Source of the DNA: a virus
Lineage: Duplodnaviria; Heunggongvirae; Uroviricota; Caudoviricetes
Length of the DNA stretch: 45,626 bases
Direction: 5' to 3' (one strand)
IMG/VR virus record: IMGVR_UViG_2579779076_000011
In this document: positions 1 to 45,626 of the stretch, in pieces
How the letters are laid out: each line of letters opens with the position of its first letter
How positions within the stretch are numbered: position 1 is the stretch's first letter
Made by a program: the position numbers and the translations under genes
The notes under the pieces: model-generated
Seen by the model: the letters and a program-made list of their open reading frames with translations, nothing else
Told to the model about the DNA's origin: nothing
Databases searched by the model: none

Positions 1-8334: not shown

Positions 8335-8745
8335 ATGACCACCATTTCAGGCAAATTAGAGTACCCGTCGGACAAAGGACACATAGACGACGGTAAAAAC
8401 TATCTCGACGTCATTTTGTGGAATATGAACGCCGGGCCACGTGCGCGCACTCGTGCGGTTTTTGTACTAAGACCCAAAGCAGGCAATTTTTCAACACCAG
8501 CTCAGCCTGCCCGTCAGGCATCCGTAGCCGCAGCGCCAGCAGTGAAACGTAAGGGCAAAACGCACACCGGGATCGCGATTCGCAGAAATGGTGAGCGGCA
8601 AGTGAAACTCCACGAAACAGCGACAACCTGGTGTGCCTCACCGCATGAAACTTACGACAAGATAACCGGACAGCGCATTGGTGCGCCTGGTCGCTGTCGC
8701 CTGCTGCTGAGTTCCATCACTCCGATAGCAAAGAAAGGGGCGTGA
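8335..8745 (+). CDS. hypothetical protein (136 aa)
   Basis: ORF preceded by the conserved TGACCAGCGT..GAGGAAAGACCAATG start context; no motif recognised. Confidence 0.5.
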   Translation: MTTISGKLEYPSDKGHIDDGKNYLDVILWNMNAGPRARTRAVFVLRPKAGNFSTPAQPARQASVAAAPAVKRKGKTHTGIAIRRNGERQVKLHETATTWCASPHETYDKITGQRIGAPGRCRLLLSSITPIAKKGA

Positions 8746-8746
8746 T

Positions 8747-8983
8747 ATGGCCGGGCAATCAGATTACCTGCCGCCCGGCTTACCACACAACCGCGCCAAA
8801 TGGCCTCTGGAATACCAACTTAAAGAGCACTACGACATGCGAGCGGCGACGCTGATCCGCCAGCTCTTTGATAAGCGTATTCCGAGGGGAAGCGTGATTG
8901 AGCAAATCGGAATGACGCCGGATACGTACCGGGAATTTTTCAGAGAGCGTCTGAACTACTGGAGAGGGGTGATGGAGCAATGA
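8747..8983 (+). CDS. hypothetical protein (78 aa)
   Basis: Tightly packed small early ORF; start 2 nt after the upstream stop. Confidence 0.45.
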   Translation: MAGQSDYLPPGLPHNRAKWPLEYQLKEHYDMRAATLIRQLFDKRIPRGSVIEQIGMTPDTYREFFRERLNYWRGVMEQ

Positions 8984-9291
8984 AATACAAACGGTGGGTG
9001 CGTGCGGAAGTCGTAATCATCAAACAATGTGCAGGCAGCATGACAGTTGAAAGTATAGGGCAGCTTATTGGCAGAACCGCTGCGTCGGTACGCACAAAAG
9101 CGCGCGAGCTGAAAATCTGTATGTATCTGCGGGGTAATTATCACCAGTCAGCGAAATACCTACAGGAAGATGTCGAGCTGGCAAGGGAATTACATCAGTC
9201 GGGTATTAATCGCCAGGATATCGCGGAAAAACTCGAAATGCCGATCGGAGCGGTGAATCAGTTTGTTTATTTTGAGCGGAGGATTTCATGA
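8980..9291 (+). CDS. hypothetical protein (103 aa), possible HTH
   Basis: ATGA-type overlap with the upstream ORF; two HTH-like stretches; no confident family. Confidence 0.45.
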   Translation: MKYKRWVRAEVVIIKQCAGSMTVESIGQLIGRTAASVRTKARELKICMYLRGNYHQSAKYLQEDVELARELHQSGINRQDIAEKLEMPIGAVNQFVYFERRIS

Positions 9292-9512
9292 AAGAGCTTT
9301 TTCTTGCATTTGTGCCCCGGTTTATTAATGACCAGATCGCACTGACTGATAATGGTGAACAATATGAAATTGCCTGCAGCATGGTGGATGTGAATCCGGG
9401 CGAACGGTATGACGCGATGTGTGATCTGAAAATATTTACCTGGCTGGGTTGGGCCATTCCGTGTGGAGAACCAACCAATATTCGCCCGTTTGAGAGCAGG
9501 GAGGCTGTATGA
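9288..9512 (+). CDS. hypothetical protein (74 aa)
   Basis: ATGA-type overlap with the upstream ORF. Confidence 0.4.
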   Translation: MKELFLAFVPRFINDQIALTDNGEQYEIACSMVDVNPGERYDAMCDLKIFTWLGWAIPCGEPTNIRPFESREAV

Positions 9513-9625
9513 GTGAATTGAAAATACGTCGCAAGGCAATAGCACGCGTTAAAAATCCATTACCAGTGCCCGCCGAATGCCATTTTTGTGGTGGGAATGT
9601 ACGGATTGGTACGTATGTATGGTGA
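9509..9625 (+). CDS. possible small protein (38 aa) with CxxC pair
   Basis: Not in the ORF track (under 60 aa). ATG 9509 overlaps the upstream stop; translation MSELKIRRKAIARVKNPLPVPAECHFCGGNVRIGTYVW. Confidence 0.25.
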   Translation: MSELKIRRKAIARVKNPLPVPAECHFCGGNVRIGTYVW

Positions 9626-9699
9626 TTGCGGAGTGACGTAAAACGAATCTTTGTGGGTGTAATATCGTCAATATCATTGGTTTTCCGGAGGGAAAGGAC

Positions 9700-9921
9700 A
9701 TGTTTGGCGATAAACTGGAGTTACCACGGAACGGGCGGATAGTGCTCTATATTTCAGATTACAAAGTAACCAGGGCTGAGGTGTTGGAACCGGAAAAACA
9801 TCTGGTCACGTTACCGGACATTATTGAGTTGTATAAGCGGGTCGGATATGTGGACTTGCATCGCGATGATGTTCCCGTTGAGTGTATGGAATGTGAACAC
9901 CGGAGGTTTGAAGTTGATTGA
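9700..9921 (+). CDS. hypothetical protein (73 aa)
   Basis: Intact ORF with SD GGAGGGAAAGG before ATG. Confidence 0.45.
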   Translation: MFGDKLELPRNGRIVLYISDYKVTRAEVLEPEKHLVTLPDIIELYKRVGYVDLHRDDVPVECMECEHRRFEVD

Positions 9922-10011
9922 ATTGACTTAGAAAAAGCCCGGGGCTATAGTTTCCGCGCAGCCGCAAAATCGGTTGCCGGGATTGGCGTCCCGGATATCT
10001 AAGTGACGCAT

Positions 10012-10033
10012 AGCCGCGTTAGCGGTTTTTTTA
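10012..10033 (+). terminator. intrinsic terminator-like hairpin with T-run
   Basis: CCGC-GTTA-GCGG stem-loop followed by TTTTTTT, downstream of the early small-gene cluster. Confidence 0.4.
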
Positions 10034-10193
10034 TGTGTTAGGCACGGCCACATTCGCATTATGGTGGGCTGTGTGGGGGCTTCTGCGGAAGCGCCGGGTT
10101 CACTTAGCCGGTTACGCCAACCCTGCACAGTTCACCACCAGATGATTGGCGTCGCTGGTGGTGATGAAAAAAACACTAAGTGAGGCCACTGCG

Positions 10194-10982
10194 ATGACAA
10201 TCCAAATATCTGCGGAATCCCTTTCTCCGCTACATCATAACCAACTTCCCGTCATCACTACTGAATTGCTTGCCAGTTTGTATGGCACGGAAGTAAATGG
10301 TATCCAGCAAAACTTCAAGCGCAACATCGCCAGATTTGTCGTAGGAAAGCATTTTTTTAAGCTGGAAGGTAATGAATTACGCGACTTCAAAAACAGACTG
10401 ACAGATAGTCAGTCAGTTGCTAAACATACCCGATCCCTCATTCTCTGGACAGAACGCGGCGCAGCTCGCCATGCCAAAATGCTGGAAACAGAACAGGCCT
10501 GGGAAGTTTTCGAAAAGCTGGAAGATTGTTATTTTAGACAGCGTCCAGAGAGGCGGAGTACAACTACCGATGACCGTACTCCCTTACGTGATGCCGTTAA
10601 TATGCTGGTCGGTAAGAAAGGCATGATGTATCCCGATGCCTACACCATGATTCATCAACGCTTCGCCGTCTCTCACATAGAACAACTGTCACAGACGCAA
10701 ATGTTAGAGGCGATTGAATACATCCACTGCCTGCTACTCGATGAAAATCAGCCAACCATTCCAGATTTTTCTTTTATCACCACTATCAAAAATGGAAAAG
10801 TGACCAGGATGCGCCATGTTGCCAAAGGCGAACATCTGATGACGTTTGACGCTTTCAAAGAGATCGCTGAGCGGGCAGGGTATCTGGTGATCCACAGCGA
10901 CAACCTGCGAAGTATGACACTGGATAAATTGATGGTAATGGGGAAAAAGTCTGCTGTATCTGTTGCTGATTCAGCATTTTGA
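10194..10982 (+). CDS. ORF6N-domain protein, putative phage antirepressor
   Basis: N-terminal segment LPVITTELLASLYGTEVNGIQQNFKRNIARFVVGKHFFKLEGNELRDFK fits the ORF6N/KilA-N type domain; SD GTGAGG before ATG 10194 (ORF track extends to a TTG at 10146). Confidence 0.6.
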   Translation: MTIQISAESLSPLHHNQLPVITTELLASLYGTEVNGIQQNFKRNIARFVVGKHFFKLEGNELRDFKNRLTDSQSVAKHTRSLILWTERGAARHAKMLETEQAWEVFEKLEDCYFRQRPERRSTTTDDRTPLRDAVNMLVGKKGMMYPDAYTMIHQRFAVSHIEQLSQTQMLEAIEYIHCLLLDENQPTIPDFSFITTIKNGKVTRMRHVAKGEHLMTFDAFKEIAERAGYLVIHSDNLRSMTLDKLMVMGKKSAVSVADSAF

Positions 10983-11159
10983 CAGGTTGAATGTTTGCCG
11001 CGGTTATACTCTATTTGCGCTTAAAAAGGTATTTAGTCACAACCAGCACGAGGCCGAATACTCTGTCAAAGTACCGCCCATGTAAAACTGTAACGTATGT
11101 ACTTGATGACTAAGCTGGCACCAGGTTAACACCAGGCGCCAGCTTGAAGGAAACTTCAG

Positions 11160-12083
11160 TTATTGGTTTCTGAGGAAAGCGATTCTTGAAAGGGTCATTT
11201 GCGTCTGGCAGTCGACCATTTTCTTGACTTCAGCATCTGTTCCCTGCATTGAAACTTTACCGCACATAGCATCCTTAGTTTTGATCCACTGACGCTGAGA
11301 AGGCAGCAACTCTTTTTTCTTCGCCGGCGTTAACCTGCCCCAGACTGTATTCAAATCAGAGTCAGCATTCGCAAATGCCATTCGGGACTGATCAAGGCTT
11401 TCAGCTTTTTGCGGCTGAAGTTGTGCCTGCCTCTCTATTTGCTTCTCCGCCTCATACCTGGCCTGTTCCTGTGCCCTGAGTTGCACCTGTTGTTCCGCTT
11501 CAATTTGACTCTGTTGGGCATCCTTAGCCTGCTGGATTTTCTGCTGCTCAACGATCGGGTTGATAATGGAAAGCGATGTCAGTAAAGCGGCGCCCACTGA
11601 TATCGGATTATCAGAAGAGGTTTTTACAAAAACGTTTTTCTGATCGTCGGTCGCCTGCACGGTGTAGGTGATACGTTTTGAAAAGGCGTTTGCGTTGTTC
11701 TCCAAAAACAGATTTTCCATTTGCTTATCGAGATTACGATTAAAATTCTTTCTGTAAGCATCAGAAAGCTGGACGTACTCGTTCGCAGGTAGAGTCATCG
11801 TCACGGTCCCTTCACAAGTTTTCATTGTGCTGCCCGTGTCACTTGATGTTGTGGAGATTTCAGAGACGGCTAGTTTGATCTTGTCCAGTGTGCTTCGTTT
11901 GGTCTGATTAGTGACATCAGGGTATTTATCGACCTGTTCAGAGAGTCCTTCATAAGCAGATTTTTTTAATAAATCCATGAGAGCTGATTGGGTCATTTCC
12001 GAAGAACAACCGATCTCATCTTTTTTGTTATCACAGCCTGTAAGGGCAATGGCGAGTAAGAGTACTGAGTATTTTAATCTCAT
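11160..12083 (-). CDS. lipoprotein with C-terminal DUF1311/LprI-like (lysozyme-inhibitor-like) domain
   Basis: Signal peptide plus lipobox LTGC; Gln/Ala-rich coiled linker; C-terminal segment resembles the DUF1311 fold. Good SD. Cargo gene. Confidence 0.55.
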   Translation of the reverse strand: MRLKYSVLLLAIALTGCDNKKDEIGCSSEMTQSALMDLLKKSAYEGLSEQVDKYPDVTNQTKRSTLDKIKLAVSEISTTSSDTGSTMKTCEGTVTMTLPANEYVQLSDAYRKNFNRNLDKQMENLFLENNANAFSKRITYTVQATDDQKNVFVKTSSDNPISVGAALLTSLSIINPIVEQQKIQQAKDAQQSQIEAEQQVQLRAQEQARYEAEKQIERQAQLQPQKAESLDQSRMAFANADSDLNTVWGRLTPAKKKELLPSQRQWIKTKDAMCGKVSMQGTDAEVKKMVDCQTQMTLSRIAFLRNQ

Positions 12084-12535
12084 GAATTCCCTTTAGAGTA
12101 AGGATTGGTTTTTAAGACGCGGTCTGTAATCAGTTCCGAGAGCTACAGTAAACAACGCTGAGCACTGAACGCATCACAGGCAAGGTAAAAGGTGATATCG
12201 GCAAAGGCTGTGAAACCTTTAATTCAACAGATGGGAACGGTATGCACAGGATCCTGTAACGACGCTCCCAAAACCGGAAACCTGCAGGGCATGTTTTCGC
12301 TGCTGAACTTAATATACGAACCTGCACTATCATGAACATATTTTATATCGTTATACCCCGAGTGATTGTGCCCGGCAATGGATAGTGTCCTGGAGGAACT
12401 ATTTCTACTGTAAAAGGTAGACATTTAATTTCAGTGTGGAATTATTCCCTGCTGTTAATAACAATGGCTGTATATGGCACCGAGTAGGCATTGATTTTTT
12501 TAAATTCAATTGCGTTATTAATATTACTTCATTTT

Positions 12536-13096
12536 TTATTTTAAAGTACAGCCTGCCCGAAATGCACTGCTAATTTCAACATATTCCGCTCTGGCCGTAC
12601 CTCTAAGTTTCTGAGACTCACGTTCAAAACTCGCCAAATCTTCCTTACATTTTGCCGAAGTAGACTGGAATCCTTTCCCGCACATCTGAAATGTGACTGT
12701 CGGATCCGCAAATCGGGTACGCTGGGCGTAAGCCTGGCAAACAGCGGATGCCCTCGCTTGTTTTTGTCGTGGGCTTAACGGGCGTGCTGGTGTGGCCTGT
12801 TCTGCCCTCTCCATTTTCAGGCGGTAGCAGCTTAAATTACGAGAGGCGATCACCTTTTTAATAGCCTGGGCGCGGCGATAATTTGAATTAAATTCAGGAT
12901 GAGATGATGGATTAAGGTTGAGCAATGGCTCTATATTATCTTCTGCCTGGCAAAGCTGTGAATCGGTGTACTGCGCAAGTTTTGCCGCCTCGATTGCAGC
13001 CGGATCTGGTTGTGAATTTTTTTGGGTATGGCTTACACATCCGGACAGCGTAAATCCAGCGGTCAGTGCTAAGATGATTTTTGATATTCCGTTCAT
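12536..13096 (-). CDS. lipoprotein, unknown function
   Basis: Signal peptide with lipobox LSGC; several Cys; SD AGGAA. Confidence 0.5.
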   Translation of the reverse strand: MNGISKIILALTAGFTLSGCVSHTQKNSQPDPAAIEAAKLAQYTDSQLCQAEDNIEPLLNLNPSSHPEFNSNYRRAQAIKKVIASRNLSCYRLKMERAEQATPARPLSPRQKQARASAVCQAYAQRTRFADPTVTFQMCGKGFQSTSAKCKEDLASFERESQKLRGTARAEYVEISSAFRAGCTLK

Positions 13097-13227
13097 TTTC
13101 TATTCCTGTTTCGATGTTTTGGTGGTGCACTTTCCCCACTCGGATAAGATTATGCATTCGGATTCGAGTGATGAGGCAACGCCATATAGGCGATGGCAGC
13201 CAGCACGATGGTGATTAAAATATTTAA

Positions 13228-14463
13228 TCAGAATTTCCGTTCTTTCCAGCGTTTAACCAACGCGGCCATGTTCAGCGGCCATAATTTAGGCTCAATCACT
13301 TTGCCTTCAAACATCGCGCCGAGCTCAATACCTAGGGCAAAATGTACGGTCATTGTTTCAGGGTTGACGGCCATCAGCTCTGCGTCTAGTAAGTCGTGTA
13401 TCGTTGGAGTCAACAACAGGCCATTATCAGCGCTAAAATTGCCTGAGGTAGCTGGCTCAATGTGCGCCGCTTGCAATCGTTCGCCGTTCTGCCAGCCAGT
13501 CACCGCGCAACGGCCAGCAAAATTATTCCATACCCATTCAACAAACTGCATATGCGCCGTCGTGTCGCGCTGCTCAACGATGCGCTGCGCGGTTCGGGTA
13601 CTGTGGAGTTTGACAGGTTGGCCAAGCGCGGGCGCGGGTTTCTCTTCCTCCACGACGACCACTACTTCCTGCGACATGATGATTCGATCATCGGCTACCA
13701 GTTCCGGAACAACGTCGGCCAGCTTCTCGGCTTCTCGGATGATTTGCTTTTCTTCCTGATCATCCAGGTACCGCTGCACCAGTTCAATGGTCGTGGTGGC
13801 TTCATGCTGGTGTTTGTGGATATAAAGCTCAACATCACGACGCTGGCTGGCTGGAATGTGTTTTGCCAGAAAATCCTGTAGGACGCGATTATCCAGCTTT
13901 GTCGTAACTTTTGATGTCATGCTCACAGAATCATACCGTTTCGGTGTTTCCATCTGCGTTGATTGCAGGCCTGGTAATTCGGTGTTGATTTGAGCGGAAA
14001 CCTTGCGCGGGATGATTGTCGGCGTAAATGCTGGCGTGCTGGCCTGGGACGTGCCACGGCGACGGGCATTCTCCCAAAGGGCTTCTGTTTCAGGGTTTTT
14101 GCGTGCGCCTGGCTTTTGCATAGGCATAGTGCGAATCAGCGCTTCCCAGCCCATATTGACCTTCTGTTTGGCCTCGCGGCGTTTATCGGCCAGCGTAGGT
14201 TTTGATGGTCGTTTTTTGGAGAGCGCTTTCTCTGGTTTTAATTTGATGCCGCGCGATAAACCATTTATCAGTGTTGGATGCACTGATAAGGCTTTGGCCA
14301 ATTGCAAACCGTTTAAATTGCTGCCATCTGTATAAGCGTACATAAACAAATCCGCCCAGCCATCATGTTGAGGGGTCATACCCACGCTGGTTAAGGCTGC
14401 GCGAATCTCTTTTTTGCGAGCTTTGTCCAAGTTAAATTTTGGGGTTTTATTTCGCTTAGTCAT
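13228..14463 (-). CDS. HNH-type nuclease domain protein (C-terminal HNH), N-terminal basic low-complexity region
   Basis: C-terminal GRCAVTGW..AAHI..NGLLLTPTIHDLLD fits an HNH-like motif; N-terminal ~250 aa Lys/Arg-rich with no recognised domain. Confidence 0.55.
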   Translation of the reverse strand: MTKRNKTPKFNLDKARKKEIRAALTSVGMTPQHDGWADLFMYAYTDGSNLNGLQLAKALSVHPTLINGLSRGIKLKPEKALSKKRPSKPTLADKRREAKQKVNMGWEALIRTMPMQKPGARKNPETEALWENARRRGTSQASTPAFTPTIIPRKVSAQINTELPGLQSTQMETPKRYDSVSMTSKVTTKLDNRVLQDFLAKHIPASQRRDVELYIHKHQHEATTTIELVQRYLDDQEEKQIIREAEKLADVVPELVADDRIIMSQEVVVVVEEEKPAPALGQPVKLHSTRTAQRIVEQRDTTAHMQFVEWVWNNFAGRCAVTGWQNGERLQAAHIEPATSGNFSADNGLLLTPTIHDLLDAELMAVNPETMTVHFALGIELGAMFEGKVIEPKLWPLNMAALVKRWKERKF

Positions 14464-14543
14464 TTCAGTTCAGCACACTAATAATGGTAACCATGACCGC
14501 AGCAAACACGATCCCCGAAATATTCATTACTGCCATATATTGG

Positions 14544-15395
<852 letters not shown>

Positions 15396-15464
15396 TCATG
15401 TCAATTGACAACTTATAGTTCCCACTAGTTAGCATTAAGATTTTTACAGTGAGGAATAATCAAT

Positions 15465-15516
15465 GTCCGCTCCTGGCACAGAGTGGACGAACAACTGAAG
15501 ACCCGCTGTGAGCGAG
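15465..15516. repeat. structured repeat copy A (partial): hairpin + AACTGAAG spacer + CCGCTGTGAGCGAG
   Basis: GTCCGCTC-N8-GAGTGGAC stem, then GAACAACTGAAGAC, then CCGCTGTGAGCGAG; shares the core with copies B and C but lacks the distal arm. Confidence 0.45.
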
Positions 15517-15675
15517 AAACAGACATCACAACTCACAAGGATTATACGCAGTTTGTTATCCAAACATACGGGTGCCAAGTGTTATAATCCGGCACTAACA
15601 GCATGATGCTTGGAAGTACATTTAAATGTAAAATGATAGTGTACTCTGACTGAAGCCTGGTAAAAAGGAACTGAT

Positions 15676-17055
15676 ATGTACAACAACCTCTATGCCCTCA
15701 CAGAAAGCCTTTTCTGGGTTGATCGACTTTTAGATCAGGAATATGAAAATATTGGATTGAATGAATTGCTAATTGAGTTAGATGAATATAATAAAAGAAT
15801 AGATTCACTGATTATCGAGCAAGCAAATTCTGTACAGGAGTCTCGGCTAAATGTTTACATGGCGGGAAATCGTAATATTGAAAGGTATAAGAGTGGACTG
15901 TTTTCAATGGACAGAGTCATTCTTGATGATGTTCTGTATTCATTGAGCCTACGATACAGAGTGAGTCTAACAGAAAATGCATTTGAAAAAATTATTGTAA
16001 GCGATAGAAAAGAGAAGGTTGAACATCTCAGGAAGGAAATTGCTAGATTTATCAGGTTTGCTAAAGAAAACTTTGATCTTATCCGTGGTGAGTTTATCGT
16101 TTTTGTACGCAGCGAATCTTCTATTAAAGATTCGGAGAGGGCCAATGGAATTTTAGACGATAACTCTGATGCTAATTTTATATATCGATATCTCCCTCCT
16201 AACATTGCCCGTCTTTATGAAAATAGACTATCCGTAAAGAATATAGAACGTCTAGGTAATACAAATAAAATTCGGTTATTAAACAAAAATGTTTTATCTA
16301 ATGAAATTATGTTGGAAATTAAAGACTGTGAAAGTTTATATACAAATGGATATATGTATCAACATATAAAAAATGCCATTGATAATGATGATGGCTCCAT
16401 ATCTATGGAGCTTGTCATGGGAAATCATAGCGGAAAAAAAAGTTATGAACGGTGGGTGCAGGGAGCAAAAAACCGTACGGTTCTCTTTCATTATAAAAAC
16501 CTTATTACTGACCTTAACCAAGCGCATTCATGTAGAGCATCCCTGGGGGCATATTGCCCGTTTCATGGAGAGATTCTTCGTAAACTTGATCAAAAGAATG
16601 AAGTTCAGAGGGTTAAACTCTCTATAGACGTTCCATTCTTAGAGGGACTGACTCCAAGTGAACTCTACAAAATTAGAACTGACTACGAGCCGAGTTTTAA
16701 TTCTTTCCGCTCTGTACTACGTGAAGCTGCGTATGATATAGAAGCAGAAAGTGATCCATATAAGAGACAACTAATAAATCAACATTTTGTCGAGCGGGTG
16801 TGGGATGAAGGATTGACAGATATTGAGCAAAAAATACAAGCCTATAAGCGGAAGAGTAAAAAAGAACTTTTTCTTAACAGTGTGCCTTCATTGATAGGTT
16901 TTATTGGTGCACCAAATCCAGTGTCGTTGGCTACAGGAGCTTTTACGATTCTAAAAGATGTCTTTAATATTACAAGCCATTCTTCAGAAATAAAGAGCCA
17001 CCCTTCATATTTCCTTCTCATGATGTCAAAAGCCAAAAACAAACCTTATGACTGA
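15676..17055 (+). CDS. hypothetical protein (459 aa), AT-rich orphan cargo gene
   Basis: SD AAGGAA before ATG; Lys/Asn/Ile-rich composition typical of horizontally acquired cargo; no recognisable catalytic motif. Confidence 0.6.
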   Translation: MYNNLYALTESLFWVDRLLDQEYENIGLNELLIELDEYNKRIDSLIIEQANSVQESRLNVYMAGNRNIERYKSGLFSMDRVILDDVLYSLSLRYRVSLTENAFEKIIVSDRKEKVEHLRKEIARFIRFAKENFDLIRGEFIVFVRSESSIKDSERANGILDDNSDANFIYRYLPPNIARLYENRLSVKNIERLGNTNKIRLLNKNVLSNEIMLEIKDCESLYTNGYMYQHIKNAIDNDDGSISMELVMGNHSGKKSYERWVQGAKNRTVLFHYKNLITDLNQAHSCRASLGAYCPFHGEILRKLDQKNEVQRVKLSIDVPFLEGLTPSELYKIRTDYEPSFNSFRSVLREAAYDIEAESDPYKRQLINQHFVERVWDEGLTDIEQKIQAYKRKSKKELFLNSVPSLIGFIGAPNPVSLATGAFTILKDVFNITSHSSEIKSHPSYFLLMMSKAKNKPYD

Positions 17056-17170
17056 GGCAGTAGAAAATAAAGTGAAAATATATTCACTTAAGAAAGATGG
17101 TTCTAAAGGGACATAATTAGATTAACCCAGTGACCTGTTCCCCTTGAATCAACATAGGCTGTTGTTAGCT

Positions 17171-17234
17171 ACTTCCGCTTCTGACACGAAGCGGACAAAA
17201 ACTGAAGGTCCGCTGTGAGCGAGGAGCGGAAGTT
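17171..17234. repeat. structured repeat copy B (complete)
   Basis: ACTTCCGC..CCGCTTC-TGACAC-GAAGCGG..AACTGAAGGT..CCGCT-GTGAGCGAGG-AGCGG-AAGTT; the outer ends ACTTCCGC / GCGGAAGT are also inverted repeats. Confidence 0.5.
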
Positions 17235-17377
17235 GATTTTATTGAGAGTAAAACAGATCTATAGTAAATGGTCTTGTTATGTAGGGGATTTACGATAATT
17301 TTACTACCAAGGTCGTTAAAAATTCATATGAAATATCAACGATAGTGACCTATTTTTCATAAGGCCACTATATGAAT

Positions 17378-18040
17378 CTATTGTTCTATTTTAATTTTAT
17401 TTAACGTTATAGGGGCTGGGTTATAGCTAGGTATATATAATATCTCACTCCCTAGCTTGCGCTCTTTTATATTTACTTCTTTAGCGACAAGGTTACCGTC
17501 ATACAACCTAATAATCACGTAGTCTTTAGATTGATCATGAAAGTAACTAAATTCTTTTTTTAATGACGCTTGTTGTAAACCAATTAAGAAACTAAATGTC
17601 ATTATGGCAATAAGGGGAAGGGTTGCAGACCAAATTAAATAACTTGGATTACGTTTATGATTTTTAACAATTTTGTATATAATATAAGTAACTGTTGCTA
17701 TCGATAAACTTAAAACGAAAAAACCACCATATTCAGTCTTATGTCTATAAGACTGAACAATAAAAACAATCATGATAAAAACTGTAACTGCAGTAACTTT
17801 AACTGCTTTTACTTTACTTTCAGGCCATGGAGTAAAAAACATCAACATAACACAAATTATATTAAAAAATAAATATGACATACCCACGAATAAAAATTTA
17901 GAATCTAACGTTATAAACTCCATAGGATAATCAAAATGATATGCATAGCCATATTCAAATGAAATTGCAGACATATAAGATAGAACAGTTATTGCCAATA
18001 TTAGCAAGGCTTCCTTGCTTTTTATAAAGTCAATTATCAT
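17378..18040 (-). CDS. multi-pass membrane protein, unknown function (AT-rich orphan)
   Basis: Five to six hydrophobic helices in the first ~160 aa, soluble C-terminal ~60 aa; no clear SD (start uncertain). Confidence 0.5.
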   Translation of the reverse strand: MIIDFIKSKEALLILAITVLSYMSAISFEYGYAYHFDYPMEFITLDSKFLFVGMSYLFFNIICVMLMFFTPWPESKVKAVKVTAVTVFIMIVFIVQSYRHKTEYGGFFVLSLSIATVTYIIYKIVKNHKRNPSYLIWSATLPLIAIMTFSFLIGLQQASLKKEFSYFHDQSKDYVIIRLYDGNLVAKEVNIKERKLGSEILYIPSYNPAPITLNKIKIEQ

Positions 18041-18364
18041 GATGTTTGTTTTTTAATGAATAAAATAATCACTTACCAGACAGTTAATCTTCTTAATTGT
18101 CATTGTGTTAAGTGAACCCCGAATTTTTCTCAGTTCTTCTGAAGAAGTCCTCATGTATATGATAACAACCAAAAAAATTTTTTTCACTAATTATACTAAA
18201 ATCCATGAAGAATCAGCAGTGTGAAGCAGGGAGAACCTCTAACAAGAGACGCCGTCATTTTGTAAATTTCCCGGCAAACCAGAACATCTGCTTTTAGACA
18301 TAGGATTCAATGTGCTATTACGGCGAGCTGTTCCCACAGATTGATGGAGATAGATGTTAGCAAT

Positions 18365-18433
18365 GCCCGCTTTTGGTACGAAGCGGGCAAGCTAACTGAG
18401 TTGAAAGTTCGCTGTGAGCGAGGAGCGGAAGTT
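18365..18433. repeat. structured repeat copy C (complete)
   Basis: GCCCGCTT-N8-AAGCGGGC hairpin, spacer, then TTCGCTGTGAGCGAGGAGCGGAAGTT; the 3-prime 24 nt are identical to copy B. Confidence 0.5.
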
Positions 18434-18518
18434 CGTAATTGTTCTCGCAGCTAGGGTAGCTAAAAGACACGGCAGGCAAATGTCTACATGTAGGATACAC
18501 TTGCTATTATCAAGAATT

Positions 18519-19298
18519 TTAGTCCTGAAGCATTTTAACTTTCTTCTCATGTTTTTTATATTCGCCTTTTATCCATTCAGGTTCTTCCCGAATAGCTGAG
18601 CGCATACAGTATGTTGGGATATCATTCCAGAAAGCTGTAATCGCATCTGCAAACTCTATAAACTGTGTTTCTGTAACCTCAAGTTGCTCATGACGTAGAC
18701 TAAATCTGTAGCCTCTTGGAATATTGATATCCTGATAATACTCAGGATGCGCGACGGAAAGCACCCGATGGGCATGGCCATCACCGTGCTTATAAACATT
18801 AACCACTTGGCGACAGGCATCGATTTTTTCGTAATAAGCCTTGCTGGTGATATCCATCCCAATCCATTCTAGAATTTCAATTAGCCTTGGGAAGCTAATG
18901 TCCCAGATCATCGATGTTACGGATTTAGCGTCGAGCCAATGGCTGAATTCTCTGATACACTTCTCTCTAAGTTCCTTGTCGAACTGATGAAACATTCCTG
19001 CTGTCAGAGCAAGTGAAACCGTATTTTTCATATCACTGAGAGCAATCCAATGTGAAATTCCTTCATCATGAGCCTGTTCACAGATAGCCCCTTCGTCGTC
19101 ATAATCGGGGTCAAAACGCTTACCGGCGGCCTCATAGTAATCTTGTTCTCTCTGCCTGGCTTCAGCTTCAAGATCAGAATCGCTAAACTGCGAAAATAGA
19201 CGCTTTCTGGCTTCAGCAACATAAAAATTGTGTTTGTCGAGGAAGTAAGACCGATCAATGGTTGCAAAATAAAAAAGTGAAAAATCTTTGTTGCTCAT
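18519..19298 (-). CDS. hypothetical protein (259 aa), orphan cargo gene
   Basis: Good SD (GAGGGAG) before ATG 19298; acidic protein with His-rich patch (HGDGHAH); no family recognised. Confidence 0.6.
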   Translation of the reverse strand: MSNKDFSLFYFATIDRSYFLDKHNFYVAEARKRLFSQFSDSDLEAEARQREQDYYEAAGKRFDPDYDDEGAICEQAHDEGISHWIALSDMKNTVSLALTAGMFHQFDKELREKCIREFSHWLDAKSVTSMIWDISFPRLIEILEWIGMDITSKAYYEKIDACRQVVNVYKHGDGHAHRVLSVAHPEYYQDINIPRGYRFSLRHEQLEVTETQFIEFADAITAFWNDIPTYCMRSAIREEPEWIKGEYKKHEKKVKMLQD

Positions 19299-19712
19299 GG
19301 GGATCTCCCTCGTTTTGTCAGTTGTACAAGCCCCTGGAAGTAGGCTACTAATAAAGAAAAAATTACCTTTGAATAACTGTGCAAGATAGCAGTACGCCTA
19401 AAAGTAGTGCAAGTATCCCAACCAGGATAACGATGCGTTTTCAAATATCTGACTTAACGCTTGCGATATCCGCTCTGGCAACAAAGTAGACTGTCAGATT
19501 AAATTTGTCTTCACGCCATAGATGTGTCAGCTCATATCTTATCTAATACACACAACATTCTCTCATTCTTAGAGAATTAATCTTTTAAGGGTAGGTGTTG
19601 ACGTTAGAACAAAAGAATAGATATTTTTGAAGCATATAATATGAGCTATAACCATAGGACGCATATAAAAGCTTACGGTGTGGTCTTATAATTTGGCACA
19701 AATGATTTACTA

Positions 19713-19739
19713 ACCCGCTTCGGCGGGTCTTCTTTTTTA
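19713..19739 (+). terminator. intrinsic terminator (ACCCGC-TTCG-GCGGGT + T-run)
   Basis: GC stem with TTCG tetraloop followed by CTTCTTTTTTAT; a TATAAT hexamer lies ~25 nt upstream at 19686-19691. Confidence 0.5.
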
Positions 19740-19807
19740 TAGACTTCACGATGTGAAAACGAATAATAAATTGTGCAAATAATGCAGTTTTATTATTCGA
19801 GGTAATT

Positions 19808-20449
19808 ATGAAAACCCTCTATGAGGACTGGCCTGAAACTTTCGTTAGCCGATTAGATATGTTACGAGCTCTGGATGATCGCGGCTCGACCCGGAGGCTC
19901 TATCTTGAGCGGACCGGGGCAATATTTGACGCTCTGGCAGAAGAGATACGTACAGCCGTTACCAGGCATCCTGAAATCGACGCGAGTGAACTTGATATCG
20001 GGCCGCTGTATCGCTATTACAAACGTGGAGAAAAGGGGAATCCGCTGGCTGACTTACTTATTGAGTTGGCTCCACCAACTTGTGAACGGGTTCGTATATC
20101 TCCTGAAGTGTACACAATCCCGTATCTGTTTTTTGCACTGTTGATAGCGCAAGGCGCTGACAACGATGCCCGCGATTTTTTCAATATGATGATGCGACCG
20201 TTAATCATCGCCTACCGTTTCAAACAACTGGCGCGTTACCTTGGCACTAAGGGCGGAGGACGACCACAGCACAGATTAAAAAGCGAAGCCATTGAACTGG
20301 CTGATCGTTTTTTTACTGAAAACCCGACAGCGCCATTATCGCGTGGTGTGCAATACATATCCGGTATTTTTGTGGCGAAATACTCTGACCCACCTGCAGC
20401 GTCGACGATTAGAAAATGGTTAATTTCAATTTACAGGAGTGATAAATAA
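19808..20449 (+). CDS. hypothetical protein (213 aa)
   Basis: SD GAGGT before ATG; no recognised motif. Confidence 0.55.
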   Translation: MKTLYEDWPETFVSRLDMLRALDDRGSTRRLYLERTGAIFDALAEEIRTAVTRHPEIDASELDIGPLYRYYKRGEKGNPLADLLIELAPPTCERVRISPEVYTIPYLFFALLIAQGADNDARDFFNMMMRPLIIAYRFKQLARYLGTKGGGRPQHRLKSEAIELADRFFTENPTAPLSRGVQYISGIFVAKYSDPPAASTIRKWLISIYRSDK

Positions 20450-20600
20450 TGACCATAAACGGTTTAATCCCCTATAAAACCGTTTAATAAAATTCACGAC
20501 GTGAATATAATTGTTCATTATTCCCTCATTGTATCTGGCGTTATGACAAATGCCATAAAATACTGTATAAATGTACAGGTAATGGCGTTAGGGGGAAGAC

Positions 20601-20780
20601 ATGAATATTCAAGAATCTATAGGCGAACTACCGGAAACATGCCGGGCTGTTATCAAGCGTAAGGACGGACACATCGTTGGTGTGCGTGTTCTGACTGATG
20701 ATGAACGGATTGCCAGCCTGATGGCGTTTCTCGAGTTGGCAGAAATAGCTGGATATACTATTACACCCCCTGACGCGTAA
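20601..20780 (+). CDS. hypothetical small protein (59 aa)
   Basis: Not in the ORF track (59 aa). Strong SD AGGGGGAAG before ATG 20601; translation MNIQESIGELPETCRAVIKRKDGHIVGVRVLTDDERIASLMAFLELAEIAGYTITPPDA. Confidence 0.4.
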   Translation: MNIQESIGELPETCRAVIKRKDGHIVGVRVLTDDERIASLMAFLELAEIAGYTITPPDA

Positions 20781-20857
20781 AACACGGTATAATATCGGTG
20801 CTGGATTGAACACCCGGCACCATTTTCTGAACACTGCCGCGCCACCTGGAGTTAACC

Positions 20858-21454
20858 ATGGCGCAGCATTCATTTATCAGGGTATCCGGCGGTTCGCTAA
20901 TACCCGCGACACCAGACACGCAACGCTGGTTGACTGAACGAGTCAAACCAGGTGCTGTTGTGTATGCAGATTTCAAACAGGCACGCAATCCCGCGTTTCA
21001 CCGTAAATTTTTCTCACTTCTCAACCTGGGCTTTGATTACTGGCATCCGTCCGGAGGGGCTATTTCTCCTGCGGAGCGCGAACTGGTTCACGGCTACGTT
21101 AAGTTACTGGCGTATTACGGTGGACACGGTGATGTCATGGCAGAGCTGGCTGATCAGTATCTTCTCGATGAGTCGGAAAAGCGCGCGGGGAATATCAGTG
21201 CGGTGAAGTCGTTCGAGGCGTTTCGCGCATGGGCGATTATGGAAGCTGGGTTTTATGACGTTCATCAGATGCCAGACGGCAGTTTGATGCGCGTACCTCG
21301 TTCAATCTCGTTTGCTGCGATGGACGATCTTGAGTTCGGTCAACTGTATTCAGCCGTTTTAGATGTGCTGTGGAATTATATTTTGTTCCGCACGTTTGCC
21401 TCTCAGGAGGCTGCTGAAAATGCTGCCGCGCAGCTGCTGGATTACACATCATGA
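20858..21454 (+). CDS. nin-region-type protein (YbcN/DUF1367-like, tentative)
   Basis: SD GGAG before ATG; 198 aa; position before a small Cys/His protein and a Q-like gene mirrors lambdoid nin regions. Family from memory. Confidence 0.45.
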   Translation: MAQHSFIRVSGGSLIPATPDTQRWLTERVKPGAVVYADFKQARNPAFHRKFFSLLNLGFDYWHPSGGAISPAERELVHGYVKLLAYYGGHGDVMAELADQYLLDESEKRAGNISAVKSFEAFRAWAIMEAGFYDVHQMPDGSLMRVPRSISFAAMDDLEFGQLYSAVLDVLWNYILFRTFASQEAAENAAAQLLDYTS

Positions 21455-21744
21455 AAAAAATCGACCTGAGAAAAGCTGCACGTGGTCGCGCTTGTACTGT
21501 GCGTATCCCCGGTGTGTGCAATCACAATCCTGAAACCAGCGTACTGGCTCATTATCGTCTCGCCGGAACGTGCGGCACAGCCATCAAACCTCACGATATG
21601 CAGGGCGCTATCGCCTGTAGTGCGTGTCACGATGCCATCGACGGACGTACAAAAACGGATTACGAGCACGACTCATTGTTGTTGATGCACGCTGAGGGAG
21701 TTTTCAGAACACTGGCTATCTGGCGCGATGAGGAGTTTATCTGA
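21451..21744 (+). CDS. small Cys/His-rich nin-region protein (YbcO/DUF1364-like, putative metal-binding nuclease-like)
   Basis: 97 aa with CTVRIPGVCNH .. CSACHDAIDG pattern; ATGA overlap with the upstream gene. Confidence 0.45.
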   Translation: MKKIDLRKAARGRACTVRIPGVCNHNPETSVLAHYRLAGTCGTAIKPHDMQGAIACSACHDAIDGRTKTDYEHDSLLLMHAEGVFRTLAIWRDEEFI

Positions 21745-22415
21745 TGAGTAACGAGTATTTATTGGAATATACCCGCATAAAACTGCGCGCTGCATTGCGG
21801 GATTTGTCTGGTGGTTCTAAGGGGCAACTGGAAGCATTGTGTGAGCACCCACCGGCAGATAAAAACGCATACCCACGCAAACATATTCATCGTGTGCAAC
21901 TGGAGGACCGGACCGTTGATGCTCTGGTTACGCCAGTTTACGCTCTGGAAAGTTTTAGCAGACGTCGCCCCGCGCCGCCGATGAATGATTTTGAATTTGC
22001 TGATTCATCCTGGCGGCGTTCTGTGAACTCGCTGGATGCAAGTCAGCAAGCGTGGTTGCGTTATTGCTACGGTGGTAACCTGGCATTCAAACACCAAACA
22101 GCTATTTGTGAGGCTGTCTGGAGTCGCTATAAAGGACACATCCCCGCGTCAACTCAGAGAAAAGTAGTTAAGCGCCTGCTTTCGTTGGTGTGGTTGTCCG
22201 TGCAGGCGGTTGCAGCAGCAAATAAACGCGAGGATTTTAAGGAGATGGCCGGGTCTGCGCTAGCTGGAATGTTGTCTGTTTCTCGTTCCACCTGGTGCGA
22301 AACATACTCCCCGCACTGGGCAGGAATGAAAGAGGCGGTGAGAGCACTTGATGAAATGGCACTTCTTGCAACTTTGCATCACTATCAGAACCATTTAGAC
22401 GATGTTTGCGTATAA
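21744..22415 (+). CDS. putative late-gene antiterminator (Q-like), tentative
   Basis: 223 aa gene immediately upstream of a promoter/terminator-like region and the lysis cassette; SD GAGGAG. Assigned by position, sequence not verified. Confidence 0.4.
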   Translation: MSNEYLLEYTRIKLRAALRDLSGGSKGQLEALCEHPPADKNAYPRKHIHRVQLEDRTVDALVTPVYALESFSRRRPAPPMNDFEFADSSWRRSVNSLDASQQAWLRYCYGGNLAFKHQTAICEAVWSRYKGHIPASTQRKVVKRLLSLVWLSVQAVAAANKREDFKEMAGSALAGMLSVSRSTWCETYSPHWAGMKEAVRALDEMALLATLHHYQNHLDDVCV

Positions 22416-22483
22416 TGCTTGCAAAACCGAACAAAATAGACCATATTTAACGCTAATTTGGTATGTTGCCAAATTTCTAAGAA

Positions 22484-22510
22484 CCTCGCCACGGCGGGGT
22501 TTTGTCGTTT
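22484..22510 (+). terminator. tR-prime-like terminator downstream of putative late promoter
   Basis: CCTCGCC-ACG-GCGGGG hairpin followed by TTTTGTCGTTT, between the Q-like gene and the holin gene. Confidence 0.4.
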
Positions 22511-22527
22511 CTGAATCAGGAAAAATC

Positions 22528-22911
22528 ATGTCTGAACCTCTAACCGCTGGCGTTGCTGCTGGCTCGGCGGGGGTGACGTTTGCTGCGTTATTTCCTGAGG
22601 CAACACCTGCAGTGATGATCTGTGCGCTGGCTGGCGCAGCTCTCTATGTGTTGTCGTCCGGGCAGCATCGATTCTGGAAGCAGGTTATTTTCGCACTCAT
22701 TTCGTTTGTTGGCGGTGTGTATTGCGCTGAGACAGCGTCAGCCATCATTACCGGTATTCTGAACGCGGTGCTGAGTCACCTGAACCCTCCCGTAACAGTA
22801 AAAGTCTCTCCCGCCATTGGTGCACTGGTTGCATCAGTAATCAGCGTTACATCACTGTTGCGGATCATGTCACAAGCTCGTTTATGGAAATCAGATAAGG
22901 GGATGAAATAA
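22528..22911 (+). CDS. putative holin (three predicted transmembrane segments)
   Basis: First gene of the lysis cassette; SD AGGAAAA before ATG 22528 (ORF track extends upstream to 22402); hydrophobic helices; charged C-terminus. Confidence 0.5.
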   Translation: MSEPLTAGVAAGSAGVTFAALFPEATPAVMICALAGAALYVLSSGQHRFWKQVIFALISFVGGVYCAETASAIITGILNAVLSHLNPPVTVKVSPAIGALVASVISVTSLLRIMSQARLWKSDKGMK

Positions 22912-23183
22912 TGACCCTGCACTCTGTCCTCATTAATGCCAATGCAATTATCTGTCTGATGCTGGCACTGCGGTTGATGTTTTTTCAAAAAACAGGCCGC
23001 TATCGTTTTTTCATCTCACTAACTGCTTACCTGGCGATTCTGTCTGCTGCGTGGATAGCCCTACGAATTTTTTACGGGAAATATACGCAGGTTGATCCCG
23101 CAGAGTTCTTTCTCAATCTCACCATCTGTATTGCTGTCTGGCGGGCACGAGGGAATATTTCAAAAATAACAGGAGACAGGTAA
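22911..23183 (+). CDS. small membrane protein of lysis cassette (holin/antiholin-like)
   Basis: 90 aa with two to three hydrophobic helices; ATGA overlap with the upstream gene. Confidence 0.4.
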   Translation: MTLHSVLINANAIICLMLALRLMFFQKTGRYRFFISLTAYLAILSAAWIALRIFYGKYTQVDPAEFFLNLTICIAVWRARGNISKITGDR

Positions 23184-23662
23184 TGACCGATCCTAAATGG
23201 CTAATTGAGGCACGAAAAAATCTCGGCATTCGGGAAATGAAAGGGAAGCAACATGCTGCAGAAATTGTGCAGTACTGGAAAGATATCAAACGCGGCGGCA
23301 TTAAGGATGATGAAACCCCGTGGTGCGCTGCCTTCACCGGAGCAATGCTGGAACGTGTAGGTATTCGCTCAACGCGTTTTGAGTCTGCGAATTCTTATCT
23401 CGATTGGGGTAATGAACTGAAGGAACCCGCCTATGGATGCATTGCTATTCTGTCTCGGTCTGGCGGTGGTCACGTTGGCTTTGTTGTCGGGAAAAATGCC
23501 GCCGGGGATTTAATGATTTTGGGTGGTAACCAGGCAGATGAAGTAAATATCAAAGCTTTTCCTCGTTCCCGCGTAACAGGCTACCGCTGGCCAGCAGGCC
23601 AAACTGATGTTCCACAATCACTTCCATTCGTGAATGCTGAGAAATCTATCTCAGAAGCGTAG
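23183..23662 (+). CDS. putative endolysin, CHAP/NlpC-P60-like cysteine peptidase type
   Basis: Cys in ETPWCAAF and His in GGGHVGFVVG form a papain-like Cys/His pair; sits between the holin-like genes and a small lipoprotein. Confidence 0.5.
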   Translation: MTDPKWLIEARKNLGIREMKGKQHAAEIVQYWKDIKRGGIKDDETPWCAAFTGAMLERVGIRSTRFESANSYLDWGNELKEPAYGCIAILSRSGGGHVGFVVGKNAAGDLMILGGNQADEVNIKAFPRSRVTGYRWPAGQTDVPQSLPFVNAEKSISEA

Positions 23663-23669
23663 GTAAAAC

Positions 23670-23861
23670 GTGAAAAAACTTCTCTTAGCTGTCGCGTTCT
23701 TCACGATGGCAGGCTGTACACATTCGACATACACCGAAGCGACTCGCGCTGACGGCAGCAGCATTAAACACGTGATGATCGCGCCGGGTACGAAAATTAC
23801 CACTGCGGACGGTGGTTGTATTGATTCAACTGGTGTCGTAACGGCTTGCCAGTCAAAGTGA
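23670..23861 (+). CDS. small lipoprotein (possible outer-membrane spanin-like component)
   Basis: Signal peptide with lipobox MAGC; 63 aa; immediately follows the endolysin. Not proline-rich and no C-terminal transmembrane segment, so the spanin call is weak. Confidence 0.4.
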   Translation: MKKLLLAVAFFTMAGCTHSTYTEATRADGSSIKHVMIAPGTKITTADGGCIDSTGVVTACQSK

Positions 23862-23962
23862 TTGTAACTTGCTGTTTTCGATATTAAGTACCTTGAATTA
23901 GGTTTACGAGTTGGCATTATAGAAAAACTATATGGTTCACTAATGTGACATAAGGAAATATT

Positions 23963-24211
23963 ATGCCTAAGTTAAAACTTGTTAAGACATTGCTATTGCC
24001 AGGTAATAATAAGTATGAGATTTATGCAAGAAATGAATATAGCAACGTAGAACAAATTATTCACTATAAACTGCGCTCTTGTAAGAACGAGCAAGGCCAG
24101 GATGGAATGTCTGAGGCGCAATGGGTTATTTATAATCCATTGTTTCCATTACCAGATGACCGCAATTATGCAAGTGTATCAAATATAGACGACTATCTGG
24201 TCGATTGCTAA
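23963..24211 (+). CDS. hypothetical protein (82 aa), AT-rich
   Basis: SD AAGGAAA before ATG; followed by a bidirectional terminator. Confidence 0.4.
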   Translation: MPKLKLVKTLLLPGNNKYEIYARNEYSNVEQIIHYKLRSCKNEQGQDGMSEAQWVIYNPLFPLPDDRNYASVSNIDDYLVDC

Positions 24212-24218
24212 GTGAAAT

Positions 24219-24243
24219 CAAACCGCCTATGGGCGGTTTTTAT
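24219..24243. terminator. bidirectional intrinsic terminator
   Basis: AAACCGCC-TATG-GGCGGTTTTT; A-run on one side and T-run on the other; sits between convergent genes. Confidence 0.55.
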
Positions 24244-24284
24244 TGCCATCACCATGGGAAGACATATAGTAATGGCATTTATCA

Positions 24285-24755
24285 TTATTCTTTGACGATA
24301 ATGCTCGACTCTGCTGCTTCGCTATCTTTCTTGGCAGAAAGCTCAGCTTTCAACTTCGAAAGGAGAGATGCTTCCATTGCATTAAGTATTGATTCGGTTT
24401 CAGAGTTAAATCCAGTGAATTTGATAATGCGTTTCGTAACTTTTCCTTTTTCAGCGCTTGCTGCCAGACCGACATCGGTAGCGCTAACTTTCGCGCCTAC
24501 GTCGCCCTTCAGCGAGTTGCCGTAATATTCTTCTATTTCGACAGTTTCAGAGATTAAAGTGCGTCTGGCGATGGCAAGTTCTTGCTCGATTTTTGAATAG
24601 GAATGTAGAGCCTCAGCTGTAATCTCCTCGCTCTCTACTGGGAATGTAGGATTTCTGGTATCGCGAACACTAATATCTCTAACGTCAAAACCAATGATAT
24701 TCGAGGTAGCAGTTGTTGCTGCGAGTTTGAGTATTGTCAAAACCAGTTCATTCAT
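24285..24755 (-). CDS. hypothetical protein (156 aa)
   Basis: Intact minus-strand ORF with SD (plus strand CTCCAG..., i.e. CTGGAGGCTAAAAATG on minus). Confidence 0.5.
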   Translation of the reverse strand: MNELVLTILKLAATTATSNIIGFDVRDISVRDTRNPTFPVESEEITAEALHSYSKIEQELAIARRTLISETVEIEEYYGNSLKGDVGAKVSATDVGLAASAEKGKVTKRIIKFTGFNSETESILNAMEASLLSKLKAELSAKKDSEAAESSIIVKE

Positions 24756-24794
24756 TTTTAGCCTCCAGAGAATTGATTTAAGAATAACAAGTTA

Positions 24795-24974
24795 ATGAAA
24801 AATTCCAAATGGCAAACCGGGACTGGGCTTGAACTTCAGAAGCGGTTCCTATCCGAGTACGTCAAATCATGTGTATCACCGAAAGAATGGTGTGACGCGC
24901 AGGGACTGAGCTTCGCAACAGCTCGCCGACGTATAAAAAACAACTGCGCAATGTGCCAAAGAGCTGGTGGCTGA
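24795..24974 (+). CDS. small HTH-like ORF (59 aa) resembling the N-terminal DNA-binding region of small terminase subunits; possible gene remnant
   Basis: Not in the ORF track. Translation MKNSKWQTGTGLELQKRFLSEYVKSCVSPKEWCDAQGLSFATARRRIKNNCAMCQRAGG; no clear SD. Confidence 0.2.
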   Translation: MKNSKWQTGTGLELQKRFLSEYVKSCVSPKEWCDAQGLSFATARRRIKNNCAMCQRAGG

Positions 24975-25040
24975 TGAAAGAGACGCTTTACTTAAACGAG
25001 AGGCCGCCTTTTTGTTTTAAGGCGGCACACATTCAACAGG

Positions 25041-25304
25041 TTAAGGTAACCGATTTGACCATTTAGTTGCACGCCAGTTGTTCTGAATCATAATCTCCTC
25101 AAGTATCTCATCTGAAGGCTCTGCTTCGCCGCTTAACCATTCTCTTAAAGTTGGACAATGTAGGTAAGAGGAGTTCGCACGATAAAAAGATACGATGGCG
25201 TCCTCTGATAACTTCTCAGGAAATTTTTTGGGGTCAGCTTCTTTTAATATTACGCTCATTAAGGCTTCGATTTTTTCTTTGTTCATTTTTTTTTGTGTGC
25301 TCAT
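25041..25304 (-). CDS. hypothetical protein (87 aa)
   Basis: Intact ORF, acidic protein; no motif. Confidence 0.45.
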   Translation of the reverse strand: MSTQKKMNKEKIEALMSVILKEADPKKFPEKLSEDAIVSFYRANSSYLHCPTLREWLSGEAEPSDEILEEIMIQNNWRATKWSNRLP

Positions 25305-25534
25305 GGTTGTTGCTTTTCTGTAAGAATATCAATAATTTCAAGATATATACACATAGGGAAAACTTTGTTCGGTAGTCTATCGATACAGCGCAAAAGGATG
25401 GCTCGCTGCCAAAGTGAAAGCTTACGCTGATAATGAGATACACAAAGCTGATGTATGCAAACAAGTACGCCGCGAGGCTACAGTCGAGTTTGATGAACCT
25501 GATGCGAGCCCCCGATTCCTGTCCTGAAAGGGAT

Positions 25535-25650
25535 ATAGCCCCCCTGGTCGCGGGTCCTTTCCGAAATTCAAAACACCGAGGGTCGGTAGACGCGCAAAAA
25601 CTCACTCATTTTTAGTATTTTTTCATTTTATGTATTTCCGGTTCCGGTGA
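25535..25650. other. candidate lambda-like cos region (cosN-like and cosB-like) upstream of terminase
   Basis: CCCCTGGTCGCGGGTCCTTTCCG recalls the lambda cos core (..GACCTCGCGGGTTTTCGC) and TTTCCGGTTCC recalls the Nu1-binding R-site (GTTTCCGTTCT); sits just upstream of a Nu1-like gene. Lambda sequence from memory. Confidence 0.3.
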
Positions 25651-25659
25651 GGATTTTTA

Positions 25660-26226
25660 ATGGCAAGTCAGGCTGAGGTCGCAGCACATTTACTGCTATC
25701 AGATCGTCGTCTGCGCGATCTCGCAAAACTTCCGGGAGCACCAGTCCCACAAGGACGTGGTGATTGGGAGCTAGACGCCTGGCGCCATTTCTATATTCAT
25801 TATCTCCGGAGTAATAGACGCGACACAGTTGGTACTGACGAACCGGAAGTGGGGGACAATTCTCCCGAAAAAAATCGCGAGCAGTGGCTGAAAAATGAGG
25901 AACGACAGGAGCGAATCCTGATGGCTCGCGTGAAACGCCGCATTCTTGCTAAACGCTACGCGCCAATTGAATTAATCAGCGTCGCTGTATCTCGCGTCGC
26001 AGTTGAATTACGTACCCGTGTCGAATCGTGGCCACCACGGTTGAAAAAGGTGTGGCCTGAAATGCCGCAGGAGGCGAGCAGTGTTTTACGAGAGGAGCTG
26101 GCGATAGCCCTGAATGAACTGGCAGACATACGAGTCGACTTCAGCGATTACGATGTCAGCGATATCGAACGCGATCTCGACAGGGTTGAATCCCTTGCGC
26201 GTGACGATACCGATGACGGGGGTTGA
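25660..26226 (+). CDS. terminase small subunit (lambda Nu1-like)
   Basis: Position immediately upstream of and overlapping the gpA-like large subunit; N-terminal DNA-binding-like region. Confidence 0.6.
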   Translation: MASQAEVAAHLLLSDRRLRDLAKLPGAPVPQGRGDWELDAWRHFYIHYLRSNRRDTVGTDEPEVGDNSPEKNREQWLKNEERQERILMARVKRRILAKRYAPIELISVAVSRVAVELRTRVESWPPRLKKVWPEMPQEASSVLREELAIALNELADIRVDFSDYDVSDIERDLDRVESLARDDTDDGG

Positions 26227-28078
26227 GTGGGCTGATAAATATTTTTATCTCCCTGAGGGCTCCAGCCACATCGCTGGCCACTGGACGACTCAGCCGGTCC
26301 AGGTAGTGATGCTCAATATGATGACTAACGACGCGATAAAAATCGTGTCTGTTCGCAAATCAGCTCGTCTCGGTTATACAAAAATACTCGTCGCGGCGCT
26401 GCTCTATTTCGCTGAGCACAAAAAACGTAGTGCCGTGGTCTATCAGCCTATCGATGACGAATCGGATGGATTTGTTGCCGACGAGGTTGACCCCGCTATC
26501 GCCGAAATGCCGGTGATTCAGAAAATTTTCCCCGACTGGGATAAAAGCAACGAGCGTAACAATCTCCAGCGTAAAGAAATGAGCGGCGCGATTATTGATT
26601 TTCGCGGCGCGAGTGCACCAGGAAATTTCCGGCGACTAACGAAACAGGTTGTCGAGGGTGACGAAGTTGACGGCTGGCCGCTGGAAGTTGCCAAAAAAGG
26701 CAAAGGCGAGGGCTCGCCCATCGAACTGGCGCTCGTTCGAATTAAAGGGGCAGCGTACCCGAAGGCGATTTTCGGCTCGACGCCAACCGTCACCGGAAAA
26801 AGTCATATTGAAATGCTGGAGGATGCCGCTGACCTGACGTTTCGTTTTTACCTGAAATGTCCGCATTGTGGCGAGGAGCAGGTCCTGGTATTTGGTTTCG
26901 ACGGCATCGAATATGGCCTCAAATGGGATAATAGCCTGCAGACAAATGAGGCGAAATCGTCGTCCGCGTATTACCAGTGCTGCCACTGTCCTGAGCATTT
27001 TTACTATCGCGATCTCGAAAAAATGGAGCTCGCGGGGCGCTGGATAGCAGAGGACTGCACCTGGACGCGGGACGGTATTCGTTTTTTTGATCACGACGGT
27101 GGTGTCGTTCGCGCGCCGAAACACGCGGCGATCGTGATAAACGCCATGTATTCGCTGAATCTCGACGGCTGGGGCGAGATTGTCAGCGAGTGGCTGAAAG
27201 CGAAGGGCGATCCGCTCAAAGAAAAGACGTTTCATAACACGACGCTCGGCGAACTCTGGAGTGACGTAGCCAGCGAGCAGCTGGAGCACGATATTCTGGT
27301 TAATCGCCGGGAAAAATACGCCAGCCAGGTTCCTGACGGTGTTGTTTATCTGACCGGCGGCATCGACTCTCAGACGTCCGGTCGCTACGAGTGTTACGTG
27401 TGGGGCTGGGGAGTGGAGGAGGAGTGCTGGCTGATTGATAAAACAATCGTCCTCGGTCGCTACGACGAGGAGGACACGCTGCAGCGCGTCGACGGAGTGA
27501 TTCGCAAACAATACCGGCGCAGCGACGGGACCACAATCGGCGTCAGTCGCTGGGCGTGGGATACCGGTGGTATAGATGCGCAGGTCGTTTATAACCGCTC
27601 GCTGAAACTCGGTCCGCTGTGGGTCATTCCAATTAAAGGTGCGAGTTCATACGGTCAGCCAGTCGTAAATATGCCGCGTACACGTAACGCGAATAAAGTC
27701 TATTTGTCGTTAATCGGTACTGATACGGCAAAAGATTTGCTCGCAATGCGCCTGCCGCTGGAACCCGATTCTAAATCGGCGACACCAAGTGCGATTCATT
27801 TTCCCAACGACGACGAAATATTCGGCACGACAGAGGCAAAACAGCTCGTCTCTGAAGTTCTGATCCCGAAACTGATTAACGGTCGCGTCGTTTATCGCTG
27901 GGACAACCAGGGCCGGCGAAATGAGGCGCTCGACTGCTGGGTATACGCGCTGGCAGCGCTACGTATCAGTAAAATTCGTTTCCAGCTCAATCTCGAGACG
28001 CTCGCTGAGCAACGGAAAAAATCACAAAACAAACTGTCTCTCGAGGAGATGGCCAGAATGCTCGGAGGGAGCTCATGA
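26153..28078 (+). CDS. terminase large subunit (lambda gpA family)
   Basis: Collinear similarity to lambda gpA from memory: VEWADKYFYLP, PHCGEEQ, NTTLGE, YLTGGIDSQ, WVIPIKGAS, GTDTAKD, RRNEALDCWVYALAALRIS. Start taken at ATG 26153 (ORF track from 26114). Confidence 0.9.
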   Translation: MSAISNAISTGLNPLRVTIPMTGVEWADKYFYLPEGSSHIAGHWTTQPVQVVMLNMMTNDAIKIVSVRKSARLGYTKILVAALLYFAEHKKRSAVVYQPIDDESDGFVADEVDPAIAEMPVIQKIFPDWDKSNERNNLQRKEMSGAIIDFRGASAPGNFRRLTKQVVEGDEVDGWPLEVAKKGKGEGSPIELALVRIKGAAYPKAIFGSTPTVTGKSHIEMLEDAADLTFRFYLKCPHCGEEQVLVFGFDGIEYGLKWDNSLQTNEAKSSSAYYQCCHCPEHFYYRDLEKMELAGRWIAEDCTWTRDGIRFFDHDGGVVRAPKHAAIVINAMYSLNLDGWGEIVSEWLKAKGDPLKEKTFHNTTLGELWSDVASEQLEHDILVNRREKYASQVPDGVVYLTGGIDSQTSGRYECYVWGWGVEEECWLIDKTIVLGRYDEEDTLQRVDGVIRKQYRRSDGTTIGVSRWAWDTGGIDAQVVYNRSLKLGPLWVIPIKGASSYGQPVVNMPRTRNANKVYLSLIGTDTAKDLLAMRLPLEPDSKSATPSAIHFPNDDEIFGTTEAKQLVSEVLIPKLINGRVVYRWDNQGRRNEALDCWVYALAALRISKIRFQLNLETLAEQRKKSQNKLSLEEMARMLGGSS

Positions 28079-28308
28079 TGTCGCGCGAGGTTTTAACAGA
28101 ACGGCTGCTGGAAGCTGAAATTGCCCTGCACAAATTATTAACGGGTAGATCGACTGTATCGCTGTCTCACGGCGATTCAGCGGGAAATAACCGGAGCTAT
28201 CAATACTCACAGGCGAGTATTGAACAGCTCCGAACGTACATTATCGAGCTGAAATCACAGCTCGGTCTGAGTACGGGACGCCGCCGTCCCGTGGGAGTTC
28301 GATTATGA
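28075..28308 (+). CDS. head-tail joining protein (lambda gpW-like)
   Basis: 77 aa; pattern LEAEIALHKLLTG..QLRTYIIELKSQLG..RRRP parallels lambda W; sits between terminase and portal. Confidence 0.8.
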   Translation: MMSREVLTERLLEAEIALHKLLTGRSTVSLSHGDSAGNNRSYQYSQASIEQLRTYIIELKSQLGLSTGRRRPVGVRL

Positions 28309-29876
28309 CTGCTCAGCAGTTGCTCGGGCCTGACGGTAAAACGCCACTACGCCGTTACGCGGGGTATAACGGCGGCGGTCCCGGCTTCGGTGGCCAGCTG
28401 ATTGACTGGAATGCACCACAGCAAAGCGCCGATGCGGCACTGCTGCCTAATTTTTATCGCGGTAACGCGCGAGCAGACGATCTCGTTCGTAATAACGGCG
28501 TCGCGTCGAACGCCGTGCAGCTGCATCAGGATCATATCGTCGGCAATCTGTTTAAGTTGAGTTATCGCCCTAACTGGCGTTACATCGGGATATCTCGCGA
28601 GGACGCCAGGGCGCTGGCGCGTGACGTTGAGGTCGCGTGGACTGAATACGCCGAGGACCCTCACTGCACGATTGATATCGAGCGGAAACGGACGTTCACA
28701 ATGATGATTCGCGAAGGCGTGGCCACTCACGCGTTCAACGGTGAAACCTGCGTACAACCGGTGTGGGAGAGCTGCGCCGGCAGCGTTTTTCGGACGCGAT
28801 TCAAAATGGTCTCACCGAAACGAATTCGAAATCCTGGCTACGCAGCTGACACTCAATTTCGCCGCGCCGGTGTTGATATCGATAAAAACGGGGCCGCGGT
28901 TGGGTACTGGATAGCCGAGGATACCTATCCCCTCGGCGGAGTTGGTAAATGCCGGCGCATACCAGCAAAACTCAGCAGCGGCAGACACGCATTCATTCAC
29001 ATATTCGAGCCGCTCGAGGACGGACAAACCCGCGGAGATAACATTTTTTACAGCGTAATGGAGCGGCTGAAAATGCTCGATACGCTGCAGCAAACACAGC
29101 TGCAGAGCGCCATCGTGAAGGCGATGTACGCCGCCACAATCGAATCAGAGCTCGACAGCCAGCAGGCGTTTGAATATATCGCCGGCGCGGGTACTGATAT
29201 CGACTCGAACCCGCTGAGTTCGTTTATTCAGAGTTACGTGACGTACTACAACGGCGCAAATATCAAGCTCGGTGGTGTGAAAGTTCCCCACCTGCATCCC
29301 GGCGACAAACTCAGTTTACAGACCGCTCAGAATGCTGATGCTGGTTTCAGTTCGCTGGAAAAATCACTCCTGCGTTACGTTGCCGCTGGCGTCGGCGCGT
29401 CATATGAGGAACTGAGTCGGGACTACAGCCAGGTCAGTTACTCCAGCGCGCGGGCCAGCGCAAACGTGAGCTGGCGTTTTTTCATGGGCCGTCGACGTTT
29501 TATCGCCGCACGACAGGCGTCACTGATGTTCTGCTGCTGGTTTGAGGAAGCTCTGGCGCGCGGAGTTATCACCCTGCCACGCTCAGCGGTCCGGTCGTTT
29601 TATGAAGCGCGGAACTCCTGGACGAACGCGCTCTGGATCGGCGCTGGTCGCATGGCGATTGATGGGCTGAAAGAGGTTCAGGAGAGCGCCATGCGCATCA
29701 CGACTGGCCTCAGCACGTATCAGAACGAACTCGCGCTGCAGGGGCAGGACTACGAGGAGGTCATGGAACAACAGGAATACGAAATTCAGCGCCGGCGCGA
29801 AATGGGGCTGAGCGAACCATCCTGGTCAGTATCTCACCCCTCAAATACCAACGATAACGGCTGGGGAGGTAACTGA
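28305..29876 (+). CDS. portal protein (lambda gpB-like)
   Basis: 523 aa gene following gpW-like with 4 nt overlap; lambda B-type organisation. Confidence 0.85.
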   Translation: MTAQQLLGPDGKTPLRRYAGYNGGGPGFGGQLIDWNAPQQSADAALLPNFYRGNARADDLVRNNGVASNAVQLHQDHIVGNLFKLSYRPNWRYIGISREDARALARDVEVAWTEYAEDPHCTIDIERKRTFTMMIREGVATHAFNGETCVQPVWESCAGSVFRTRFKMVSPKRIRNPGYAADTQFRRAGVDIDKNGAAVGYWIAEDTYPLGGVGKCRRIPAKLSSGRHAFIHIFEPLEDGQTRGDNIFYSVMERLKMLDTLQQTQLQSAIVKAMYAATIESELDSQQAFEYIAGAGTDIDSNPLSSFIQSYVTYYNGANIKLGGVKVPHLHPGDKLSLQTAQNADAGFSSLEKSLLRYVAAGVGASYEELSRDYSQVSYSSARASANVSWRFFMGRRRFIAARQASLMFCCWFEEALARGVITLPRSAVRSFYEARNSWTNALWIGAGRMAIDGLKEVQESAMRITTGLSTYQNELALQGQDYEEVMEQQEYEIQRRREMGLSEPSWSVSHPSNTNDNGWGGN

Positions 29877-31186
29877 TGCCGTGGAACAATTTTCCGCACC
29901 TCGCCGCTAGGGCGTTCAATCAACCGCTTTTGCTGGAGCCCGCCTACGCGCGGGTATTTTTTTCTGCGCTGAGCGACCGGTTCGGTACCGGGCGACTGAT
30001 TGATACAGCGTCAGGAGAGGTAATGAACAGCGACGAAATGAACGCGCTCGCGATGGGGTGGGACAGCAGCGAGCGAACACGCCAGAAATCGTATCGCGTG
30101 GAGCGTGGTATAGCCGTTCTGCCGGTTACCGGGACGCTGGTTCATAAATTGGGTTATATCAATCCGGTCAGCGGGATGAGTGGTTACGACGGAATCGCAA
30201 AACGCCTGCAGCAGGCGATTTCTGATCCCGATGTTAAGGGGATCCTGCTGGATATTGATTCCCCTGGCGGTGAGGTCGCCGGCGCGTTTGATACCGCTGA
30301 TTTAATCGCCCGGGCGCGAGAGCAAAAACCGGTGTGGGCGCTGGCCAGCGATACGGCCTGCAGCGCCGCATATTTGCTGGCGTCAGCGTGTTCGCGCCGG
30401 CTGATAACGCAGACCGGCACGGTTGGTTCAATCGGTGTCCTGATGGCTCACCGCTGCGTCGAAAAGGCGCTGGAGATTGCCGGCGTTGACGTGACGCTGA
30501 TTTACGCCGGCGCGCACAAAGTCGACGGGAACCCGTATTCCCAGCTGCCCGACGACGTTCGCGACGAATTCCAGCTGAGTATTAACAGCACACGCGAGCA
30601 GTTCGCGCAAAAAGTCTCGGATTATACCGGGCTGAAAAAATCCAGGGTGCTGGCCACAGAGGCCGCAGTATTTATCGGCGCGGACGCGATTAAATCTGGT
30701 CTCGCTGATCAACTCGTTAATTACGCGGACGCTATCGCAGTGATGGCCGACGCACTGAAACCAAAAACGGAGCGATTTATGCCAGGTACAACAGAAACCA
30801 CGGCGGAGACCACGACCACAGAACAAACCGCGGCTACGACTACGGTCGCGCCGGTTGAGTCCAACGCGGAGCAGATTCGCGCGGACGCCGCATCGAGCGA
30901 ACTGGCACGCGTGATGGCCATCATCAACTGTCCCGAAGCTGTTGGGCGCGAGGCGCAGGCAAAAGCGCTCGCTGCCGTCCCCGGGATGACGGTCGGGCAG
31001 GCGCAGGCTGTCCTCGCGGCAGCACCGCAAACAGCGCAGGCGCGGACAGAAACGGCGCTCGATACACTCATGAGCACTGAATCACCGGAAACTATTCAGG
31101 ATGCCGGCAGCACCACGGCAACAGGAACAACCGCAAACGTCTCGATGCTGGTCGCGGCAGGGCGTTCAATTTTAGGGGATGAATAA
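29876..31186 (+). CDS. head maturation protease / scaffold (lambda gpC-like, S49 peptidase family)
   Basis: S49/ClpP-like motif GILLDIDSPGGEVAGAFD; 436 aa, close to the lambda C size; Ala/Thr-rich C-terminal scaffold-like region. Confidence 0.85.
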   Translation: MPWNNFPHLAARAFNQPLLLEPAYARVFFSALSDRFGTGRLIDTASGEVMNSDEMNALAMGWDSSERTRQKSYRVERGIAVLPVTGTLVHKLGYINPVSGMSGYDGIAKRLQQAISDPDVKGILLDIDSPGGEVAGAFDTADLIARAREQKPVWALASDTACSAAYLLASACSRRLITQTGTVGSIGVLMAHRCVEKALEIAGVDVTLIYAGAHKVDGNPYSQLPDDVRDEFQLSINSTREQFAQKVSDYTGLKKSRVLATEAAVFIGADAIKSGLADQLVNYADAIAVMADALKPKTERFMPGTTETTAETTTTEQTAATTTVAPVESNAEQIRADAASSELARVMAIINCPEAVGREAQAKALAAVPGMTVGQAQAVLAAAPQTAQARTETALDTLMSTESPETIQDAGSTTATGTTANVSMLVAAGRSILGDE

Positions 31187-31515
31187 TGACCACAGAAACG
31201 TATAGCCCGGATGATTTTATTCTGGGACCCGATCTTGTTGTGACGACCGTCGGTCATTTTCAGGGCGGGATCAACGTACCCCGGCTGACACCGATTATGC
31301 TCGACGCTACTGCCGGGACATTTAAAGTCTGGGACGGCTCAATTGGTAAGGCGGTTGGTCTCACAGCCACAGCAGTTAATACAGGCTCCAGTTCTGCAGA
31401 CTGCTCGTACTACAAATCAGGATCGTTTCGTTATACGGCGATTAACTGGGGTACGGTTACTGACGTCGCTAAACGCAAATCAGCGTTTGCTGGTACGCCA
31501 GTCAGCGTTGGCTGA
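31186..31515 (+). CDS. head decoration protein (lambda gpD-like)
   Basis: 109 aa; TPIMLDAT..WDG, YKSGSFRY, KRKSAFAGT parallel lambda D. Confidence 0.85.
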   Translation: MTTETYSPDDFILGPDLVVTTVGHFQGGINVPRLTPIMLDATAGTFKVWDGSIGKAVGLTATAVNTGSSSADCSYYKSGSFRYTAINWGTVTDVAKRKSAFAGTPVSVG

Positions 31516-31539
31516 TAGCAAAAAAAAAACTCAAAACAA

Positions 31540-31561
31540 GCCGCCTCCGGGCGGTTTTTTT
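31540..31561 (+). terminator. intrinsic terminator-like hairpin between D-like and E-like genes
   Basis: GCCGCC-TCCG-GGCGG followed by TTTTTTT. Confidence 0.5.
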
Positions 31562-31576
31562 ATACAGGATATATAA

Positions 31577-32611
31577 ATGAGCGATTCGTTTACTACGTCA
31601 GAACTGATTACCGCAACGCAGCAGGTATTTAAGTTCAATCCGTTGTTTTTAAGATTGTTTTTCCGTGAGACCTACACGTTTACGAGCGAAGAGGTTTTTC
31701 TGGATAAAATCCCGGGCAAAGTCAATATGGCGGTATATTGCGCCCCGATGATCACCGGCAAAGTTGACCGCACTCGCGGCTATTCAACGAACCACTTTAA
31801 ACCGGGTTACACGAAACCGAAACACACGATCAATCCGAATATGAGCATCAAGCGCGCCGCCGGTGAGCAAATTGGCCAGCCAGAAACGCCGGTCGAACGT
31901 CGTGCAAAAATCATCATGCAGAATTTGCTCGACGAGGAGCTCAGCATCAGCCAGCTCGAAGAGTTCCAGGCAGTGCAGGCGGTTCTGTACGGTAAATACA
32001 CCGTTTCCGGCAGCAATATCGAGACCTATGAGATCGACATGAGCCGCAGCGCGACGAATAACGTCACTCAGTCCGGTTCGACCGCCTGGTCGACTCAGGA
32101 CGCGGAAACGTATGACCCGAGCGACGATATTGAATCCTATGCAGACCTCGCCTCCGGTGCGGTTAACGTGATCATCATGGACGGTAAAGCCTGGAAGCAG
32201 CTTAAACGCTTTAAAAAATTCTGGACGGCACTGGATACGCGCCGCGGCTCAAACAGTCAGCTCGAAGTCGCGCTGAAAAACCTGGGCGATGTCGTTAGCT
32301 TTAAGGGCTATTACGGCGACACGGCGCTGTTCGTTTACAAGGGTCAATATATTGACCCGCTAATAGGCACTGAAACGCGTTATATGCCGGATAACACGAT
32401 GATCCTGGGCAACACAAAAAATCGCGGGCTCCGCACCTATGGCGCGATCCAGGACGAGGACGCGCTGAAAGAGGGTATCTGCGAAGCCACGCGCTATCCA
32501 AAAGTCTGGACCACTACCGGTGATCCGGCAGTGACGCAAACAATGACGCAATCCGCGCCAGCAATGGTCCTCACGGACGCCGACGCGTTCGTTGTCGTAA
32601 AAATCGCGTAA
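31577..32611 (+). CDS. major capsid protein (lambda gpE-like)
   Basis: 344 aa; FKFNPLFLRLFFRE, PGYTKPKH, RGLRTYG, TTGDPA parallel lambda E. Confidence 0.9.
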   Translation: MSDSFTTSELITATQQVFKFNPLFLRLFFRETYTFTSEEVFLDKIPGKVNMAVYCAPMITGKVDRTRGYSTNHFKPGYTKPKHTINPNMSIKRAAGEQIGQPETPVERRAKIIMQNLLDEELSISQLEEFQAVQAVLYGKYTVSGSNIETYEIDMSRSATNNVTQSGSTAWSTQDAETYDPSDDIESYADLASGAVNVIIMDGKAWKQLKRFKKFWTALDTRRGSNSQLEVALKNLGDVVSFKGYYGDTALFVYKGQYIDPLIGTETRYMPDNTMILGNTKNRGLRTYGAIQDEDALKEGICEATRYPKVWTTTGDPAVTQTMTQSAPAMVLTDADAFVVVKIA

Positions 32612-32632
32612 GAGCCGAAAGGCTCTTTTTTG
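32611..32632 (+). terminator. intrinsic terminator after major capsid gene
   Basis: AGAGCC-GAAA-GGCTCT followed by TTTTTT, starting at the capsid stop codon. Confidence 0.5.
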
Positions 32633-32645
32633 TTAAGGAATCAAC

Positions 32646-33059
32646 ATGAGCACAAAAACAGAATTGCTGGCGCGCATTGACGATCTGAGCGCTCAGCTTG
32701 GTCGCGAATTACCGCGCAGCGGGACTATTGCGGAACTGGAATCAATCGTCGCCGGCGCTGAGTCAGAGCTCGATATTCTGAACGAACAATCCAGCGACGC
32801 GAGTGATGCCGACACCAATGAGAGCGCATTAGATGAAACTGATGATGACGGTGTCGAACAACAGTCAATCGCCAGTACTACGCCACAATCAGAACTGTCT
32901 CCCGCTACGCGCCGCGTCAAGTTGCGTAACACGCTGGACATTTATCACTACGTGAACGCGCGTCGCGTTCGCGAGATTGTTGCCGCTGGTCGTGAAATCG
33001 TTGTCGATTCACCGGAGGTCGCAGACCTTATTGCAGCCGATCACGTTTACGCTCTATGA
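32646..33059 (+). CDS. DNA packaging / head completion protein (lambda FI-like, tentative)
   Basis: 137 aa acidic protein at the lambda FI position; N-terminus MSTKTELLARIDDLSAQLGREL parallels lambda FI. Confidence 0.5.
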   Translation: MSTKTELLARIDDLSAQLGRELPRSGTIAELESIVAGAESELDILNEQSSDASDADTNESALDETDDDGVEQQSIASTTPQSELSPATRRVKLRNTLDIYHYVNARRVREIVAAGREIVVDSPEVADLIAADHVYAL

Positions 33060-33436
33060 GCTACTACGACGACCTCCGGGCCGGCGACGAGGAGACGATT
33101 CGTGAGTGGGGACGGCCAGTCAAATTACGCGGTAAAGCTGACCCCATTATCGCTATTTTCAACGAGCCTTACGCGCGCGTTGACGTTCCTCACGCTGGTT
33201 TTATTACCGGCACAGTAACGAGCCTGACGGCGCTCTCTGACGACGTTGCTGGCGTTGTTGCGCGTGACGTCGTCCAGGTCCCAAAGCAGCGCAGTATCGC
33301 TGCTGACGGCTCTGTTACCTGGTCTGGCTGGACCGATTACGTGGTTAAAGAGCCTCAACCGGATGGCATCGGTCTCACGAATATTTTTTTAGAGCCTCAC
33401 ACGTCCAGCGAAAACAGCGAGTATTCAAAATACTAA
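33056..33436 (+). CDS. head-tail connector protein (FII-position, tentative)
   Basis: 126 aa at the FII position; ATGA overlap with upstream gene; sequence not obviously lambda FII. Confidence 0.4.
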   Translation: MSYYDDLRAGDEETIREWGRPVKLRGKADPIIAIFNEPYARVDVPHAGFITGTVTSLTALSDDVAGVVARDVVQVPKQRSIAADGSVTWSGWTDYVVKEPQPDGIGLTNIFLEPHTSSENSEYSKY

Positions 33437-33457
33437 GTGGGACCGCGGTCCCACTTA
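33434..33457. repeat. perfect 24-bp palindrome at the head/tail module junction
   Basis: TAAGTGGGACCGCGGTCCCACTTA begins at the stop codon of the FII-position gene and is followed by a G-rich SD and a GTG start. Confidence 0.5.
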
Positions 33458-33467
33458 AGGGGGGACC

Positions 33468-34148
33468 GTGGCCGATTTACGTAGTAACGCGCAGATGTTC
33501 GATATCGATGTTTCGGCGCTGGAGCAACTTAGAGTCGAAATTAGCGCGACGCAACATCAGATGCTGATGGCATACAACAGGGCGCTGAACCGAACTGCAA
33601 AGCATATGCACCGGGTCTCGGTGGGAATGATCATTGAATCGCTGGCGGTTAAAGGGCGTAAGGCCGCAGAAAAACGCGTAAAACCGTTCGTCAAAATCCG
33701 GAACATATCAAAAGAAACTGCAGGAGACCTGAGCAGCGCCAAGCTCTGGTACGGTCTGAATGATTTCCGGGTATCTGAGCTAAAGGGGCGATTACAAAAT
33801 CCACGGAGGCAAAAACAGCCTCGCGATCCTGAGACCGGTCAATTTTTGAAAACAAAAAAAGGCGCTCGAGGGGCAACTTTTACACCCAAAAGTGCAGGGC
33901 TGGCGATGCTGAGCTGGCCCGATTCATTCGTAGCGAAACGCTACGGTGCGAAAAGTGTCTGGATTCGACTGGCTCGCGGAGGAATCGAAGAGGCTCGCGT
34001 ACCGGTGCACGAAGCGCTGGAGGATGCTATCGATGATTATATTTTTGAAAATATTGGCACCGTGTTCATGGGTTTTTTTGAACAGGATTTGCGTGGTCGC
34101 GTGAAAGGTAATGTCCACGTAGACCCTAAAACAGGTAAACGATTATGA
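33468..34148 (+). CDS. hypothetical structural protein (possible neck/tail completion)
   Basis: 226 aa, GTG start after GGGGGGA; position between head and baseplate genes. Confidence 0.35.
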   Translation: MADLRSNAQMFDIDVSALEQLRVEISATQHQMLMAYNRALNRTAKHMHRVSVGMIIESLAVKGRKAAEKRVKPFVKIRNISKETAGDLSSAKLWYGLNDFRVSELKGRLQNPRRQKQPRDPETGQFLKTKKGARGATFTPKSAGLAMLSWPDSFVAKRYGAKSVWIRLARGGIEEARVPVHEALEDAIDDYIFENIGTVFMGFFEQDLRGRVKGNVHVDPKTGKRL

Positions 34149-34681
34149 GCGGACTTGATGCATTTGACGAATACCTCGATCGCGTTAAAGGCGCGGTTTT
34201 ACAAATACCGTTCATCAAAACATTCGGTATTTATCCAGAAATTCCGGCAGGATTTGAAACGCCAGCTCTGTTCCTGGAAATCAGAAACTGGTCACAAAGT
34301 GACGAAGCGGTTCCAGGCTCAATTCAGTCAGTCGAGCTGTCGTGTAATTTGTATTTGCTGCGTGAGTTTGCTGCAGATCAGTACGGACTGAAATCGCAGA
34401 ATGCAGCGCTCTATATGACGAGCTGGATTAATGGGAGGATGTTCGGTCCCGGAACTAAACCGGCAAAATTCAGCGACGCGGAACCGTGCGACTGGATTAA
34501 AAACGGGCAGTCAGTCGGTTCGCATTCAGTTCAGTGCGTGTCGTTCACGCAGGTTGTAGGCGTTGGTCAAGATATTTTCGATTATCCCTCACAGGGGACC
34601 CTGAAAAATATATACGTCGGAATAGCGCCAGATATCGGCGCAGAACACGAGAGCGACTACTATGGCCCAATCGGACGATGA
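34145..34681 (+). CDS. hypothetical structural protein (possible tail completion)
   Basis: 178 aa; ATGA overlap with the upstream gene; immediately precedes the baseplate spike gene. Confidence 0.35.
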   Translation: MSGLDAFDEYLDRVKGAVLQIPFIKTFGIYPEIPAGFETPALFLEIRNWSQSDEAVPGSIQSVELSCNLYLLREFAADQYGLKSQNAALYMTSWINGRMFGPGTKPAKFSDAEPCDWIKNGQSVGSHSVQCVSFTQVVGVGQDIFDYPSQGTLKNIYVGIAPDIGAEHESDYYGPIGR

Positions 34682-35567
34682 TGAATACGCCGCAGCGGAG
34701 AACGCGCGCAGGCTGCGTGACGCGGTTAAACGCGGCACGATAGCTGCAGTTCAAATGAAACCCCCTCGCTGTCGGGTCTCATTTGGCGGCGAACACCAGT
34801 CGGGTTGGCTGCAATGGTTTACTCACGCAACGTCCGAGCGAATCGACTGGAGCGCACCATCAGTAGGTGACCCCGTTACTGTTGTTTCAGAGGGTGGGGA
34901 CACGCGGAACGGCGTAGTTATGCTCGGGCTGCACATTGACAACGTAGATCCGCCCAGTAGCGACCCCCATGATCACGTCACTGCGTATTGTGACGGGGCC
35001 AGGCTGACGTATAACACGAAAAACCACACGCTGACCTGGCAGGGCGTACCGGACGGCGTAGTAAAAATACTCGGTGAGTCTGAAATAGAAATATTCGGAC
35101 GTGCAGACGTTACTATTAATAGCGAAAACGTTGTCAATATTCACGGTGGAAAATTAATTAACGCGGACGCTGATATTATTAATGTCACAGCGACAGATAC
35201 AATTAACGCACATGCTGATTTAGTGAACGTTATAGCAACGAGTTCTGTTAGTGTTACTGCTGCGAACAGAATATCGCTGACAGCTCAAACAATCAGTGCG
35301 TGGGCTCCGGGTGGGATAACACTAGCTGGTCCAACTCATATTACCGAGACATTAGTAGTAGATAAATTAGCGACATTCCGTAACGATATTTCTGTCACTG
35401 GAGATAACGGTGGAACCGGTAATATCACAACTCGCGGTAGTGTGTTAGCAGGGCAAGATGTGCAGGACCGACAAGGCACGATGAACGAGATGCGCATTAC
35501 ATATAACGGGCATGTGCACACCTGTCCTGACGGCGAAACAGATAAACCAAATCAACAAATGGCGTAA
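34662..35567 (+). CDS. baseplate central spike protein (P2 gpV-like)
   Basis: 301 aa; N-terminal OB-like region then repetitive beta-helix-like segment (VNIHGG.., INAHADLVNV.., ITLAGPTHI..) typical of gpV/gp5-type spikes. Confidence 0.8.
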   Translation: MAQSDDDEYAAAENARRLRDAVKRGTIAAVQMKPPRCRVSFGGEHQSGWLQWFTHATSERIDWSAPSVGDPVTVVSEGGDTRNGVVMLGLHIDNVDPPSSDPHDHVTAYCDGARLTYNTKNHTLTWQGVPDGVVKILGESEIEIFGRADVTINSENVVNIHGGKLINADADIINVTATDTINAHADLVNVIATSSVSVTAANRISLTAQTISAWAPGGITLAGPTHITETLVVDKLATFRNDISVTGDNGGTGNITTRGSVLAGQDVQDRQGTMNEMRITYNGHVHTCPDGETDKPNQQMA

Positions 35568-35569
35568 AT

Positions 35570-35911
35570 ATGTTTGGAATGAACCGTGACACCGGTAAGC
35601 CTTTATCGGGGACTGATCACATTTGTCAGTCTATCGTTGATATTTTAACGACCCCGCTGGGAACCCGTGTAATGCTGCCGGAATATGGAAGCAAATTATT
35701 TGACCTTGTTGATAATCCCACAGATCCATCACTTGCTATGCGGATAATTATGGAAAGCGCTGGCGCAATAGCACGCTGGGAACCACGCGTCAGAATTGAC
35801 AGAATAAATGTGTTAGCAGTGGATATCGGGAAAATAACAATATTAATTATCGCAACAGATATCGAAACACAACAGCGATTAGAGTTTAATAATATGGAGC
35901 TGATATTTTGA
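35570..35911 (+). CDS. baseplate wedge protein (GPW/gp25 family)
   Basis: 113 aa; LSGTDHICQSIVDILTTPLGTRVMLPEYGS matches the gp25/GPW signature. Confidence 0.85.
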   Translation: MFGMNRDTGKPLSGTDHICQSIVDILTTPLGTRVMLPEYGSKLFDLVDNPTDPSLAMRIIMESAGAIARWEPRVRIDRINVLAVDIGKITILIIATDIETQQRLEFNNMELIF

Positions 35912-36828
35912 TAACATCAACAGTTCAGAACTCGATAGTGAAAACTATTGATATGAGTCTGCTGCCGCCGCCAGCATTCGTTAAAACCCCGTTATTTTCA
36001 GATGTTAAATCTAATCTACTGTCAGAGCTGCAGATATTATATCCACAATTTAACGCACTCCTGGAGTCAGACCCGGCAGTTAAACTGCTGGAAATAGTTG
36101 CATACAGAGAAATCATTATTACAGCTCGGGTAAATCAGGGGATGCTCGCTGTATTGCTCGCGTTTGCAAAAGGGACTGACCTCGACCAGATTGGCGCTAA
36201 TTTTGACTGCCTGCGGCTGTTGATAACGCCAGCTAATCCCGACTCAGTCCCCCCGACTGAAGCGGTTTACGAGAGTGACGACGAGTATCGTCATCGCATA
36301 CAACTATCATGGTACGCGCGTAATACTGCCGGCAGTACAAACGCGTATAACTATTTCGCGCTATCGAGTGATCCCGATGTTCTGTCAGCGCAGGCATACG
36401 GCCCGCCTGTGACTCAGCCAGGGTACGTCGATATGTACGTTTTGTCCCGGACAGGCGACGGTGTACCCCCGCAATCACTACTGAATACAGTGAATGCGGC
36501 CCTGTCTCCTGACGACACTCGGCCACTAACTGATTTCGTGACCGTAAAACCTGCGTCGAACCTGAATTACCGGGTTGAGGCCGTTATCGTAGCGGGGCTC
36601 GGTCCCGACCAGAACGTGTTGCTCAACGGCGCGCAGAGCGATTTAGCTATATACGTGGCTACACAACATAAAATCGGGGCGACGGCAGCTCTGTCGGGAA
36701 TTTACGATGCGATACACCGTGACGGCACTGAGCGTGTGATTCTGATATCGCCAACAGAGGACGTGATCGCTGGCGTCGGACAGGCCCCGCACTGCACAGA
36801 AATCAAACTCAGCGTGCAAATGGGGTAG
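35908..36828 (+). CDS. baseplate protein (P2 gpJ-like)
   Basis: 306 aa following the gpW-like gene with overlap; Baseplate_J-type order and sequence character. Confidence 0.8.
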   Translation: MITSTVQNSIVKTIDMSLLPPPAFVKTPLFSDVKSNLLSELQILYPQFNALLESDPAVKLLEIVAYREIIITARVNQGMLAVLLAFAKGTDLDQIGANFDCLRLLITPANPDSVPPTEAVYESDDEYRHRIQLSWYARNTAGSTNAYNYFALSSDPDVLSAQAYGPPVTQPGYVDMYVLSRTGDGVPPQSLLNTVNAALSPDDTRPLTDFVTVKPASNLNYRVEAVIVAGLGPDQNVLLNGAQSDLAIYVATQHKIGATAALSGIYDAIHRDGTERVILISPTEDVIAGVGQAPHCTEIKLSVQMG

Positions 36829-36830
36829 CC

Positions 36831-37457
36831 ATGACAAGTCAAAGCGTATTACCTCCGAACGCAATAACCCCCGAGAGAGCGCTGGAATCTGTTTTATCTC
36901 ACGTTGGCGATCTGCCTGGCGATATTCGAATTATCAAAAACCCAGACACATGTCCCGCCGATTTATTACCCTGGCTGGCATGGGAATATGCTGTTACGTA
37001 CTGGAACCCCGACTGGAGTGAGCAGCAAAAACGCGAAATTATTAAAGCAGCTGCGTGGCAGAACAAGCACCGCGGAACGCGTGGAGCTGTTGAACGAGCG
37101 TTATTAACAGTTGGATTTGAGAGCAAAATGAGAGAGTGGTTTGAAGCCGCGCCCAGGGACGACCCGTATACATTCGCAATTAAAATATATCTGCTAAAAA
37201 GTATGGGGTTAGATTTAGAGCTATTGAATACATTTATTGCACAAATATTTGATGCAAAAAATTGTCGTTCATTATTAAAGGAAATAAATTTCGAAACGGG
37301 TGTCGATGGTGAGTTTTTTATAGCTGGTACATCTTACGCGAAAATAGGCGTAAATATACCGGCAGATGGTGATGGTGGCGTGAAATTAAATGGCGGATTA
37401 TATATATCAGGCTCGCCAATTGTTAGTTTAAACGTGGAGATAGACCCAAATGGCTGA
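36831..37457 (+). CDS. baseplate/tail protein (P2 gpI-like)
   Basis: 208 aa; N-terminal LPPNAITPERALESVLS..LLPWLAWEY typical of P2 I-type proteins. Confidence 0.75.
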   Translation: MTSQSVLPPNAITPERALESVLSHVGDLPGDIRIIKNPDTCPADLLPWLAWEYAVTYWNPDWSEQQKREIIKAAAWQNKHRGTRGAVERALLTVGFESKMREWFEAAPRDDPYTFAIKIYLLKSMGLDLELLNTFIAQIFDAKNCRSLLKEINFETGVDGEFFIAGTSYAKIGVNIPADGDGGVKLNGGLYISGSPIVSLNVEIDPNG

Positions 37458-38598
37458 AAATAAAATTTACGCTGTGTTAACTGATCGTGGCGCGCAGTTA
37501 GAAGCTGCGGCGCTGGCGTCAGGAGTGCCGGTAGTGCTAAATAAATTCGTTATTGGTGACGCGAACGGAAACGACGACGTAACGCCAGACCCGGCCCGAA
37601 CGGCATTAATTCACGAGACGTATCGCGGAGATATTAAATCGTCAGAAAATAGCGGTAATCAAGTCATTTTTACACTATACGTACCACCGGAAACCGGCGG
37701 CTATACTATCCGTGAGGTGGGAATATTAACCGACAAAGGTGAACTGTACTCTGTAGCGCGTTCGCCGGATATTTTAAAACCTACGGACAGTAACGGCGCA
37801 CTGATTTCAATCACGTATAAATACACCCTCGCGGTGTCCAGCACATCTACTGTTAACGTAGTTATTGATAACAGTAGCGGAATGAACCAGGCAGATGCTG
37901 ATAAGCGCTATTTGCAGATAAGCAAAAATTTATCTGAAATTAAAAATAAGGGCGAATCCGCTCAACGAGCAGGGCGGGAGAATCTCGGTATTGATTTAGA
38001 CGATTATTACGATAAAACTGAGATTGATAGCAAATTTACTGATATTGATGAAGATATTAATAATATAAATAAAACAAAACCTGTTCTTACAGTAAATAAT
38101 ATACAGCCTGATGCTACTGGGAATGTAAATACAGGTTCCGGATTTGCAAAACCAAACGGCGATGGGGCGTTTAATCTGGTTATGTTATACGGCGGTGACC
38201 ACGTCAGTGTTACTCCTGCGATGACAATCGTAACAGGTTATGATGTATCCCCGTACGCGATAAATCCAACCAATGTAAACGCCGATGTGGAAACTTATTT
38301 GTGCGGTGCGTGGATGACGTTAGCGGCAACGAGTGGAAATGCGTTAGTGATGGCGCAGCGAATTCCCATTGGGAATATATCAAAAATGTTAAATATACGA
38401 GATCCGTATTACCCGAATAAACACGGAACCGTTAACTCATATGATCACAATTATATCTGCGTTAAATGTAATATTGAAGGAATAGATAATGACATCATAT
38501 TTACGTCAAATCTGAAAGACGTTGAGGAATATGGTGTGCAGGTTTTCCAGAACGCCAAAAATGGTATTTACGGCACCGTTATAGACGAAGGTCATTGA
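37450..38598 (+). CDS. tail fibre protein (P2 gpH-like, N-terminal tail-collar domain) with AT-rich C-terminal variable region
   Basis: N-terminus MAENKIYAVLTDRGAQLEAAALASG..VLNKFVIGDANGNDDVTPDP matches the conserved fibre N-terminal domain; the C-terminal half is low-GC and Asn/Ile-rich. Confidence 0.8.
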   Translation: MAENKIYAVLTDRGAQLEAAALASGVPVVLNKFVIGDANGNDDVTPDPARTALIHETYRGDIKSSENSGNQVIFTLYVPPETGGYTIREVGILTDKGELYSVARSPDILKPTDSNGALISITYKYTLAVSSTSTVNVVIDNSSGMNQADADKRYLQISKNLSEIKNKGESAQRAGRENLGIDLDDYYDKTEIDSKFTDIDEDINNINKTKPVLTVNNIQPDATGNVNTGSGFAKPNGDGAFNLVMLYGGDHVSVTPAMTIVTGYDVSPYAINPTNVNADVETYLCGAWMTLAATSGNALVMAQRIPIGNISKMLNIRDPYYPNKHGTVNSYDHNYICVKCNIEGIDNDIIFTSNLKDVEEYGVQVFQNAKNGIYGTVIDEGH

Positions 38599-38609
38599 GA
38601 GTAAAATAA

Positions 38610-40115
38610 ATGAGCACTAATTTTTTGCACGGCCCACGCACGCTAGAATACGACGACGGCACAAAAGAGATCAGCGCGGTAGATATTTCAGTTATCGGGA
38701 TTGTTGGTACTGCACCGGATTCCGCGCAATCAACCAGTTCCGAGTTAATAACAGGGAGTGCTATTTTAAAAAACCGCCTTAAATTCACGGCGACGGGACA
38801 GGGGGTGAGGGGCAATTCATGGAGCGTAGAGATTCTCGAAACCGATCCGGACGGCTGCACGGCACTGTGGAGTGATATGCCCGACGGGAGTCGACGTTTA
38901 TCAATATCAGTCGCACCGGCATCCGGCTCGCACGGATACACCCCAGCAGAAATCGTGCAGGCAGTCACAATAGCAAACCCGCCTCCGGACCAATTATTTT
39001 TAACAATTACGGCAGTAGATGTCGGGGAGGACGCGGGAAATGTGACTGCCTCACCGTTGCAATATTTAAGTGGCGGCAGTGATGAGGCGTTCCCAATTAA
39101 TACCCCCGTACTTGTTGCCGGGAGTCCAAAAAAAGCCGCTTTACTGGGTGAGCGCGGCACGTTGCCGAAAGATATTGCCGATATTTTCAATCAGGACAAC
39201 GCCTTGCTTGTTGTTGTACGAGTAAAAGATGACAAAGACACAACAAAACAACAGCAAAATATTATCGACGGTGTCAAACAGCTGGAAAAATCGAAACAGT
39301 TAACCGAAGTCACACCGCGTATTATTATTGCACCAGATTTTAGCGCAATTGATGCGATAGCCGCTCAGCTTGAGGTGGTCGCAAATAAACTCCGGGGGGT
39401 GTGTTATATAGACTCTCCGCGCGCAGCTACCCCTGCAGACGTTGTGAATCGCCGGCAAAAACTCGGCGGACGTGCTGAGTTGTTGCGTCCCCGTGTTTAT
39501 TCAACTAGCGACGTAGGCGGACAATCAAGACCATATTCAGCCATTGCTGCTGGTTTACGAGCCAGAATTGATAATGAAAAAGGGTTTTGGTGGAGTAAGT
39601 CGAATCAAAATATTTATGGAATAACAGGGCTTGAGCAGGTTGATGATTTCATTATTGGCGAGACAAACTGTACGGCGAACCTGCTGAACGCCAGCCAGGT
39701 CAGCACCATTATTCGCTACGATGGATTCCGGCACTGGGGTAACTATCTGTGCAGTCTGGATCCACAATGGTCGTTTGAATGCGTTCGTCGGACAGCTGAC
39801 GTAATTGAAGATTCTATAGCCCGGGCAATGATGACAGATTTTATTGATCGCCCGATAGACCTGCATCTCGGAACAGACGTTGTCGAGTCGATAAACGCAT
39901 ATCTGCACAAATTAGAGGAGCAGGGTGCGATTAACGGAGGGCGAGCGTGGTTAGACGGTGAGCTGAATACAAAAGAAAGTCTGGCCGCTGGTAATCTTTA
40001 TATTAATGTTGATTTTGGTCCGAAATCTCCAGCACAAACAATTACGTTAATGTACCGCGTTAATAATGACTATACAGTTGAAGCGCTGGCCTCCCTTTTT
40101 AAAGAAACAGCCTGA
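38610..40115 (+). CDS. contractile tail sheath protein (P2 FI-like)
   Basis: 501 aa; LRARIDNEKGFWWSKSN, IRYDGFRHWGN, AGNLYINVDFGP parallel the P2 sheath. Confidence 0.9.
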   Translation: MSTNFLHGPRTLEYDDGTKEISAVDISVIGIVGTAPDSAQSTSSELITGSAILKNRLKFTATGQGVRGNSWSVEILETDPDGCTALWSDMPDGSRRLSISVAPASGSHGYTPAEIVQAVTIANPPPDQLFLTITAVDVGEDAGNVTASPLQYLSGGSDEAFPINTPVLVAGSPKKAALLGERGTLPKDIADIFNQDNALLVVVRVKDDKDTTKQQQNIIDGVKQLEKSKQLTEVTPRIIIAPDFSAIDAIAAQLEVVANKLRGVCYIDSPRAATPADVVNRRQKLGGRAELLRPRVYSTSDVGGQSRPYSAIAAGLRARIDNEKGFWWSKSNQNIYGITGLEQVDDFIIGETNCTANLLNASQVSTIIRYDGFRHWGNYLCSLDPQWSFECVRRTADVIEDSIARAMMTDFIDRPIDLHLGTDVVESINAYLHKLEEQGAINGGRAWLDGELNTKESLAAGNLYINVDFGPKSPAQTITLMYRVNNDYTVEALASLFKETA

Positions 40116-40132
40116 TAATTCGGAGATTAAAT

Positions 40133-40645
40133 ATGTCAGACAGCAACGCTTACCGCGCGTTTGCGCTATTCGTGCAGGGCGAACGGGTTTTAAATTGTAC
40201 TGAATATACTCCTGTCGATATGAAAATAATCGAGGACGAGTTTAAAACAGGCGCGATGGATACAGCCATCACATTAGATGGCGGTATGGAGAAAATGTCA
40301 GCCAGTTTTAAAGTTTCGGGTTCTGATTCTGGTGTTATGAGCTATTTCGGGTTAATACCGGGAGTCAAGACGCGGTTTGAAATTCGTAGTGCGTACACAG
40401 ACTCCTATGGAATAAATTTTGAGCGTATTGATACCTACGAGGGACTTATTACGGCAATCACTGATGACGCTCAGGGGACTGATTCAAAATCGTCAGTGGG
40501 GCAATCAGTAACGATTGCGCCGAGCTATTATAAACGAGTTCAAAATGGACGAATTATTTACGAAATTCATCCTGCAAAAATGAAACGCGTTATCAACGGT
40601 GTTGATGTTCTTGCGGGCGTCGCTCGAATCCTTCATGTATATTAA
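40133..40645 (+). CDS. tail tube protein (P2 FII-like)
   Basis: 170 aa immediately after sheath; size and position typical of a tube protein. Confidence 0.7.
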   Translation: MSDSNAYRAFALFVQGERVLNCTEYTPVDMKIIEDEFKTGAMDTAITLDGGMEKMSASFKVSGSDSGVMSYFGLIPGVKTRFEIRSAYTDSYGINFERIDTYEGLITAITDDAQGTDSKSSVGQSVTIAPSYYKRVQNGRIIYEIHPAKMKRVINGVDVLAGVARILHVY

Positions 40646-40657
40646 AAGGTAAGTAAA

Positions 40658-40939
40658 ATGGAATCCTTATTAGACAGTATGACTATTACGCTCTCTCGAC
40701 CGTTTATTATTAAGGGCGAGAGCTGCGATACAATTACTATTCGCGAACCAAAATTACGCGACCGCATTATGTTCAGTAACGATAAAAGCGGTCTTGAAGA
40801 GCGGACAGCGACAATGCTGGCGCGCCTGGCAAATCTGGAGAGAGAGGATTTATATGCGCTCCCCGCGTGCGATTACGATCAACTGGAGGCCGCGTTTAAC
40901 GAACTGGTAAAGCACCCGAAAGACCGACATCAGATATAG
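40658..40939 (+). CDS. tail assembly chaperone (P2 gpE-like); probable frameshift extension to 41070
   Basis: 93 aa with the ..IREPKLRD...DLYALPACDYDQLEAAF pattern; a -1 frame is open from 40900 to 41070 across the stop and into the tape-measure start. Confidence 0.65.
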   Translation: MESLLDSMTITLSRPFIIKGESCDTITIREPKLRDRIMFSNDKSGLEERTATMLARLANLEREDLYALPACDYDQLEAAFNELVKHPKDRHQI

Positions 40940-41047
40940 TTATTCTGATTCCGTTTATTGCGAAAAAACTTGCCATCCCGCCCGATACGCAAATGGACCT
41001 GCCGTATCGGGTTTTTAATTTCTATGTAAACGAGGTCATGAAAACCG

Positions 41048-42688
41048 ATGGCTATTTCTCAAAACTTTAAAACGCAGGTTGTATTTGGGGGAAGAATAGA
41101 CCCGTCGTTTCGGCGCGGTACAACAGAACTCAACGATGCAATTCGGCAGACGTCGTCTACTGTCGGAAAATTAACGAAAAGCCAGGATAAATTAAAAGAC
41201 AAAATCGCAGCAATGAAACTGGCGGGTAAAGACGTTTCTGATTTATCTGCTCAGTATCAAAAGCTGGACCGTCGGATAAAAGCGACAACACAGGACCAGG
41301 AAGCTCTGAATACTCAGCTCGCCAAAAAACAGCGGCTGGAGAAGTGGACGGGGCGCGCAAAAGGTGCTGCAAAATGGGGAGGGCGAGCCGCCGCAGGTGC
41401 GGTGAGGGCCACGGGACGGGGTATCAAATGGGGGACGCTGGGGGCCGTGGGTCTGCTCGGCGGCGCGGCTGCTGGCGCGTTGGCAATGAATGCAGAGACG
41501 TCAGAAAAACTCGGTCTGGCGAAGTCCTACGGTGTTGGCATCGAAAAATACGCTGCGTGGGAAAATATTGGTAAAGCTGCAGGGCTGAATGGCGAAAACG
41601 TAGGAGATCTGTCGGAGGAGTTGACTAATAAAATCGGGGAGGTTGGAAACGAAAAAAACCTGAACCCCATGTTGTTTCAAATTGGCCTGACAAAAAAACG
41701 GATGGCTAAATGGGATCGAGAAAAACAGTTCAATGAAGTTATGCGGCGTATCTCTGAAATGAAGGATGATCAACAGGCGGCGAGTCTGGCTGATCAGCTC
41801 ATGGGGGGGGAAGCTAATAAAATAATGACTTATATGCGGGCGACTGGTAAAAGCTGGGAGCAGACTCTGTCGGACGCTCAAAAATCAAACCTGCTAACGA
41901 AAGAAGGGGCTGAGGGTGCAGCGCGCGCGCACGTATCCGTCACGAATCTGTGGGGGGCAATCACATCGGGGCTGGCAGATACTCTCGGGAAAATCGGAGG
42001 GGAACTCGCGCCGACGTTTGACGCTATGCGAGACGGGCTGGCATCCTGGTTTAAAGAGAATCAAGGGGGGGTTGTTGATAGTATTAAAGAATGGGTTAAG
42101 CCAGAAAATATGAAAAAAATGTGGGAGGGGATAGTCAGTTTTGGCGAGGCGTGCGTTAAATTCGGAAAAATAATTTGGGCAGTCGTAAAAAAACTGGAGT
42201 GGTTAATACCGGACGAGAAAACAGACGAGGAGCAGCGCGTATATAACGAAGAATATAATAAGGCGTATCAGGAATTCATGGATGGCGGAGGAAAATATTC
42301 ACCAAACCCAGGAATGGCGGCGGATAATGTTGCAAAAGCAAAAGCCGCCGAAGCCGTGGATAATATGCGACACCCTGAACGTCTTGCTCGTGCAAAATCA
42401 CAGGCTGAATCACTGCTCTCGTTTGCTAACCCGTTTACTGGATTAATAAATAAAGGCTCAACGCCTGAATCACAAAACTCAGCAACGTTGAATATTGACG
42501 CGCTGAGACAAGCAGTCGCAACTCCAGCGCCAGAGCAAAACAATAAAATTGAAATCAATATTATCGGAGCGGCAGATCCACAATCAACACAGCAGGCTGC
42601 TGCATCGGGTGTGCTCGACGGGCTGAGACAAGTTGCGAGTTCGTACAACCGTGGTGCGATGTTTGATAAACCAGCGGCGGCGGGGTGA
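41048..42688 (+). CDS. tail tape measure protein
   Basis: 546 aa; coiled N-terminal region, Gly/Ala-rich hydrophobic stretch; position after the chaperone. Confidence 0.8.
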   Translation: MAISQNFKTQVVFGGRIDPSFRRGTTELNDAIRQTSSTVGKLTKSQDKLKDKIAAMKLAGKDVSDLSAQYQKLDRRIKATTQDQEALNTQLAKKQRLEKWTGRAKGAAKWGGRAAAGAVRATGRGIKWGTLGAVGLLGGAAAGALAMNAETSEKLGLAKSYGVGIEKYAAWENIGKAAGLNGENVGDLSEELTNKIGEVGNEKNLNPMLFQIGLTKKRMAKWDREKQFNEVMRRISEMKDDQQAASLADQLMGGEANKIMTYMRATGKSWEQTLSDAQKSNLLTKEGAEGAARAHVSVTNLWGAITSGLADTLGKIGGELAPTFDAMRDGLASWFKENQGGVVDSIKEWVKPENMKKMWEGIVSFGEACVKFGKIIWAVVKKLEWLIPDEKTDEEQRVYNEEYNKAYQEFMDGGGKYSPNPGMAADNVAKAKAAEAVDNMRHPERLARAKSQAESLLSFANPFTGLINKGSTPESQNSATLNIDALRQAVATPAPEQNNKIEINIIGAADPQSTQQAAASGVLDGLRQVASSYNRGAMFDKPAAAG

Positions 42689-43113
42689 CAATGAGTGATG
42701 CGATAAACGGTGCTGAGGATATCATGCTAGGCGTGGGTGATTTCATTTTTGCTATATCAACAGTAGCGTACAACAAACTGCAACGTAGTGACGCCTGGCG
42801 CTGGGCTCAGCAAACACGGTTCGGAAAAAACGACGCATTGCAGATAACCGGACGACCGAACCCCACAATCACGATCGATGGGAAAATAAATGCCTTATTC
42901 CTTGATGGGTGCGGCATTGGCTTGTTAACAGATTTGCGGGCGCTGGGGAACTCGGGAGAACCCCAGCAACTGGTGCTGGGGACCGGGGAGGTGAAGGGGT
43001 ACTGGGTTATCAGGGAGTTAACAGAAACGCAAAACAGTTTTCTGAAAGGAGGGACCCCAAAATCGCAGGACTTTTCACTCACGCTCGAATATTACGGAGC
43101 TTCGCTGGATTGA
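42685..43113 (+). CDS. tail protein (P2 gpU-like)
   Basis: 142 aa; LGVGDFIFAISTVAYNKLQRSDAWRWAQQTRFG parallels the P2 U N-terminus. Confidence 0.7.
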   Translation: MTMSDAINGAEDIMLGVGDFIFAISTVAYNKLQRSDAWRWAQQTRFGKNDALQITGRPNPTITIDGKINALFLDGCGIGLLTDLRALGNSGEPQQLVLGTGEVKGYWVIRELTETQNSFLKGGTPKSQDFSLTLEYYGASLD

Positions 43114-43352
43114 ACTTCTTTCGGTTTTTTATCACCGAGAGCGGACCACAGCAACAGAATGATCCACATCAAAAATATCCATCCGAATAATATATTCAGA
43201 ATAACGACCATTGCGCAGCTTTTATGTCCCCTTATTAGAGCAATTACTAACGGTATTACGTATAAAATGATGGATATTAACGGGTTCGCCATTAACCATA
43301 TATACAGAGCGATAACCCACGCAAATAATTCCATTTGAGGCCTCATAATCAT
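43092..43352 (-). CDS. superinfection-immunity-like small membrane protein (Imm_superinfect-type), reverse-strand moron in tail cluster
   Basis: 86 aa; two hydrophobic helices with ..IPLVIALIRGHKS...ILNILFGWIFLMW.. matching the superinfection immunity family; opposite strand to all flanking tail genes. Confidence 0.6.
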   Translation of the reverse strand: MIMRPQMELFAWVIALYIWLMANPLISIILYVIPLVIALIRGHKSCAMVVILNILFGWIFLMWIILLLWSALGDKKPKEVQSSEAP

Positions 43353-43563
43353 GATTACATATACGACGCGGGACGGTGACCGTCTCGATCAAATCTGCTT
43401 TGCGGTCTACGGGAGAGCGTCAAAAACGACAGAGACTGTTTTATATCAGGTTTCGAATTACGGCGTAACTGATATGTGTGCCGTGTTTCGTGCTGGAGAA
43501 AAAATTGTTTTACCCGATATCGAACCAGAACCGGTTAAAAAAGAAACGCAATTATGGGATTGA
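43351..43563 (+). CDS. tail protein X (P2 gpX-like)
   Basis: 70 aa; RDGDRLDQICFAVYGR....TVLYQ...VLPDIEP..V..ETQLWD parallels P2 X. Confidence 0.8.
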   Translation: MITYTTRDGDRLDQICFAVYGRASKTTETVLYQVSNYGVTDMCAVFRAGEKIVLPDIEPEPVKKETQLWD

Positions 43564-43566
43564 TGA

Positions 43567-44610
43567 ATGAGTGATTACGTAAATACTGGCGTGGAGGCGT
43601 GGAAACCTAATTTTTATATATCTGCTGATAATAAAAACATCACGGATAAAATAAGAAAAGGTTTGATCAATATCACGCTGACAGATTACGGCGGTTCCAG
43701 TAAACAGACAGACGAACTCCGCGTAGCAATAGTTTCTGAAACTCTGAAAATTCCGGCCCGTGGAGTGAAAATTAGCATTGGGCTCGGTTTCGGTAATCAG
43801 ATAATTGATAAAGGCATATACATCGTTGACGGTGCTAGCAGTGGCGGTGAACCCCGGGTAGTTGATTTCACAGCAAAAGCGGCTCCGATGAACGCGGCAA
43901 AGGGCTCTCCAACAGTTCAGAGCAAAAAGACGCGCTCATGGAGCGACGTCACCGTCAGCGATATCGTTGCGACAATAGCGAGCGATAACGGGCTAAAACC
44001 TCGCGTATCAAAGCGGTTTGCAGACAACATTATCACGCAGCTCGATCAAGTCGGTGAGTCAGATATGCACCTGATGTCGAGACTAGCAACACGATTCGAT
44101 GCGGTGAGCAAACCCGCAGGAGGGTACTGGATATTCCTGCCGCGTGGCGCGGGCGAATCTGTTAACGGAGCACCGCTTCTGCACTACACGCTCACGCGTC
44201 GTGATAACTCCAGCTGGGGTTATTCGAGAAATGGACAAAACGGCGATAGTGGCGGAGGTGGCGAAAATTCGGAGCCGACATATCTGATCAAATACCACGA
44301 TACGGCAACAGGGCAGATCAAGGAGCTGCGCACAGGCAGTGGTGGTGATCCTGTCATTGAATGGCCGGCAGTTGAGCCGTCGCTCGACGCAGCGAAAGAG
44401 GCCGCGCCGGGGCTAAAAGGAGGTGCGGCTAAAAAAGAGTTTTCCATGACGTACACAACGCCAGCAACGCTCGATTTAGTATCGCTGACTGCAGAATGCA
44501 AAGTCACAACACAAGGGTTCGGGACAGAGGAGGACCGAGACTGGACAATCAATACGTTGACGCTGACGCTGGCTGAAAACGGATTCTCTGCGCGACTGTC
44601 GCTGGAGTAA
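43567..44610 (+). CDS. tail protein (P2 gpD-like)
   Basis: 347 aa at the canonical D position after X; called by position and size. Confidence 0.65.
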   Translation: MSDYVNTGVEAWKPNFYISADNKNITDKIRKGLINITLTDYGGSSKQTDELRVAIVSETLKIPARGVKISIGLGFGNQIIDKGIYIVDGASSGGEPRVVDFTAKAAPMNAAKGSPTVQSKKTRSWSDVTVSDIVATIASDNGLKPRVSKRFADNIITQLDQVGESDMHLMSRLATRFDAVSKPAGGYWIFLPRGAGESVNGAPLLHYTLTRRDNSSWGYSRNGQNGDSGGGGENSEPTYLIKYHDTATGQIKELRTGSGGDPVIEWPAVEPSLDAAKEAAPGLKGGAAKKEFSMTYTTPATLDLVSLTAECKVTTQGFGTEEDRDWTINTLTLTLAENGFSARLSLE

Positions 44611-44615
44611 ATGAA

Positions 44616-45626
44616 ATGGCAATAATATCGGGTGTATACGCAAATGGGGTCGGCGAGCCCGTTGTCGGCGTTCAGTTAGTATTAACAGCACGGGTCACGA
44701 GTTCACGCGTAGTAATGACCACTGTTGTAGAGCAAGAAACAGGCGCGGCGGGTGAGTACAAATTTGATATGAATCCCGGAGTTTACGTTGTCACTGCTAG
44801 TGCGGCATATCTCGGCGTGATTAACGTTAACCCGGACAGTGTTGACGGCACGTTAAACGACTATTTGACTAATTTTAGCGCAGACGAACTGACGCCAGCT
44901 GCGTTGGCGGAGATTCAAGAGCTAGTATCGGCTGCGAAAAATGCTGCAGCAGCAGCAGACGCCAGCGCCAGTGCGGCGCACACATCTGAAACTAACAGCG
45001 CGAACAGCGCAGCAGCAGCAGCAGCGGCAGCCGCCAGTCTTGACTCGTCAAAATTCGCAAAACTCGATAAGGAAAATGAATTTCTGGAAAAAAACAAATT
45101 CAAAAAATTGGCGACATTTTTGTTGGGTGCCACGTTTGACTCACCGGCGACATTTAATAACAATATCCAGATAGGGAAAAATTCAGCAGGCAACACAAAT
45201 ACAGCATCATGCTATACTGACTTTGATTTATACTTCGGTCGTTCTGTCCGAATTTATTCCACTACAGTTGACGGGGTCAAAAAAAACGGTCAATTAGCAT
45301 TTTGGAGTCCCGGAGGAATATTTCCTGACGCATATATAGAACGCAAGGAAAATTCTTATTTGCAGATTTACGATCACAACGCCTCTAGCCTAAAAATTGA
45401 CTTTCCCTACGGTGCTGCAAATGGTCTGCAATACGTTGGGGCTGATAGGATTGCCCGATCAATATTTCATGATGGGCATCTCCCGCCCGCAGCAGCTGTA
45501 GTGAGTAAACTACCCACAGGAGCAGAACCTAAGACCGCGTTTTACTTCATCAGCGGAGACGAAAAACTTTATTTTGCATACGGAAATAAAAAATATTATA
45601 TACCCGTGATCATTGATGATGATTGA
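44616..45626 (+). CDS. side tail fibre protein (lambda Stf-like N-terminus) with short divergent AT-rich C-terminus
   Basis: N-terminal MAIISGVYANGVGEPV..GTLNDYL followed by an Ala/Ser-rich repeat (DASASAAHTSETNSANSAAAAAAAAAS) parallel to lambda Stf; only 336 aa; C-terminal third low-GC. Confidence 0.7.
   Translation: MAIISGVYANGVGEPVVGVQLVLTARVTSSRVVMTTVVEQETGAAGEYKFDMNPGVYVVTASAAYLGVINVNPDSVDGTLNDYLTNFSADELTPAALAEIQELVSAAKNAAAAADASASAAHTSETNSANSAAAAAAAAASLDSSKFAKLDKENEFLEKNKFKKLATFLLGATFDSPATFNNNIQIGKNSAGNTNTASCYTDFDLYFGRSVRIYSTTVDGVKKNGQLAFWSPGGIFPDAYIERKENSYLQIYDHNASSLKIDFPYGAANGLQYVGADRIARSIFHDGHLPPAAAVVSKLPTGAEPKTAFYFISGDEKLYFAYGNKKYYIPVIIDDD

Follow-up and report, generated by a model that had tools for sequence, protein, structure and literature searches.

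Repeats bounding orphan genes in a lambdoid prophage are probable recombination sites of an integron-like cassette-exchange system

Introduction

Integrons carry co-oriented, imperfectly palindromic repeats of ~60-80 nt between cassettes that mostly hold a single gene, and the repeats described here are arranged in the same way, including those in the window, by which we mean the whole 45,626-nt stretch of viral DNA analyzed (IMG/VR record IMGVR_UViG_2579779076_000011). As in integrons, a tyrosine recombinase is tied to the arrays and many arrays lack one (the integron case being the CALINs), and the same cassettes are found in different replicons with cargo that includes GNAT, NUDIX, toxin-like, and anti-phage defence genes. 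Integron cassettes carrying defence genes have been reported (bioRxiv 10.1101/2024.07.02.601686, 10.1101/2024.07.02.601719). The differences from integrons concern the enzyme, the sites, and the cassettes. The linked recombinase is a 200-aa protein that scores 15.9 bits against TIGR02249 (cut-off 265), which does not place it in the IntI clade, and it is too short to hold the IntI-specific insertion. The attC R''/R' boxes (RYYYAAC/GTTRRRY) are missing here and it is sequence, not structure, that is conserved; each repeat consists of two sites with different centres, and the array houses the recombinase gene within one of its repeats rather than at its end beside attI. Cassette genes face either way (92 genes flanking repeats in the same orientation as the repeat and 107 in the opposite one) and often come with their own regulators, so that a common cassette promoter is not implied.

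Other described systems share single features with these arrays. The pdif modules of Acinetobacter plasmids use 11-6-11 XerC/XerD sites in alternating orientation and the host Xer proteins. They too are accessory modules bounded by short arm-centre-arm core sites in varied plasmid contexts, but the present repeats are co-oriented doublets with a dedicated small recombinase linked to them, and their GTCCGCT arms are unlike dif; Xer/dif identity was rejected on a comparison by eye with the dif sequence. REP, BIME, and REPIN elements are associated with a RAYT (HUH/Y1) transposase, have a GTAG head, and number in the hundreds in core intergenic regions. They resemble the present repeats in forming doublets of inverted short palindromes and in having inverted copies on either side of a presumed enzyme gene; the repeats studied here, however, are linked to a PF00589 enzyme, are few in each genome and restricted to mobile DNA, and lack the GTAG head. 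The DNA invertases FimB and FimE are comparable in size to the linked recombinase (~200 aa) and have short inverted repeats as their targets, as is proposed here, but the similarity is weak (25.5 and 18.2 bits against invertase-model cut-offs of 222 and 221) and the Fim enzymes invert a single promoter segment without cassette arrays. Finally, engineered recombinase-mediated cassette exchange (RMCE) uses heterospecific lox or FRT sites with shared arms and differing centres, by which a segment is swapped in register through double reciprocal recombination. That system is a laboratory design, and a natural counterpart is proposed here.

Results

Repeats and cassettes in the window

The window contains a recombinase-less three-cassette array in the variable slot of a lambdoid prophage; no recombinase gene was found in it by tblastn. 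The features of the slot are as follows, with repeats scored by nhmmer using an HMM built from related copies.

12466-12490, + strand: backbone half-site, a degenerate site I, GGCTGTATA-TGGCAC-CGAGTAGGCA
12491-15460, - strand: irregular cargo block with no internal repeats and without a site II at its left edge
12536-13096: 186-aa ORF in this block
13228-14463: 411-aa HNH protein in this block (ORF, annotation, Pfam)
14544-15395: PD-T4-3, a GIY-YIG defence protein (PADLOC E=7e-138)
15461-15527, + strand: repeat A (E=2e-13); site I 15461-15489, AATGTCCGCT-CCTGGCACAG-AGTGGACG, then the linker; site II 15502-15527, right arm decayed (AACAGAC in place of AGCGGAC)
15528-17169, + strand: cassette 1, comprising the orphan 459-aa gene (15676-17055) and the upstream region that belongs to it
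17170-17235, + strand: repeat B (E=4e-16); site I 17170-17197, linker AAAAACTGAAG, site II 17206-17235
17236-18360, - strand: cassette 2, gene for a predicted 220-aa membrane protein (17378-18040)
18361-18434, + strand: repeat C (E=5e-16); site I 18361-18389, 17-nt linker, site II 18407-18434
18435-19464, - strand: cassette 3, 259-aa gene (18519-19298), PHROG 19541 with no function assigned
19465-19534, + strand: degenerate repeat D; site I 19465-19503, ATATCCGCTC-TGGCAAC-AAAGTAGAC, then the array-terminal motif CTGTCAGATTAAATTTG...GCCATAGATGTGTCAGCTCA in a conserved tail to ~19534

A first-pass annotation made from the sequence had reported three copies, A, B, and C, between orphan genes. All three are real and lie on one strand, with HMM limits slightly wider than those first given. 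Repeat A had been called partial, which is true of the last arm of its second half; otherwise it is nearly full length. The 24 nt described as identical in B and C were recovered as an exact 24-mer (CGCTGTGAGCGAGGAGCGGAAGTT) with no match in 100 shuffles, and the first-hairpin pattern occurs 6 times where 0.43 are expected. That each gene is bounded by a repeat was also borne out, as A, B, and C bound single genes and the degenerate repeat D closes the 259-aa side. Alone, D is a weak HMM match (E about 0.2-1); with the array-terminal site of the JJ1887 prophage it shares 87.7% identity over 160 nt, and with that of phage 899 it shares 72%. Repeat D is the right edge of the cassette slot. The left edge of the slot, in the prophage backbone, is the half-site at 12466-12490, the exact sequence of which is single-copy in the window. 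In sister prophages a linker and then a site II come after the counterpart of this half-site. The block at 12491-15460 is missing from the sister prophages.

The 459-aa gene had no match in Pfam, NCBIfam, PADLOC, or PHROG, and the 220-aa protein gave only a sub-threshold 7TM hint in Pfam. At 89-91% identity, the 459-aa cassette is present in a CP4-like island of 177 other E. coli genomes, where it likewise has a repeat in front. In comparison with the O157 island copy, homology starts at 15505, inside site II of repeat A, and stops 68 nt short of repeat B. Remnants of tRNA or tmRNA genes that might serve as att sites were looked for in the window and none were found. The genomes matched by the window are E24377A and five others.

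Anatomy and conservation of the repeats

Conservation and covariation were analyzed in 49-50 aligned repeat copies, the consensus of which is CAACGTCCGCTTCTGGCACrAAGCGGAC-(12-20 nt)-GTCCGCTrTGAGCGAGGAGCGGACGTTG. Site I is (A)ACGTCCGCT - TCTGGCACRA - AGCGGAC and site II is GTCCGCT - RTGAGCGAGG - AGCGGACGTT; in both, arms GTCCGCT / AGCGGAC are inverted around N10, the architecture of lox, FRT, and dif core sites. Given this anatomy, a repeat is made of four copies of one arm of 7-10 bp, in two inverted pairs with two distinct conserved centres. By our reading of the alignment, arms of 8 bp would give centres of 8 bp, and each ~65-75-nt repeat would represent two tandem recombinase-type sites. 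The best-conserved columns of the alignment are GAGCGA and TGGCAC, the supposed hairpin loops. Among Enterobacterales copies the cargo-side arms are conserved better, and copies within an array are 64-94% identical over ~30 nt.

The first-pass annotation had described the repeats as structured and had pointed to a compensating base change in the first stem of A. Neither description survives in the alignment. With both the two-hairpin and the nested fold, the covariation test on 49 copies gave the same result as shuffled controls: pairing potential was 80-81%, and 204/500 and 236/500 shuffles did equally well. At the position pair of the base change in A, the C-G combination occurs 4 times against ~3.8 expected if the columns were independent. 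Because the pairing potential equals that of shuffles, we conclude that the arms are conserved as sequence and not as structure; a folded single-strand substrate would still be compatible with such conserved sequence. Repeat B folds as a long nested hairpin (z = -5.2) and repeat A has z = -0.8. What the annotation had said the repeats are not was upheld: terminator prediction gave no site at A, B, C, or D, in agreement with its view that they are not intrinsic terminators, and the consensus of 49-50 copies, in which sequence is conserved, has no attC boxes and does not fit REP. Rfam returned no family in the window at the gathering score and, at E<=1, only a CRISPR-repeat match over repeat C that stays below the threshold (23 bits and E = 0.87, where the gathering score is 35) and that we take to be chance.

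A 200-aa tyrosine recombinase is embedded in the repeats

The recombinase linked to the arrays, of which WP_001305361 is an example, matches PF00589 with 69.1 bits (cut-off 27.1). Residues R51, K79, H148, R151, H174, and Y183 are invariant in 34 homologues and would correspond to the R-K-H-R-H-Y catalytic residues. The predicted fold, for which AlphaFold gave a good model in only 1/5 runs, matches XerA, XerH, Cre, and lambda Int with E from 5e-8 to 1e-5, and the protein is little more than a catalytic domain. Within arrays, its gene runs antisense to the repeats, in a discrete unit of ~710 bp that occurs in many contexts. One flank of this unit consists of the left arm and centre of site I, and the opposite flank of the centre and right arm of site II. 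In many genera the gene is embedded in this way between the two centres of one repeat unit. An internally deleted 251-bp derivative of the unit is also found (locus L090, 6001-6251).

The gene is present in ~980/5426 E. coli genomes. All 12 Enterobacterales loci retrieved via the recombinase contain repeats, and only 2 of 120 repeat-bearing viral loci have the recombinase within the retrieved stretch. Bacteria with both arrays and the recombinase include CFT073-like E. coli and Pantoea agglomerans. In Pseudomonas the recombinase unit has perfect inverted ends of ~25 bp; no arrays were seen around these units, and a 25-mer search gave few solo copies. A strict site motif lies 3' of 19/77 recombinase genes against a background of 4%, and searches near non-enterobacterial recombinases with a 12-mer allowing 2 mismatches were too noisy in GC-rich DNA. 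For these reasons our claims about sites are confined to the Gammaproteobacteria. The earlier suggestion that the repeats are binding sites for an unknown factor is probably correct, the candidate being this recombinase, whose gene sits inside a repeat unit. By its genetic linkage it is the putative enzyme that binds and cuts sites I and II, and double-stranded DNA would be the substrate.

Arrays across enterobacterial mobile DNA

The repeats form same-strand arrays in E. coli islands, in Pantoea and Klebsiella plasmids, and in at least 120 viral contigs. At each locus the copies are one-stranded (14/14 in the Pantoea plasmid and 3 to 7 per locus elsewhere), and in 120 IMG/VR viral loci adjacent pairs are co-oriented in 83/94 cases with a median spacing of 1583 nt. 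Single-ORF cassettes account for 61% of 120, and some cassettes are a regulator and target pair. Cargo across arrays includes the defence systems Shosta, Septu, Shedu, PARIS, and PD-T4-3, as well as GNAT, NUDIX, and toxin-like genes. Repeats occur in 956/5426 E. coli genomes at 1-4 BLAST-detectable places per genome; every place inspected was an island, a prophage, or a plasmid. The copies are intergenic, hairpin-capable, and GC-rich within AT-rich DNA; in the Pantoea array they often lie 15-60 nt past a stop codon, and repeat C is antisense to both neighbouring genes. Megablast of the region against GenBank phages gave no match, and sensitive blastn found the repeat in only 3 GenBank phage records and the recombinase in 3.

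Cassette sharing and breakpoints

Identical cassettes bounded by repeats occur in unrelated replicons, and in related prophages the slot is filled by other cassettes, with breakpoints that coincide with the repeats. Both observations, the second of them from a comparison that the annotation had proposed, favour the earlier suggestion that the repeats are recombination sites of a cassette-exchange hotspot. Copies of a NUDIX cassette from an E. coli chromosome, a Pantoea plasmid, and a Buttiauxella contig share 90-93% identity; an ars cassette is common to Pantoea and Leclercia, and one phage 899 cassette is also found in a Pantoea contig. For these and the 459-aa cassette, the breaks in homology fall immediately ahead of TGAGCGA, immediately behind CTGGCAC, or at both, and the flanking linkers differ on both sides in 3/3 examples examined. 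In two alleles of an E. coli island with 98% identical flanks, a block has been swapped exactly between site II and the downstream site I, and the homology of JJ1887-type and E62-type prophages to the window ends at the half-site at 12466-12490. Overall, of 1060 internal homology-block ends, 20.6% fall no more than 15 nt from a site, where 1.5% would be expected. The few allelic comparisons show block replacement between sites and never the gain or loss of a lone repeat. These breakpoints place the crossover somewhere within the conserved site and no finer, so homologous recombination across repeats would leave identical junctions. Two junctions in the window are irregular: the end of 459-aa homology 68 nt before B, and the left edge of the block at 12491-15460, without site II.

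Discussion

The repeats most likely mark the edges of cassettes, many of them for anti-phage defence, that are swapped among enterobacterial prophages, islands, and plasmids. We give a probability of roughly 0.6 to the reading that they are the recombination sites of a cassette-exchange system that resembles integrons but differs from them in its recombinase and in its sites. The pathway we infer from the site anatomy, the arrays, the embedded gene, and the breakpoints is the following. Each repeat would be a tandem pair of core-type sites for the 200-aa recombinase, and a cassette runs from the site II centre of one repeat to the site I centre of the next, leaving the linker between sites I and II as a slot that in some arrays houses the recombinase gene. 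Recombination of site I with site I and of site II with site II, between arrays or neighbouring repeats, could excise, insert, or swap a cassette. Because the two centres differ, no recombination is expected between a site I and a site II, and this incompatibility would hold the exchange in register, as engineered heterospecific lox and FRT sites do. The array in the window may have been assembled in the past or acted on in trans.

An unlikely alternative is that the repeat itself is mobile, a MITE-like, gene-less derivative of an IS-like element coding for the 200-aa recombinase, with the cassettes as passengers. The discrete ~710-bp unit in many contexts, the ~25-bp perfect inverted ends of the Pseudomonas unit, and the size series formed by the 710-bp unit, the 251-bp deletion derivative, and the 65-75-nt repeats are all consistent with this, as is the identity of the outer arms and centres of the repeats with the ends of the 710-bp unit, as expected of a MITE. 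Composite transposition, however, predicts something other than linkers that differ on both sides of shared cassettes, and alleles differ by the replacement of blocks between sites rather than by the presence or absence of a repeat. The better-conserved arms in Enterobacterales are those on the cargo side, and a partial search found neither an empty site nor a target duplication. Still less probable is that the repeats serve as short conserved linkers for general or phage homologous recombination (RecA, Red/Rad52-like annealases) with no dedicated enzyme today. Mosaicism through short homology is well known in lambdoid phages; most arrays, including that in the window, lack a neighbouring recombinase gene, a stretch of 24 nt is identical in B and C, and, at the resolution available, junctions fall anywhere in the conserved stretch. 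Yet homologous recombination explains neither the arm-centre-arm anatomy of the sites, nor a recombinase gene placed exactly between two centres in many genera, nor the near-constant co-orientation of copies, and the limited identity of copies within an array would make them a poor substrate for such exchange.

A role at the RNA or transcription level, as processing or stability hairpins, terminators, or insulators between acquired genes, is very improbable. The GC-rich, intergenic, hairpin-capable repeats and their frequent position shortly past stop codons in the Pantoea array would suit such elements, and RNA processing or stability had been among the functions proposed in the first-pass annotation. 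Against this, covariation is absent and the loops are conserved above the stems, A, B, and C fold differently, with A at z = -0.8, and there is no T-run, terminator call, or Rfam match. Flanking genes lie in inconsistent orientations and repeat C opposes both of its neighbours.

Searches of open-access literature turned up no account of the repeats, the recombinase, or the arrays, which is not proof of novelty, and they are not described in a classification of tyrosine recombinases (PMC8138268). At somewhat below even odds, the Enterobacterales and related Gammaproteobacteria may possess an undescribed integron-like platform, in which defence and accessory genes are shuffled among prophages, satellite-like islands, and plasmids by means of a minimal 200-aa recombinase and double sites that are tandem and heterospecific, one site being occupied by the recombinase's own gene. 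The three orphans of the window, the 459-, 220-, and 259-aa genes next to PD-T4-3, would then be candidate new defence or accessory genes. The repeats would be a cheap sequence flag for cassettes and hence for new defence genes, and the recombinase with its two ~25-bp heterospecific sites would make a compact natural cassette-exchange tool. Traffic of defence genes has so far mostly been described only as 'hotspots'. If the cassette-exchange reading is right, it would provide a mechanism by which defence and accessory genes move as single-gene units among the prophage hotspots, islands, and plasmids of E. coli, Klebsiella, Pantoea, and related bacteria, and integron-like platforms would have arisen more than once.

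Repeat units and site anatomy

All three repeats placed by the first-pass annotation (A, B and C) were confirmed with an HMM built from related copies, and a fourth, degenerate copy (D) was found to close the last cassette. The cassettes delimited in this way carry a 459-aa gene (A to B), a 220-aa predicted membrane protein (B to C) and a 259-aa gene (C to D).

Features of the cassette slot in the window
14544-15395, minus strand: PD-T4-3, a GIY-YIG protein and single-gene anti-phage system (PADLOC, E = 7e-138), directly left of repeat A
15461-15527, plus strand: repeat A (HMM, E within 2e-13 to 4e-16)
17170-17235, plus strand: repeat B (HMM, E in the same range)
18361-18434, plus strand: repeat C (HMM, E in the same range)
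19465-19534, plus strand: repeat D, degenerate
19490-19534: array-terminal motif

Repeat A had been described as partial; it is nearly complete, with the last arm alone decayed. One 24-mer is identical in B and C and was absent from all shuffled sequences. D is by itself a weak HMM match and is 87.7% identical across 160 nt to the terminal array site of a sister prophage. At array ends, one half of the repeat, site I, runs into a motif common to these ends, CTGTCAGATTA...GCCATAGATGTGTCAGCTCA. The motif is missing from ordinary repeats and may serve either as a specialised terminal site or as a site for an accessory protein; in other fetched loci it lies at L093 7873-7920, L007 10775-10819 and L002 from 10263.

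The consensus repeat reads CAACGTCCGCT-TCTGGCACrA-AGCGGAC, 12-20 variable nt, then GTCCGCT-rTGAGCGAGG-AGCGGACGTTG. One arm thus occurs four times per repeat, as two inverted pairs that each surround a conserved centre of their own, TGGCAC in site I and GAGCGA in site II. An arm-centre-arm layout is that of the core sites of tyrosine recombinases, such as lox, FRT and dif, and both repeat halves match it.

The repeats were also considered as structured RNA or as terminators. The earlier two-hairpin fold and an alternative nested fold are both possible, with 80-81% pairing each in an alignment of 49 copies from E. coli, Pantoea, Klebsiella, Buttiauxella, Leclercia, Erwinia, Providencia, Rahnella and other genera. 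Covariation did not support either fold, as 204 and 236 of 500 shuffled controls, respectively, scored as well, and the compensating change reported in A occurs at chance frequency. The most conserved columns of the alignment are GAGCGA and TGGCAC, that is, the supposed loops, and single-strand folds differ among A, B and C. No relevant Rfam match was found at the repeats, a tRNA search detected none, and genes flank the repeats in either orientation. As first stated, the repeats are not intrinsic terminators, none being predicted at any copy. An RNA element or terminator was rejected given the lack of an Rfam match and of covariation, the conservation of the loops, the inconsistent folds and the flanking genes in both orientations.

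Distribution and the linked recombinase

Of 5426 complete E. coli genomes, 956 carry B-like repeats, and each of these has 1-4 detectable places; no annotated feature underlies any of the 60 matches listed. They also occur on 342 plasmids, chiefly of Klebsiella, Pantoea, Escherichia and Enterobacter, and in at least 120 IMG/VR viral contigs. Every inspected context was mobile DNA, namely CP4-like and tRNA-Leu islands, a P2-like phage and large plasmids. Arrays consist of copies on a single strand (for example, 14 of 14 within 24 kb of a Pantoea plasmid); in viral loci, 83 of 94 adjacent pairs were co-oriented at a median spacing of 1.6 kb. A single ORF is present in 61% of 120 cassettes.

Arrays of CFT073 and Pantoea contain, antisense to the repeats, a gene for a 200-aa "site-specific integrase", which Pfam (PF00589) and the predicted fold identify as a tyrosine recombinase. 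The residues that we take to be its catalytic set are invariant among homologues, and it scores far under the cut-offs of Xer, Fim-type invertase and integron integrase models. Its relatives form at least 7988 clusters at 90% identity, all generically named; those more than 60% identical are spread over Gamma- and Betaproteobacteria, and the recombinase itself is present in about 980 E. coli genomes and 406 plasmids. Repeats were found in 12 of 12 Enterobacterales loci fetched via the protein, in a nearly constant relative orientation. Flank alignment places the gene within one repeat unit, in the order (along the repeat strand) site I left arm and centre, hairpin, gene, site II centre and right arm; an internally deleted unit of 251 bp also exists. 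The CFT073 protein (L003 12089-12691) is 100% identical to a plasmid copy in Pantoea ananatis LMG 5342 (NC_016817 131282-131881), and very recent intergenus transfer is therefore indicated.

In Pseudomonas loci (L038-L085, about 9895-10650), the recombinase gene lies between near-perfect 25-bp inverted repeats, GTCCGCTTCTGGCCGGTTAGCGACC, which are full sites with an identical centre at each end. Because few solo site copies occur nearby, this unit resembles an independent element, either IS-like or invertible.

Cassette sharing and cargo

Individual cassettes recur in unrelated contexts. Copies of a NUDIX cassette, 90-93% identical, lie on an E. coli chromosome, on a Pantoea plasmid and in a Buttiauxella contig. 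Pantoea and Leclercia have an ars cassette in common, a cassette of phage 899 recurs in a Pantoea contig, and the 459-aa cassette of the window recurs in an O157 island. For these four, homology ends just 5' of TGAGCGA on the left and/or just past CTGGCAC on the right, and the adjoining linker or recombinase gene varies by case. One island was compared in two allelic forms whose flanks are 98% identical; what distinguishes them is a block swapped exactly from a site II to a later site I. In a set of 148 loci, 20.6% of the internal ends of homology lay no more than 15 nt from a site, compared with an expectation of 1.5%. The suggestion of a cassette-exchange hotspot was supported by sister prophages of the JJ1887 and E62 types, where one, two or, in the window, several different cassettes lie between the same backbone site (12466-12490) and a D-type terminal site; the right flank of the slot is common to 449 genomes. 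Copies about 80% identical to an AraC and TauE/SafE pair from one array (L006 10690-12385) occur elsewhere in the chromosomes of several E. coli genomes, and the cassette might have been captured from one of them.

Cargo in viral-contig arrays includes Shosta, Septu, Shedu, PARIS, dGTPase, type IV restriction and AbiL proteins, and that of plasmid arrays GNAT, MFS, LysR, SDR, NUDIX and ars genes. The three cassette genes of the window had no functional match in Pfam, NCBIfam, PADLOC or PHROG. Since PD-T4-3 lies beside repeat A, we regard the slot as a hotspot for defence genes, and its three orphans as candidates for such functions.

The host prophage

The window matches a defective lambdoid/P2-hybrid prophage adjoining tRNA-Ser and mtfA. 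A tested 5-kb region is identical in E. coli E24377A and three further genomes and 99.7-99.9% identical in two others. The prophage is defective because an IS21-family element, ISEc62 (istA/istB; about 28955-30921, equivalent to L001 34456-36422), splits the portal gene. A P1/P7-type c4-ant immunity module is present at 9945-10142, where isrK and a C4 antisense RNA with its a1/b1 target sites directly precede an ORF6N (antirepressor-like) gene. A canonical intrinsic terminator at 19713-19728, ACCCGCTTCGGCGGGT followed by a T-run, coincides exactly with the point where homology to ST131-type sister prophages resumes. A record annotated as a small plasmid of 8.4 kb (L091, NZ_CP148379) represents the same prophage region as the window, perhaps as a fragment that was excised or misassembled; it carries lambdoid cI/cro/O/P, a frameshifted recombinase copy, an AAA ATPase and HNH pair, and hokD.

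Interpretation

The best-supported reading, to which we assign a probability of about 0.62, takes the repeats as sites at which the small recombinase acts and which delimit exchangeable cassettes, with an integron-like function. The recombinase would bind and cleave the sites, presumably as duplex DNA, and cassettes may move by excision as a circle followed by insertion, or by double-site exchange. Integrons would be alike in function; their recombinase and sites are unrelated to those described here, and the repeat system would differ in having two heterospecific sites at each boundary. Counting against recombination sites are the lack of a recombinase gene within the window and near most prophage arrays, the irregularity of some cassette junctions, and the absence of evident arrays around the Pseudomonas units. 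Of the two main rivals, a MITE-like derivative that is itself mobile is unlikely, and a role of the repeats as mere anchors for homologous recombination is more doubtful still.

In source databases the recombinase carries generic names only. No description of the system was found in the open-access literature searched, including a classification of tyrosine recombinases (PMC8138268), and a prior account beyond that literature is possible. We rate the repeats and the linked recombinase as a probable site-specific-recombination cassette platform that is apparently undescribed.

What the first reader, a model, noticed from the sequence alone, without database searches (positions are those of the whole stretch)
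15676..17055. 459 aa AT-rich orphan protein as candidate defence or exclusion gene
A large, strongly AT-rich ORF (Lys/Asn/Ile-rich) sits in the accessory island between the antirepressor and the nin/Q region, a classic moron hotspot of lambdoid prophages. It has its own SD and is divergently oriented from the GIY-YIG gene across an AT-rich promoter region. I recognise no domain, which makes it a candidate for an uncharacterised abortive-infection or anti-phage function.
Basis: inference. Interest (0 to 1): 0.65.

Follow-up and report, generated by a model that had tools for sequence, protein, structure and literature searches.

The report
Unannotated candidate anti-phage gene in prophage
A real, conserved 459-residue gene of unknown fold in an E. 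coli prophage belongs to a large unnamed protein family that sits next to known anti-phage defence genes on many different mobile elements, so it is a strong but untested candidate for a new defence protein.

Summary
The ORF at 15676-17055(+) is real: 459 aa, GC 0.36 against 0.48 for the window, dN/dS 0.11-0.15. It is not an orphan. About 31 close clusters occur in Enterobacterales, and a profile search finds 444 family representatives, mostly full-length (~450 aa), in Vibrio, Proteus, Klebsiella plasmids and metagenomes. None has a name or a Pfam, PADLOC, PHROG or NCBIfam model. A confident AlphaFold model of residues 1-360 (pLDDT 85) matches nothing in the PDB or in viral structure libraries. 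The gene moves as a self-contained cassette. It lies 325 bp from PD-T4-3/CMoRE here. Relatives lie beside type I R-M and DarTG in O157 islands, in the P2 gpA-gpQ defence hotspot with a PD-T4-6-like kinase, and next to Shedu, CBASS, McrBC, Ppl, AbiE and others. The family shares a C-terminal ~30-aa Ala/Gly-rich uncharged segment and a conserved aromatic-basic tail. My best reading is a stand-alone abortive-infection-type defence protein, with a cytosolic sensor of new fold and a membrane-active C-terminus. The defence role rests on context only, and the mechanism is inferred. No phenotype exists.

The parts
15676..17055 (+). Target CDS: 459 aa including stop, 53 kDa, pI 6.6. It is a member of an unnamed superfamily of ~450-aa proteins.
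15676..16755 (+). Residues 1-360: a soluble alpha/beta plus helical domain, modelled with confidence (pLDDT 84.8, pTM 0.85), with no recognisable structural relative. It carries the superfamily-invariant residues Y38, D85 and W260, and the near-invariant R334, F341, F344 and R345.
16867..16953 (+). Residues 398-426 (LFLNSVPSLIGFIGAPNPVSLATGAFTIL): a conserved uncharged Ala/Gly/Leu-rich segment preceded by a Lys/Arg cluster. It is a candidate membrane-inserting helical hairpin. Insertion energy is borderline across the family and weak in this protein.
16999..17019 (+). Residues 442-448, HPSYFLL: a conserved C-terminal aromatic-basic motif, NPxYFLWK in the wider family.
15665..15669 (+). Shine-Dalgarno AAGGA, 6 nt upstream of the ATG.
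   Evidence: read from the sequence
15580..15588 (+). Extended -10 promoter-like element TGtTATAAT, conserved as TGcTGTAAT in the O157 island copy. This is an inferred promoter; the consensus scan did not list it because there is no -35 match.
15617..15630 (+). Perfect 14-bp palindrome TACATTTAAATGTA in the leader, identical in the O157 island copy. It is a possible operator or RNA hairpin and is untested.
15455..15527 (+). Copy 1 (degenerate) of a ~75-nt structured intergenic repeat. Clear homology with the O157 island cassette begins inside it, at about 15503.
17163..17234 (+). Copy 2 of the repeat. It forms a strong hairpin (-35.7 kcal/mol, z -4.9) followed by a T-rich run, so it is terminator-like and sits between the convergent target gene and the 220-aa gene.
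14544..15350 (-). Divergent neighbour: PD-T4-3/CMoRE, a validated single-gene type IV GIY-YIG restriction endonuclease. This is context and not part of the target gene.

Best explanation
The gene encodes a stand-alone anti-phage (or anti-mobile-element) defence protein of a previously unnamed family, carried as an independently mobile cassette in the accessory region of a lambdoid prophage.

Proposed mechanism (inferred, not shown): the ~395-residue cytosolic N-terminal part has a fold without known relatives and a small set of invariant residues (Y38, D85, W260, R334, R345) that looks more like a binding site than a hydrolase active site. I propose it acts as the sensor of an infection cue. 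Activation would then release or oligomerise the C-terminal Ala/Gly-rich hydrophobic helical hairpin and its aromatic-basic tail at the inner membrane. That would collapse membrane integrity or potential and abort the infection.

Shown: the gene is real and under purifying selection. It belongs to a large family. It moves horizontally as a unit. It lies next to known defence genes in most contexts examined. It has no detectable homology to any known family or fold. The family shares the C-terminal hydrophobic segment.

Inferred: the defence function, autonomy, sensing, and membrane action.
For: Real, selected gene.

Family size and absence of annotation.

Self-contained mobility: a gene-sized cassette of about 1.6 kb at 91% identity occurs in 51 O157-type genomes in a different island. 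GC stays at 0.32-0.40 in hosts of very different GC.

The gene occurs without any conserved partner in the window, the O157 island, Pectobacterium, Cronobacter and Entomomonas.

Defence context in at least 11 of 16 characterised independent neighbourhoods:
- PD-T4-3
- hsdRMS and darTG
- the P2 gpA-gpQ hotspot with a PD-T4-6-like kinase
- OLD-like, YafQ/RelB and SMEK proteins
- PDC-S32/AbiJ and Abi_2
- McrBC and an Eco57I-like R-M system
- HNH, KAP NTPase and Schlafen
- Ppl
- CBASS and RES
- AbiE, PD-T7-5 and PDC models
- Shedu and GmrSD_C

No fold or sequence relative.

C-terminal segment: in 73 of 80 members the most hydrophobic 19-mer lies 37-66 residues from the C-terminus. The uncharged stretch has a median of 30 aa against 15 elsewhere in the proteins, with composition A 21%, G 15% and L 15%. 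There is a net positive charge before it. AlphaFold predicts a helix-break-helix there.
Against: There is no experimental phenotype for any family member, and none is mentioned in the searchable literature.

Association with defence genes is not proof. Anti-defence genes, addiction modules and other cargo also collect in these hotspots.

The membrane-insertion energy of the C-terminal segment is borderline across the family (median +3.3 kcal/mol) and poor in this protein (+7.6). AlphaFold confidence there is below 50, so membrane action is weakly supported.

Many relatives have tightly coupled but mutually unrelated partner genes. That could mean the protein normally works as one subunit of multi-gene systems.

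Some contexts (Pectobacterium, Cronobacter, Entomomonas, Vibrio) show no recognisable defence gene nearby.
Confidence: 0.4

Rival explanations
1. The protein is not autonomous. It would be a modular sensor, adaptor or regulator subunit that plugs into different neighbouring effectors (nuclease, kinase, McrBC, or unknown partners). In this prophage it would work together with the adjacent nucleases, PD-T4-3/CMoRE and the HNH_2 protein, or with the downstream 220-aa membrane protein.
For: Tightly coupled same-strand partners occur in many loci:
- a ~370-aa protein 11-14 nt upstream in at least 4 loci
- a 267-aa protein 17-29 nt downstream in 5 loci
- a kinase 54-67 nt downstream in 2 genera
- McrC overlapping the start by 28 nt
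- HNH_2 68 nt upstream
- a 5-gene operon in Vibrio
.

An HNH_2 protein is nearby both in the window and in the distant locus L017.
Against: The partners are unrelated to one another.

PD-T4-3 and PD-T4-6 are validated as single-gene systems.

The cassette moved between the prophage and the O157 island without any neighbour.

The gene occurs solo beside an IS element or an integrase in three other genera.

In the window it is divergently transcribed from the nucleases and separated from the 220-aa gene by a terminator-like repeat.
Confidence: 0.2
2. The gene benefits the mobile element in a way other than killing or blocking incoming phage. Possibilities are an anti-defence (counter-immunity) protein, an addiction or toxin module that stabilises the element, or a superinfection or entry-exclusion factor acting at the membrane.
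For: The gene is found only on mobile elements: prophages, P2 and P4-like elements, conjugative plasmids, and integrase- or IS-flanked islets. Anti-defence and addiction genes share these hotspots. The C-terminal hydrophobic segment could equally serve an exclusion function.
Against: There is no adjacent antitoxin-like gene in the window or in the other solo contexts. By established knowledge, typical exclusion proteins are small membrane proteins or lipoproteins and typical anti-restriction proteins are small and acidic, whereas this is a 53-kDa, mostly cytosolic, near-neutral protein. On plasmids it lies near the rep/par/integrase region with Ppl, and no leading-region anti-defence genes were seen among its neighbours.
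Confidence: 0.15
3. The ORF is a decaying or silenced AT-rich remnant with no current function.
For: Low GC makes H-NS silencing plausible (established knowledge). No function is known and no strong -35 element was found.
Against: dN/dS is 0.11-0.15 over dS up to 0.96. The reading frame is intact in all 57 E. coli genomes that hold it and across genera. There are hundreds of full-length relatives.
Confidence: 0.02

Closest known systems
Single-gene prophage or hotspot defence proteins found by functional selection or hotspot mining (for example PD-T4-3/CMoRE and PD-T4-6 of Vassallo et al. 2022, and P2/P4 hotspot cargo of Rousset et al. 2022)
   Same: Same genomic niche and organisation. It is one gene with its own expression signals, patchily distributed (57 of 5426 complete E. 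coli genomes), carried in prophage accessory regions, in the P2 gpA-gpQ hotspot and in islands, and it sits directly beside PD-T4-3 and PD-T4-6-like genes.
   Different: There is no sequence similarity to any PADLOC v2 model, for the target or for 80 relatives. It has no nuclease, kinase or other recognisable domain, and no phenotype has been shown.
Abortive-infection proteins that pair a cytosolic sensor with a membrane-disrupting C-terminus (for example CBASS/Pycsar transmembrane effectors and retron 2TM effectors); comparison from established knowledge only
   Same: The architecture resembles them: a large soluble domain followed by a short conserved hydrophobic C-terminal region flanked by basic residues.
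   Different: No homology was detected. The hydrophobic segment is short (~30 aa), Ala/Gly-rich and of borderline insertion energy. There is no associated signal-generating enzyme in the window.
Pfam DUF6236
   Same: Three of 80 superfamily members give weak hits (best E 0.0013).
   Different: The hits fall well short of a confident match. The target itself gives no hit at E 0.1, and DUF6236 has no known function and no literature.
Lambdoid-phage 'morons' (Hendrix/Juhala concept: an extra gene with its own promoter and terminator, of deviant composition, inserted between conserved phage genes)
   Same: GC is 0.36 against 0.48 for the window. The gene has a promoter-like extended -10 and a terminator-like hairpin. 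It lies between the replication/antirepressor block and the nin/Q block, and the same unit is found elsewhere without the phage.
   Different: Moron is a structural category and says nothing about function.

Membership tests
Any known or candidate defence system in PADLOC-DB v2.0.0 | Significant match to a system-specific protein HMM | tested here: not met
   The target gives 0 families at E 0.1. The 80 superfamily members give only one chance-level CasR hit.
Any curated protein family (Pfam-A, NCBIfam, PHROGs) | Match above the curated cut-off | tested here: not met
   No hit in Pfam or PHROGs. The only NCBIfam hit scores 12.5 bits against a cut-off of 220. Across the superfamily there are only weak DUF6236 hits in 3 of 80 members.
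Defence-island / hotspot cargo (operational class) | Homologs recurrently located within a few genes of validated defence systems in independent genomic contexts | tested here: met
   At least 11 of 16 characterised contexts have a recognised defence gene within about 5 kb. No formal background control was run.
P2-like phage gpA-gpQ hotspot cargo (Rousset et al. 2022) | Located between the replication gene gpA and the portal gene gpQ of a P2-like prophage | tested here: met
   The Morganella homolog (79% identity) lies between Phage_GPA and Phage_portal in three loci. The hotspot definition comes from PMC9122126. This feature is not met for the window copy itself, which is in a lambdoid prophage.
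Anti-phage defence system (functional class) | Reduces phage plating or propagation when expressed | not testable with these tools
Integral or tail-anchored membrane protein | A hydrophobic segment with favourable predicted insertion energy, and membrane localisation | tested here: inconclusive
   There is a conserved uncharged segment of ~30 aa. However, the Hessa-scale sum for the best 19-mer has a median of +3.3 kcal/mol and is +7.6 in the target, and AlphaFold confidence there is below 50. No dedicated TM predictor was available.
Type II toxin-antitoxin module | Adjacent co-transcribed small antitoxin gene | tested here: not met
   There is no same-strand neighbour in the window. Both flanking genes are on the opposite strand.

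The most novel reading that the evidence does not exclude
The gene would be the E. coli prophage representative of a large, so far unrecognised superfamily, with at least 444 clusters at 50% identity in Enterobacterales, Vibrionaceae, Proteus and Morganella, conjugative Klebsiella plasmids and metagenomes. The members would be immune proteins with a new sensor fold and a glycine/alanine-zipper-like C-terminal membrane hairpin. This would be a new class of single-protein abortive-infection effector that evolution also wires into multi-gene systems, such as after McrBC, with Ser/Thr kinases, or in a five-gene Vibrio operon.
Probability: 0.3. Interest if true: 0.75.

Novelty: new variant of a known kind. 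Interest (0 to 1): 0.55.

Why it matters
If the gene is confirmed as a defence gene, it would add a widespread family to the anti-phage repertoire. Current annotation tools (PADLOC, Pfam, NCBIfam) miss this family completely, including on clinically relevant Klebsiella conjugative plasmids and in O157:H7 islands. Because the fold has no known relative, the sensing mechanism would probably be new. The gene is easy to test: it is about 1.9 kb with its native signals, it is a single gene in E. coli, and panels of coliphages are available. The finding also illustrates how defence cargo is swapped between lambdoid prophages, P2 hotspots, plasmids and chromosomal islands, possibly at a structured ~75-nt junction repeat.

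Tried and rejected
- Domain libraries (Pfam, PADLOC, PHROGs, NCBIfam) gave nothing for the target or for the 80 relatives.
- PDB sequence-profile searches with the close and the broad alignments gave nothing.
- tblastn against INPHARED phages found no match. IMG/VR holds three identical prophage-type contigs, and the distant clade is absent from IMG/VR by pattern scan.
- The species-representative genome scan returned only one locus. The profile word-index search with the broad alignment added almost nothing. The broad alignments were too diverse for locus fetching.
- I tested whether the kinase neighbour is an obligate partner. I rejected this as the default reading because the kinase matches the single-gene PD-T4-6 system and is absent from most loci.
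- I tested whether the upstream genes in three plasmid contexts share a domain. They do not.
- I checked the 'Bandua' nuclease-plus-kinase system of a 2026 paper. No sequence data are held, so it cannot be compared.
- Rfam found nothing for the flanking repeat. By eye I found no integron attC core sites in it and no integron integrase nearby, so I do not call it attC.
- I rejected a nuclease reading. Only one acidic residue (D85) is conserved across the superfamily.

Full report
OBSERVATION. The ORF 15676-17055 (+) is exactly as described: ATG start, 459 codons. RefSeq annotates it at the same coordinates as hypothetical protein WP_000282641.1 in E. coli E24377A. Its GC content is 0.358 (GC3 0.30) against 0.48 for the window, and the composition profile shows a trough from about 15500 to 18250. 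By my own arithmetic, in DNA this AT-rich a 459-codon open frame has a chance probability of about 1e-14. Pairwise dN/dS against the O157, Pectobacterium, Serratia and Morganella homologs is 0.11-0.15, with dS up to 0.96. It is therefore a real protein-coding gene under purifying selection.

A Shine-Dalgarno AAGGA lies 6 nt before the ATG. The gene is divergent from the GIY-YIG gene, whose RefSeq CDS is 14544-15350 (-). It lies between an ORF6N antirepressor-like gene and the DUF1367/DUF1364/Q block of a lambdoid prophage.

NOT AN ORPHAN. A search of 5.8 billion proteins found 31 clusters at 38-91% identity. All are about 455 aa, all are in Enterobacterales (E. coli, Salmonella, Pectobacterium, Serratia, Morganella, Pantoea, Cronobacter, Yersinia), and all are named 'hypothetical' with no Pfam domain. 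A profile of 25 members, scored against 1.84 billion cluster representatives, found 444 proteins at E of 1e-3 or better and 145 at 1e-10 or better. Most align end to end at about 450 aa. Named members of these further clades come from Klebsiella, Enterobacter, Proteus, Morganella, several Vibrio species, Enterovibrio, Entomomonas, Oceanimonas and a Phenylobacterium MAG, and again all are 'hypothetical'. Relatives at 38% identity sit on 78 plasmids, of which 56 are Klebsiella and 54 are conjugative.

Across 80 diverse members (15-38% identity to the target), only Y38, D85 and W260 are invariant. R334, F341, F344, R345, L348, P320 and I211 are conserved in at least 90%.

NO RECOGNISABLE DOMAIN OR FOLD. 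The target has no hit in Pfam, PADLOC, PHROGs or NCBIfam. Scanning all 80 relatives gives only weak DUF6236 hits in three of them, and nothing meaningful in PADLOC. PDB sequence-profile searches are empty.

C-TERMINUS. In 73 of 80 members the most hydrophobic 19-mer lies 37-66 residues from the C-terminus. The longest stretch without charged residues in the last 95 residues has a median of 30 aa (IQR 27-34), against 15 in the rest of the proteins. Its composition is Ala 21%, Gly 15% and Leu 15%. It is preceded by net positive charge and followed by a conserved NPxYFLWK-type motif, which is HPSYFLL in the target. AlphaFold draws it as a helix-break-helix at the end of a long stalk helix, at low confidence.

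On the Hessa scale the best 19-mer has a median of +3.3 kcal/mol and is +7.6 in the target. Membrane insertion is therefore plausible, perhaps conditional or oligomeric, but it is not established.

GENOMIC BEHAVIOUR. Among 5426 complete E. coli genomes, 6 carry the identical prophage locus. A further 51, mostly O157:H7-type, carry a 91%-identical copy that covers only the gene and its short flanks. In those 51 genomes the gene lies in a chromosomal island between an IS66 element and a GTPase/Ag43 block. That island also carries a type I R-M system with darTG inserted in it, and a small weakly HEPN_AbiU2-like gene sits next door. Aligning the flanks shows that the shared unit runs from about 15503 (weaker blocks reach back to about 15416) to about 17102. 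A TGnTATAAT-type extended -10 and a perfect 14-bp palindrome in the leader are both conserved. The gene's GC stays at 0.32-0.40 in hosts with very different genomic GC. It is therefore a self-contained, horizontally moving cassette.

NEIGHBOURHOODS. I examined about 16 independent contexts.
- In the window, the nearest gene is PD-T4-3 (PADLOC E 7e-138). PD-T4-3 is now characterised as CMoRE, a single-protein type IV GIY-YIG restriction enzyme against hmC and ghmC DNA (PMC12923530). An HNH_2 protein lies beyond it.
- In Morganella P2-like prophages, the homolog lies between gpA and the portal gene. This is the P2 defence hotspot of Rousset et al. (PMC9122126). It is followed there by a 534-aa Ser/Thr kinase that matches the single-gene system PD-T4-6. 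The same pair sits beside an integrase in Serratia.
- On a Pantoea plasmid it lies among SMEK_N, YafQ/RelB and OLD-like genes.
- In Yersinia it lies near PDC-S32/AbiJ and Abi_2.
- On a Klebsiella IncFIA plasmid it lies near Ppl and KAP-like NTPases.
- In metagenomic loci it lies immediately after McrBC and an Eco57I-like R-M system; next to HNH, KAP NTPase and Schlafen; 200 nt from a CBASS cyclase; and 141 nt from a RES toxin.
- In a Proteus P4-like island it lies next to Shedu (E 5e-73) and GmrSD_C.
- A batch PADLOC scan of 150 non-redundant neighbours within 5 kb also found AbiEi/Eii, PD-T7-5, a CBASS 2TM effector, a type I MTase and several PDC candidates.
- Pectobacterium (solo with IS3), Cronobacter, Entomomonas and a Vibrio five-gene operon of unknowns show no recognised defence gene.

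The family member is the only constant element. Tightly coupled partners exist in some lineages: a ~370-aa protein upstream, a 267-aa protein downstream, the kinase, McrC and HNH. These partners are unrelated to each other and have no known relatives.

INTERPRETATION. The best-supported explanation is an autonomous defence gene of a new family. The mechanism I commit to has two parts: a cytosolic sensor domain of new fold, and a C-terminal Ala/Gly-rich hairpin that acts on the membrane to abort infection. This is inference from architecture. I give about 0.6 to a defence role and about 0.4 to the whole statement.

The main rival (0.2) is that the protein is a modular subunit that needs neighbours. 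The variable operon partners favour this reading. The solo occurrences and the neighbour-free transfer between E. coli elements argue against it.

A second rival (0.15) is another function that benefits the mobile element, such as anti-defence, addiction or exclusion.

A dead ORF is excluded by the selection analysis.

NOVELTY. No accession or peptide of the family appears in the searchable literature or in the DefensePredictor supplements. No model exists in PADLOC v2, Pfam or NCBIfam. The kind of thing, a single-gene defence candidate in a prophage or hotspot, is well known. The family, the fold and the proposed sensor-plus-membrane-tail design are not described. I therefore rate it a new variant of a known kind with interest 0.55. 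It is a well-supported and easily testable candidate, but it is one of many such predictions until a phenotype is shown.

Noticed in passing
window 15455-15527, 17163-17234, 18355-18433; also L002 11821-11840, L020 4044-4063, L019 4001-4032: A ~75-nt imperfect-palindromic repeat occurs three times in the same orientation and brackets the target gene and the next gene. Its core CCGCTGTGAGCGAG gives 3 hits against 0.24 expected. Copies 2 and 3 fold strongly (z about -4.4 to -5.4). There is no Rfam match. Diverged copies sit at cassette junctions in other E. coli islands, including the same IS66-GTPase hotspot carrying different cargo, and 542 of 5426 genomes hold at least a partial copy. It may be a moron terminator and/or a recombination junction for cassette exchange.
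   Followed up: partly
window 17378-18040 (-): This is a 220-aa predicted multi-pass membrane protein with extremely low GC (~0.28). It has no hit in PADLOC, PHROGs or NCBIfam and only a sub-threshold 7TMR-DISM_7TM hit. It lies between repeat copies 2 and 3, so it is a second independent cassette of unknown function. It co-occurs with the target only in the prophage version.
   Followed up: partly
window 13228-14463 (-): This is a 411-aa protein with a C-terminal HNH_2 domain (phrog_23050; weak PADLOC HNH hit) next to PD-T4-3. It may be a further restriction-like nuclease. An HNH_2 protein also lies directly upstream of a distant family member in L017.
   Followed up: partly
window 14544-15350 (-): The GIY-YIG neighbour is PD-T4-3, now characterised as CMoRE, a type IV restriction endonuclease specific for 5hmC and glucosyl-5hmC DNA. 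This prophage therefore already carries one validated anti-T-even defence.
   Followed up: yes
window 15617-15630: A perfect 14-bp palindrome TACATTTAAATGTA lies in the target's leader, downstream of an extended -10 (15580-15588). It is identical in the 91%-identity O157 copy, even though that leader has a 34-nt indel nearby. It is a candidate operator or RNA hairpin controlling expression.
   Followed up: partly
L045/L046 2850-9792 (Vibrio parahaemolyticus): A distant family member is the fourth gene of a tight five-gene operon (408, 705, 594, 452 and 134 aa). None of these genes has any Pfam or PADLOC hit. The operon is inserted next to a filamentous (Zot/Rep_trans) prophage and may be an unrecognised multi-gene system.
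   Followed up: partly
L007-L009 10001-13033 and L006 10001-13038: The family member and a 534-aa PD-T4-6-like / mad6-like Ser/Thr kinase travel together as a pair in Morganella P2-like prophages and in Serratia. It is unclear whether they form a two-gene system or two stacked single-gene systems.
   Followed up: partly
window 18519-19298 (-), 19808-20449 (+), 11160-12083 (-), 12536-13096 (-): Further accessory genes of unknown function lie in the same island: phrog_19541, phrog_5215, an LprI-family protein (phrog_5094) and a 186-aa putative lipoprotein. The whole 11-20.5 kb stretch looks like a stack of independent morons.
   Followed up: no

What the first reader, a model, noticed from the sequence alone, without database searches (positions are those of the whole stretch)
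17378..18040. Orphan multi-pass membrane protein cassette bounded by repeats B and C
A 220 aa protein with five to six predicted transmembrane helices and a short soluble C-terminus, very AT-rich, sits alone on the minus strand between two repeat copies. Small membrane proteins in prophage cargo regions are often superinfection-exclusion or abortive-infection effectors. No clear SD at the annotated start, so the true start may be internal.
Basis: inference. Interest (0 to 1): 0.5.

Follow-up and report, generated by a model that had tools for sequence, protein, structure and literature searches.

The report
Prophage membrane-protein cassette, likely phage exclusion
A real, self-contained gene for a five-helix inner-membrane protein sits in the cargo region of an E. 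coli prophage; it belongs to an uncharacterised family carried by several kinds of temperate phage and probably protects the lysogen against other phages, though this is untested.

Summary
ORF 17378-18040 (-) is a genuine gene: dN/dS is 0.12-0.17 against three diverged copies. It encodes five hydrophobic helices plus a ~65-aa beta-rich C-terminal domain, at 29% GC, with no Shine-Dalgarno sequence, and it lies exactly between repeats B and C.

It is not a strict orphan. An exhaustive HMMER search finds a sparse family of 47 representatives with shared motifs. No Pfam, NCBIfam, PADLOC, PDB or viral-structure match reaches significance.

The same ~1.2-kb cassette (80-96% aa identity) also occurs in Klebsiella P4-like satellites, beside SIR2-HerA, and in a Kluyvera chromosomal islet, each time with different neighbours, so it acts alone. 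Distant relatives sit between the repressor and integrase of P2-like prophages, beside a lambdoid lysis cassette, and in an inovirus prophage. These are positions expressed in lysogens.

The positive-inside rule puts the conserved loop and the C-terminal domain in the periplasm. My best reading, as inference, is a superinfection-exclusion protein acting at the inner membrane (about 0.45).

The bounding repeats are a widespread double-hairpin element. It is found in 937 of 5,426 E. coli genomes and separates accessory and defence cassettes (PD-T4-3, Hachiman, retron Eco8). That element may be the more interesting lead.

The parts
17378..18040 (-). Coding sequence of the 220-aa membrane protein (stop codon included)
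   Evidence: ORF list. RefSeq annotates it as hypothetical protein WP_000582583.1. dN/dS is 0.12-0.17 against L003, L013 and L026.
17576..18013 (-). Residues 10-155: five transmembrane helices. Includes the conserved periplasmic loop-1 motif Y22..A..Y-E29-x-G31-Y-A..F..P-x-E-F-I..D
   Evidence: Hydropathy, AlphaFold helices, family alignments, positive-inside counts.
17381..17575 (-). Residues 156-220: beta-rich C-terminal domain, predicted periplasmic. Conserved motif G154...A....F..F......Y-x-[IV]-[IV]-R-x-Y
   Evidence: AlphaFold strands 164-213 with pLDDT 87-93, alignments, topology inference. dN/dS here is 0.07-0.16.
18159..18195 (-). Candidate promoters of the cassette itself: TATAAT at 18195-18190, and GTGAAA-17 nt-TG-n-TATCAT at 18187-18159
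   Evidence: Consensus scan. Both boxes are conserved in four diverged copies. No experimental support.
18041..18158 (-). About 120-nt non-coding leader, A-rich, without a Shine-Dalgarno sequence
   Evidence: Conserved about as well as the CDS. The 44-aa upstream ORF is broken by indels in L003, so it is not coding. The consensus fold is weak at -11 kcal/mol.
17342..17372 (-). Hairpin directly after the stop codon (ATAGTGGCC-12 nt-GGTCACTAT). Possible terminator with a weak T tail
   Evidence: Read from the sequence. Present in L013 and L026, partly deleted in L003.
18353..18433 (+). Repeat C: right-end hairpin h1 (18353-18388), spacer, then left-end hairpin h2 (18401-18433). h1 closes the 220-aa cassette on the gene's upstream side
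   Evidence: The same unit lies upstream of the gene in Kluyvera L026, and an h1-like hairpin lies upstream in L003.
17161..17234 (+). Repeat B: h1 (17161-17196), spacer AAAAA, then h2 (17202-17234). h2 closes the 220-aa cassette on the gene's downstream side
   Evidence: An h2-type hairpin also follows the gene in L013 and L026.
17202..18388 (.). The whole mobile unit: left end (h2), terminator-like hairpin, CDS, leader, promoter, right end (h1)
   Evidence: Homology with L003, L013 and L026 starts and stops at these hairpins, and the flanks are unrelated.

Best explanation
The locus is an autonomous single-gene cassette of about 1.2 kb with its own promoter and leader. It is carried in the accessory region of an E. 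coli lambdoid prophage, between the replication genes and the nin/Q genes, and is transcribed against the early-right operon.

It encodes an inner-membrane protein with the N-terminus in the cytoplasm and five transmembrane helices. A conserved first periplasmic loop and a conserved ~65-aa beta-rich C-terminal domain face the periplasm. The cytoplasmic parts are only short basic loops.

I propose that it is made in the lysogen and excludes superinfecting phages at the inner membrane, for example by blocking genome entry or a membrane component that phages need for entry.

Shown: that it is a gene, the architecture, the family, cassette mobility, and the prophage and defence-island contexts.
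Inferred: the topology (positive-inside rule), expression in the lysogen for this copy, and the exclusion function itself.
For: Real gene under purifying selection.

Architecture:
- Five helices plus a beta domain.
- The confident and conserved parts are TM1 with loop 1 and TM5 with the C-terminal domain.
- K+R counts over 44 homologues place the N-terminus, loop 2 and loop 4 inside, and loop 1, loop 3 and the C-terminal domain outside.

Acts alone. The cassette recurs at 80-96% aa identity with four unrelated sets of neighbours:
- the lambdoid prophage;
- Klebsiella P4-like satellites, after the primase gene;
- next to SIR2-HerA and MqsA;
- a Kluyvera islet beside bglX-dld.

Same repeat-delimited array as a PD-T4-3 homologue, E = 6.9e-138.

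Remote homologues, with the family motifs checked, lie in these positions:
- in the cI-int lysogenic operon of two P2-like prophages. In phage K139 this is the slot that holds the exclusion gene glo;
- opposite the holin-lysozyme genes of a lambdoid prophage;
- in an integrative element with CI, Abi_alpha, an integrase and a restriction-modification system;
- near an S24 repressor;
- at the end of an inovirus prophage.
Against: - There is no functional data and no homology to any proven exclusion or defence protein.
- Context is guilt by association, and two Bacillota homologues show no phage context.
- Topology rests on the positive-inside rule only. No dedicated predictor was available.
- The promoter is a consensus match only.
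- The gene is rare, present in 6 of 5,426 complete E. coli genomes, and absent from 50,697 sequenced phage records.
Confidence: 0.45

Rival explanations
1. Abortive-infection effector. The protein stays inert in the membrane of the lysogen and, on infection, opens or depolarises the membrane, killing the cell before phage release. This would resemble lambda RexB or P22 SieB logic, but in a single polypeptide.
For: It is a polytopic membrane protein in a prophage cargo region next to PD-T4-3. Family members are co-transcribed with repressors, as rexAB is with cI (the rexAB comparison is from established knowledge).
Against: No partner sensor gene travels with it in any of four contexts. The cytoplasmic parts are only short basic loops, so there is little surface to sense intracellular infection cues (inference). 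There is no PADLOC hit and no SieB similarity.
Confidence: 0.2
2. Surface-structure accessory or lysogenic-conversion factor related to the TfpB/TfpY/FimB-type pilin accessory proteins. The protein would bind pilin-like or other bitopic envelope proteins in the inner membrane and alter a surface organelle. Exclusion of pilus-dependent phages could be a by-product.
For: Precomputed Pfam PF27470 'TfpB' hits are weak on P0010, P0018 and P0030 and faint on P0006 and P0051. TfpY-like proteins are about 235-245 aa, with the N-terminus inside, an odd number of transmembrane helices and a periplasmic beta-rich C-terminal domain (PMC11841053). One homologue is in an inovirus prophage, and inoviruses commonly use pili (the pilus link is from general knowledge).
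Against: The window protein and its close relatives have no PF27470 hit. It has five helices rather than three. No pilin gene lies next to any copy examined. I could not inspect PF27470 or obtain a TfpY sequence, so homology is untested. TfpY itself does not give phage defence.
Confidence: 0.15
3. Cargo unrelated to phages. Examples are an immunity protein against a membrane-targeting toxin, a stress or envelope-homeostasis protein, or a selfish passenger kept only because the cassette is mobile.
For: No function can be read from the sequence. Two Bacillota homologues lie among ordinary chromosomal genes. In Kluyvera the cassette sits next to an LRAT/NlpC-P60-type gene.
Against: No toxin partner is conserved across contexts. 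Purifying selection is strong. Placement is repeatedly in prophage regulatory and lysogenic operons.
Confidence: 0.15

Closest known systems
Inner-membrane superinfection-exclusion proteins of temperate and virulent phages (P22 SieA; T4 Imm and HK97 gp15 from established knowledge)
   Same: Small phage-borne polytopic inner-membrane protein. It has its own promoter or sits in the lysogenic operon, needs no partner gene, and is proposed to act at the membrane step of infection.
   Different: There is no sequence or profile similarity to P22 SieA or SieB (hhalign probability 0.2). This protein has five helices plus a conserved periplasmic beta domain. Function is untested.
Glo of Vibrio phage K139 (periplasmic exclusion protein in the cI-orf2-glo-int lysogenic operon)
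   Same: Remote homologues P0014 and P0016 occupy the same slot, between the repressor and integrase of P2-like prophages.
   Different: Glo is a 137-aa soluble periplasmic protein. Neither Glo nor K139 Orf2 shows any homology to this family. The window copy is in a lambdoid prophage, not in that slot.
TfpY/TfpZ/FimB-like type IV pilin accessory proteins, and Pfam PF27470 'TfpB'
   Same: Similar size, N-terminus inside, an odd number of transmembrane helices, and a periplasmic beta-rich C-terminal domain. Several remote homologues carry weak or faint precomputed PF27470 hits.
   Different: This family has five helices against three, no adjacent pilin gene, and is borne on prophages and satellites. 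The window protein itself has no PF27470 hit. The identity of PF27470 with TfpY-like proteins rests on my memory of the Moraxella tfpB and D. nodosus fimB literature and was not checked.
Lambda RexB-type membrane components of abortive-infection systems
   Same: A prophage-encoded polytopic membrane protein expressed in the lysogen.
   Different: RexB needs RexA, and here no partner is conserved. No PADLOC model matches.
Integron gene cassettes (attC) and the PeSL modules of T4-type phages, as analogues for the bounding repeats
   Same: Single genes in either orientation are separated by short structured repeats and arranged in arrays. The same cassette is found in unrelated elements.
   Different: The repeat ends are direct (GTT...GTT), not the inverted RYYYAAC/GTTRRRY core sites of attC. 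The primary sequence is conserved, not only the fold. No integron integrase lies nearby. The PeSL comparison is from memory only.

Membership tests
Pfam PF07695 7TMR-DISM_7TM | Score at or above the Pfam gathering threshold (29 bits) | tested here: not met
   19.7 bits, E = 8.6e-4. Only 5 of 23 family members give a sub-threshold hit. This is most likely shared hydrophobicity.
Pfam PF27470 'TfpB' / TfpY-like pilin accessory proteins | Significant match to the family profile | tested here: inconclusive
   The window protein, P0002 and P0003 have no precomputed hit. Remote homologues have weak or faint hits. PF27470 is not reported by the local Pfam copy even at E <= 10.
Pfam PF27470 'TfpB' / TfpY-like pilin accessory proteins | Three N-terminal transmembrane helices followed by a periplasmic beta-sheet domain (PMC11841053) | tested here: not met
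   There are five helices. The periplasmic beta domain is similar in kind, but that is inferred only.
Pfam PF27470 'TfpB' / TfpY-like pilin accessory proteins | Gene placed directly next to a major pilin gene | tested here: not met
   No pilin gene lies beside any of the copies examined.
P22 SieA / SieB superinfection-exclusion proteins | Sequence or profile homology | tested here: not met
   hhalign probability 0.2 for both.
K139 Glo / Orf2 (lysogenic-operon exclusion module) | Sequence or profile homology | tested here: not met
   hhalign probability <= 0.4. Only the genomic slot is shared, and only by remote homologues.
Known anti-phage defence families (PADLOC-DB 2.0) | Match to any of 5,027 defence-protein models | tested here: not met
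   No hit at E <= 1.
Superinfection-exclusion proteins (functional class) | Expression blocks infection after adsorption without killing the cell | not testable with these tools
   Needs plating, adsorption and DNA-entry assays.
Integron gene cassette | attC site with inverted core sites (RYYYAAC ... GTTRRRY) that folds into one imperfect hairpin | tested here: not met
   The unit is two separate hairpins with the same 7-bp stem, and its outer ends are direct rather than inverted. Compensatory changes support the local hairpins.
Integron gene cassette | IntI integrase and attI next to the array | tested here: not met
   No integrase is annotated within 12 kb on either side in the identical RefSeq locus.
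Known RNA families (Rfam 15), for the repeats and the leader | Covariance-model match | tested here: not met
   Only one chance-level snoRNA hit in 13000-21000 at E <= 1.

The most novel reading that the evidence does not exclude
The 220-aa gene may be one unit of an undescribed cassette-exchange system of Enterobacterales mobile elements.

A conserved double-hairpin boundary element would define portable single-gene or few-gene cassettes. Both hairpins share the stem GTCCGCT/AGCGGAC; their loops are TGGCAC and GTGAGCGAGG. These cassettes would be shuffled, by a recombination mechanism still unknown, among lambdoid prophages, P2-like phages, P4-like satellites and chromosomal islets.

Unknown cassettes in these arrays, this one included, would then be new single-gene anti-phage functions. 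This protein would found a new exclusion family, remotely related to pilin accessory proteins.
Probability: 0.2. Interest if true: 0.75.

Novelty: new member of a known kind. Interest (0 to 1): 0.45.

Why it matters
If the protein excludes phages, it adds a new single-gene membrane-level family to the short list of characterised exclusion proteins. Its conserved periplasmic module (E29, G31, the YxIIRxY motif) can be mutated directly.

It is also practical to test. The gene is 663 bp, works without partners, and already circulates among E. coli, Klebsiella and Kluyvera elements.

The bounding repeats matter beyond this gene. They mark cassette borders in about 17% of complete E. coli genomes and separate known defence systems from unknown genes. 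They could therefore serve as a sequence flag for finding new defence genes, and they point to an unexplained route of cassette exchange between phage types.

Tried and rejected
- Protein family libraries. Pfam, NCBIfam, PHROGs and PADLOC scans of the protein and of 23 family members gave nothing above threshold.
- First AlphaFold run. With four close sequences it gave pLDDT 45 and was unusable. With 44 sequences it gave pLDDT 79.
- Two-gene system with the neighbouring 259-aa gene: rejected. The Klebsiella neighbour (261 aa) is unrelated, and the 259-aa cassette occurs alone elsewhere.
- Upstream 44-aa ORF as a leader peptide: rejected, because indels break the frame in L003.
- Structured leader RNA: support is weak at -11 kcal/mol.
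- Repeats as intrinsic terminators: no T tract follows them.
- Repeats as attC sites: the ends are not inverted.
- Repeats as known RNAs: no Rfam hit.
- Sequenced phages: megablast and tblastn found no copy of the gene or of P0008.
- Literature. Nilsson et al. 2004 and Odegrip et al. 2006 on the variable loci of P2-like phages are not held. Two text searches found no description of the repeat.
- No left-end hairpin was found to the left of PD-T4-3 and the HNH gene, so the left limit of the array is undefined.

Full report
**Where the window comes from**

The 1.4 kb around the finding is 99.6-100% identical to six complete E. coli chromosomes, including E24377A and SE11. It is absent from the other 5,420. 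The RefSeq annotation of the identical locus shows a lambdoid prophage. RepO and a DnaB-type helicase lie upstream. DUF1367, DUF1364, antiterminator Q, the lysis genes and terminase lie downstream, all on the + strand.

Between the replication and nin/Q genes lies about 10 kb of low-GC cargo. It contains:
- an HNH protein at 13228-14463;
- a GIY-YIG protein at 14544-15395 that matches the PADLOC model of defence gene PD-T4-3 at E = 6.9e-138;
- four unannotated ORFs of 459, 220, 259 and 213 aa with no family hits.

**Checking the observation**

The ORF at 17378-18040 (-) is present.
- *Chance.* At 28.8% GC about 8% of random codons are stops. A 220-codon open frame is therefore not a chance event (about 8e-9 by my arithmetic).
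- *Selection.* Against copies in Klebsiella (L003), an unnamed enterobacterial contig (L013) and Kluyvera (L026), dN/dS is 0.12-0.17 overall and 0.07-0.16 in the C-terminal third.
- *Architecture.* Hydropathy gives five peaks. AlphaFold with a 44-sequence alignment (pLDDT 79, pTM 0.73) gives five long helices followed by four to five strands at 164-213.
- *Start codon.* No Shine-Dalgarno sequence precedes the ATG. TTG12 is preceded by AAGGAAG. However, the first 11 codons behave as coding sequence, and remote homologues also carry a polar stretch before TM1. I therefore keep the annotated start.
- *Repeats.* Repeats B and C bracket the gene exactly.

**The protein family**

The word-indexed search found only four clusters at 75-100% identity, one of them a frameshifted copy. 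The exhaustive HMMER search of 1.84 billion representatives found 47 proteins at E <= 1e-3 and six at E <= 1e-10. Most are 220-280 aa and match end to end.

Alignments show shared motifs rather than mere hydrophobicity:
- Y22..A..Y-E29-x-G31-Y-A..F..P-x-E-F-I..D, directly after TM1;
- G154...A....F..F......Y-x-[IV][IV]-R-x-Y, after TM5.

These are also the high-confidence parts of the model. TM2-TM4 are variable, with pLDDT 61-70.

Nothing known matches:
- Pfam, NCBIfam, PHROGs and PADLOC give no hit above threshold.
- The family is unrelated to P22 SieA or SieB and to K139 Glo or Orf2.

Several remote members carry weak or faint precomputed hits to a recent Pfam entry, PF27470 'TfpB'. I could not inspect that entry. 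TfpY-like pilin accessory proteins have three helices and a periplasmic beta domain (PMC11841053). That is a similar plan, but the helix count differs and they lie next to pilin genes. I keep this as a lead only.

**Topology (inferred)**

Over the 44-member alignment, K+R is high in the N-terminus (3.0), in loop 2 with the start of TM3, and in loop 4 (4.4). It is low in loop 1 (0.5, net acidic) and loop 3. This gives an N-in, C-out topology. The conserved loop 1 and the C-terminal beta domain face the periplasm, and only short basic loops face the cytoplasm.

**The cassette and its mobility**

Homology between the window and L003, L013 and L026 covers about 330 nt upstream of the ATG and about 140 nt downstream of the stop. 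It ends at the repeat hairpins, and the flanks are unrelated. The upstream part holds two conserved promoter-like sites and a non-coding leader.

The neighbours differ in every context:
- the 459- and 259-aa genes in the window;
- the alpha primase gene and an unrelated 261-aa gene in Klebsiella P4-like satellites;
- a glyoxalase gene and SIR2-HerA in L013;
- a 378-aa gene and an LRAT-type gene beside bglX-dld in Kluyvera.

The gene is therefore a self-sufficient unit.

**Contexts of the remote homologues**

- P0014 and P0016 lie between the C repressor and the integrase of P2-like prophages. They share the strand with both genes, with gaps of only 2-84 nt. In phage K139 this lysogenic operon carries the exclusion gene glo.
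- P0008 lies opposite the holin-lysozyme genes of lambdoid prophages.
- P0011 lies in an element with a CI-like repressor, Abi_alpha and an integrase, followed by a restriction-modification pair.
- P0010 lies near an S24 repressor.
- P0018 lies at the regulatory end of an inovirus prophage.
- Two Bacillota members show no phage context.

The family is absent from 50,697 sequenced phage records.

**Mechanism**

Three observations fit a superinfection-exclusion protein acting at the inner membrane best: a partner-less protein, made in lysogens, whose conserved surfaces face the periplasm. An abortive-infection effector is the main rival. It is disfavoured because there is almost no cytoplasmic surface for sensing and no partner gene. 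A pilin-accessory-like or other envelope role remains possible. All functional statements are inference.

**The repeats**

Each unit consists of three parts:
- a right-end hairpin, h1: GATGTTAGCAAYG-GTCCGCT-yyTGGCACrr-AGCGGAC;
- a 2-20 nt variable spacer;
- a left-end hairpin, h2: CTGAAGG-TCCGCT-GTGAGCGAGG-AGCGGA-AGTT.

Both hairpins have the same stem and differ in their conserved loops. Stem covariation is modest. Each hairpin has six cells changed on both sides, and 2/500 (h2) and 32/500 (h1) shuffles reach the observed covariation score.

Unit B matches 1,023 places in 937 of 5,426 E. coli genomes. The sampled places were all intergenic. The places I sampled separate accessory genes:
- two unknown genes in the tail-sheath/fibre-assembly hotspot of a P2-like phage, whose array starts with a lone h2 and ends with a lone h1;
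- a large protein and retron Eco8;
- FRG/PDC-S15 and Hachiman;
- genes in CP4-like and e14-like remnants.

The window array ends with a degenerate h1 at 19468-19491. This h1 and the ~50 nt beyond it align with the right end of the P2-like hotspot.

The unit is not attC-like, because its ends are direct rather than inverted. It is not in Rfam. I found no description of it in the papers I could search.

**Verdict**

The protein is a new, uncharacterised family within a known kind of element: a prophage gene for a membrane protein that likely acts against other phages. The repeat element deserves its own follow-up.

Noticed in passing
window 15452-15527, 17161-17234, 18353-18433, and a lone degenerate hairpin at 19468-19491: A double-hairpin boundary element: two hairpins with the same 7-bp stem, GTCCGCT/AGCGGAC, and loops TGGCAC and GTGAGCGAGG. 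It delimits at least four cassettes in the window. It matches 937 of 5,426 complete E. coli genomes, in intergenic positions where checked, between accessory and defence genes. It has no Rfam family and is not attC-like.
   Followed up: partly
window 19445-19540 versus L014 6730-6830: The right end of the window's cassette array (hairpin h1 plus CTGTCAGATTA..GCCATAGATGTGTCAGCTCA) aligns with the right end of the cargo hotspot of a P2-like phage, Escherichia phage 899. This implies exchange of array ends between lambdoid and P2-like phages.
   Followed up: partly
window 14544-15395 (-): A GIY-YIG protein matches the PADLOC model of the validated defence gene PD-T4-3 at E = 6.9e-138. It is the left-most recognisable cassette of the same array. 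No left-end hairpin was found further left.
   Followed up: partly
window 18519-19298 (-), and L002 6105-6884: The neighbouring 259-aa gene has no family hit and is itself a repeat-bounded cassette. It recurs at 91% nucleotide identity in ten E. coli genomes, beside IS1 in a prophage remnant near paoABCD.
   Followed up: partly
window 15676-17055 (+) and 19808-20449 (+): The 459-aa and 213-aa ORFs have no Pfam or PADLOC hit. The 459-aa gene is the only cassette gene here that reads from the left-end hairpin towards the right-end hairpin.
   Followed up: no
L003 7600-10100 (Klebsiella pneumoniae P4-like satellite): The 220-aa cassette and a 261-aa gene are inserted after the alpha primase gene, between clusters of TGTTCACC-type iterons. 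This is a cargo site distinct from the published psu-int hotspot, which in the same elements holds an AAA_15/AAA_21 gene pair.
   Followed up: no
window 18003-18019: A perfect 17-nt hairpin, AGCAAGGAAGCCTTGCT, spans codons 8-13 of the ORF and is invariant in four diverged copies. It contains the AAGGAAG that looks like a Shine-Dalgarno sequence for TTG12. It could affect translation initiation.
   Followed up: no
L026 5996-9836 (Kluyvera cryocrescens): A chromosomal islet beside bglX-dld carries the cassette (96% aa identity) flanked by a 378-aa unknown gene and an LRAT/NlpC-P60-type gene, with three h2-type hairpins. This shows the cassettes also land outside prophages.
   Followed up: partly

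What the first reader, a model, noticed from the sequence alone, without database searches (positions are those of the whole stretch)
18519..20449. Two further orphan genes (259 aa and 213 aa) with an orphan promoter/terminator between them
The 259 aa acidic protein (minus strand, strong SD) and the 213 aa protein (plus strand) have no recognisable motifs. Between them is an AT-rich region with a TATAAT hexamer (19686-19691) followed ~25 nt later by a strong intrinsic terminator (19713-19739), which would give a very short transcript, possibly a small RNA or an attenuator for the 213 aa gene.
Basis: partly seen in the sequence, partly recalled or inferred. Interest (0 to 1): 0.45.

Follow-up and report, generated by a model that had tools for sequence, protein, structure and literature searches.

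The report
Prophage cargo gene, gene stub, regulator
The supposed orphan promoter and terminator are the leftover tail of a truncated phage gene with its own terminator, while the two flanking "orphan" genes look like a diverged HEPN-fold (RNase-type) prophage cargo protein and a probable DNA-binding protein that always sits just upstream of an SOS-controlled small gene.

Summary
The window is an E. coli lambdoid prophage, 100% identical to E24377A and SE11 over 17300-20900. Both ORFs, their Shine-Dalgarno sites, the AT-rich spacer and the terminator (19713-19738) are real.

**Small-RNA or attenuator reading: not supported.**
- The TATAAT is at 19687-19692, has no -35, and contains the stop codon of a 23-codon 3' stub (19620-19691).
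- The stub belongs to a phrog_3941 gene that is intact (92 aa) in 21 E. coli genomes and is followed there by the same terminator.

**259-aa protein.**
- It has no family hit by sequence.
- The family keeps N-x3-H at a helix end plus D-x3-R, but lacks the canonical Arg.
- It is solo cargo in prophages and plasmids.
- In alpha- and beta-proteobacteria it is the second gene of overlapping MmeI-like/helicase/T5orf172 (DnmA-YeeB-YeeC-type) operons.
- I infer a defence-type function.

**213-aa protein.**
- It belongs to a small family restricted to mobile elements, with a C-terminal GGRP-arm and three-helix, HTH-like domain.
- Enterobacterial homologues are followed by two AAACSGTTT palindromes; in four prophage lineages a LexA box and small gene come next.
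- I infer a regulator.

All functions are inferred, none tested.

The parts
18519..19298 (-). 259-aa cargo gene (phrog_19541). Diverged HEPN-fold protein with invariant H104, K108, R111, N167, Y169, K170, H171, G172 and G174.
19469..19619 (.). Conserved spacer of about 150 bp. It recurs in other prophages of this group, left of different cargo. Here it is fused directly to the gene stub. It contains a decayed hairpin and a TTGACG hexamer at 19598.
   Evidence: Match from query base 2170 in 455 genomes. Same segment at about L002 6003-6152. Breakpoint at about 19619/19620.
19620..19691 (+). 3' stub of a truncated phrog_3941 gene: 23 codons plus TAA (DIFEAYNMSYNHRTHIKAYGVVL*). It is preceded by in-frame stops.
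   Evidence: Translation. Intact 92-aa gene at L003 5604-5882 and in 21 E. coli genomes. phrog_3941 E = 2.6e-42. DNA alignment.
19687..19692 (+). It overlaps the stub's stop codon and is not a supported promoter element.
19713..19738 (+). Intrinsic terminator of the truncated gene. It forms the left edge of the conserved 213-aa/nin/Q block.
   Evidence: Identical behind the intact gene in L003 and L038, with terminator-like hairpins at the equivalent place in other lineages.
19740..19767 (+). Weak sigma-70-like promoter candidate for the 213-aa gene: TAGACT-16-AATAAT.
   Evidence: The -10 lies in the conserved left arm of the inverted repeat. Function is inferred only.
19760..19799 (+). Conserved inverted repeat or hairpin, CGAATAATAAA-N18-TTTATTATTCG, ending 1 nt before the SD of the 213-aa gene.
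   Evidence: Fold -13.5 kcal/mol, z = -3.9. Present in all E. coli variants and in altered form in Klebsiella and Salmonella. Covariation is weak, 1 of 15 pairs.
19808..20449 (+). 213-aa gene (phrog_5215). Helical N-terminal part plus a C-terminal GGRP arm and three-helix, HTH-like domain.
20457..20485 (.). Two AAACSGTTT palindromes 20 bp apart, starting 8 nt after the 213-aa stop codon. Candidate operator.
   Evidence: Present in 21 loci including Klebsiella. Four sites in the window against 0.51 expected.
20561..20578 (+). LexA (SOS) box TACTGTATAAATGTACAG. It overlaps an ATGACA-17-TATAAA promoter-like site upstream of the 59-aa gene. Adjacent to the finding.
   Evidence: unique in the window against 0.05 expected. 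Conserved in L005, L008, L010 and L067. The ATGACA-17-TATAAA site was read directly from the sequence.
20601..20780 (+). 59-aa gene (phrog_340). Candidate SOS-controlled antirepressor. Adjacent to the finding.
   Evidence: Gifsy-type precedent. Small repressor without a peptidase domain.

Best explanation
The interval is the junction between a variable, mostly minus-strand cargo island of an E. coli lambdoid prophage (11160-19298) and the conserved block that leads into the nin/Q genes.

**(a) The 259-aa gene**
- It is a stand-alone cargo gene, probably expressed from the prophage.
- It encodes a diverged HEPN-fold protein. Its likely active site is built from N167-x3-H171 at the end of a helix, plus D107-x3-R111 with H104 and K108, instead of the canonical R-x4-6-H.
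- By analogy with HEPN Abi and toxin proteins and with HEPN domains linked to restriction-modification systems, it most likely acts on RNA as a defence or exclusion effector or sensor.
- The same family is built into MmeI-like/helicase/T5orf172 operons in other proteobacteria.

**(b) The 'orphan promoter/terminator'**
- It is not a transcription unit.
- A deletion joined a conserved spacer to the last 23 codons of a phrog_3941 gene. This left that gene's stop codon, which reads as part of TATAAT, and its native terminator.
- The terminator now simply insulates the downstream block.

**(c) The 213-aa gene**
- It encodes a helical protein whose C-terminal GGRP-arm and three-helix domain probably binds DNA.
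- The likeliest targets are the paired AAACSGTTT palindromes right after its stop codon, or the inverted repeat at its own start.
- That would make it a regulator of the adjacent LexA-controlled 59-aa gene, which is a candidate antirepressor.

**Shown versus inferred**
- Shown: gene reality, fold class, motif conservation, the stub and terminator origin, and the conserved cis elements and gene order.
- Inferred: RNase or defence activity, DNA binding, and the regulatory link.
For: **Prophage identity and layout**
-.
- PD-T4-3 lies in the same island, E = 6.9e-138.

**259-aa protein**
- 86 clusters with a single-sequence search, and 777 with a profile.
- Invariant residues are listed.
- AF2 model pLDDT 94.2.
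- The motif position matches the published HEPN description: motif at the end of helix 3, a polar residue after the R position, and E-x3-[KR] in an earlier helix. Families that keep H but lack R are known.
- One member is named 'HEPN AbiU2-like' by NCBI.
- There is no conserved neighbour in 26 viral loci.
- Neighbours include PD-T4-3, PD-T7-1, PD-T7-5, retron reverse transcriptase and toxin-antitoxin genes.
- The gene is kept intact beside a decayed prophage.
- Overlapping four-gene operons occur in Bordetella, Rhizobium, Cupriavidus and one further lineage.
- These match the DnmA-YeeB-YeeC cluster type.

**Stub and terminator**
-.

**213-aa protein**
-.
- Fixed position before nin/Q in E. coli, Klebsiella and Salmonella.
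- Paired palindromes.
- A LexA box before the following small gene in five loci.
- A distant homologue sits between int and alpA of a satellite, again followed by two palindromes.
- The prophage repressor candidate has an HTH domain only.
- Gifsy precedent.
Against: **259-aa protein**
- No sequence-level match to any HEPN Pfam model, even for the member named 'AbiU2-like'.
- The canonical Arg is absent.
- I could not superpose the structures, so I cannot confirm that H171 sits at the HEPN catalytic position.
- It is not in PADLOC.
- The B. subtilis DnmA-YeeB-YeeC cluster gave no phage protection.

**213-aa protein**
- The model is only moderate: pLDDT 76, pTM 0.55.
- No significant match in BFVD, in PDB sequences or to Hin.
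- No Pfam HTH hit in 45 members.
- The palindromes could be bound by another protein.

**Inverted repeat**
- Covariation in the repeat before the 213-aa start is weak.

**General**
- No expression data were available.
Confidence: 0.6

Rival explanations
1. TATAAT at about 19687 is a live promoter, and transcription ends at 19738. The product is a 40-60 nt small RNA or an attenuator leader for the 213-aa gene.
For: A perfect -10 hexamer lies about 20 nt upstream of a good terminator.
Against: - The hexamer 17 bp upstream is TATAAA, a poor -35, and there is no correctly placed extended -10 TG (read directly from the sequence). The scan does not call this site.
- The hexamer is absent in relatives, which read TCATAAC or TCATAAT.
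- It overlaps the stop codon of a homologous gene remnant.
- No Rfam match.
- An attenuator would need alternative pairings, and none is apparent.
Confidence: 0.04
2. The deletion junction created a fusion promoter. TTGACG at 19598 comes from the spacer, and GATATT or TATTTT comes from the stub. It would drive a non-coding stub RNA of about 105 nt ending at the terminator.
For: - The promoter scan calls TTGACG-16-GATATT and TTGACG-18-TATTTT, each 9 of 12.
- The -10-like bases are specific to the window: relatives read GATGCT.
- The terminator lies about 105 nt downstream.
Against: - The scan found 11 promoter-like sites against 6.7 +/- 3.2 expected, so a 9-of-12 hit is close to background.
- The 112-nt fold is unremarkable, z = -1.8.
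- The arrangement exists in only about 6 of 5426 genomes.
- No Rfam match.
Confidence: 0.08
3. The 259-aa protein is an anti-defence factor. It would be a solo copy of the subunit found in MmeI-like/helicase/T5orf172 operons, carried by phages and plasmids to poison or decoy that system in recipient cells.
For: - The same family is an internal subunit of four-gene operons.
- Solo copies sit on 131 plasmids.
- In a Pantoea plasmid the gene lies among ArdA, KlcA-type antirestriction, PsiA and PsiB genes.
- Tad2-like genes occur near some viral copies.
Against: - In the window the gene points against the phage early and late operons, inside a block of minus-strand cargo with PD-T4-3. That fits expression from the prophage rather than early in infection.
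- In the Pantoea plasmid it is on the opposite strand to the leading-region genes.
- All putative catalytic residues are kept in the solo copies.
- It is retained intact next to a decayed prophage.
Confidence: 0.15
4. The terminator is a working tR2-like checkpoint. Rightward early transcription must read through it, by antitermination, to reach the 213-aa, nin and Q genes. On this view it is a regulatory part of the phage rather than a leftover. This is compatible with the stub origin.
For: - A terminator-like hairpin precedes the 213-aa homologue in all three E. coli upstream variants, and in Klebsiella and Salmonella.
- Its position between the replication genes and nin/Q matches that of tR2 in lambda (established knowledge).
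Against: - In this prophage about 8 kb of mostly antisense cargo lies between the replication genes and the terminator.
- The common E. coli variant has a much weaker hairpin, z = +0.5.
- No N-like antiterminator was identified. I did not search for one systematically.
Confidence: 0.25
5. The 213-aa protein does not bind DNA. It would have some other early-phage role, for example acting on a host protein. The palindromes downstream would then belong to another factor, or act as an RNA hairpin.
For: - No significant HTH match by sequence or profile.
- Weak fold matches.
- In the window the two palindromes can also form a 10-bp hairpin, -9.2 kcal/mol, z = -3.5.
Against: - The most conserved part of the family is G-x2-GGRP-x-H-x2-K-x-EA ... 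KY-x-D-x-P-x3-TI-x2-WL. It is predicted as three helices after a basic Gly/Arg/Pro arm.
- Paired palindromes specific to each lineage follow the gene in both phages and satellites.
Confidence: 0.35

Closest known systems
HEPN superfamily toxin and abortive-infection proteins (SO_3166 and MNT-associated HEPN toxins; AbiU2, AbiD/F, AbiJ and AbiV; HEPN domains linked to restriction-modification, such as PrrC)
   Same: - All-helical bundle whose best structural matches are HEPN toxins.
- A conserved His at the end of a helix, preceded by N four residues earlier, and an acidic-x3-basic motif in an earlier helix. This matches the published description.
- Occurs as a single cargo gene in prophages, and inside a restriction-modification-type operon.
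   Different: - No Arg 4-6 residues before the His. Position 166 is V or I.
- No HMM-level similarity to any Pfam HEPN family.
- Roughly twice the size of minimal HEPN toxins, with extra N- and C-terminal helices.
- No MNT or antitoxin partner.
DnmA(YeeA)-YeeB-YeeC clusters: an MmeI-family methyltransferase with an SF2 helicase and a T5orf172 nuclease
   Same: Homologues of the 259-aa protein sit in overlapping operons with an MmeI-like enzyme, a 685-aa DEAD/ResIII helicase and a 400-aa T5orf172/MUG113 protein, in defence-island settings.
   Different: - The published cluster has three genes. The proteobacterial operons seen here carry this extra gene between the MmeI-like gene and the helicase.
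- The paper only mentions unnamed 'uncharacterized' neighbours.
- The copy in the window is solo, with none of the partners.
Gifsy-type SOS induction loci (LexA box, then dinI and a small antirepressor), and Tum of phage 186
   Same: - A LexA box preceded by palindromes, located between the replication genes and the late regulator.
- It controls a small protein in a prophage whose repressor is small and lacks a cleavage domain.
   Different: - No dinI or irsA homologue was identified.
- The 59-aa protein could not be compared with GfoA or GftA because no sequences were available.
- The 213-aa gene upstream has no counterpart in the Gifsy description.
Hin/Tc1-mariner-type 'GRP(R) arm plus helix-turn-helix' DNA-binding domains
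   Same: - A Gly/Arg/Pro arm immediately before a three-helix unit.
   Different: - A profile comparison with a Hin C-terminal sequence gives only 6.7% probability.
- No Pfam HTH hit.
- No recombinase or transposase catalytic domain. The N-terminal 140 residues match nothing.

Membership tests
HEPN superfamily | Four-helix up-and-down bundle, often with an insert between helices 2 and 3. | tested here: met
   - AF2 model is all-alpha, pLDDT 94.2.
- The helical hairpin 124-145 lies where the insert is expected.
- Moderate Z; no superposition was inspected.
HEPN superfamily | R-x4-6-H motif at the end of helix 3, with a polar residue after the R. | tested here: not met
   - H171 is invariant at the end of helix 154-171, and N167 is invariant.
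- The positions 4-6 residues upstream are V, V and a variable residue. No Arg is present.
- Families that keep H but lack R exist within the superfamily, for example Parep1/8.
HEPN superfamily | A second motif, E-x3-[KR], in an N-terminal helix. | tested here: met
   D107 is conserved in at least 90% of sequences, and K108 and R111 are invariant, within FHQFDKxLREK in helix 69-118. The acidic residue is D rather than E.
HEPN superfamily | Metal-independent endoribonuclease activity. | not testable with these tools
   Needs biochemistry.
Pfam HEPN_AbiU2 (the name NCBI gives one member) | Significant match to the family HMM. | tested here: not met
   No Pfam family at E up to 10 for P0225, and none among the 58 aligned members.
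Known anti-phage defence systems (PADLOC 2.0) | Match to a system protein model. | tested here: not met
   - No hit for the 259-aa or 213-aa proteins.
- No hit for the operonic 260-aa or T5orf172 proteins; the helicase gave only weak PbeA hits (E 6.5e-5 to 3.8e-4).
DnmA-YeeB-YeeC-type cluster | MmeI-family enzyme followed by an SF2 helicase and a T5orf172 protein in one operon. | tested here: met
   - Met for homologues in L051-L054, L058 and L059.
- In L051 no MmeI-like gene is called, so there only the helicase and T5orf172 genes follow the homologue.
- Not met for the window copy, which is solo.
   No -35, the hexamer is not conserved, and it lies in a gene remnant. No Rfam family.
Helix-turn-helix DNA-binding proteins (213-aa protein) | Recognisable HTH domain by profile or fold. 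| tested here: inconclusive
   - Three helices after a GGRP arm.
- No Pfam, PDB-sequence or Hin profile support.
LexA-controlled antirepressor module (adjacent 59-aa gene) | Consensus LexA box at the promoter of a small gene, in a prophage with a non-cleavable repressor. | tested here: met
   - The box is unique in the window and conserved in five loci.
- The repressor candidate has an HTH domain only.
- Antirepressor activity itself is not testable here.

The most novel reading that the evidence does not exclude
The 259-aa protein would represent an undescribed, Arg-less branch of the HEPN fold. That branch is a fourth subunit of MmeI-like/helicase/T5orf172 (DnmA-YeeB-YeeC-type) defence operons, and it has been captured as a solo gene by enterobacterial prophages and plasmids, either as a one-gene exclusion system or as a decoy against that system. 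Separately, the 213-aa family would be a new class of mobile-element DNA-binding regulators that gate the 'trigger' gene next to them. That trigger is an SOS-controlled antirepressor in prophages and alpA in phage satellites.
Probability: 0.25. Interest if true: 0.65.

Novelty: new variant of a known kind. Interest (0 to 1): 0.45.

Why it matters
**What is ordinary.** The promoter/terminator part is leftover sequence from modular phage recombination, and it should not be pursued as a small RNA.

**What is worth following up.**
- About 780 protein clusters, all labelled 'hypothetical', can now be read as a HEPN-like family with an unusual active-site make-up. The family is tightly linked to MmeI-like/helicase/T5orf172 operons. 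It therefore supplies a candidate missing component for the poorly understood DnmA-YeeB-YeeC systems, whose defence role is disputed.
- The family also gives a directly testable single-gene candidate sitting next to PD-T4-3 in a prophage hotspot.
- The unit made of the 213-aa gene, two palindromes, a LexA box and a small gene recurs across several enterobacterial prophage lineages. It may add a second control layer to antirepressor-type prophage induction. That matters for how polylysogens, including pathogenic E. coli, respond to DNA-damaging antibiotics.

Tried and rejected
**Sequence-family and RNA searches**
- Rfam on 17000-22000 at E up to 10 gave only chance snoRNA and CRISPR-repeat hits.
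- Pfam, NCBIfam, PADLOC and PDB-sequence searches of both proteins found nothing. The same was true for profiles and for every aligned member.

**Structure searches**
- A BFVD search with the 213-aa model gave no hit below E = 0.17.
- AFDB50 was not available, so the 259-aa model was compared with PDB only.

**213-aa C-terminal domain**
- A profile of the C-terminal domain alone, searched against PDB sequences, returned only designed helical repeats.

**Locus searches**
- The genome-contig scan returned only two loci.

**Ideas tested and dropped**
- Covariation test of the 19760-19799 hairpin: 1 compensated pair of 15, so not informative.
- TTCACGAYGTGAA palindromes at 19746 and 20487 as a shared operator: the first copy is not conserved in relatives.
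- The 220-aa membrane protein as a partner of the 259-aa protein: they co-occur only in this one prophage lineage.
- Literature search for the protein accessions and PHROG ids: no paper found.
Full report
**Setting**

The stretch 17300-20900 is 100% identical to E. coli E24377A, SE11 and three other complete genomes. The surrounding annotation shows a lambdoid-type prophage. In order it carries:
- a Cro/CI-type regulator, YdaT and a DnaB-type helicase;
- a run of mostly minus-strand 'hypothetical' cargo genes;
- DUF1367, DUF1364, antiterminator Q, holins and terminase.

The cargo island (11160-19298) contains a PD-T4-3 defence gene, E = 6.9e-138, and an HNH protein. The whole 17300-20900 arrangement, which includes the 259-aa gene, is present in only 6 of 5426 E. 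coli genomes. The block starting at 19469, which includes the 213-aa gene, is present in 461. The finding therefore straddles the border between variable cargo and conserved backbone.

**Checking the observation**

Confirmed:
- both ORFs and their Shine-Dalgarno sequences;
- the acidic character of the 259-aa protein (pI 5.33);
- the AT-rich spacer (36.5% GC);
- the + strand terminator, ACCCGC-TTCG-GCGGGT plus a T-run at 19713-19738, with a hairpin energy of -11.1 kcal/mol.

Not confirmed as described: the TATAAT is one base further right, at 19687-19692, and has neither a usable -35 nor an extended -10. The scan does not call it.

**The 'orphan promoter/terminator'**

- I aligned the 360 bases upstream of 213-aa homologues from different loci. 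The window is homologous, from about 19620 onwards, to the 3' end of a + strand gene that is intact in E. whittamii (L003 5604-5882, 92 aa) and in a viral contig (L038).
- That gene is a genuine phage family, phrog_3941, E = 2.6e-42 over its full length.
- It is intact and annotated in 21 E. coli genomes, for example GF43, where it directly precedes the 213-aa gene.
- The window keeps only the last 23 codons, DIFEAYNMSYNHRTHIKAYGVVL*, preceded by in-frame stops.
- The terminator is identical behind the intact gene.
- Immediately left of the breakpoint lies a spacer of about 150 bp (19469-19619). In other prophages it sits left of a different cargo set made of a 201-aa protein, ImmA and an XRE regulator.
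- The simplest history is a deletion that fused this spacer to the tail of the phrog_3941 gene.
- Rfam finds nothing.
- A junction-created promoter, TTGACG-16/18-GATATT/TATTTT, cannot be excluded. It would give a stub RNA of about 105 nt, but it is near background for this scan.
- Terminator-like hairpins also precede the 213-aa homologue in the other E. coli variants (weaker there), in Klebsiella and in Salmonella. A tR2-like insulating role is therefore plausible.

**The 259-aa protein**

Sequence searches
- Sequence libraries give nothing except phrog_19541, of unknown function.
- A single-sequence search finds 86 clusters across gamma-, beta- and alpha-proteobacteria. A profile search finds 777.

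Alignment and model
- The alignment shows invariant H104, K108 and R111 within FHQFDKxLREK. It also shows an invariant N167-V-Y-K-H171-G-x-G.
- The AlphaFold model is confident (pLDDT 94.2, pTM 0.89) and all-helical.

Comparison with the reference HEPN analysis
- It reports a polar residue after the R, an E-x3-[KR] motif in an earlier helix, and frequent helical inserts between helices 2 and 3.
- It also describes families that keep the H but lack the R.
- Here N167-x3-H171 closes helix 154-171 and is followed by the G-D-G loop. D107-x3-R111 lies in the preceding long helix, and a helical hairpin (124-145) lies between them.
- The position of the Arg is always V or I.
- I therefore place the protein in the HEPN fold class as a variant without the canonical Arg. 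This rests on fold matching and motif geometry, not on an HMM match; none exists.
- I could not inspect a superposition.

Genomic context
- In 26 viral contigs the gene has no conserved neighbour and occupies different cargo positions.
- Its neighbours include PD-T4-3, PD-T7-1, PD-T7-5, a retron-type reverse transcriptase, NsnC, ShosT, RES, SocA, PIN and Tad2-like proteins.
- It occurs in 27 of 5426 E. coli genomes and on 131 plasmids.
- It stays intact beside a decayed prophage.
- In a Pantoea plasmid it lies in the leading region among anti-restriction genes, but on the opposite strand.

An unexpected operon
- In Bordetella, Rhizobium, Cupriavidus and one further lineage, the homologue is a gene in an operon with overlapping stop and start codons.
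- The order is: MmeI-like type IIG enzyme (917-927 aa), this protein (257-260 aa), a 685-aa DEAD/ResIII helicase, and a 400-aa T5orf172/MUG113 protein. In the Bordetella locus (L051) no MmeI-like gene is called; a 2.8-kb gap precedes the homologue.
- In two lineages other defence genes flank it: GmrSD/HEC-05 in L052 and PDC-S19 in Bordetella L051.
- This is the DnmA(YeeA)-YeeB-YeeC cluster type. It is described as conserved and defence-island associated, active against some phages in Vibrio, and inactive in B. subtilis.
- The extra HEPN-like gene is not described there. The paper mentions only unnamed 'uncharacterized' neighbours.

Most likely function (inference)
- The orientation runs against the phage operons, the gene sits within a defence-rich island, and the catalytic-looking residues are retained.
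- These favour a lysogen-expressed exclusion or abortive-infection-type effector acting on RNA.
- A decoy or anti-defence role is the main rival.

**The 213-aa protein**

Family and structure
- Only 14 clusters at 90% identity, all Enterobacteriaceae.
- 54 representatives in an exhaustive profile search of 1.84 billion proteins, nearly all 200-240 aa.
- The conserved core is C-terminal: G-x2-GGRP-x-H-x2-K-x-EA ... KY-x-D-x-P-x3-TI-x2-WL.
- It is predicted as three helices after a Gly/Arg/Pro arm.
- There is no Pfam, PDB-sequence, BFVD or Hin-profile support.
- DNA binding is therefore a reasoned guess, at about 60%.

Context, which is more telling
- In E. coli, Klebsiella and Salmonella prophages the gene always sits just before the nin-type genes (DUF1367 or NinB) and Q.
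- Eight bases after its stop codon, every enterobacterial locus with the 213-aa homologue except Salmonella (21 fetched loci) has two AAACSGTTT palindromes exactly 20 bp apart. In Salmonella the first copy is degenerate (CAGTTTAAT). There are four sites in the window against 0.51 expected.
- A consensus LexA box follows, before a small gene. In the window it is TACTGTATAAATGTACAG at 20561-20578, unique against 0.05 expected. It overlaps an ATGACA-17-TATAAA promoter-like site that I read directly from the sequence.
- The box is conserved in E. coli, Klebsiella and Salmonella, and in an unrelated phage whose small gene is different.
- A distant homologue lies between int and alpA of a P4/PICI-like satellite. 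It too is followed by two palindromes, GATATAAAGGGGTTTATATC, 28 bp apart.
- The prophage's repressor candidate is 142 aa with an HTH domain only and no peptidase domain. This resembles the Gifsy repressors, which are inactivated by LexA-controlled small antirepressors encoded between the replication and late-control genes.

Working model (inferred)
- The 213-aa protein is a DNA-binding regulator that acts on the palindromes, and so on the neighbouring 'trigger' gene.

Upstream of its own start
- A conserved inverted repeat (19760-19799; -13.5 kcal/mol, z = -3.9) overlaps a weak promoter-like site.
- Covariation is too thin to tell whether it acts as an RNA hairpin or as an operator.

**Verdict**
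- The small-RNA or attenuator interpretation is not supported and has an ordinary explanation.
- The two 'orphans' are not featureless. One is a variant HEPN-fold cargo protein with an informative link to MmeI-like/helicase/T5orf172 operons. The other is a probable regulator embedded in a conserved SOS-controlled module.
- Every functional statement is inference from fold, motifs and gene context. No expression or biochemical data were available.

Noticed in passing
window 20561-20780: A perfect LexA box (TACTGTATAAATGTACAG) overlaps an ATGACA-17-TATAAA promoter-like site in front of a 59-aa gene (phrog_340). The box and small gene recur after the 213-aa homologue in E. coli, Klebsiella and Salmonella, and in an unrelated phage. 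Together with the small HTH-only repressor at 4368-4796, this looks like a Gifsy-type LexA/antirepressor induction switch.
   Followed up: partly
window 20457-20485; also 21 loci, e.g. L008 5650-5678: Two AAACSGTTT palindromes exactly 20 bp apart start 8 nt after the stop codon of the 213-aa gene. They are conserved even where the flanks differ. The satellite homologue has a different pair (GATATAAAGGGGTTTATATC, 28 bp apart; L063 5667-5715).
   Followed up: partly
L052 2242-9041; L058 2251-9026; L059 2221-9023; L051 5001-9026: A conserved four-gene operon with overlapping stops and starts: MmeI-like type IIG enzyme, the 260-aa HEPN-like homologue, a 685-aa DEAD/ResIII helicase, and a 400-aa T5orf172/MUG113 protein. 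In L051 (Bordetella) no MmeI-like gene is called, so only the last three genes are seen. This is a DnmA-YeeB-YeeC-type cluster with an extra gene. The last three genes have no confident PADLOC 2.0 match; the helicase gives only weak PbeA hits.
   Followed up: partly
L063 3582-10663 (also L064, L065): A distant homologue of the 213-aa protein sits between the integrase and alpA of a P4/PICI-like satellite. The satellite carries int, the homologue, alpA, pRha/AntA, Ash and a primase.
   Followed up: no
window 14544-15395 (-): A PD-T4-3 (GIY-YIG) anti-phage defence gene, E = 6.9e-138, next to an HNH protein (13228-14463) and an LprI-like protein (11160-12083). The stretch between the replication genes and the 213-aa gene behaves as a cargo or defence hotspot whose content differs between related prophages: ImmA/XRE pairs, ETEC_3214, ClbS and GIY-YIG genes.
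   Followed up: partly
window 19469-19619; about L002 6003-6152: A spacer of about 150 bp is conserved in hundreds of E. coli prophages and, weakly, in phage 2H10. It sits at the edge of different cargo sets, and may be a recombination boundary sequence. In L002 it starts with an 8-bp-stem hairpin (GTCCGCTC...GAGCGGAC) that has decayed in the window.
   Followed up: partly
window 18362-18390: An 8-bp GC-rich hairpin (GCCCGCTT-TTGGTAC-AAGCGGGC) lies about 130 nt downstream of the 259-aa stop. It has no T-run on either strand. It gave a chance-level Rfam CRISPR-DR28 hit (23 bits, E about 1).
   Followed up: no
window 20798-20830: A hairpin (GGTGCTGG...CCGGCACC) followed by ATTTTCT lies between the 59-aa gene and DUF1367. 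It may be a weak terminator that would make the SOS-controlled gene a separate unit from nin/Q.
   Followed up: no
L003 5965-6641: In the E. whittamii genome the 213-aa gene is split into two ORFs of 123 and 127 aa. This is either a frameshift pseudogene or an assembly error.
   Followed up: no
window 15676-17055 (+) and 17378-18040 (-): Two further cargo genes have no informative family match. One is a 459-aa protein. The other is a 220-aa predicted multi-pass membrane protein with only weak 7TMR-DISM similarity.
   Followed up: no

Follow-up and report, generated by a model that had tools for sequence, protein, structure and literature searches.

Hapunavirus, which includes Vibrio phage VP882 and Halomonas phage phiHAP-1, combines a P2-type V and F tail operon with a non-P2 head (Lavigne et al. 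2009, PMC2771037), and VP882 has a linear-plasmid prophage lifestyle (PMC2771037). The canonical order at the head-tail connection is head-completion protein, tail completion protein (TCP), terminator (PMC11784142). The protelomerase-encoding Aeromonas phage vB_AhyM_UALMA_PCAh2 (PQ314494) shares its order of 24 genes, starting at the small terminase and ending at gpD, with the locus studied here: the PCAh2 small terminase is followed by A-W-portal-S49-D-E-FI-Hc1-Z-like-phrog_1072-V-W-J-I-fibre-sheath-tube-E-T-U-X-D. It carries telomere resolvase and partition genes, whereas the prophage described below integrates via a tyrosine integrase. In phage lambda, the collinear order is A-W-B-C-D-E-FI-FII-Z, and in P2 the X gene is located in the head/lysis operon. 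In the R-pyocin cluster, V, W, J, I and H follow the terminator, D comes last, and X separates U from D; we take the R2-pyocin collar gene PA0615 to lie directly upstream of the gpV homologue.

The window, a 45,626-nt stretch of viral DNA, contains at positions 25660-44610 a complete operon for particle formation, which belongs to a common E. coli prophage and encodes a lambda-family head and a P2-family contractile tail. The module was found in 588 of 5426 complete E. coli genomes, with near-identical copies in many unrelated strains. In strain SE11, the prophage is ~47.7 kb long and integrated in a tRNA-Ser gene adjoining mtfA. It also encodes lambdoid early genes, and the Q antiterminator and the lysis cassette lie upstream of the virion module, as in lambda. 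Since a 77-bp repeat of the tRNA-Ser 3' end is present ~350 bp beyond the end of the window, with the integrase at the opposite end and Q and lysis genes upstream, all these genes belong to one element. The gaps between genes across the neck range from -20 to +61 nt, so that genes overlap or abut; thus, head, neck and tail genes, all pointing the same way, form one operon, which is the late (virion) operon of a temperate prophage. We regard one such operon, with a lambda-type head, a P2-type tail, a four-protein neck and an old pairing of the two, as the best explanation and as highly probable.

The head genes (25660-33436) are collinear with those of lambda, as the original prediction had it, and their products are 33-63% identical to the lambda proteins where BLAST detects similarity. 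Pfam matches were counted above curated cut-offs:

25660-26226, + strand: small terminase subunit (Nu1 position); phrog_57, E=1e-38, full length
26114-28078, + strand: large terminase, gpA family; Pfam GpA_ATPase 3e-47, GpA_nuclease 4e-63
28075-28308, + strand: gpW head-tail adaptor; Pfam gpW 2e-15; lambda W 33%
28305-29876, + strand: portal, lambda gpB family; Pfam Phage_portal_2 4e-90; lambda B 63%
29876-31186, + strand: S49 prohead protease/scaffold (gpC, Nu3-like C-terminal part); Pfam Peptidase_S49 3e-38; lambda C 55%
31186-31515, + strand: head decoration protein, gpD family; Pfam HDPD 6.7e-8, above cut-off; lambda D 40%
31577-32611, + strand: major capsid protein, gpE family; Pfam Phage_cap_E 8e-59; lambda E 57%
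32646-33059, + strand: FI DNA-packaging chaperone; Pfam Packaging_FI 2.6e-9; phrog_92 6e-30
33056-33436, + strand: FII head-closure/head-tail joining protein; Pfam Phage_attach 4.7e-10; phrog_82 (Hc1) 8e-24

The small terminase had no match in a Pfam search. It matched lambda Nu1 locally in the C-terminal part only (22%, E=2e-4), with no recognisable similarity to the N-terminal part of Nu1, and was 45% identical to its PCAh2 counterpart; the SE11 RefSeq annotation covers just the last 102 codons of this ORF. The large terminase aligned with lambda A over 645 aa (43%) beginning at residue 14, and its true start is probably a few codons 3' of 26114. The alignment of the protease/scaffold with lambda C extends into the Nu3 region. 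The counterparts of lambda FI, FII and Z are recognisable by profile only: FI aligned with its lambda counterpart over the N-terminal 41 aa only (46%), and FII shares phrog_82 with lambda FII, with a BLASTP value between them of just E=0.011. The P2 head genes Q, P, O, N, M and L were looked for here, and none is present. The head built from these genes would consist of a gpE capsid with gpD decoration, made with the S49 protease/scaffold and the gpA terminase, and would join a contractile tail of the P2 superfamily.

The tail genes (34662-44610) are the P2-superfamily contractile set V, W, J, I, H, sheath, tube, E, T, U, X and D. Their P2-type assignment was upheld by Pfam and by 25-41% identity to the P2 proteins V, W, J, I, H (N-terminus), FI, U, X and D; for the tube and E the P2 link comes from profiles, T was assigned by position only, and gpD fell below the Pfam cut-off:

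34662-35567, + strand: baseplate spike, gpV family; Pfam Phage_base_V 2e-12; P2 V 36%, N-terminal 118 aa
35570-35911, + strand: baseplate wedge, gpW/gp25; Pfam GPW_gp25; P2 W 37%
35908-36828, + strand: baseplate gpJ; Pfam Baseplate_J; P2 J 41%
36831-37457, + strand: baseplate gpI; Pfam Tail_P2_I 3e-38; P2 I 34%
37450-38598, + strand: tail fibre with a P2 gpH-type N-terminus; Pfam Phage_tail_fib 7e-32 (H N-terminus); P2 H N-terminus 34%
38610-40115, + strand: tail sheath, 501 aa; Pfam Phage_sheath_1 and 1C; P2 FI 33-35% over residues 159-496
40133-40645, + strand: tail tube; Pfam Phage_tube 8e-22; P2 FII local match 30%
40658-41070, + strand: tail assembly chaperone E (40658-40939) and probable E'; Pfam Phage_TAC_7 2e-16 (E)
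41048-42688, + strand: tape measure protein T, 546 aa; by position only, between E/E' and U
42685-43113, + strand: gpU-family tail protein; Pfam Phage_P2_GpU 1e-32; P2 U 35%
43351-43563, + strand: gpX tail protein; Pfam Phage_tail_X 2e-15; P2 X 40%
43567-44610, + strand: gpD-family baseplate hub/late control protein; P2 D 25%, E=9e-25; phrog_52 6e-93; Pfam Phage_GPD below cut-off (23.7 bits vs 30.1)

The gpJ protein is 45-47% identical to that of many myoviruses. The C-terminal half of the H-like fibre varies among prophage copies, as do sheath residues ~25-250, which are hypervariable; the sheath is longer than P2 FI by about 105 aa. As in P2 E/E', the E region has a -1 reading frame without stop codons between 40900 and 41068, which runs into the beginning of T. 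No canonical slippery heptamer was found, and the frameshift extension E' (open to 41068-41070) is therefore taken as no more than probable. T belongs to phrog_3654, a PHROG of unknown function, and showed 32% identity to its Photobacterium counterpart and no similarity to P2 T; the unrelated P2 tape measure is longer (815 aa). P2 also differs in that no ogr-like gene follows D here. Furthermore, the gene order is not that of P2 itself, since the contiguous set with X between U and D fits PCAh2 and VP882. A search for the lambda tail genes V, G, T, H, M, L, K, I and J gave no homologue here, and the likeness to lambda reappears in an Stf-type fibre N-terminus at the far end.

Two genes between these blocks had been regarded as unassigned. 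Indeed, a Pfam search gave no match for either, but PHROG, profile and fold comparisons identified them as the expected neck proteins:

33468-34148, + strand: tail completion protein (TCP/Ne1), lambda gpZ family; phrog_27, common to lambda gpZ
34145-34681, + strand: collar-type tail terminator, a cap for tube and sheath; phrog_1072

Relatives of the Z-like protein match Pfam Minor_tail_Z. Neither BLAST nor hhalign gave a direct match to lambda gpZ, and the link between the two is a transitive one, via profiles. The terminator shares phrog_1072 with VP882 gp14 and with a PCAh2 ORF (L004, 31392-31919). Its family profile matched the R2-pyocin collar PA0615 (PDB 6u5f) over the full length (E=4e-4). 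The same structure was the top fold match in Foldseek (E=1e-6, ~19-20% identity; the model is of modest quality, pLDDT 65), which also returned the Mu terminator 9khy, Pa193/E217 neck entries, the diffocin collar and lambda gpU (3fz2/8iyd); lambda gpU is thus replaced here by a collar-type terminator of the same fold. P2 has gpR (phrog_65) and gpS (phrog_26) where phrog_1072 and phrog_27 proteins are present here, in the opposite order. VP882 has the same neck trio (Hc1, a Minor_tail_Z protein and a phrog_1072 protein), and there too X lies between U and D; the VP882 terminase and portal show just ~20% identity and the tail proteins 24-34%, and no matches to the capsid, protease or decoration protein were found in it. 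A four-protein neck, encoded exactly at the changeover, would join the lambda-family head to the P2-type tail: the head side would contribute gpW as the adaptor and FII as the head-closure protein, the tail side the gpZ-family protein and the pyocin-collar-type terminator.

The match to the pyocin collar, and a tail order resembling that of the R-pyocin cluster, could also suggest two adjacent elements, a lambdoid head-only remnant and the cluster of an R-type tailocin (a headless contractile-tail bacteriocin). This is very improbable: no integrase, regulator or lysis cassette was found between head and tail, adjacent genes across the boundary share 4 to 20 nt, and one pair of att repeats encloses both. 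Moreover, head-closure and tail completion proteins sit between the two blocks, and the deposited genomes of PCAh2 and VP882 show the same contiguous layout; pyocins, unlike this module, are without head or neck genes.

Returning to the single operon, the GC content falls from 54.6% upstream in the head genes to 49.4% for the neck pair and 47.3% for the tail genes, a modest contrast with variation from gene to gene. In Photobacterium, a related Z-terminator-tail block (Z-like protein 37%, terminator 31%, J 38%, sheath 46% identical) follows an unrelated head (25-26% only). From the GC drop and this block, we conclude that the module boundary is the FII/Z-like spacer at 33437-33467, within the switch originally placed at ~33.4-34.7 kb. 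A palindrome is located in this spacer:

33434-33457, no strand: perfect 24-bp palindrome in the 31-nt FII/Z spacer, within a 22-nt lineage-specific insert

The original prediction implied that a recent recombination between a lambda-like and a P2-like phage could be located here, with the palindrome marking the crossover. The composition break and the module boundary do coincide with the palindrome-bearing spacer, and the palindrome (TAAGTGGGACCG followed by CGGTCCCACTTA) is perfect, as stated, and far from chance: chance alone would give ~0.003 such palindromes in 45.6 kb (45626 x 4^-12), and the window contains just one other perfect palindrome of at least 16 bp. In addition, the insert has TAAG on either side, and its 5' arm is similar to the ribosome-binding region downstream. 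However, the 22-nt insert is missing from the E. whittamii copy (88-99% identical), which has the same head/tail junction, and in the commonest E. coli variant the palindrome has an imperfect centre. The palindrome is therefore not a junction scar; it is non-random but no hallmark of the junction. A recent cross is largely refuted and has very little probability left, since no protein identity exceeds 63% to lambda or 41% to P2, and a DNA-level search of the phage collection gave no match to lambda, P2 or other phage lineages, nothing outside the four copies of this lineage. The architecture is also shared by PCAh2, with a head ~55% identical (45-57% for small terminase, A, portal, C and capsid, but 39% for W and 31% for D), a 24% identical Z-like protein and tail proteins just 21-26% identical, below the values for P2. 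Head and tail have, judged by their identities, co-diverged in Enterobacteriaceae bacterium G50, where the portal is 78%, the capsid 66%, J 53% and the sheath 47% identical.

With the pairing itself old, the palindrome is a later 22-nt insertion in the FII/Z spacer. A variant with 2 mismatches to the window over 70 nt is present in 438 of the 446 E. coli copies; in 705R4, the copy of this commonest variant that was read, the changes are confined to the palindrome centre (CCTCGG) and the G-run, so that the 10-bp stem is kept. In the minimum-free-energy RNA fold (-34.2 kcal/mol, z=-4.6), the 3' arm pairs with GGGACCGUGG, start codon included, compared with -23.9 when the palindrome hairpin is enforced; the commonest variant leaves hardly any energy difference between the two folds (-26.3 vs -25.0 kcal/mol). 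According to these computed structures, the palindrome RNA may fold on itself or, more stably, its 3' arm may mask the GTG start codon of the Z-like gene together with the ribosome-binding site. Translation of Z would then depend on ribosomes completing FII (translational coupling).

Near-identical "phage" records are only PHASTER predictions from genomes, and the TEM of that study is not tied to this element. A cryptic, non-inducible prophage with a virion module intact in sequence that no longer makes infectious particles is improbable, although less so than the two alternatives above. It would agree with the CI-like repressor gene of SE11 being annotated as a frameshifted pseudogene, with the split gpD in the 91% lineage, with the lack of a gpG-like chaperone gene after the H-like fibre and with a short second fibre (336 aa) as the last gene before attR. 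Against it, the window's 24 virion ORFs are each uninterrupted and reach the full length of their families, the att repeats are intact, an integrase is present, and the unrelated strains carry near-identical copies. The repressor frameshift and the gpD split indicate that some copies may be defective.

To summarize, a lambda-type head with a P2-type tail was confirmed as an observation, and its interpretation was partly supported. The combination of the two modules is real, but it is old and already recorded rather than a fresh hybrid. In evolution, the Z-terminator-baseplate-sheath-tube block moves as a single unit, and the pairing of head and tail is old and stably inherited, not the product of a recent lambda x P2 cross.

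The head genes (25660-33436) follow the lambda order A-W-B-C-D-E-FI-FII, as the original prediction had stated. Pfam matches above the curated cut-offs were obtained in that order for the GpA ATPase and nuclease, gpW, portal, S49 peptidase, gpD decoration protein, gpE capsid protein, FI and FII (Phage_attach), with identities of 33-63% to lambda, as measured by BLASTP or tblastn. None of the head proteins had a tblastn match in P2, whose head genes are Q, P, O, N, M and L.

Head genes in their order (+ strand), with family matches and identity to lambda
25660-26226 (+), small terminase: phrog_57, 1e-38, full length; no Pfam match
large terminase A: Pfam ATPase 3e-47, nuclease 4e-63; 43% to lambda A
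gpW: Pfam gpW; 33% to lambda W
portal: Pfam lambda family; 63% to lambda B
protease/scaffold C: Pfam S49; 55% to lambda C, the alignment reaching into the Nu3 region
31186-31515 (+), decoration protein gpD: Pfam; 40% to lambda D
capsid protein gpE: Pfam; 57% to lambda E
FI: Pfam Packaging_FI; 46% to lambda FI over the first 41 residues only, a weak BLAST match
FII: Pfam Phage_attach; weak BLAST match to lambda FII, E=0.011

The first gene had been predicted to be Nu1. By its PHROG match, the slot holds a small terminase gene; its likeness to lambda Nu1 is only a local match of 51 residues (22%) to the C-terminal part of Nu1. The RefSeq 'terminase small subunit' of E. coli SE11 comprises only the last 102 codons of this 188-codon ORF, which matches phrog_57 from end to end. 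The start of the large terminase is uncertain, because the lambda A alignment begins at residue 14. Near the terminase genes, a search for lambda cosN (GGGCGGCGACCT, at most 2 mismatches) gave no convincing site. Inside the late operon, two hairpins with T-runs that resemble intrinsic terminators lie on the + strand after decoration gpD (31538-31557) and after gpE (32610-32627); plausibly, they set the high relative abundance of the decoration and capsid transcript segments under Q antitermination.

The tail genes are of P2 type. Here the homology searches bore out the original prediction: Pfam matches were found for V, W/gp25, J, I, the collar N-terminus of H, sheath, tube, chaperone E, U and X, and the identities to P2 proteins were 25-41%.

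Tail genes in their order (+ strand), with identity to P2
V: 36% to P2 V, N-terminal 118 aa
W: 37% to P2 W
J: 41% to P2 J
I: 34% to P2 I
H: 34% to P2 H, N-terminus
38610-40115 (+), sheath: 33-35% to P2 FI, residues 159-496
tube: 30% to P2 FII, local only
E: no BLAST similarity to P2, backed by Pfam
T: no BLAST similarity to P2
U: 35% to P2 U
X: 40% to P2 X
43567-44610 (+), D-family hub: 25% to P2 D, E=9e-25

T was assigned as the tape measure gene solely because it lies between E and U. In the -1 frame, the stretch 40900-41068 is open and overlaps the beginning of T, an arrangement like that of P2 E/E'; we can only infer the E' frameshift, because gene E holds no canonical XXXYYYZ slippery heptamer. 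When all tail proteins of the window were compared by tblastn with lambda bases 1-24000, no match to the lambda tail genes V, G/T, H, M, L, K, I and J was obtained, and the sole match was that of the N-terminus of a second fibre to Stf. In place of the non-contractile tail genes of lambda, the window has sheath and tube genes. It also differs from an R-type tailocin, which lacks head and packaging genes, in that its tail genes are immediately preceded, in one operon, by a full set of head and terminase genes. From 25660 to the window end at 45626, the + strand genes run unbroken, overlapping or abutting, with intergenic gaps of -20 to +61 nt over the whole stretch from head through neck to baseplate.

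The tail genes form one contiguous series, in which X stands between U and D. In P2 itself, accessory genes interrupt the tail genes and X belongs to the head/lysis operon, whereas the annotated genomes of Aeromonas phage vB_AhyM_UALMA_PCAh2 (PCAh2) and of VP882 have X between U and D, as in the window. No ogr-type late activator gene follows D; a fibre gene occupies that place, and a lambda-type Q gene lies upstream.

Several observations concern the variable parts of the tail cluster. An antisense ORF (43092-43352, - strand; Pfam Imm_superinfect, E=5.8e-11), a small accessory gene inside the tail operon, accounts for the 237-nt gap between U and X. The second fibre gene (44616-45626, + strand; 336 aa) follows the P2-type gpD and is the last gene before attR, with no chaperone gene next to it. 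Its product has an N-terminus of the lambda Stf type (PF08400), 36% identical to lambda orf-401; if this Stf-type fibre does dock on the P2-type baseplate, each particle would combine two fibre systems that differ in origin. In a comparison with the copy of the element in E. whittamii, residues ~25-250 of the sheath were 16-60% identical and residues 250-500 were 80-100% identical, and the C-terminal half of the fibre (37450-38598), the FI linker and gpD were also locally divergent. Judged from these sequences, surface-exposed parts look as though they have been replaced patchwise within the lineage. In the Enterobacteriaceae bacterium G50, a gpU-like match lies at ~11795, between a terminator-like gene and gpV and not behind the tape measure gene, and therefore the tail gene order is not fixed in this lineage.

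Between the head and tail genes lie the following features.

Features at the junction of head and tail genes
33434-33457, perfect 24-bp palindrome
33437-33467, spacer between FII and the Z-like gene
33468-34148 (+), Z-like ORF, 226 aa, gpZ-family tail completion protein (TCP/Ne1)
34145-34681 (+), ORF of 178 aa, collar-type tail terminator

The two ORFs had been left unassigned in the original prediction, and both can now be named. The first matched phrog_27 ('tail completion or Neck1') over its full length (7e-42), the family to which lambda gpZ also belongs (3e-69). The Minor_tail_Z threshold of Pfam was passed by more distant relatives of this ORF and by its counterparts in PCAh2 and VP882, and the gene sits between those for head closure and tail terminator. 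We conclude that it encodes a gpZ-family tail completion protein. The scan of genome contigs for this family used a single peptide pattern and yielded only 4 loci, and the taxonomic survey is thus thin.

The second ORF belongs to phrog_1072 together with gp14 of VP882 and its PCAh2 counterpart, and lies at that end of the tail cluster which faces the head genes. The family profile gave a full-length match to the R2-pyocin collar PA0615 (E=4e-4). A Foldseek search with the structural model, whose pLDDT was only 65, returned the pyocin collar (6u5f, 1e-6), the Mu terminator (9khy, 2e-5) and lambda gpU (8iyd/3fz2, ~1e-3); the same model also matched the neck entries of Pa193 and E217 and the diffocin collar. 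We conclude that this protein is a collar-type tail terminator. The tail completion pair of P2, gpR (PF06891; phrog_65) and gpS (PF05069; phrog_26), had no Pfam or BLAST match among the window ORFs, and the two neck ORFs fall into other families (phrog_1072 and phrog_27). From these families it follows that the neck is ordered FII (head closure), Z-like protein (tail completion) and terminator, which is the canonical order for lambda and T5 (PMC11784142).

Three concordant lines of evidence place the seam between head and tail in the spacer between FII and the Z-like gene, and we conclude that this seam is real. The first is the GC content, which is 54.6% from Nu1 to FII, 49.4% in the neck pair and 47.3% from V to D. 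The second is provided by the blocks shared with relatives: a Photobacterium alginatilyticum locus is 37% identical in the Z-like protein, 31% in the terminator, 38% in J, 46% in the sheath and 32% in the tube, whereas for terminase, portal and protease the identity is no more than 25-26%, and E, D, FI and FII were not detectable at this locus; the Enterobacteriaceae bacterium G50, by contrast, retains head and tail alike (portal 78%, capsid 66%, J 53% and sheath 47% identical). The third is the similarity to lambda, which weakens over FI and FII and is lost at the Z-like gene; in addition, FII of G50 (33% identical) is far more diverged than the capsid genes, as expected of a protein whose partner is the tail terminator. 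The switch had thus been predicted at about the right place (~33.4-34.7 kb). It is not, as had also been assumed, a traceable recombination junction. The seam is old, since the head and tail halves have diverged together since joining.

The palindrome had, by implication, been taken as a mark of the junction. It is indeed perfect and beyond chance, starting with the FII stop codon and ending 10 nt short of the GTG at which the Z-like gene starts, but it does not mark the seam. In the E. whittamii copy, in which the neck proteins are 88-99% identical, this position reads TAAGAGGGAGCCGTG and is not palindromic, so that the window has an insert of 22 nt. The loci of the two distant relatives checked contain no palindrome of at least 16 bp. 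The insert was found in 446 E. coli genomes, only 7 of which have a version at least 99% identical to that of the window, while 438 other copies differ in two bases over 70 nt. The single one of these 438 that was read, from 705R4, is changed at the palindrome centre (CCTCGG) and in the G-run, and retains a 10-bp stem with a 4-nt loop.

In the most stable predicted fold of the window RNA (-34.2 kcal/mol, z=-4.6), the palindrome arms are not paired with each other; the 3' arm pairs with GGGACCGUGG, which comprises the Shine-Dalgarno run and the start codon of the Z-like gene. Enforcing the palindrome hairpin gave -23.9 kcal/mol for the window version, and in the common variant the alternative folds are nearly equal (-26.3 versus -25.0 kcal/mol). 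The palindrome is not a canonical + strand terminator, because no T-run adjoins it; the terminator scan flagged it only on the - strand, where there is a T-rich run, and the total of terminator-like sites was not above that in shuffled sequences (31 versus 23.6 ± 5.1). We infer that the insert is a late addition, which may couple translation of the Z-like gene to that of FII. That it acts as a functional RNA switch at the seam, its 3' arm having two alternative partners, namely the 5' arm and the ribosome-binding site with the GTG start of the Z-like gene, we consider improbable. Under such a switch, Z-like synthesis would be gated by ribosomes terminating on FII, and the gating would set how much head-closure protein is made relative to tail-completion protein for a particle assembled from two unrelated modules.

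The full order of lambda-type head and P2-type tail recurs in the deposited PCAh2 genome, whose head is ~55% identical to that of the window and whose tail belongs to another sub-lineage (21-26%). The virion module of the hapunavirus type likewise has the neck trio Hc1, Minor_tail_Z-family and phrog_1072 protein followed by V to D, and P2-type V and F tail operons on non-P2 heads have been described for the HAP1-like viruses VP882 and phiHAP-1 (PMC2771037). Hapunavirus and other telomere phages have a protelomerase and a linear-plasmid prophage, whereas the element studied here is integrated and has a tyrosine integrase; no protelomerase is annotated in the SE11 element. Klebsiella phage ST16-OXA48phi5.4, one of the closest relatives in baseplate J and the one such relative examined, was considered as a sharer of the lambda-type head and rejected, as it is an ordinary member of the Peduoviridae with a P2 head. 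The literature search returned no description of a 'lambda-like head' with a 'P2-like tail' or 'contractile tail', no explicit description of this E. coli lineage and its neck, and no paper for PCAh2.

The region 25660-45626 is 99.8-99.9% identical to a chromosomal region in E. coli SE11 and E24377A. Some match to it was present in 588 of 5426 complete E. coli genomes, with at least 80% covered in 442 of the 588. In SE11, the element is a chromosomal prophage of ~47.7 kb. At one end, a tyrosine integrase gene adjoins a tRNA-Ser gene and mtfA, and at the opposite end, ~350 bp past the last gene of the window, the 3' end of the tRNA is repeated over 77 bp. Upstream of the terminase genes, SE11 has Cro/CI-type regulators, a replicative helicase, a lambda-type Q antiterminator, two holins and an endolysin. 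The CI-like helix-turn-helix repressor gene, divergent from cro (21350-21758 in L011, the SE11 early region), is annotated as a frameshifted pseudogene, which questions the upkeep of lysogeny. In the window, an accessory island with an anti-phage defence gene lies between the replication genes and Q.

Genes of the accessory island
11160-19298, whole island, GC 0.32-0.40 at 15-19 kb
11160-12083, LprI-domain protein
13228-14463, HNH_2 protein
14544-15350 (-), PD-T4-3 anti-phage defence protein, full-length (PADLOC E=5.7e-138; Pfam LEM-3 GIY-YIG)
15676-17055, 17378-18040 and 18519-19298, three ORFs without a family

Four GenBank 'phage' records are ~91% identical to the virion module, being PHASTER predictions from clinical genomes and not isolated particles. 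In one record of this lineage, ON470624 (1724-2768 and 1-666), the P2-type gpD is split into two ORFs and the record passes directly into the host gene yecA. The ~91% lineage occupies a different chromosomal site and may be truncated at its right end.

For a prophage present in about one tenth of sequenced E. coli, these results mend the annotation, in that two 'hypothetical proteins' receive names and the RefSeq small terminase is recognized as too short. They reveal no new kind of biology and will not surprise a phage biologist. Until very recently, no tail completion protein had been placed in any phage structure, and the particle would be a convenient system for the position and role of gpZ-type tail completion proteins in the virion (PMC11784142). 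With the seam narrowed to a 31-nt spacer, the element is mainly a clear illustration of how phages evolve by modules: a small, fast-evolving neck consisting of FII, a gpZ-family protein and a collar-type terminator can connect a head of the lambda family to a contractile tail of the P2 family.

Follow-up and report, generated by a model that had tools for sequence, protein, structure and literature searches.

A perfect 24-bp palindrome with an F-type SopB consensus core at the head/tail junction of an Escherichia coli prophage, which may serve mainly as an RNA hairpin

The head/tail junction and its palindrome

The window analysed in the present study, by which we mean the whole 45.6-kb stretch of DNA, is a prophage of E. 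coli O139:H28 E24377A (100% identity). Its head module is of the lambda/N15 type, consisting of terS, terL, gpW, portal, S49 protease, gpD-like, gpE-like, FI, and FII-like genes, and is joined to a contractile tail module of the P2 type, with a Q antiterminator upstream and an integrase and a tRNA-Ser gene at one end of the prophage. The portal gene is interrupted by an IS21-family element, and the E24377A prophage is defective due to this split. Relatives with approximately 91.5% identity were found in 446 of the 5,426 complete E. coli genomes (about 8%), in which all 448 locations were chromosomal, and the family has inserted at no fewer than two different sites. The features that are relevant to the junction between the head and tail genes are as follows.

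31538 to 31557, + strand: first intercistronic hairpin in the head operon, located behind the decoration-protein gene and followed by a T-run; this slot is also annotated in N15
32610 to 32627, + strand: second intercistronic hairpin, located behind the major capsid gene and likewise followed by a T-run; this slot is also annotated in N15
33056 to 33436, + strand: FII-like head-closure gene, 126 aa (Pfam Phage_attach; PHROG 'head closure Hc1')
33434 to 33457, no strand: perfect 24-bp palindrome, TAAGTGGGACCG joined to CGGTCCCACTTA; in the + strand RNA, a 10-bp stem with a CGCG loop (-15.7 kcal/mol)
33434 to 33459, no strand: TAAG direct repeats (33434-33437 and 33456-33459) that bracket a 22-bp presence/absence polymorphism
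33438 to 33453, no strand: 16-bp core, arms TGGGACC and GGTCCCA around a GC centre, an exact match to the F-plasmid SopB-binding consensus; with the flanking G and C, identical to the 18-mer that is dispersed in N15-like phage-plasmids
33443 to 33471, + strand: alternative helix, in which CCGCGGUCCC (33443-33452) pairs with GGGACCGUGG (33462-33471) and sequesters the Shine-Dalgarno sequence and the GTG (-24.8 kcal/mol)
33457 to 33464, + strand: Shine-Dalgarno sequence AAGGGGGG of the gpZ-like gene, as read from the sequence, the first base of which is the last base of the palindrome
33468 to 34148, + strand: gpZ-like tail-completion gene, 226 aa, with a GTG start (PHROG 'tail completion or Neck1'); the RefSeq start is the same

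The original prediction described a perfect 24-bp inverted repeat that begins at the stop codon of the gene in the FII position, is directly followed by a G-rich Shine-Dalgarno sequence and a GTG start, and lacks the T-run of a canonical terminator, and each of these points was borne out. The sequence TAAGTGGGACCGCGGTCCCACTTA is its own reverse complement over exactly 33434-33457, its bases 1-3 are the TAA (33434-33436) that closes the FII-like ORF, and 10 nt separate its end from the GTG of the gpZ-like gene. The + strand continues after the hairpin as AGGGGGGACC, in which no T-run is present, and the direct U-tract by which a rho-independent terminator is defined is therefore missing. Read on the - strand, the hairpin runs into TATTTTGAAT, a stretch within the conserved C-terminal codons of the FII-like gene, and no - strand gene is annotated near the palindrome. 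Regarding the downstream gene, the Pfam family Minor_tail_Z was matched by 3 of the 33 homologues of the gpZ-like protein.

The palindrome is real and non-random. Approximately 0.003 perfect 24-bp palindromes are expected by chance in the window (about 45,600 positions x 4^-12) and one was observed, which is also the sole perfect palindrome in the window with arms of at least 10 nt. A repeat family within the window, such as one of the REP/BIME or MITE type, was ruled out because the 18-mer core is present as a single copy (expectation 0.03 with up to 3 mismatches), and Rfam gave no match at the palindrome even at E <= 10. The palindrome lies where the head genes end and follows two other intercistronic hairpins of the operon as the third in the series.

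The SopB consensus and the supply of Sop proteins

The F-type SopB family recognizes the consensus TGGGACC-Pu-Py-GGTCCCA, in which positions 2, 4, 5, 6, and 7 of each arm are required for SopB while positions 1 and 3 are dispensable (PMC3177203). The core of the palindrome at 33438-33453 reads TGGGACCGCGGTCCCA, with all five of the required positions intact in both arms. Bases outside the 16 bp made zero contribution to specificity, and 16 bp was sufficient in vitro; moreover, a probe with a G-C centre, in which the A was changed to G, bound SopB as strongly as the A-C consensus, while a TC centre, which is not Pu-Py, gave about 50% of the SPRi signal (PMC3177203; the sopC2 oligonucleotide sequence was obtained from PMC3597684). 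For any one perfect palindrome, the probability of carrying this core together with a Pu-Py centre is approximately 4^-7 x 1/2, i.e., 3e-5. Among the three roles that had been suggested for the palindrome, that of a protein-binding site is the most supported in that its inner 16 bp form an exact F-type SopB consensus; binding itself is a prediction.

None of the other defining features of a Sop-type centromere, namely, sopAB on the same replicon, several sites, and an extrachromosomal replicon, is found in this prophage. A ParB/SopB gene is absent from the RefSeq annotation of the window prophage and of one relative, no partition genes were found among the annotated prophages of the family, tblastn with the SopB proteins of N15 and pETEC_74 gave no match in the window, and no contig of this prophage family was among the SopB-encoding loci of IMG/VR. 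A single Sop-type site was detected in the 45.6-kb window (up to 4 mismatches), and one was likewise detected in 42 kb of a relative (up to 2 mismatches). With sopA and sopB both missing from an integrated prophage that carries a single site, SopB would have to be supplied in trans, from an IncF-type plasmid or an N15-like phage-plasmid. A plasmid of this type is present in the same strain: pETEC_74 of E24377A, which appears in Table 1 of Pillet et al. (PMC3177203), encodes sopA and a 323-aa sopB, just downstream of which are two consensus TGGGACCGTGGTCCCA sites and a degenerate third, and its SopB differs by one substitution from the crystallised fragment of F SopB (residues approximately 154-323, which include the whole DNA-binding domain). 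Because 16 bp suffices for specific binding in vitro, the prophage site should be occupied by SopB in E24377A, as predicted from the published biochemistry.

In order to place the core in a wider context, IMG/VR was scanned with the pattern GTGGGACCNNGGTCCCAC, in which the centre was left free, and with two control palindromes of the same length. The core pattern was found at 47 sites in 35 stretches, mostly in contexts unrelated to the window prophage, and several contigs carried multiple copies. Among the controls, a composition-matched permutation was found in 13 stretches, each as a single copy, and a palindrome with the same arms in swapped order was found in none; overall, control palindromes were present in 0-15 IMG/VR stretches, representing approximately 5-13 independent chance occurrences. 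The multi-copy contigs are N15-like linear phage-plasmids based on a protelomerase, a RepA of approximately 1,340 aa, and a CI-like repressor (Pfam and tblastn), and a megablast search of two of these N15-like loci against INPHARED gave no match. Their SopB homologues show 52-53% identity to F SopB. The recognition helix of the phage-plasmids with F-type sites reads ISRKII, as in F, and that of N15 reads IDRNIV, which is consistent with the finding that specificity for F versus N15 is set by the residues flanking Arg190 (PMC2910045).

In N15, the dispersed centromere sites IR1-IR4 have the sequence GTGCGACCNNGGTCGCAC (PMC7205306), and their places in the N15 record are repA, the region following Q, a position 37 bp before the -35 element of the late promoter, and a stem-loop that the depositors annotated as a putative rho-independent terminator. 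F-type repeats occupy similar positions in other N15-like elements: one contig (L107) has two between the capsid gene and FI, and another (L113) has one immediately behind the TAA of a gene that was provisionally identified, by eye, as the small-terminase gene. Sites of the F consensus have also been described as 'dispersed over the genome' of three bacteriophages (Pillet et al., PMC3177203). The head genes of the window share only about 57% identity with those of N15, and no BLAST match was obtained between the FII-like protein and N15 gp10; because the head genes are only distantly related to those of N15, the flanks lend no support to a recent import from a phage-plasmid.

The identical 18-mer is also found in G4-like microviruses, which have no partition biology, within an intergenic hairpin upstream of a Shine-Dalgarno sequence and the ATG of an ORF that we take to be the capsid gene. 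Even if many 'recognisable' motifs are allowed for, a coincidental match to the SopB consensus is improbable, yet not negligible, and the chance copies of the control palindromes in IMG/VR together with the 18-mer in the microviruses leave coincidence some probability.

Variation at the junction among relatives

A scan of genome contigs yielded only 4 loci, and a degenerate junction pattern searched in metagenomes returned mostly noise with about 12 true relatives, including L194. The alleles with a palindrome of this type were compared in terms of the binding that is expected of F SopB.

Centre GC (the window and L002/3/17): consensus
Centre GT, equal to AC on the other strand (L010/11): consensus
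Centre TC, not Pu-Py (420 of the 435 matching E. coli genomes): about 50% of the SPRi signal expected
GGTCCTA, position 2, one arm (L012-15): reduced, with a cost of approximately 100-fold for some one-arm changes
TGGGAAC, position 6, one arm (L016/18 and L024): reduced, with a cost of approximately 100-fold for some one-arm changes
TGGGCCC and GGGCCCA, position 5, both arms (L022/23): binding of F SopB expected to be lost

The commonest junction allele is that with the TC centre, and no changes at the positions tolerated by SopB, 1 or 3, were observed among the junction alleles. Since the relatives vary at the critical positions 2, 5, and 6, SopB binding is not the conserved property of this element. 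The bases that are critical for SopB are not conserved in relatives, and the pairing of the hairpin is kept instead. In the + strand RNA, the change at position 2 leaves a G.U pair, the double change at position 5 is a compensatory swap of A-U to C-G, the TGA stop codon of L022/23 adds a second G.U pair, and the change at position 6 only enlarges the loop. The junction is also occupied by other hairpins: L026/28 have an unrelated one, TAGCGGGTCCGCCCGCTA, that starts at the stop codon, and L032 has a canonical terminator, formed by AGCGGGCTTGCCCGCT and the eight T behind it; the gpZ-like proteins of these relatives show 63-69% identity. In a covariation test on nine distinct alleles, 96.6% of the cells were paired, with one compensatory and two G.U changes, a weak signal that was equalled in 54 of 500 shuffles. 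The stable mRNA stem-loop of the original prediction is accordingly plausible in view of a hairpin of this stability that is kept through compensatory and G.U changes and of the other hairpins in the same slot, with covariation as its weaker part, and any influence of it on head-to-tail protein stoichiometry is hypothetical.

The original prediction named absence from close relatives with the same gene order as part of what would count against it, and such absence was indeed found. In the metagenomic L194, the flanks are identical to those of the common allele and the 'empty' junction reads TACTAAG followed by GGGGAACCGTGG, with exactly 22 bp missing between the TAAG repeats; in E. whittamii (L005) and in L025, which are more distant relatives, the stop codon leads straight to the Shine-Dalgarno sequence. 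The palindrome is not essential because these three relatives lack it and have the same gene order. An empty junction was found in 0 of approximately 445 complete E. coli genomes that carry the prophage, many of which are probably clonal. Slippage between direct repeats on either side of a palindrome is an established cause of deletions, and it represents the simplest route to the 22-bp loss.

The compensatory variant GTGGGCCC..GGGCCCAC was tried as an alternative type of centromere and rejected, since phage-plasmid-like contigs did not carry it in multiple copies; its occurrences were in small contigs of approximately 2 kb, in a phage group of low GC, and in the window prophage family. An origin in situ, by an inverted duplication of the region of the ribosome-binding site, was also considered based on the resemblance of the left arm, TAAG-TGGGACCGCGG, to the ribosome-binding site TAAGGGGGGACCGTGG; however, several extra symmetrical changes would be required, and most relatives show less of this likeness.

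In the window, the minimum-free-energy fold is the alternative helix (-24.8 kcal/mol) and not the palindrome hairpin (-15.7 kcal/mol), and no local structure in the late region is stronger than this helix. It might thus be considered that the right arm pairs either with the left arm, leaving the ribosome-binding site free, or with the Shine-Dalgarno sequence and GTG, which would then be sequestered, and opening the ribosome-binding site does cost 15.6 kcal/mol in the window versus 6.1-6.4 kcal/mol in the empty alleles. On the other hand, the values for the commonest TC allele (7.4 kcal/mol), L010 (5.4 kcal/mol), and L022 (6.3 kcal/mol) are like those of the empty alleles, the strong form requires GGGGGGACC, which was seen here only in window-type sequences, the window prophage is itself defective with its split portal gene, and in the relatives the sequestering helix showed no compensatory change and paired no better than shuffles. 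Considering the pair counts and the opening energies across alleles, a conserved switch that sequesters the ribosome-binding site was rejected, and the alternative helix is probably lineage-specific and not the selected function. A translational switch of this kind is unlikely, and there is similarly little reason to expect, as it would imply, that translation of the gpZ-like gene depends on ribosomes that terminate at the FII-like stop codon.

Regarding the third role of the original prediction, that of a recombination hotspot at a module boundary, the results obtained did not support it. Sliding identity versus six relatives was free of breakpoints at the palindrome, with 91-97% identity across 33400-33475 in the five close ones; the nearest mosaic patches lie at 32725-32875 (FI) and 33550-33700 (the N-terminus of the gpZ-like protein), and all relatives are collinear in the order of the FII-like and Z-like genes, even with a Z-like protein of 63% identity. 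A DNA-level element, such as a cruciform or a hotspot at the head/tail boundary, is highly improbable, although the 22-bp indel between TAAG repeats indicates that the palindrome can be precisely lost or gained, and the same judgement applies to an antisense terminator on the - strand, for which the stretch TATTTTGAAT behind the hairpin is the argument. The codons of this T-run are also conserved in hairpin-less relatives, the G.U-type changes become A.C mismatches on the - strand, and there is no - strand gene nearby to be terminated; such a terminator is unlikely on these grounds as well.

Interpretation and comparison with known systems

We consider the palindrome to be an orphan Sop-type repeat that is truly related, by descent or selection, to Sop centromere repeats and that serves mainly as an RNA hairpin, a reading for which confidence and doubt are evenly balanced. 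As DNA, its inner 16 bp would present an exact site for a dimer of SopB (ParB) supplied in trans, e.g., from pETEC_74, and, judging from the published biochemistry, binding may be followed by spreading of ParB from the head/tail junction. As + strand RNA, the 10-bp hairpin would extend from the FII-like stop codon and abut the ribosome-binding site of the gpZ-like gene, in the type of slot that is filled by terminator-like hairpins after the decoration and capsid genes. Since it is the pairing, and not the SopB-critical bases, that relatives keep, what is maintained in this lineage is most likely a role at the RNA level, possibly that of a 3' barrier, or of a processing hairpin, for the mRNA of the head genes, a structure that terminating ribosomes would have to melt just before the next ribosome-binding site. 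The capacity to bind SopB may be inherited from, or convergent with, the sites of phage-plasmids, and it may matter only in hosts that carry Sop.

An ordinary intercistronic hairpin, acting as a barrier to 3' exonucleases, a pause, or a weak terminator within a Q-antiterminated transcript, is a possible explanation that we hold only tentatively, and in this case the identity to the SopB site would be coincidental. Its stability, its start at the stop codon, and its place after two hairpin-plus-T-run elements all fit such a role, as do the survival of pairing while the SopB-critical bases drift, the different hairpins in the slot in L026/28/32, one of which is a canonical terminator, the intergenic hairpin of the microviruses, and the existence of chance copies in IMG/VR. 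What this explanation leaves unaccounted for is the exact match of 16/16 with the flanking G and C and the Pu-Py centre, at the low chance per palindrome calculated above, in a temperate phage of E. coli, i.e., in the gene pool in which such sites function and in which N15-like elements put the same 18-mer into similar late-operon slots. Furthermore, whatever the origin of the site, SopB binding would be predicted in F+ cells as 16 bp alone is enough in vitro.

At the opposite end, the palindrome may be a docking site that was selected for SopB in order to modulate late expression, to titrate SopB and thereby destabilise IncF plasmids, or to position phage DNA, and this we regard as decidedly improbable. 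The exact consensus, the cognate SopB encoded in the same strain, and the spread of the prophage family through about 8% of the complete E. coli genomes are in its favour. Effects of Sop and the IR sites on N15 late genes, which were reportedly described by Ravin, Rech and Lane in 2008, would provide a precedent. However, neither the critical positions nor the Pu-Py centre is preserved among relatives, and the element is one site in a chromosomally integrated prophage without sop genes.

A wider implication is doubtful, namely that the partition protein of IncF plasmids and N15-like phage-plasmids finds an orphan, high-affinity landing site in an E. coli prophage family with members in many human clinical isolates, and that cross-talk between plasmid and prophage is thereby enabled. 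If it is true, SopB in an F+ host would nucleate at the head/tail junction and spread over the late operon, which would tie late expression or induction to the plasmid, and, conversely, SopB would be titrated by the amplified phage DNA at the expense of plasmid stability, such that a borrowed centromere would serve as a channel of cross-talk. ParB/parS systems are usually regarded as private to their replicon, and a consensus parS_F in a chromosomal prophage together with a cognate ParB in the strain would represent a natural recruitment of a partition protein to foreign DNA, with silencing or activation of phage late genes, altered plasmid stability, and extra ParB foci, artefactual or real, as possible consequences. 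The natural allelic series, which comprises the GC and GT consensus forms, the TC form, the arm mutants, the GGGCCC hairpin that is predicted not to bind, and the 22-bp deletion, separates function at the DNA level from that at the RNA level. If the match is a coincidence, the locus still clearly exemplifies an intercistronic hairpin that is conserved yet dispensable, between the head and tail genes of a late operon.

Comparisons with known systems place the element between centromere repeats and late-operon hairpins. The window core belongs to the same 16-bp class, TGGGACC-Pu-Py-GGTCCCA, as the sopC sites of F; however, the latter are arranged in tandem 43-bp units beside sopAB on a low-copy plasmid, whereas the window has one isolated site in a chromosomal prophage, in a palindrome that extends for a further 4 bp on each side, which are superfluous for SopB. 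The dispersed repeats of N15-like elements are closer in form, being isolated 18-bp palindromes of the type G-TG(C/G)GACC-NN-GGTC(G/C)CA-C in a lambda-like genome, frequently in intercistronic or terminator-like positions of the late genes, but these elements are linear plasmids with a protelomerase, repA, their own sopAB, and approximately 4-7 sites each, while the window prophage is integrated and has one. The late-operon hairpins of lambda and N15 share with the palindrome a GC-rich sense-strand hairpin between late structural genes; in comparison with these and with the hairpins of the G4-like microviruses, the window palindrome is without a U-tract, has the stop codon in its stem, and overlaps the sequence of a protein site. 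Hairpins that sequester a ribosome-binding site and enforce translational coupling are well known, e.g., between the coat and replicase genes of RNA coliphages, and as in these, the Shine-Dalgarno sequence and start codon of the window have a potential pairing partner upstream that would be melted by terminating ribosomes; unlike these, the sequestering helix is not kept in the relatives. No description of orphan Sop-type sites in integrated prophages was found in the literature searched. Taken together, the element in the window is a known type of site in terms of its sequence, and its setting, an integrated, sop-less prophage with the cognate protein provided by a plasmid of the host, is new.

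Local repeat and minus-strand T-run at the palindrome

The left arm and centre of the 24-bp palindrome between the FII-like head-closure gene and the gpZ-like tail-completion gene (TAAG-TGGGACCGCGG) form a near-direct repeat with the region of the ribosome-binding site and start codon, TAAGGGGGGACCGTGG. The resulting A-B-A' arrangement (window 33434-33471) gives rise to the most stable local RNA structure in the late region, and may represent a trace of the origin of the element or lineage-specific drift. On the minus strand, the hairpin is followed by a T-run, and a simple scan therefore scores the palindrome as a terminator.

33425-33433, minus strand: T-run TATTTTGAAT

Relatives that have no hairpin share the conserved ...YSKY* codons within which this T-run lies.

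Mosaic patches and an insertion in the prophage

Two hypervariable mosaic patches, one in the central part of the head gene FI (window 32725-32875) and the other in the N-terminal region of the gpZ-like gene (window 33550-33700), showed 58-88% identity to close relatives, whereas the surrounding DNA showed 91-99%. The window also carries an insertion sequence and a second palindrome.

26915-28881: ISEc62, an IS21-family element (istA/istB), inserted in the portal gene
32341-32358: second perfect palindrome, GGGTCAATATATTGACCC, 9+9, within the major capsid gene

Since ISEc62 splits the portal gene, the prophage is defective. The annotation of pETEC_74, a plasmid of the same strain, includes two copies of an IstB with an accession identical to that of the window IstB, in addition to IstA proteins, the accession of which is the same as or near-identical to that of the window IstA.

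Similar motifs in microviruses and small contigs

The 18-mer GTGGGACCGCGGTCCCAC, identical to that of the window, was found in phage G4 (2563-2580) and in more than 300 G4-like records. In these microviruses, it lies in intergenic DNA that carries no annotation, 19 nt 5' of an ATG that is preceded by AAGGA. The match may be due to chance, or it may indicate that the hairpin is favoured for another reason. The motif GTGGGCCCAAGGGCCCAC occurs three times, at 1259, 3284, and 5306 (spacing of approximately 2.02 kb), in a 5.4-kb IMG/VR contig, apparently a concatemer of a small circular element, and is also present in several contigs of approximately 2.1 kb.

Hairpins in intercistronic slots of the late operon

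Canonical hairpins with a T-run occupy two slots of the window, and centromere repeats of the phage-plasmid N15 and SopB sites of an N15-like IMG/VR contig (L107) lie as follows.

Window 31538-31557: hairpin and T-run directly 3' of the decoration-protein gene
Window 32610-32627: hairpin and T-run directly 3' of the major-capsid gene
N15 41125-41140: IR3, 37 bp 5' of the annotated -35 of the late promoter
N15 45562-45577: IR4, coinciding with a stem-loop that is annotated as a putative rho-independent terminator
L107 2474-2536: pair of F-type SopB sites with a spacing of 45 bp, located between the major capsid gene and the FI gene

Similar to the window, N15 has annotated stem-loops in both slots, after the decoration-protein gene and after the major-capsid gene, and the pair of SopB sites in L107 occupies the slot that is taken by a terminator-like hairpin in N15 and the window.

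Follow-up and report, generated by a model that had tools for sequence, protein, structure and literature searches.

A predicted P2-type -1 frameshift with a hexanucleotide slip site in an Escherichia coli prophage's gene for the tail assembly chaperone

Does this Escherichia coli prophage's gene for the tail assembly chaperone specify one protein or two, and, if two, on which sequence do ribosomes change frame? The window (the whole 45,626-nucleotide stretch of DNA that was analysed, IMG/VR record IMGVR_UViG_2579779076_000011) includes the tail module, with genes in the P2 order, of an E. coli prophage, and a sequence-only reading of it had proposed that a programmed -1 frameshift extends the chaperone into the start of the tape-measure gene. 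We consider it highly probable, on the comparative evidence set out below, that the chaperone gene yields a 137-aa fusion by programmed -1 frameshifting on the motif G_GTA_AAG, in the manner of the E and E+E' proteins of P2.

The chaperone gene and its -1 frame

The chaperone gene (40658..40939, + strand) encodes a gpE-like protein of 93 aa in the zero frame and ends at a TAG stop (40937-40939). Its product matches PF10109 (Phage_TAC_7) with E=2e-16 and a score of 60 bits, against a cut-off of 25, over positions 1-78 of the 79 in the profile; it also matches the PHROG 166 tail protein family with E=1e-25, and RefSeq names it 'phage tail assembly protein'. The gene lies between the tail tube gene (40133-40645, recognized by PF04985) and a putative tape-measure gene (41048..42688, + strand, 546 aa, from the list of open reading frames), within a series of sheath, tube, chaperone, tape measure, gpU, gpX and gpD that follows the P2 order. 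The tape-measure assignment is made by position, between the chaperone and gpU (PF06995); the reading frame itself, which is the same as that of the chaperone, matches PHROG 3654 (E=1e-247, function unknown) and, weakly, several tape-measure PHROGs. A gap of 108 nt separates chaperone from tape measure; between the other tail genes nearby the spacing is 12-17 nt, or there is overlap. Of 5,426 complete E. coli genomes, 455 contain matching sequence, the ST131 strain EC958 among them.

Beneath the end of the chaperone gene, the -1 frame is open from 40900 through the chaperone stop and is closed by a TAA at 41068-41070; its translation is RTGKAPERPTSDIVILIPFIAKKLAIPPDTQMDLPYRVFNFYVNEVMKTDGYFSKL*. 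A TAA in this frame at 40897-40899 (+ strand) sets the upstream limit for any productive -1 slip; its equivalent stands one codon nearer the motif in three relatives (L032, L071 and L076). The open frame continues for 43 codons beyond the chaperone stop, shares 23 nt with the beginning of the tape-measure gene (41048), and has no ATG, GTG or TTG before its residue 32. On re-reading, the coordinates given by the sequence-only reading for the -1 frame (40900-41070), for the stop and for the G-GTA-AAG motif (40906-40912) all hold, and its estimate of about 45 added residues was close. A slip on the motif would attach an E'-like extension of 52 codons (40912..41070, + strand; APERPTSDIV...GYFSKL, then the TAA at 41068-41070) to the first 85 residues of the chaperone, so that the predicted fusion, join(40658..40912, 40912..41070), would have 137 aa where the unshifted product has 93. 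Digestion with trypsin, which leaves the R-P bond uncut, is predicted to release the junction peptide APERPTSDIVILIPFIAK directly after ...AFNELVK.

The length of the open frame is not in itself an argument. With a stop-triplet frequency of 0.045, a run of 56 codons or more has a probability of about 0.07, and one of 43 codons or more about 0.14, so the open frame alone is within chance and its significance rests on conservation in relatives. Long -1 extensions are moreover common among the reading frames of the window because downstream genes overlap, which makes the chance test uninformative, and we set frame length aside as evidence. The -1 peptide has no match in Pfam, PHROG or NCBIfam, and a PDB sequence search with it returned nothing significant. 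Three related records were inspected, two of them RefSeq E. coli genomes and one a phage; none annotates the 137-aa product, and the 108-nt spacer stands in them as a gap.

Two database proteins of 137 aa (P0001 and P0002) were considered as natural fusions and rejected; each comes from a single assembly with indels, and since fusions to the +1 frame (P0003, P0004) and other broken versions also occur in the protein database, the 137-aa entries are not evidence for frameshifting. A HMMER search of the whole library with P0001 found no diverged in-frame fusion; it yielded P0033 and L076, the latter the fifth member of the window's clade, and P0058, whose match across the junction is that of a low-complexity repeat protein. 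Single indel assemblies of this sort (P0001-P0004, P0014, P0017 and the locus L056) might suggest that a single longer gene once stood here and that the two-frame layout came about by a frameshift mutation or through faulty sequencing. We regard this as extremely improbable: the layout recurs unchanged in the 455 complete E. coli genomes and in all intact homologues, which come from four clades, and the 93-aa form ends where a gpE is expected to end, the P2 protein having 91 aa according to the summary in PMC3091744.

Conservation of the -1 frame in relatives

Homologous loci were collected by scans of genome contigs (five loci only) and of viral and metagenome sequences. About 45 distinct loci have the region on the contig, and all but one keep a -1 extension, which continues for 33-50 codons beyond the chaperone stop; the exception, L056, is an interrupted copy. 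The sequence-only reading had looked to related phages for a conserved -1 ORF, and one is kept in every intact homologous locus, in each case overlapping the chaperone gene at its 3' end. Across the same loci, the +1 frame is for the most part short and shows no conservation.

The nature of this conservation is clearest within the window's own clade, of which five diverged members were compared (their chaperones are 56-71% identical to that of the window, a range from which the value for L076 is left out). Between 40945 and 41046, a stretch of 102 nt that lies outside the other genes and in which both other frames contain stops, differences among these five members fall on the three -1-frame codon positions in the ratio 66:40:124, the dN/dS of the -1 frame is 0.14-0.45, and the E' peptide is kept at the amino-acid level in L014, L032, L071 and L076. 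These substitution patterns support the view that the -1 ORF is under purifying selection as protein in a stretch that it shares with no other gene. Profile-profile comparison shows similarity (P=4e-5 and 2e-4) between the window E' and the E' peptides that sister clades encode, and we take them to be homologous. With the E' of P2 itself, hhalign detected no similarity, and the E' peptides of the window's clade gave no match to PF06528 (Phage_P2_GpE) at E up to 10; the P2 E' scores 2e-22.

Part of the stretch is also constrained as nucleic acid. A terminator-like element (40981..41021, + strand), of the form CCCGATACG-N13-CGTATCGGG followed by TTTTTAATTT, lies within the E' frame; its hairpin, which a pattern scan places at 40995-41014, has a predicted stability of -17.7 kcal/mol (z -3.2). 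In four diverged relatives neither arm changes and the loop varies; every one of the six third-codon sites within the arms is invariant, compared with 14 of the 34 across the region (P=0.002). The change from C to U found in the stem in L076 keeps the pair as G.U, and in the ST131-type variant one stem pair is lost through a substitution that leaves the -1-frame amino acid as it was. The other clades lack the element, and P2 showed no counterpart. It probably has a function separate from the frameshift.

One might then ask whether the -1 frame is translated at all. The 108-nt spacer could be a regulatory RNA or DNA element, made up of the terminator-like hairpin and the ribosome-binding region of the tape-measure gene, with a frame that is open incidentally, and both the base composition, which allows an open run of this length, and the nucleotide-level constraint on the hairpin would suit such an arrangement. 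It would have to accommodate coding-type substitutions that appear in the -1 frame only, a peptide homologous to the -1-frame peptides of clades that have no hairpin, and the ST131-type variant, in which it is the stem and not the codon meaning that has changed. We judge it very improbable, and return to the reading in which the -1 frame is translated as the end of a fusion protein.

The slip site and its possible stimulators

The proposed shift site, G_GTA_AAG, occupies 40906..40912 (+ strand) within the zero-frame codons CTG GTA AAG, its GTA AAG (40907-40912) being in frame with the ATG at 40658 and its A_AAG therefore in the zero frame. As the sequence-only reading had stated, there is no classical X_XXY_YYZ heptamer; none turned up when the entire chaperone gene was scanned. 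The zone in which the -1 frame is open contains just two in-frame tetramers, A_AAG (40909-40912) and C_CCG (40915-18), and G_GTA_AAG is the only shift-prone motif there that is conserved in all five diverged clade members.

This conservation extends to positions at which the chaperone protein has no stake. The string GAA-NTG-GTA-AAG is codon-invariant across the window's clade. Seven of the 40 degenerate codons whose amino acid is invariant are invariant as codons too, and four of those seven are GAA, GTA and AAG, at or just before the site, and CCG, two codons downstream; upstream of the site, the count is 3 of 35. The synonymous positions of the motif are thus frozen while the rest of the chaperone gene drifts. 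The proposal that G-GTA-AAG is the only candidate slip site gains from this comparison, the motif being invariant in the five diverged members with its synonymous positions included, and the evidence argues for it as the predicted place of the shift.

Other clades have other motifs at nearly the same point. Sister clades carry T_TTT_TTG one codon upstream of the window's motif and in the correct frame, and further relatives carry T_TTT, in GTTTTTA, or A_AAT_TTT. T_TTT_TTG is the frameshift site of P2, as summarized in PMC3091744.

E' could also be made as a separate small protein, by ribosomes that reinitiate in the -1 frame after the chaperone through translational coupling and without any frameshift, perhaps starting at ATT (40948-40950) or another non-AUG codon. 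L076 gives this some substance: there the chaperone stop shares bases with an ATG (TAATG), and gene-calling software predicts a 40-aa ORF, so that a separately initiated E' of 40 aa is possible in L076. The codon equivalent to this ATG is ATT in the window, L032 and L071, and conservation upstream of the ATT falls mostly in the dual-coded overlap and is hence uninformative. But in four of the five clade members ATG, GTG and TTG are all lacking at that place (the codon is CTC in L014) and throughout the stretch ahead of the conserved peptide, and no Shine-Dalgarno-like sequence precedes the ATT in the window. Separate initiation also leaves unexplained why, at every locus, the -1 frame stays open as far back as the motif, why the synonymous positions of GTA and AAG are frozen, and why sister clades carry the P2 heptamer in frame, the P2 fusion being an established product by the account in PMC3091744. 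We consider separate initiation unlikely as the source of E' in this clade.

Quite unlikely, too, is a -1 shift elsewhere in 40900-40939, for example on C_CCG (40915-40918), or slippage by RNA polymerase. Sequence alone cannot fix the exact shift position, and C_CCG is an in-frame tetramer that, in reporters, slips 1.8-3.6-fold above background (PMC4066793). Yet the common variant has T_CCG in place of this tetramer, and the sequence around it is different in L014, L032 and L071; homopolymer runs in the overlap reach three at most, which argues against transcriptional slippage; and G_GTA_AAG alone is invariant.

A_AAG is the tetramer most prone to -1 slippage in E. coli; in reporters, tetramers without a stimulator are barely above background (0.147% vs 0.112%) and reach 5.6% at most with a strong pseudoknot (PMC4066793). 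Our search of the literature found no measurement specific to GUA_AAG, and a full-text search for the heptamer returned nothing relevant. For tail chaperones, PRFect (PMC10885494) names non-canonical classes of motif, 'twoonefour' among them.

Stimulators were sought in two forms, a structure 5-8 nt downstream or a Shine-Dalgarno-like sequence upstream. A hairpin predicted at 40921..40956 (+ strand) starts 8 nt after the shift site and holds the chaperone stop in its loop; folding of 40913-40963 gives -9.8 kcal/mol (z -2.7, p 0.013), and the model makes this hairpin a possible frameshift stimulator. Hairpins are predicted 3-12 nt downstream in four clade members (p 0.007-0.13), those of the relatives lying 5-12 nt away and in differing pairing registers, and L076 has essentially none near the slip site (z -0.3). 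RNAalifold returned no common slip-proximal structure among the clade members and no covariation support. Upstream, a GGAGG (40885-40889) stands 16 nt before the motif; the spacing of the Shine-Dalgarno-like element in dnaX is shorter than this.

Known systems and a proposed mechanism

The closest parallel is P2 gpE and gpE+E', from the FETUD tail operon (Christie et al. 2002, as summarized in PMC3091744). In P2, as in the window, the chaperone has a PF10109 N-terminal domain, which the family profile finds in gpE+E'; its gene lies between those for the tube (FII) and the tape measure (T); and a startless -1 ORF covers the last chaperone codons and ends just inside the tape-measure gene, with an overlap of 8 nt in P2 and 23 nt in the window. 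The products have 91 and 142 aa in P2, and 93 and 137 aa are predicted here. The P2 heptamer is shared, at the homologous site, by the sister clades of the window gene, whereas the window's own site lies one codon downstream of it. Unlike P2, the window has an E' without similarity to PF06528 or to P2 E', a longer sheath, a shorter tape measure (546 aa), and the terminator-like hairpin within E'. Together, the family match, the gene order, the preserved -1 ORF and the purifying selection on it agree with the earlier proposal of a frameshift like that of P2 E/E', and we predict, from these sequence features, a frameshift of the E/E+E' kind that uses a hexanucleotide-type slip site.

In lambda, the slip site of the gpG and gpGT pair is G_GGA_AAG, from which the window motif differs by one base (GGT for GGG). 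Low-level -1 slippage near the end of the lambda chaperone gene moves Lys-tRNA from AAG to AAA, and the ratio of fusion to short form matters for tail assembly (PMC5009743). We detected no sequence homology between the two loci, and the window encodes a contractile tail where lambda has a siphovirus tail. The P-site Gly-tRNA of lambda can re-pair fully on GGG, whereas the Val-tRNA of the window would mismatch on GGT. The window's site also resembles the hexanucleotide NNA_AAG sites G_CGA_AAG of IS1222 and A_CGA_AAG of Bacillus cdd. Sites of this type are in natural use, the IS1222 site among them, and slip by re-pairing of the A-site Lys-tRNA to AAA without full re-pairing in the P site (PMC5009743). 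They serve a transposase (IS1222) and a deaminase (cdd), whereas here the setting is a tail chaperone and the 5' codon is GTA; and they depend on stimulators, for which the window offers candidates. Burkholderia phage Mica (MT701586) has a distant PF10109 homologue, 32% identical to the window chaperone, and an annotated -1 frameshift product that ends beside the tape-measure gene; its slip site is the classical heptamer A_AAT_TTT, and its E' peptide is by eye unrelated to that of the window.

On this comparison, we suggest that most ribosomes translating the chaperone gene would halt at 40937 and release the 93-aa gpE-like protein, and that a fraction, probably a small minority, would slip back one nucleotide on G_GTA_AAG. 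The likeliest event would be a shift of the sole E. coli Lys-tRNA from AAG (40910-12) to AAA (40909-11), with Val-tRNA moving from GTA to GGT, an imperfect re-pairing with one mismatch. Slipped ribosomes would read 52 codons in the -1 frame and halt at 41068-41070, 23 nt into the tape-measure gene, and the resulting 137-aa protein would be the counterpart of P2 gpE+E' and lambda gpGT. We infer the slippage, its exact site and its efficiency from sequence. What each domain does we also infer, by analogy with those systems: the N-terminal domain common to both forms would coat the tape-measure protein, tube protein would be recruited by the C-terminus that is specific to the frameshift product, and a low slip rate would fix the ratio of short and fused forms.

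It is tempting to join the frameshift site, a weak hexanucleotide that would have taken the place of the canonical heptamer in this clade, and the terminator-like hairpin with its U-tract, which lies ahead of the tape-measure gene, into one attenuation device, a speculation that we rate as distinctly unlikely. Ribosomes that halt at the chaperone stop would let the hairpin form and transcription end, so that tape measure, gpU, gpX and gpD would come from few transcripts, whereas a frameshifted ribosome would cross the hairpin region, block its folding and allow RNA polymerase to continue. If this were true, frameshifting would set two ratios, that of E to E+E' and that of the high-copy tail proteins (sheath and tube) to the low-copy ones.

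Frameshifting in tail chaperone genes is textbook phage biology, and the present case is therefore mainly a correction to annotation; frameshift finders limited to X_XXY_YYZ would miss the window's site. The family comparison adds something further, for the shift site appears to have turned over within one chaperone family, with T_TTT_TTG, T_TTT, A_AAT_TTT and G_GTA_AAG standing near the same codon. In the window's clade, the synonymous positions of the site are frozen in spite of a P-site re-pairing that would be incomplete. The locus may thus serve as a natural test case for the slippage that an NNA_AAG site yields where a phage gene has to deliver its proteins in a constant ratio, and for the question whether a hairpin close by makes up for a weak motif.

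A second open frame at the end of the tail chaperone gene

The window is an E. coli prophage. The 551-nt stretch around the overlap described here is 100% identical in strain CFSAN061769, 455 of 5,426 complete E. coli genomes match it at ≥90% identity (chromosomal in every case), and four small Escherichia phage records are ~90% identical. Genes in the tail module follow the order of phage P2: sheath (38610-40115; PF04984/PF17482), tube (40133-40645; PF04985), a 93-aa chaperone (40658-40939; PF10109 Phage_TAC_7, E=2e-16), a putative tape measure of 546 aa (41048-42688), gpU (PF06995), gpX (PF05489) and gpD, the last with a weak PF05954 match under the Pfam cut-off. Chaperone and tape measure are 108 nt apart; adjoining tail genes overlap or lie 12-17 nt apart. 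Between gpU and gpX the operon is broken by an 86-aa hydrophobic ORF on the minus strand (43092-43352), which resembles a moron that has inserted into the tail module; an identical gene is named "superinfection immunity protein" in RefSeq. In CFSAN061769 (locus L002; NZ_CP042969, 6325-6551) an IS5-like element (ISKpn26 family, annotated frameshifted) lies ~360 nt past gpX and no gpD is annotated, whereas gpD directly follows gpX in the window (43567-44610); the prophage of that strain, identical in other respects, may therefore be disrupted.

The sequence-only reading had proposed a programmed -1 frameshift that extends the chaperone into the tape measure start, and its coordinates all proved correct when the sequence was re-read. 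The chaperone ends at TAG (40937-40939); the -1 frame, after a TAA at 40897-40899, stays open up to TAA at 41068-41070, overlapping the tape measure ATG (41048) by 23 nt. Judged from stop-triplet frequency, a 56-codon open frame has a chance probability of ~0.07 and is not unlikely in itself, so the case rests on comparison with relatives.

Coding constraint in related loci

Homologous loci were drawn from viral contigs, metagenomes and genomes, plus one found via a protein match. As the earlier proposal anticipated, a -1 ORF is conserved: among ~45 distinct sequences, all intact chaperone homologues have one, overlapping the chaperone 3′ end and running 33-50 codons beyond its stop, and the +1 frame is mostly short and without conservation. 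Conservation of the two-frame arrangement excludes a mutational frameshift as its origin. One homologue (L056; IMGVR_UViG_2806310672_000010, 1201-1487) is broken after 45 codons with the remainder in the -1 frame, a break that points to either a genuine inactivating indel or a mistake in assembly, distinct from the programmed site.

The window's own clade has four further diverged members (L014, L032/L033, L071 and L076), with chaperones 71% to 56% identical to that of the window across L014, L032/L033 and L071, and -1 peptides that align without gaps, as in ...DI(V/I/L)(I/L)L(I/L)P(F/Y)(I/V)(A/S)K.L.IPPDTQ..(L/M)PYRVFNFYV.E... Over the 102 nt belonging to no other gene, pairwise differences are distributed 66:40:124 across -1-frame codon positions 1:2:3, dN/dS in that frame is 0.14-0.45, and both remaining frames contain stop codons; this coding-type pattern contradicts the idea that the segment is purely a regulatory spacer. 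Ahead of the conserved peptide, four of the five members lack any ATG, GTG or TTG in the -1 frame. Given the coding pattern and these missing starts, we conclude that the apparent gap is coding sequence reachable solely from the chaperone frame. The -1 product (E′) could also be initiated separately in L076 by translational coupling, through an E′-frame ATG that shares bases with the chaperone stop (TAATG, 1495-1505), but the remaining members have no such start codon, and separate initiation leaves unexplained the frozen motif at which we place the shift.

The probable slip site and its proposed mechanism

A productive shift must fall between the -1-frame stop (40897-40899) and the chaperone stop (40937); in L032, L071 and L076 the upstream limit is one codon nearer the motif. 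A whole-gene scan, like the earlier reading, found no X_XXY_YYZ heptamer in the chaperone gene, and the only in-frame tetramers in the -1-open zone are A_AAG, within G_GTA_AAG (40906-40912), and C_CCG (40915-40918). The latter is gone from the common variant and from L014, L032 and L071; G_GTA_AAG, the candidate originally singled out, is the sole shift-prone motif common to all five members. Across their chaperone genes, 7 of 40 amino-acid-invariant degenerate codons are also codon-invariant, and four of these seven (GAA, GTA, AAG and CCG) lie at or adjoin the motif; upstream of it the count is 3 of 35. This comparison supports selection on the nucleotides of the motif themselves. Slippage elsewhere, or during transcription, is unlikely: no other candidate is conserved, and base runs in the overlap reach three at most.

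At the slip place many sister-clade members carry T_TTT_TTG in the correct frame, as does P2 (AF063097, slip annotated at 19685; PMC3091744); others carry GT_TTT_TA, and still others A_AAT_TTT, including Burkholderia phage Mica, whose frameshift product was annotated by its depositors. In a codon-by-codon alignment G_GTA_AAG falls one codon 3′ of T_TTT_TTG. Distant relatives of ~180-200 aa (database proteins P0028, P0036, P0043, P0047, P0048 and P0056) contain a tandem pair of PF10109-like domains, each copy ending in the ...F(S/T)(N/K)FL(D/S) segment that marks the slip-site position in single-domain genes.

A_AAG is the most shift-prone Z_ZZN tetranucleotide in E. coli, where the only Lys-tRNA can pair with AAA as a cognate codon after slipping (PMC4066793). 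Hexanucleotide NNA_AAG sites occur naturally, as in G_CGA_AAG of IS1222, with an efficiency that varies with the 5′ codon (PMC5009743), and the lambda site, G_GGA_AAG, differs from ours by one base. On a -1 move the Val-tRNA from GTA would meet GGT with a central mismatch, and the A-site tRNA would therefore be the main driver of slippage. The predicted product joins M1-K85 to A-P-E-R...S-K-L, 137 aa in total. As a caveat, stimulator-free tetramers in reporters barely exceeded background (0.147% vs 0.112%), and tetramers with a strong pseudoknot gave 0.26-5.6% (PMC4066793).

Predicted RNA elements and relation to known chaperones

Eight nucleotides downstream of the shift site, a hairpin whose loop holds the stop of the chaperone is predicted at 40921-40956 (-9.8 kcal/mol, p 0.013), and GGAGG is located 16 nt upstream of the motif. 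In the window, L014, L032 and L071 predicted hairpins lie 3-12 nt downstream (relatives' p 0.007-0.13), in different pairing registers; fold prediction gave essentially none in L076, RNAalifold found no consensus slip-proximal structure among clade members, and slip-proximal folding in strong-heptamer clades scatters around z = 0. These features are no more than suggestive of a frameshift stimulator.

A second element, within the E′ frame 70 nt beyond the slip site and upstream of the tape measure start, has the form CCCGATACG-N13-CGTATCGGG, then TTTTTAATTT (40981-41021; 9-bp GC-rich stem, 13-nt loop; -17.7 kcal/mol, z -3.2). It recurs at the homologous place in L014, L032, L071 and L076 and is absent from other chaperone clades. 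Four diverged members share identical arms and differ in the loop; third-codon positions are invariant at 6/6 sites in the arms vs 14/34 in the region (P=0.002). A C-to-U change in L076 keeps pairing as G.U, and a single A.C mismatch interrupts the stem of the ST131-type variant. The element resembles an intrinsic terminator or attenuator placed before the low-copy tail genes; acting as a partial terminator, it may reduce output of the tape measure, gpU, gpX and gpD genes, and we speculate that frameshifted ribosomes could modulate it.

The N-terminal domain, like P2 gpE, falls in PF10109; the -1 peptide is not a member of the P2 E′ family PF06528. That peptide is related to E′ peptides of the T_TTT_TTG (hhalign P=4e-5) and GT_TTT_TA (P=2e-4) clades; by sequence it has no relative among solved structures. 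P2 E and E+E′ measure 91 and 142 aa (PMC3091744), against 93 and a predicted 137 aa here. In lambda the domain common to G and GT sits on the tape measure, and the one found only in the frameshifted product brings in the tube protein (PMC5009743); by analogy, the same roles would apply in the window's phage. The fusion and the E′ ORF are both missing from the annotation by RefSeq (PGAP) and by the phage depositors in the three related records inspected. Tail-chaperone frameshifting is itself well known; what is new is the membership of this prophage lineage and a proposed site that is not a heptamer.
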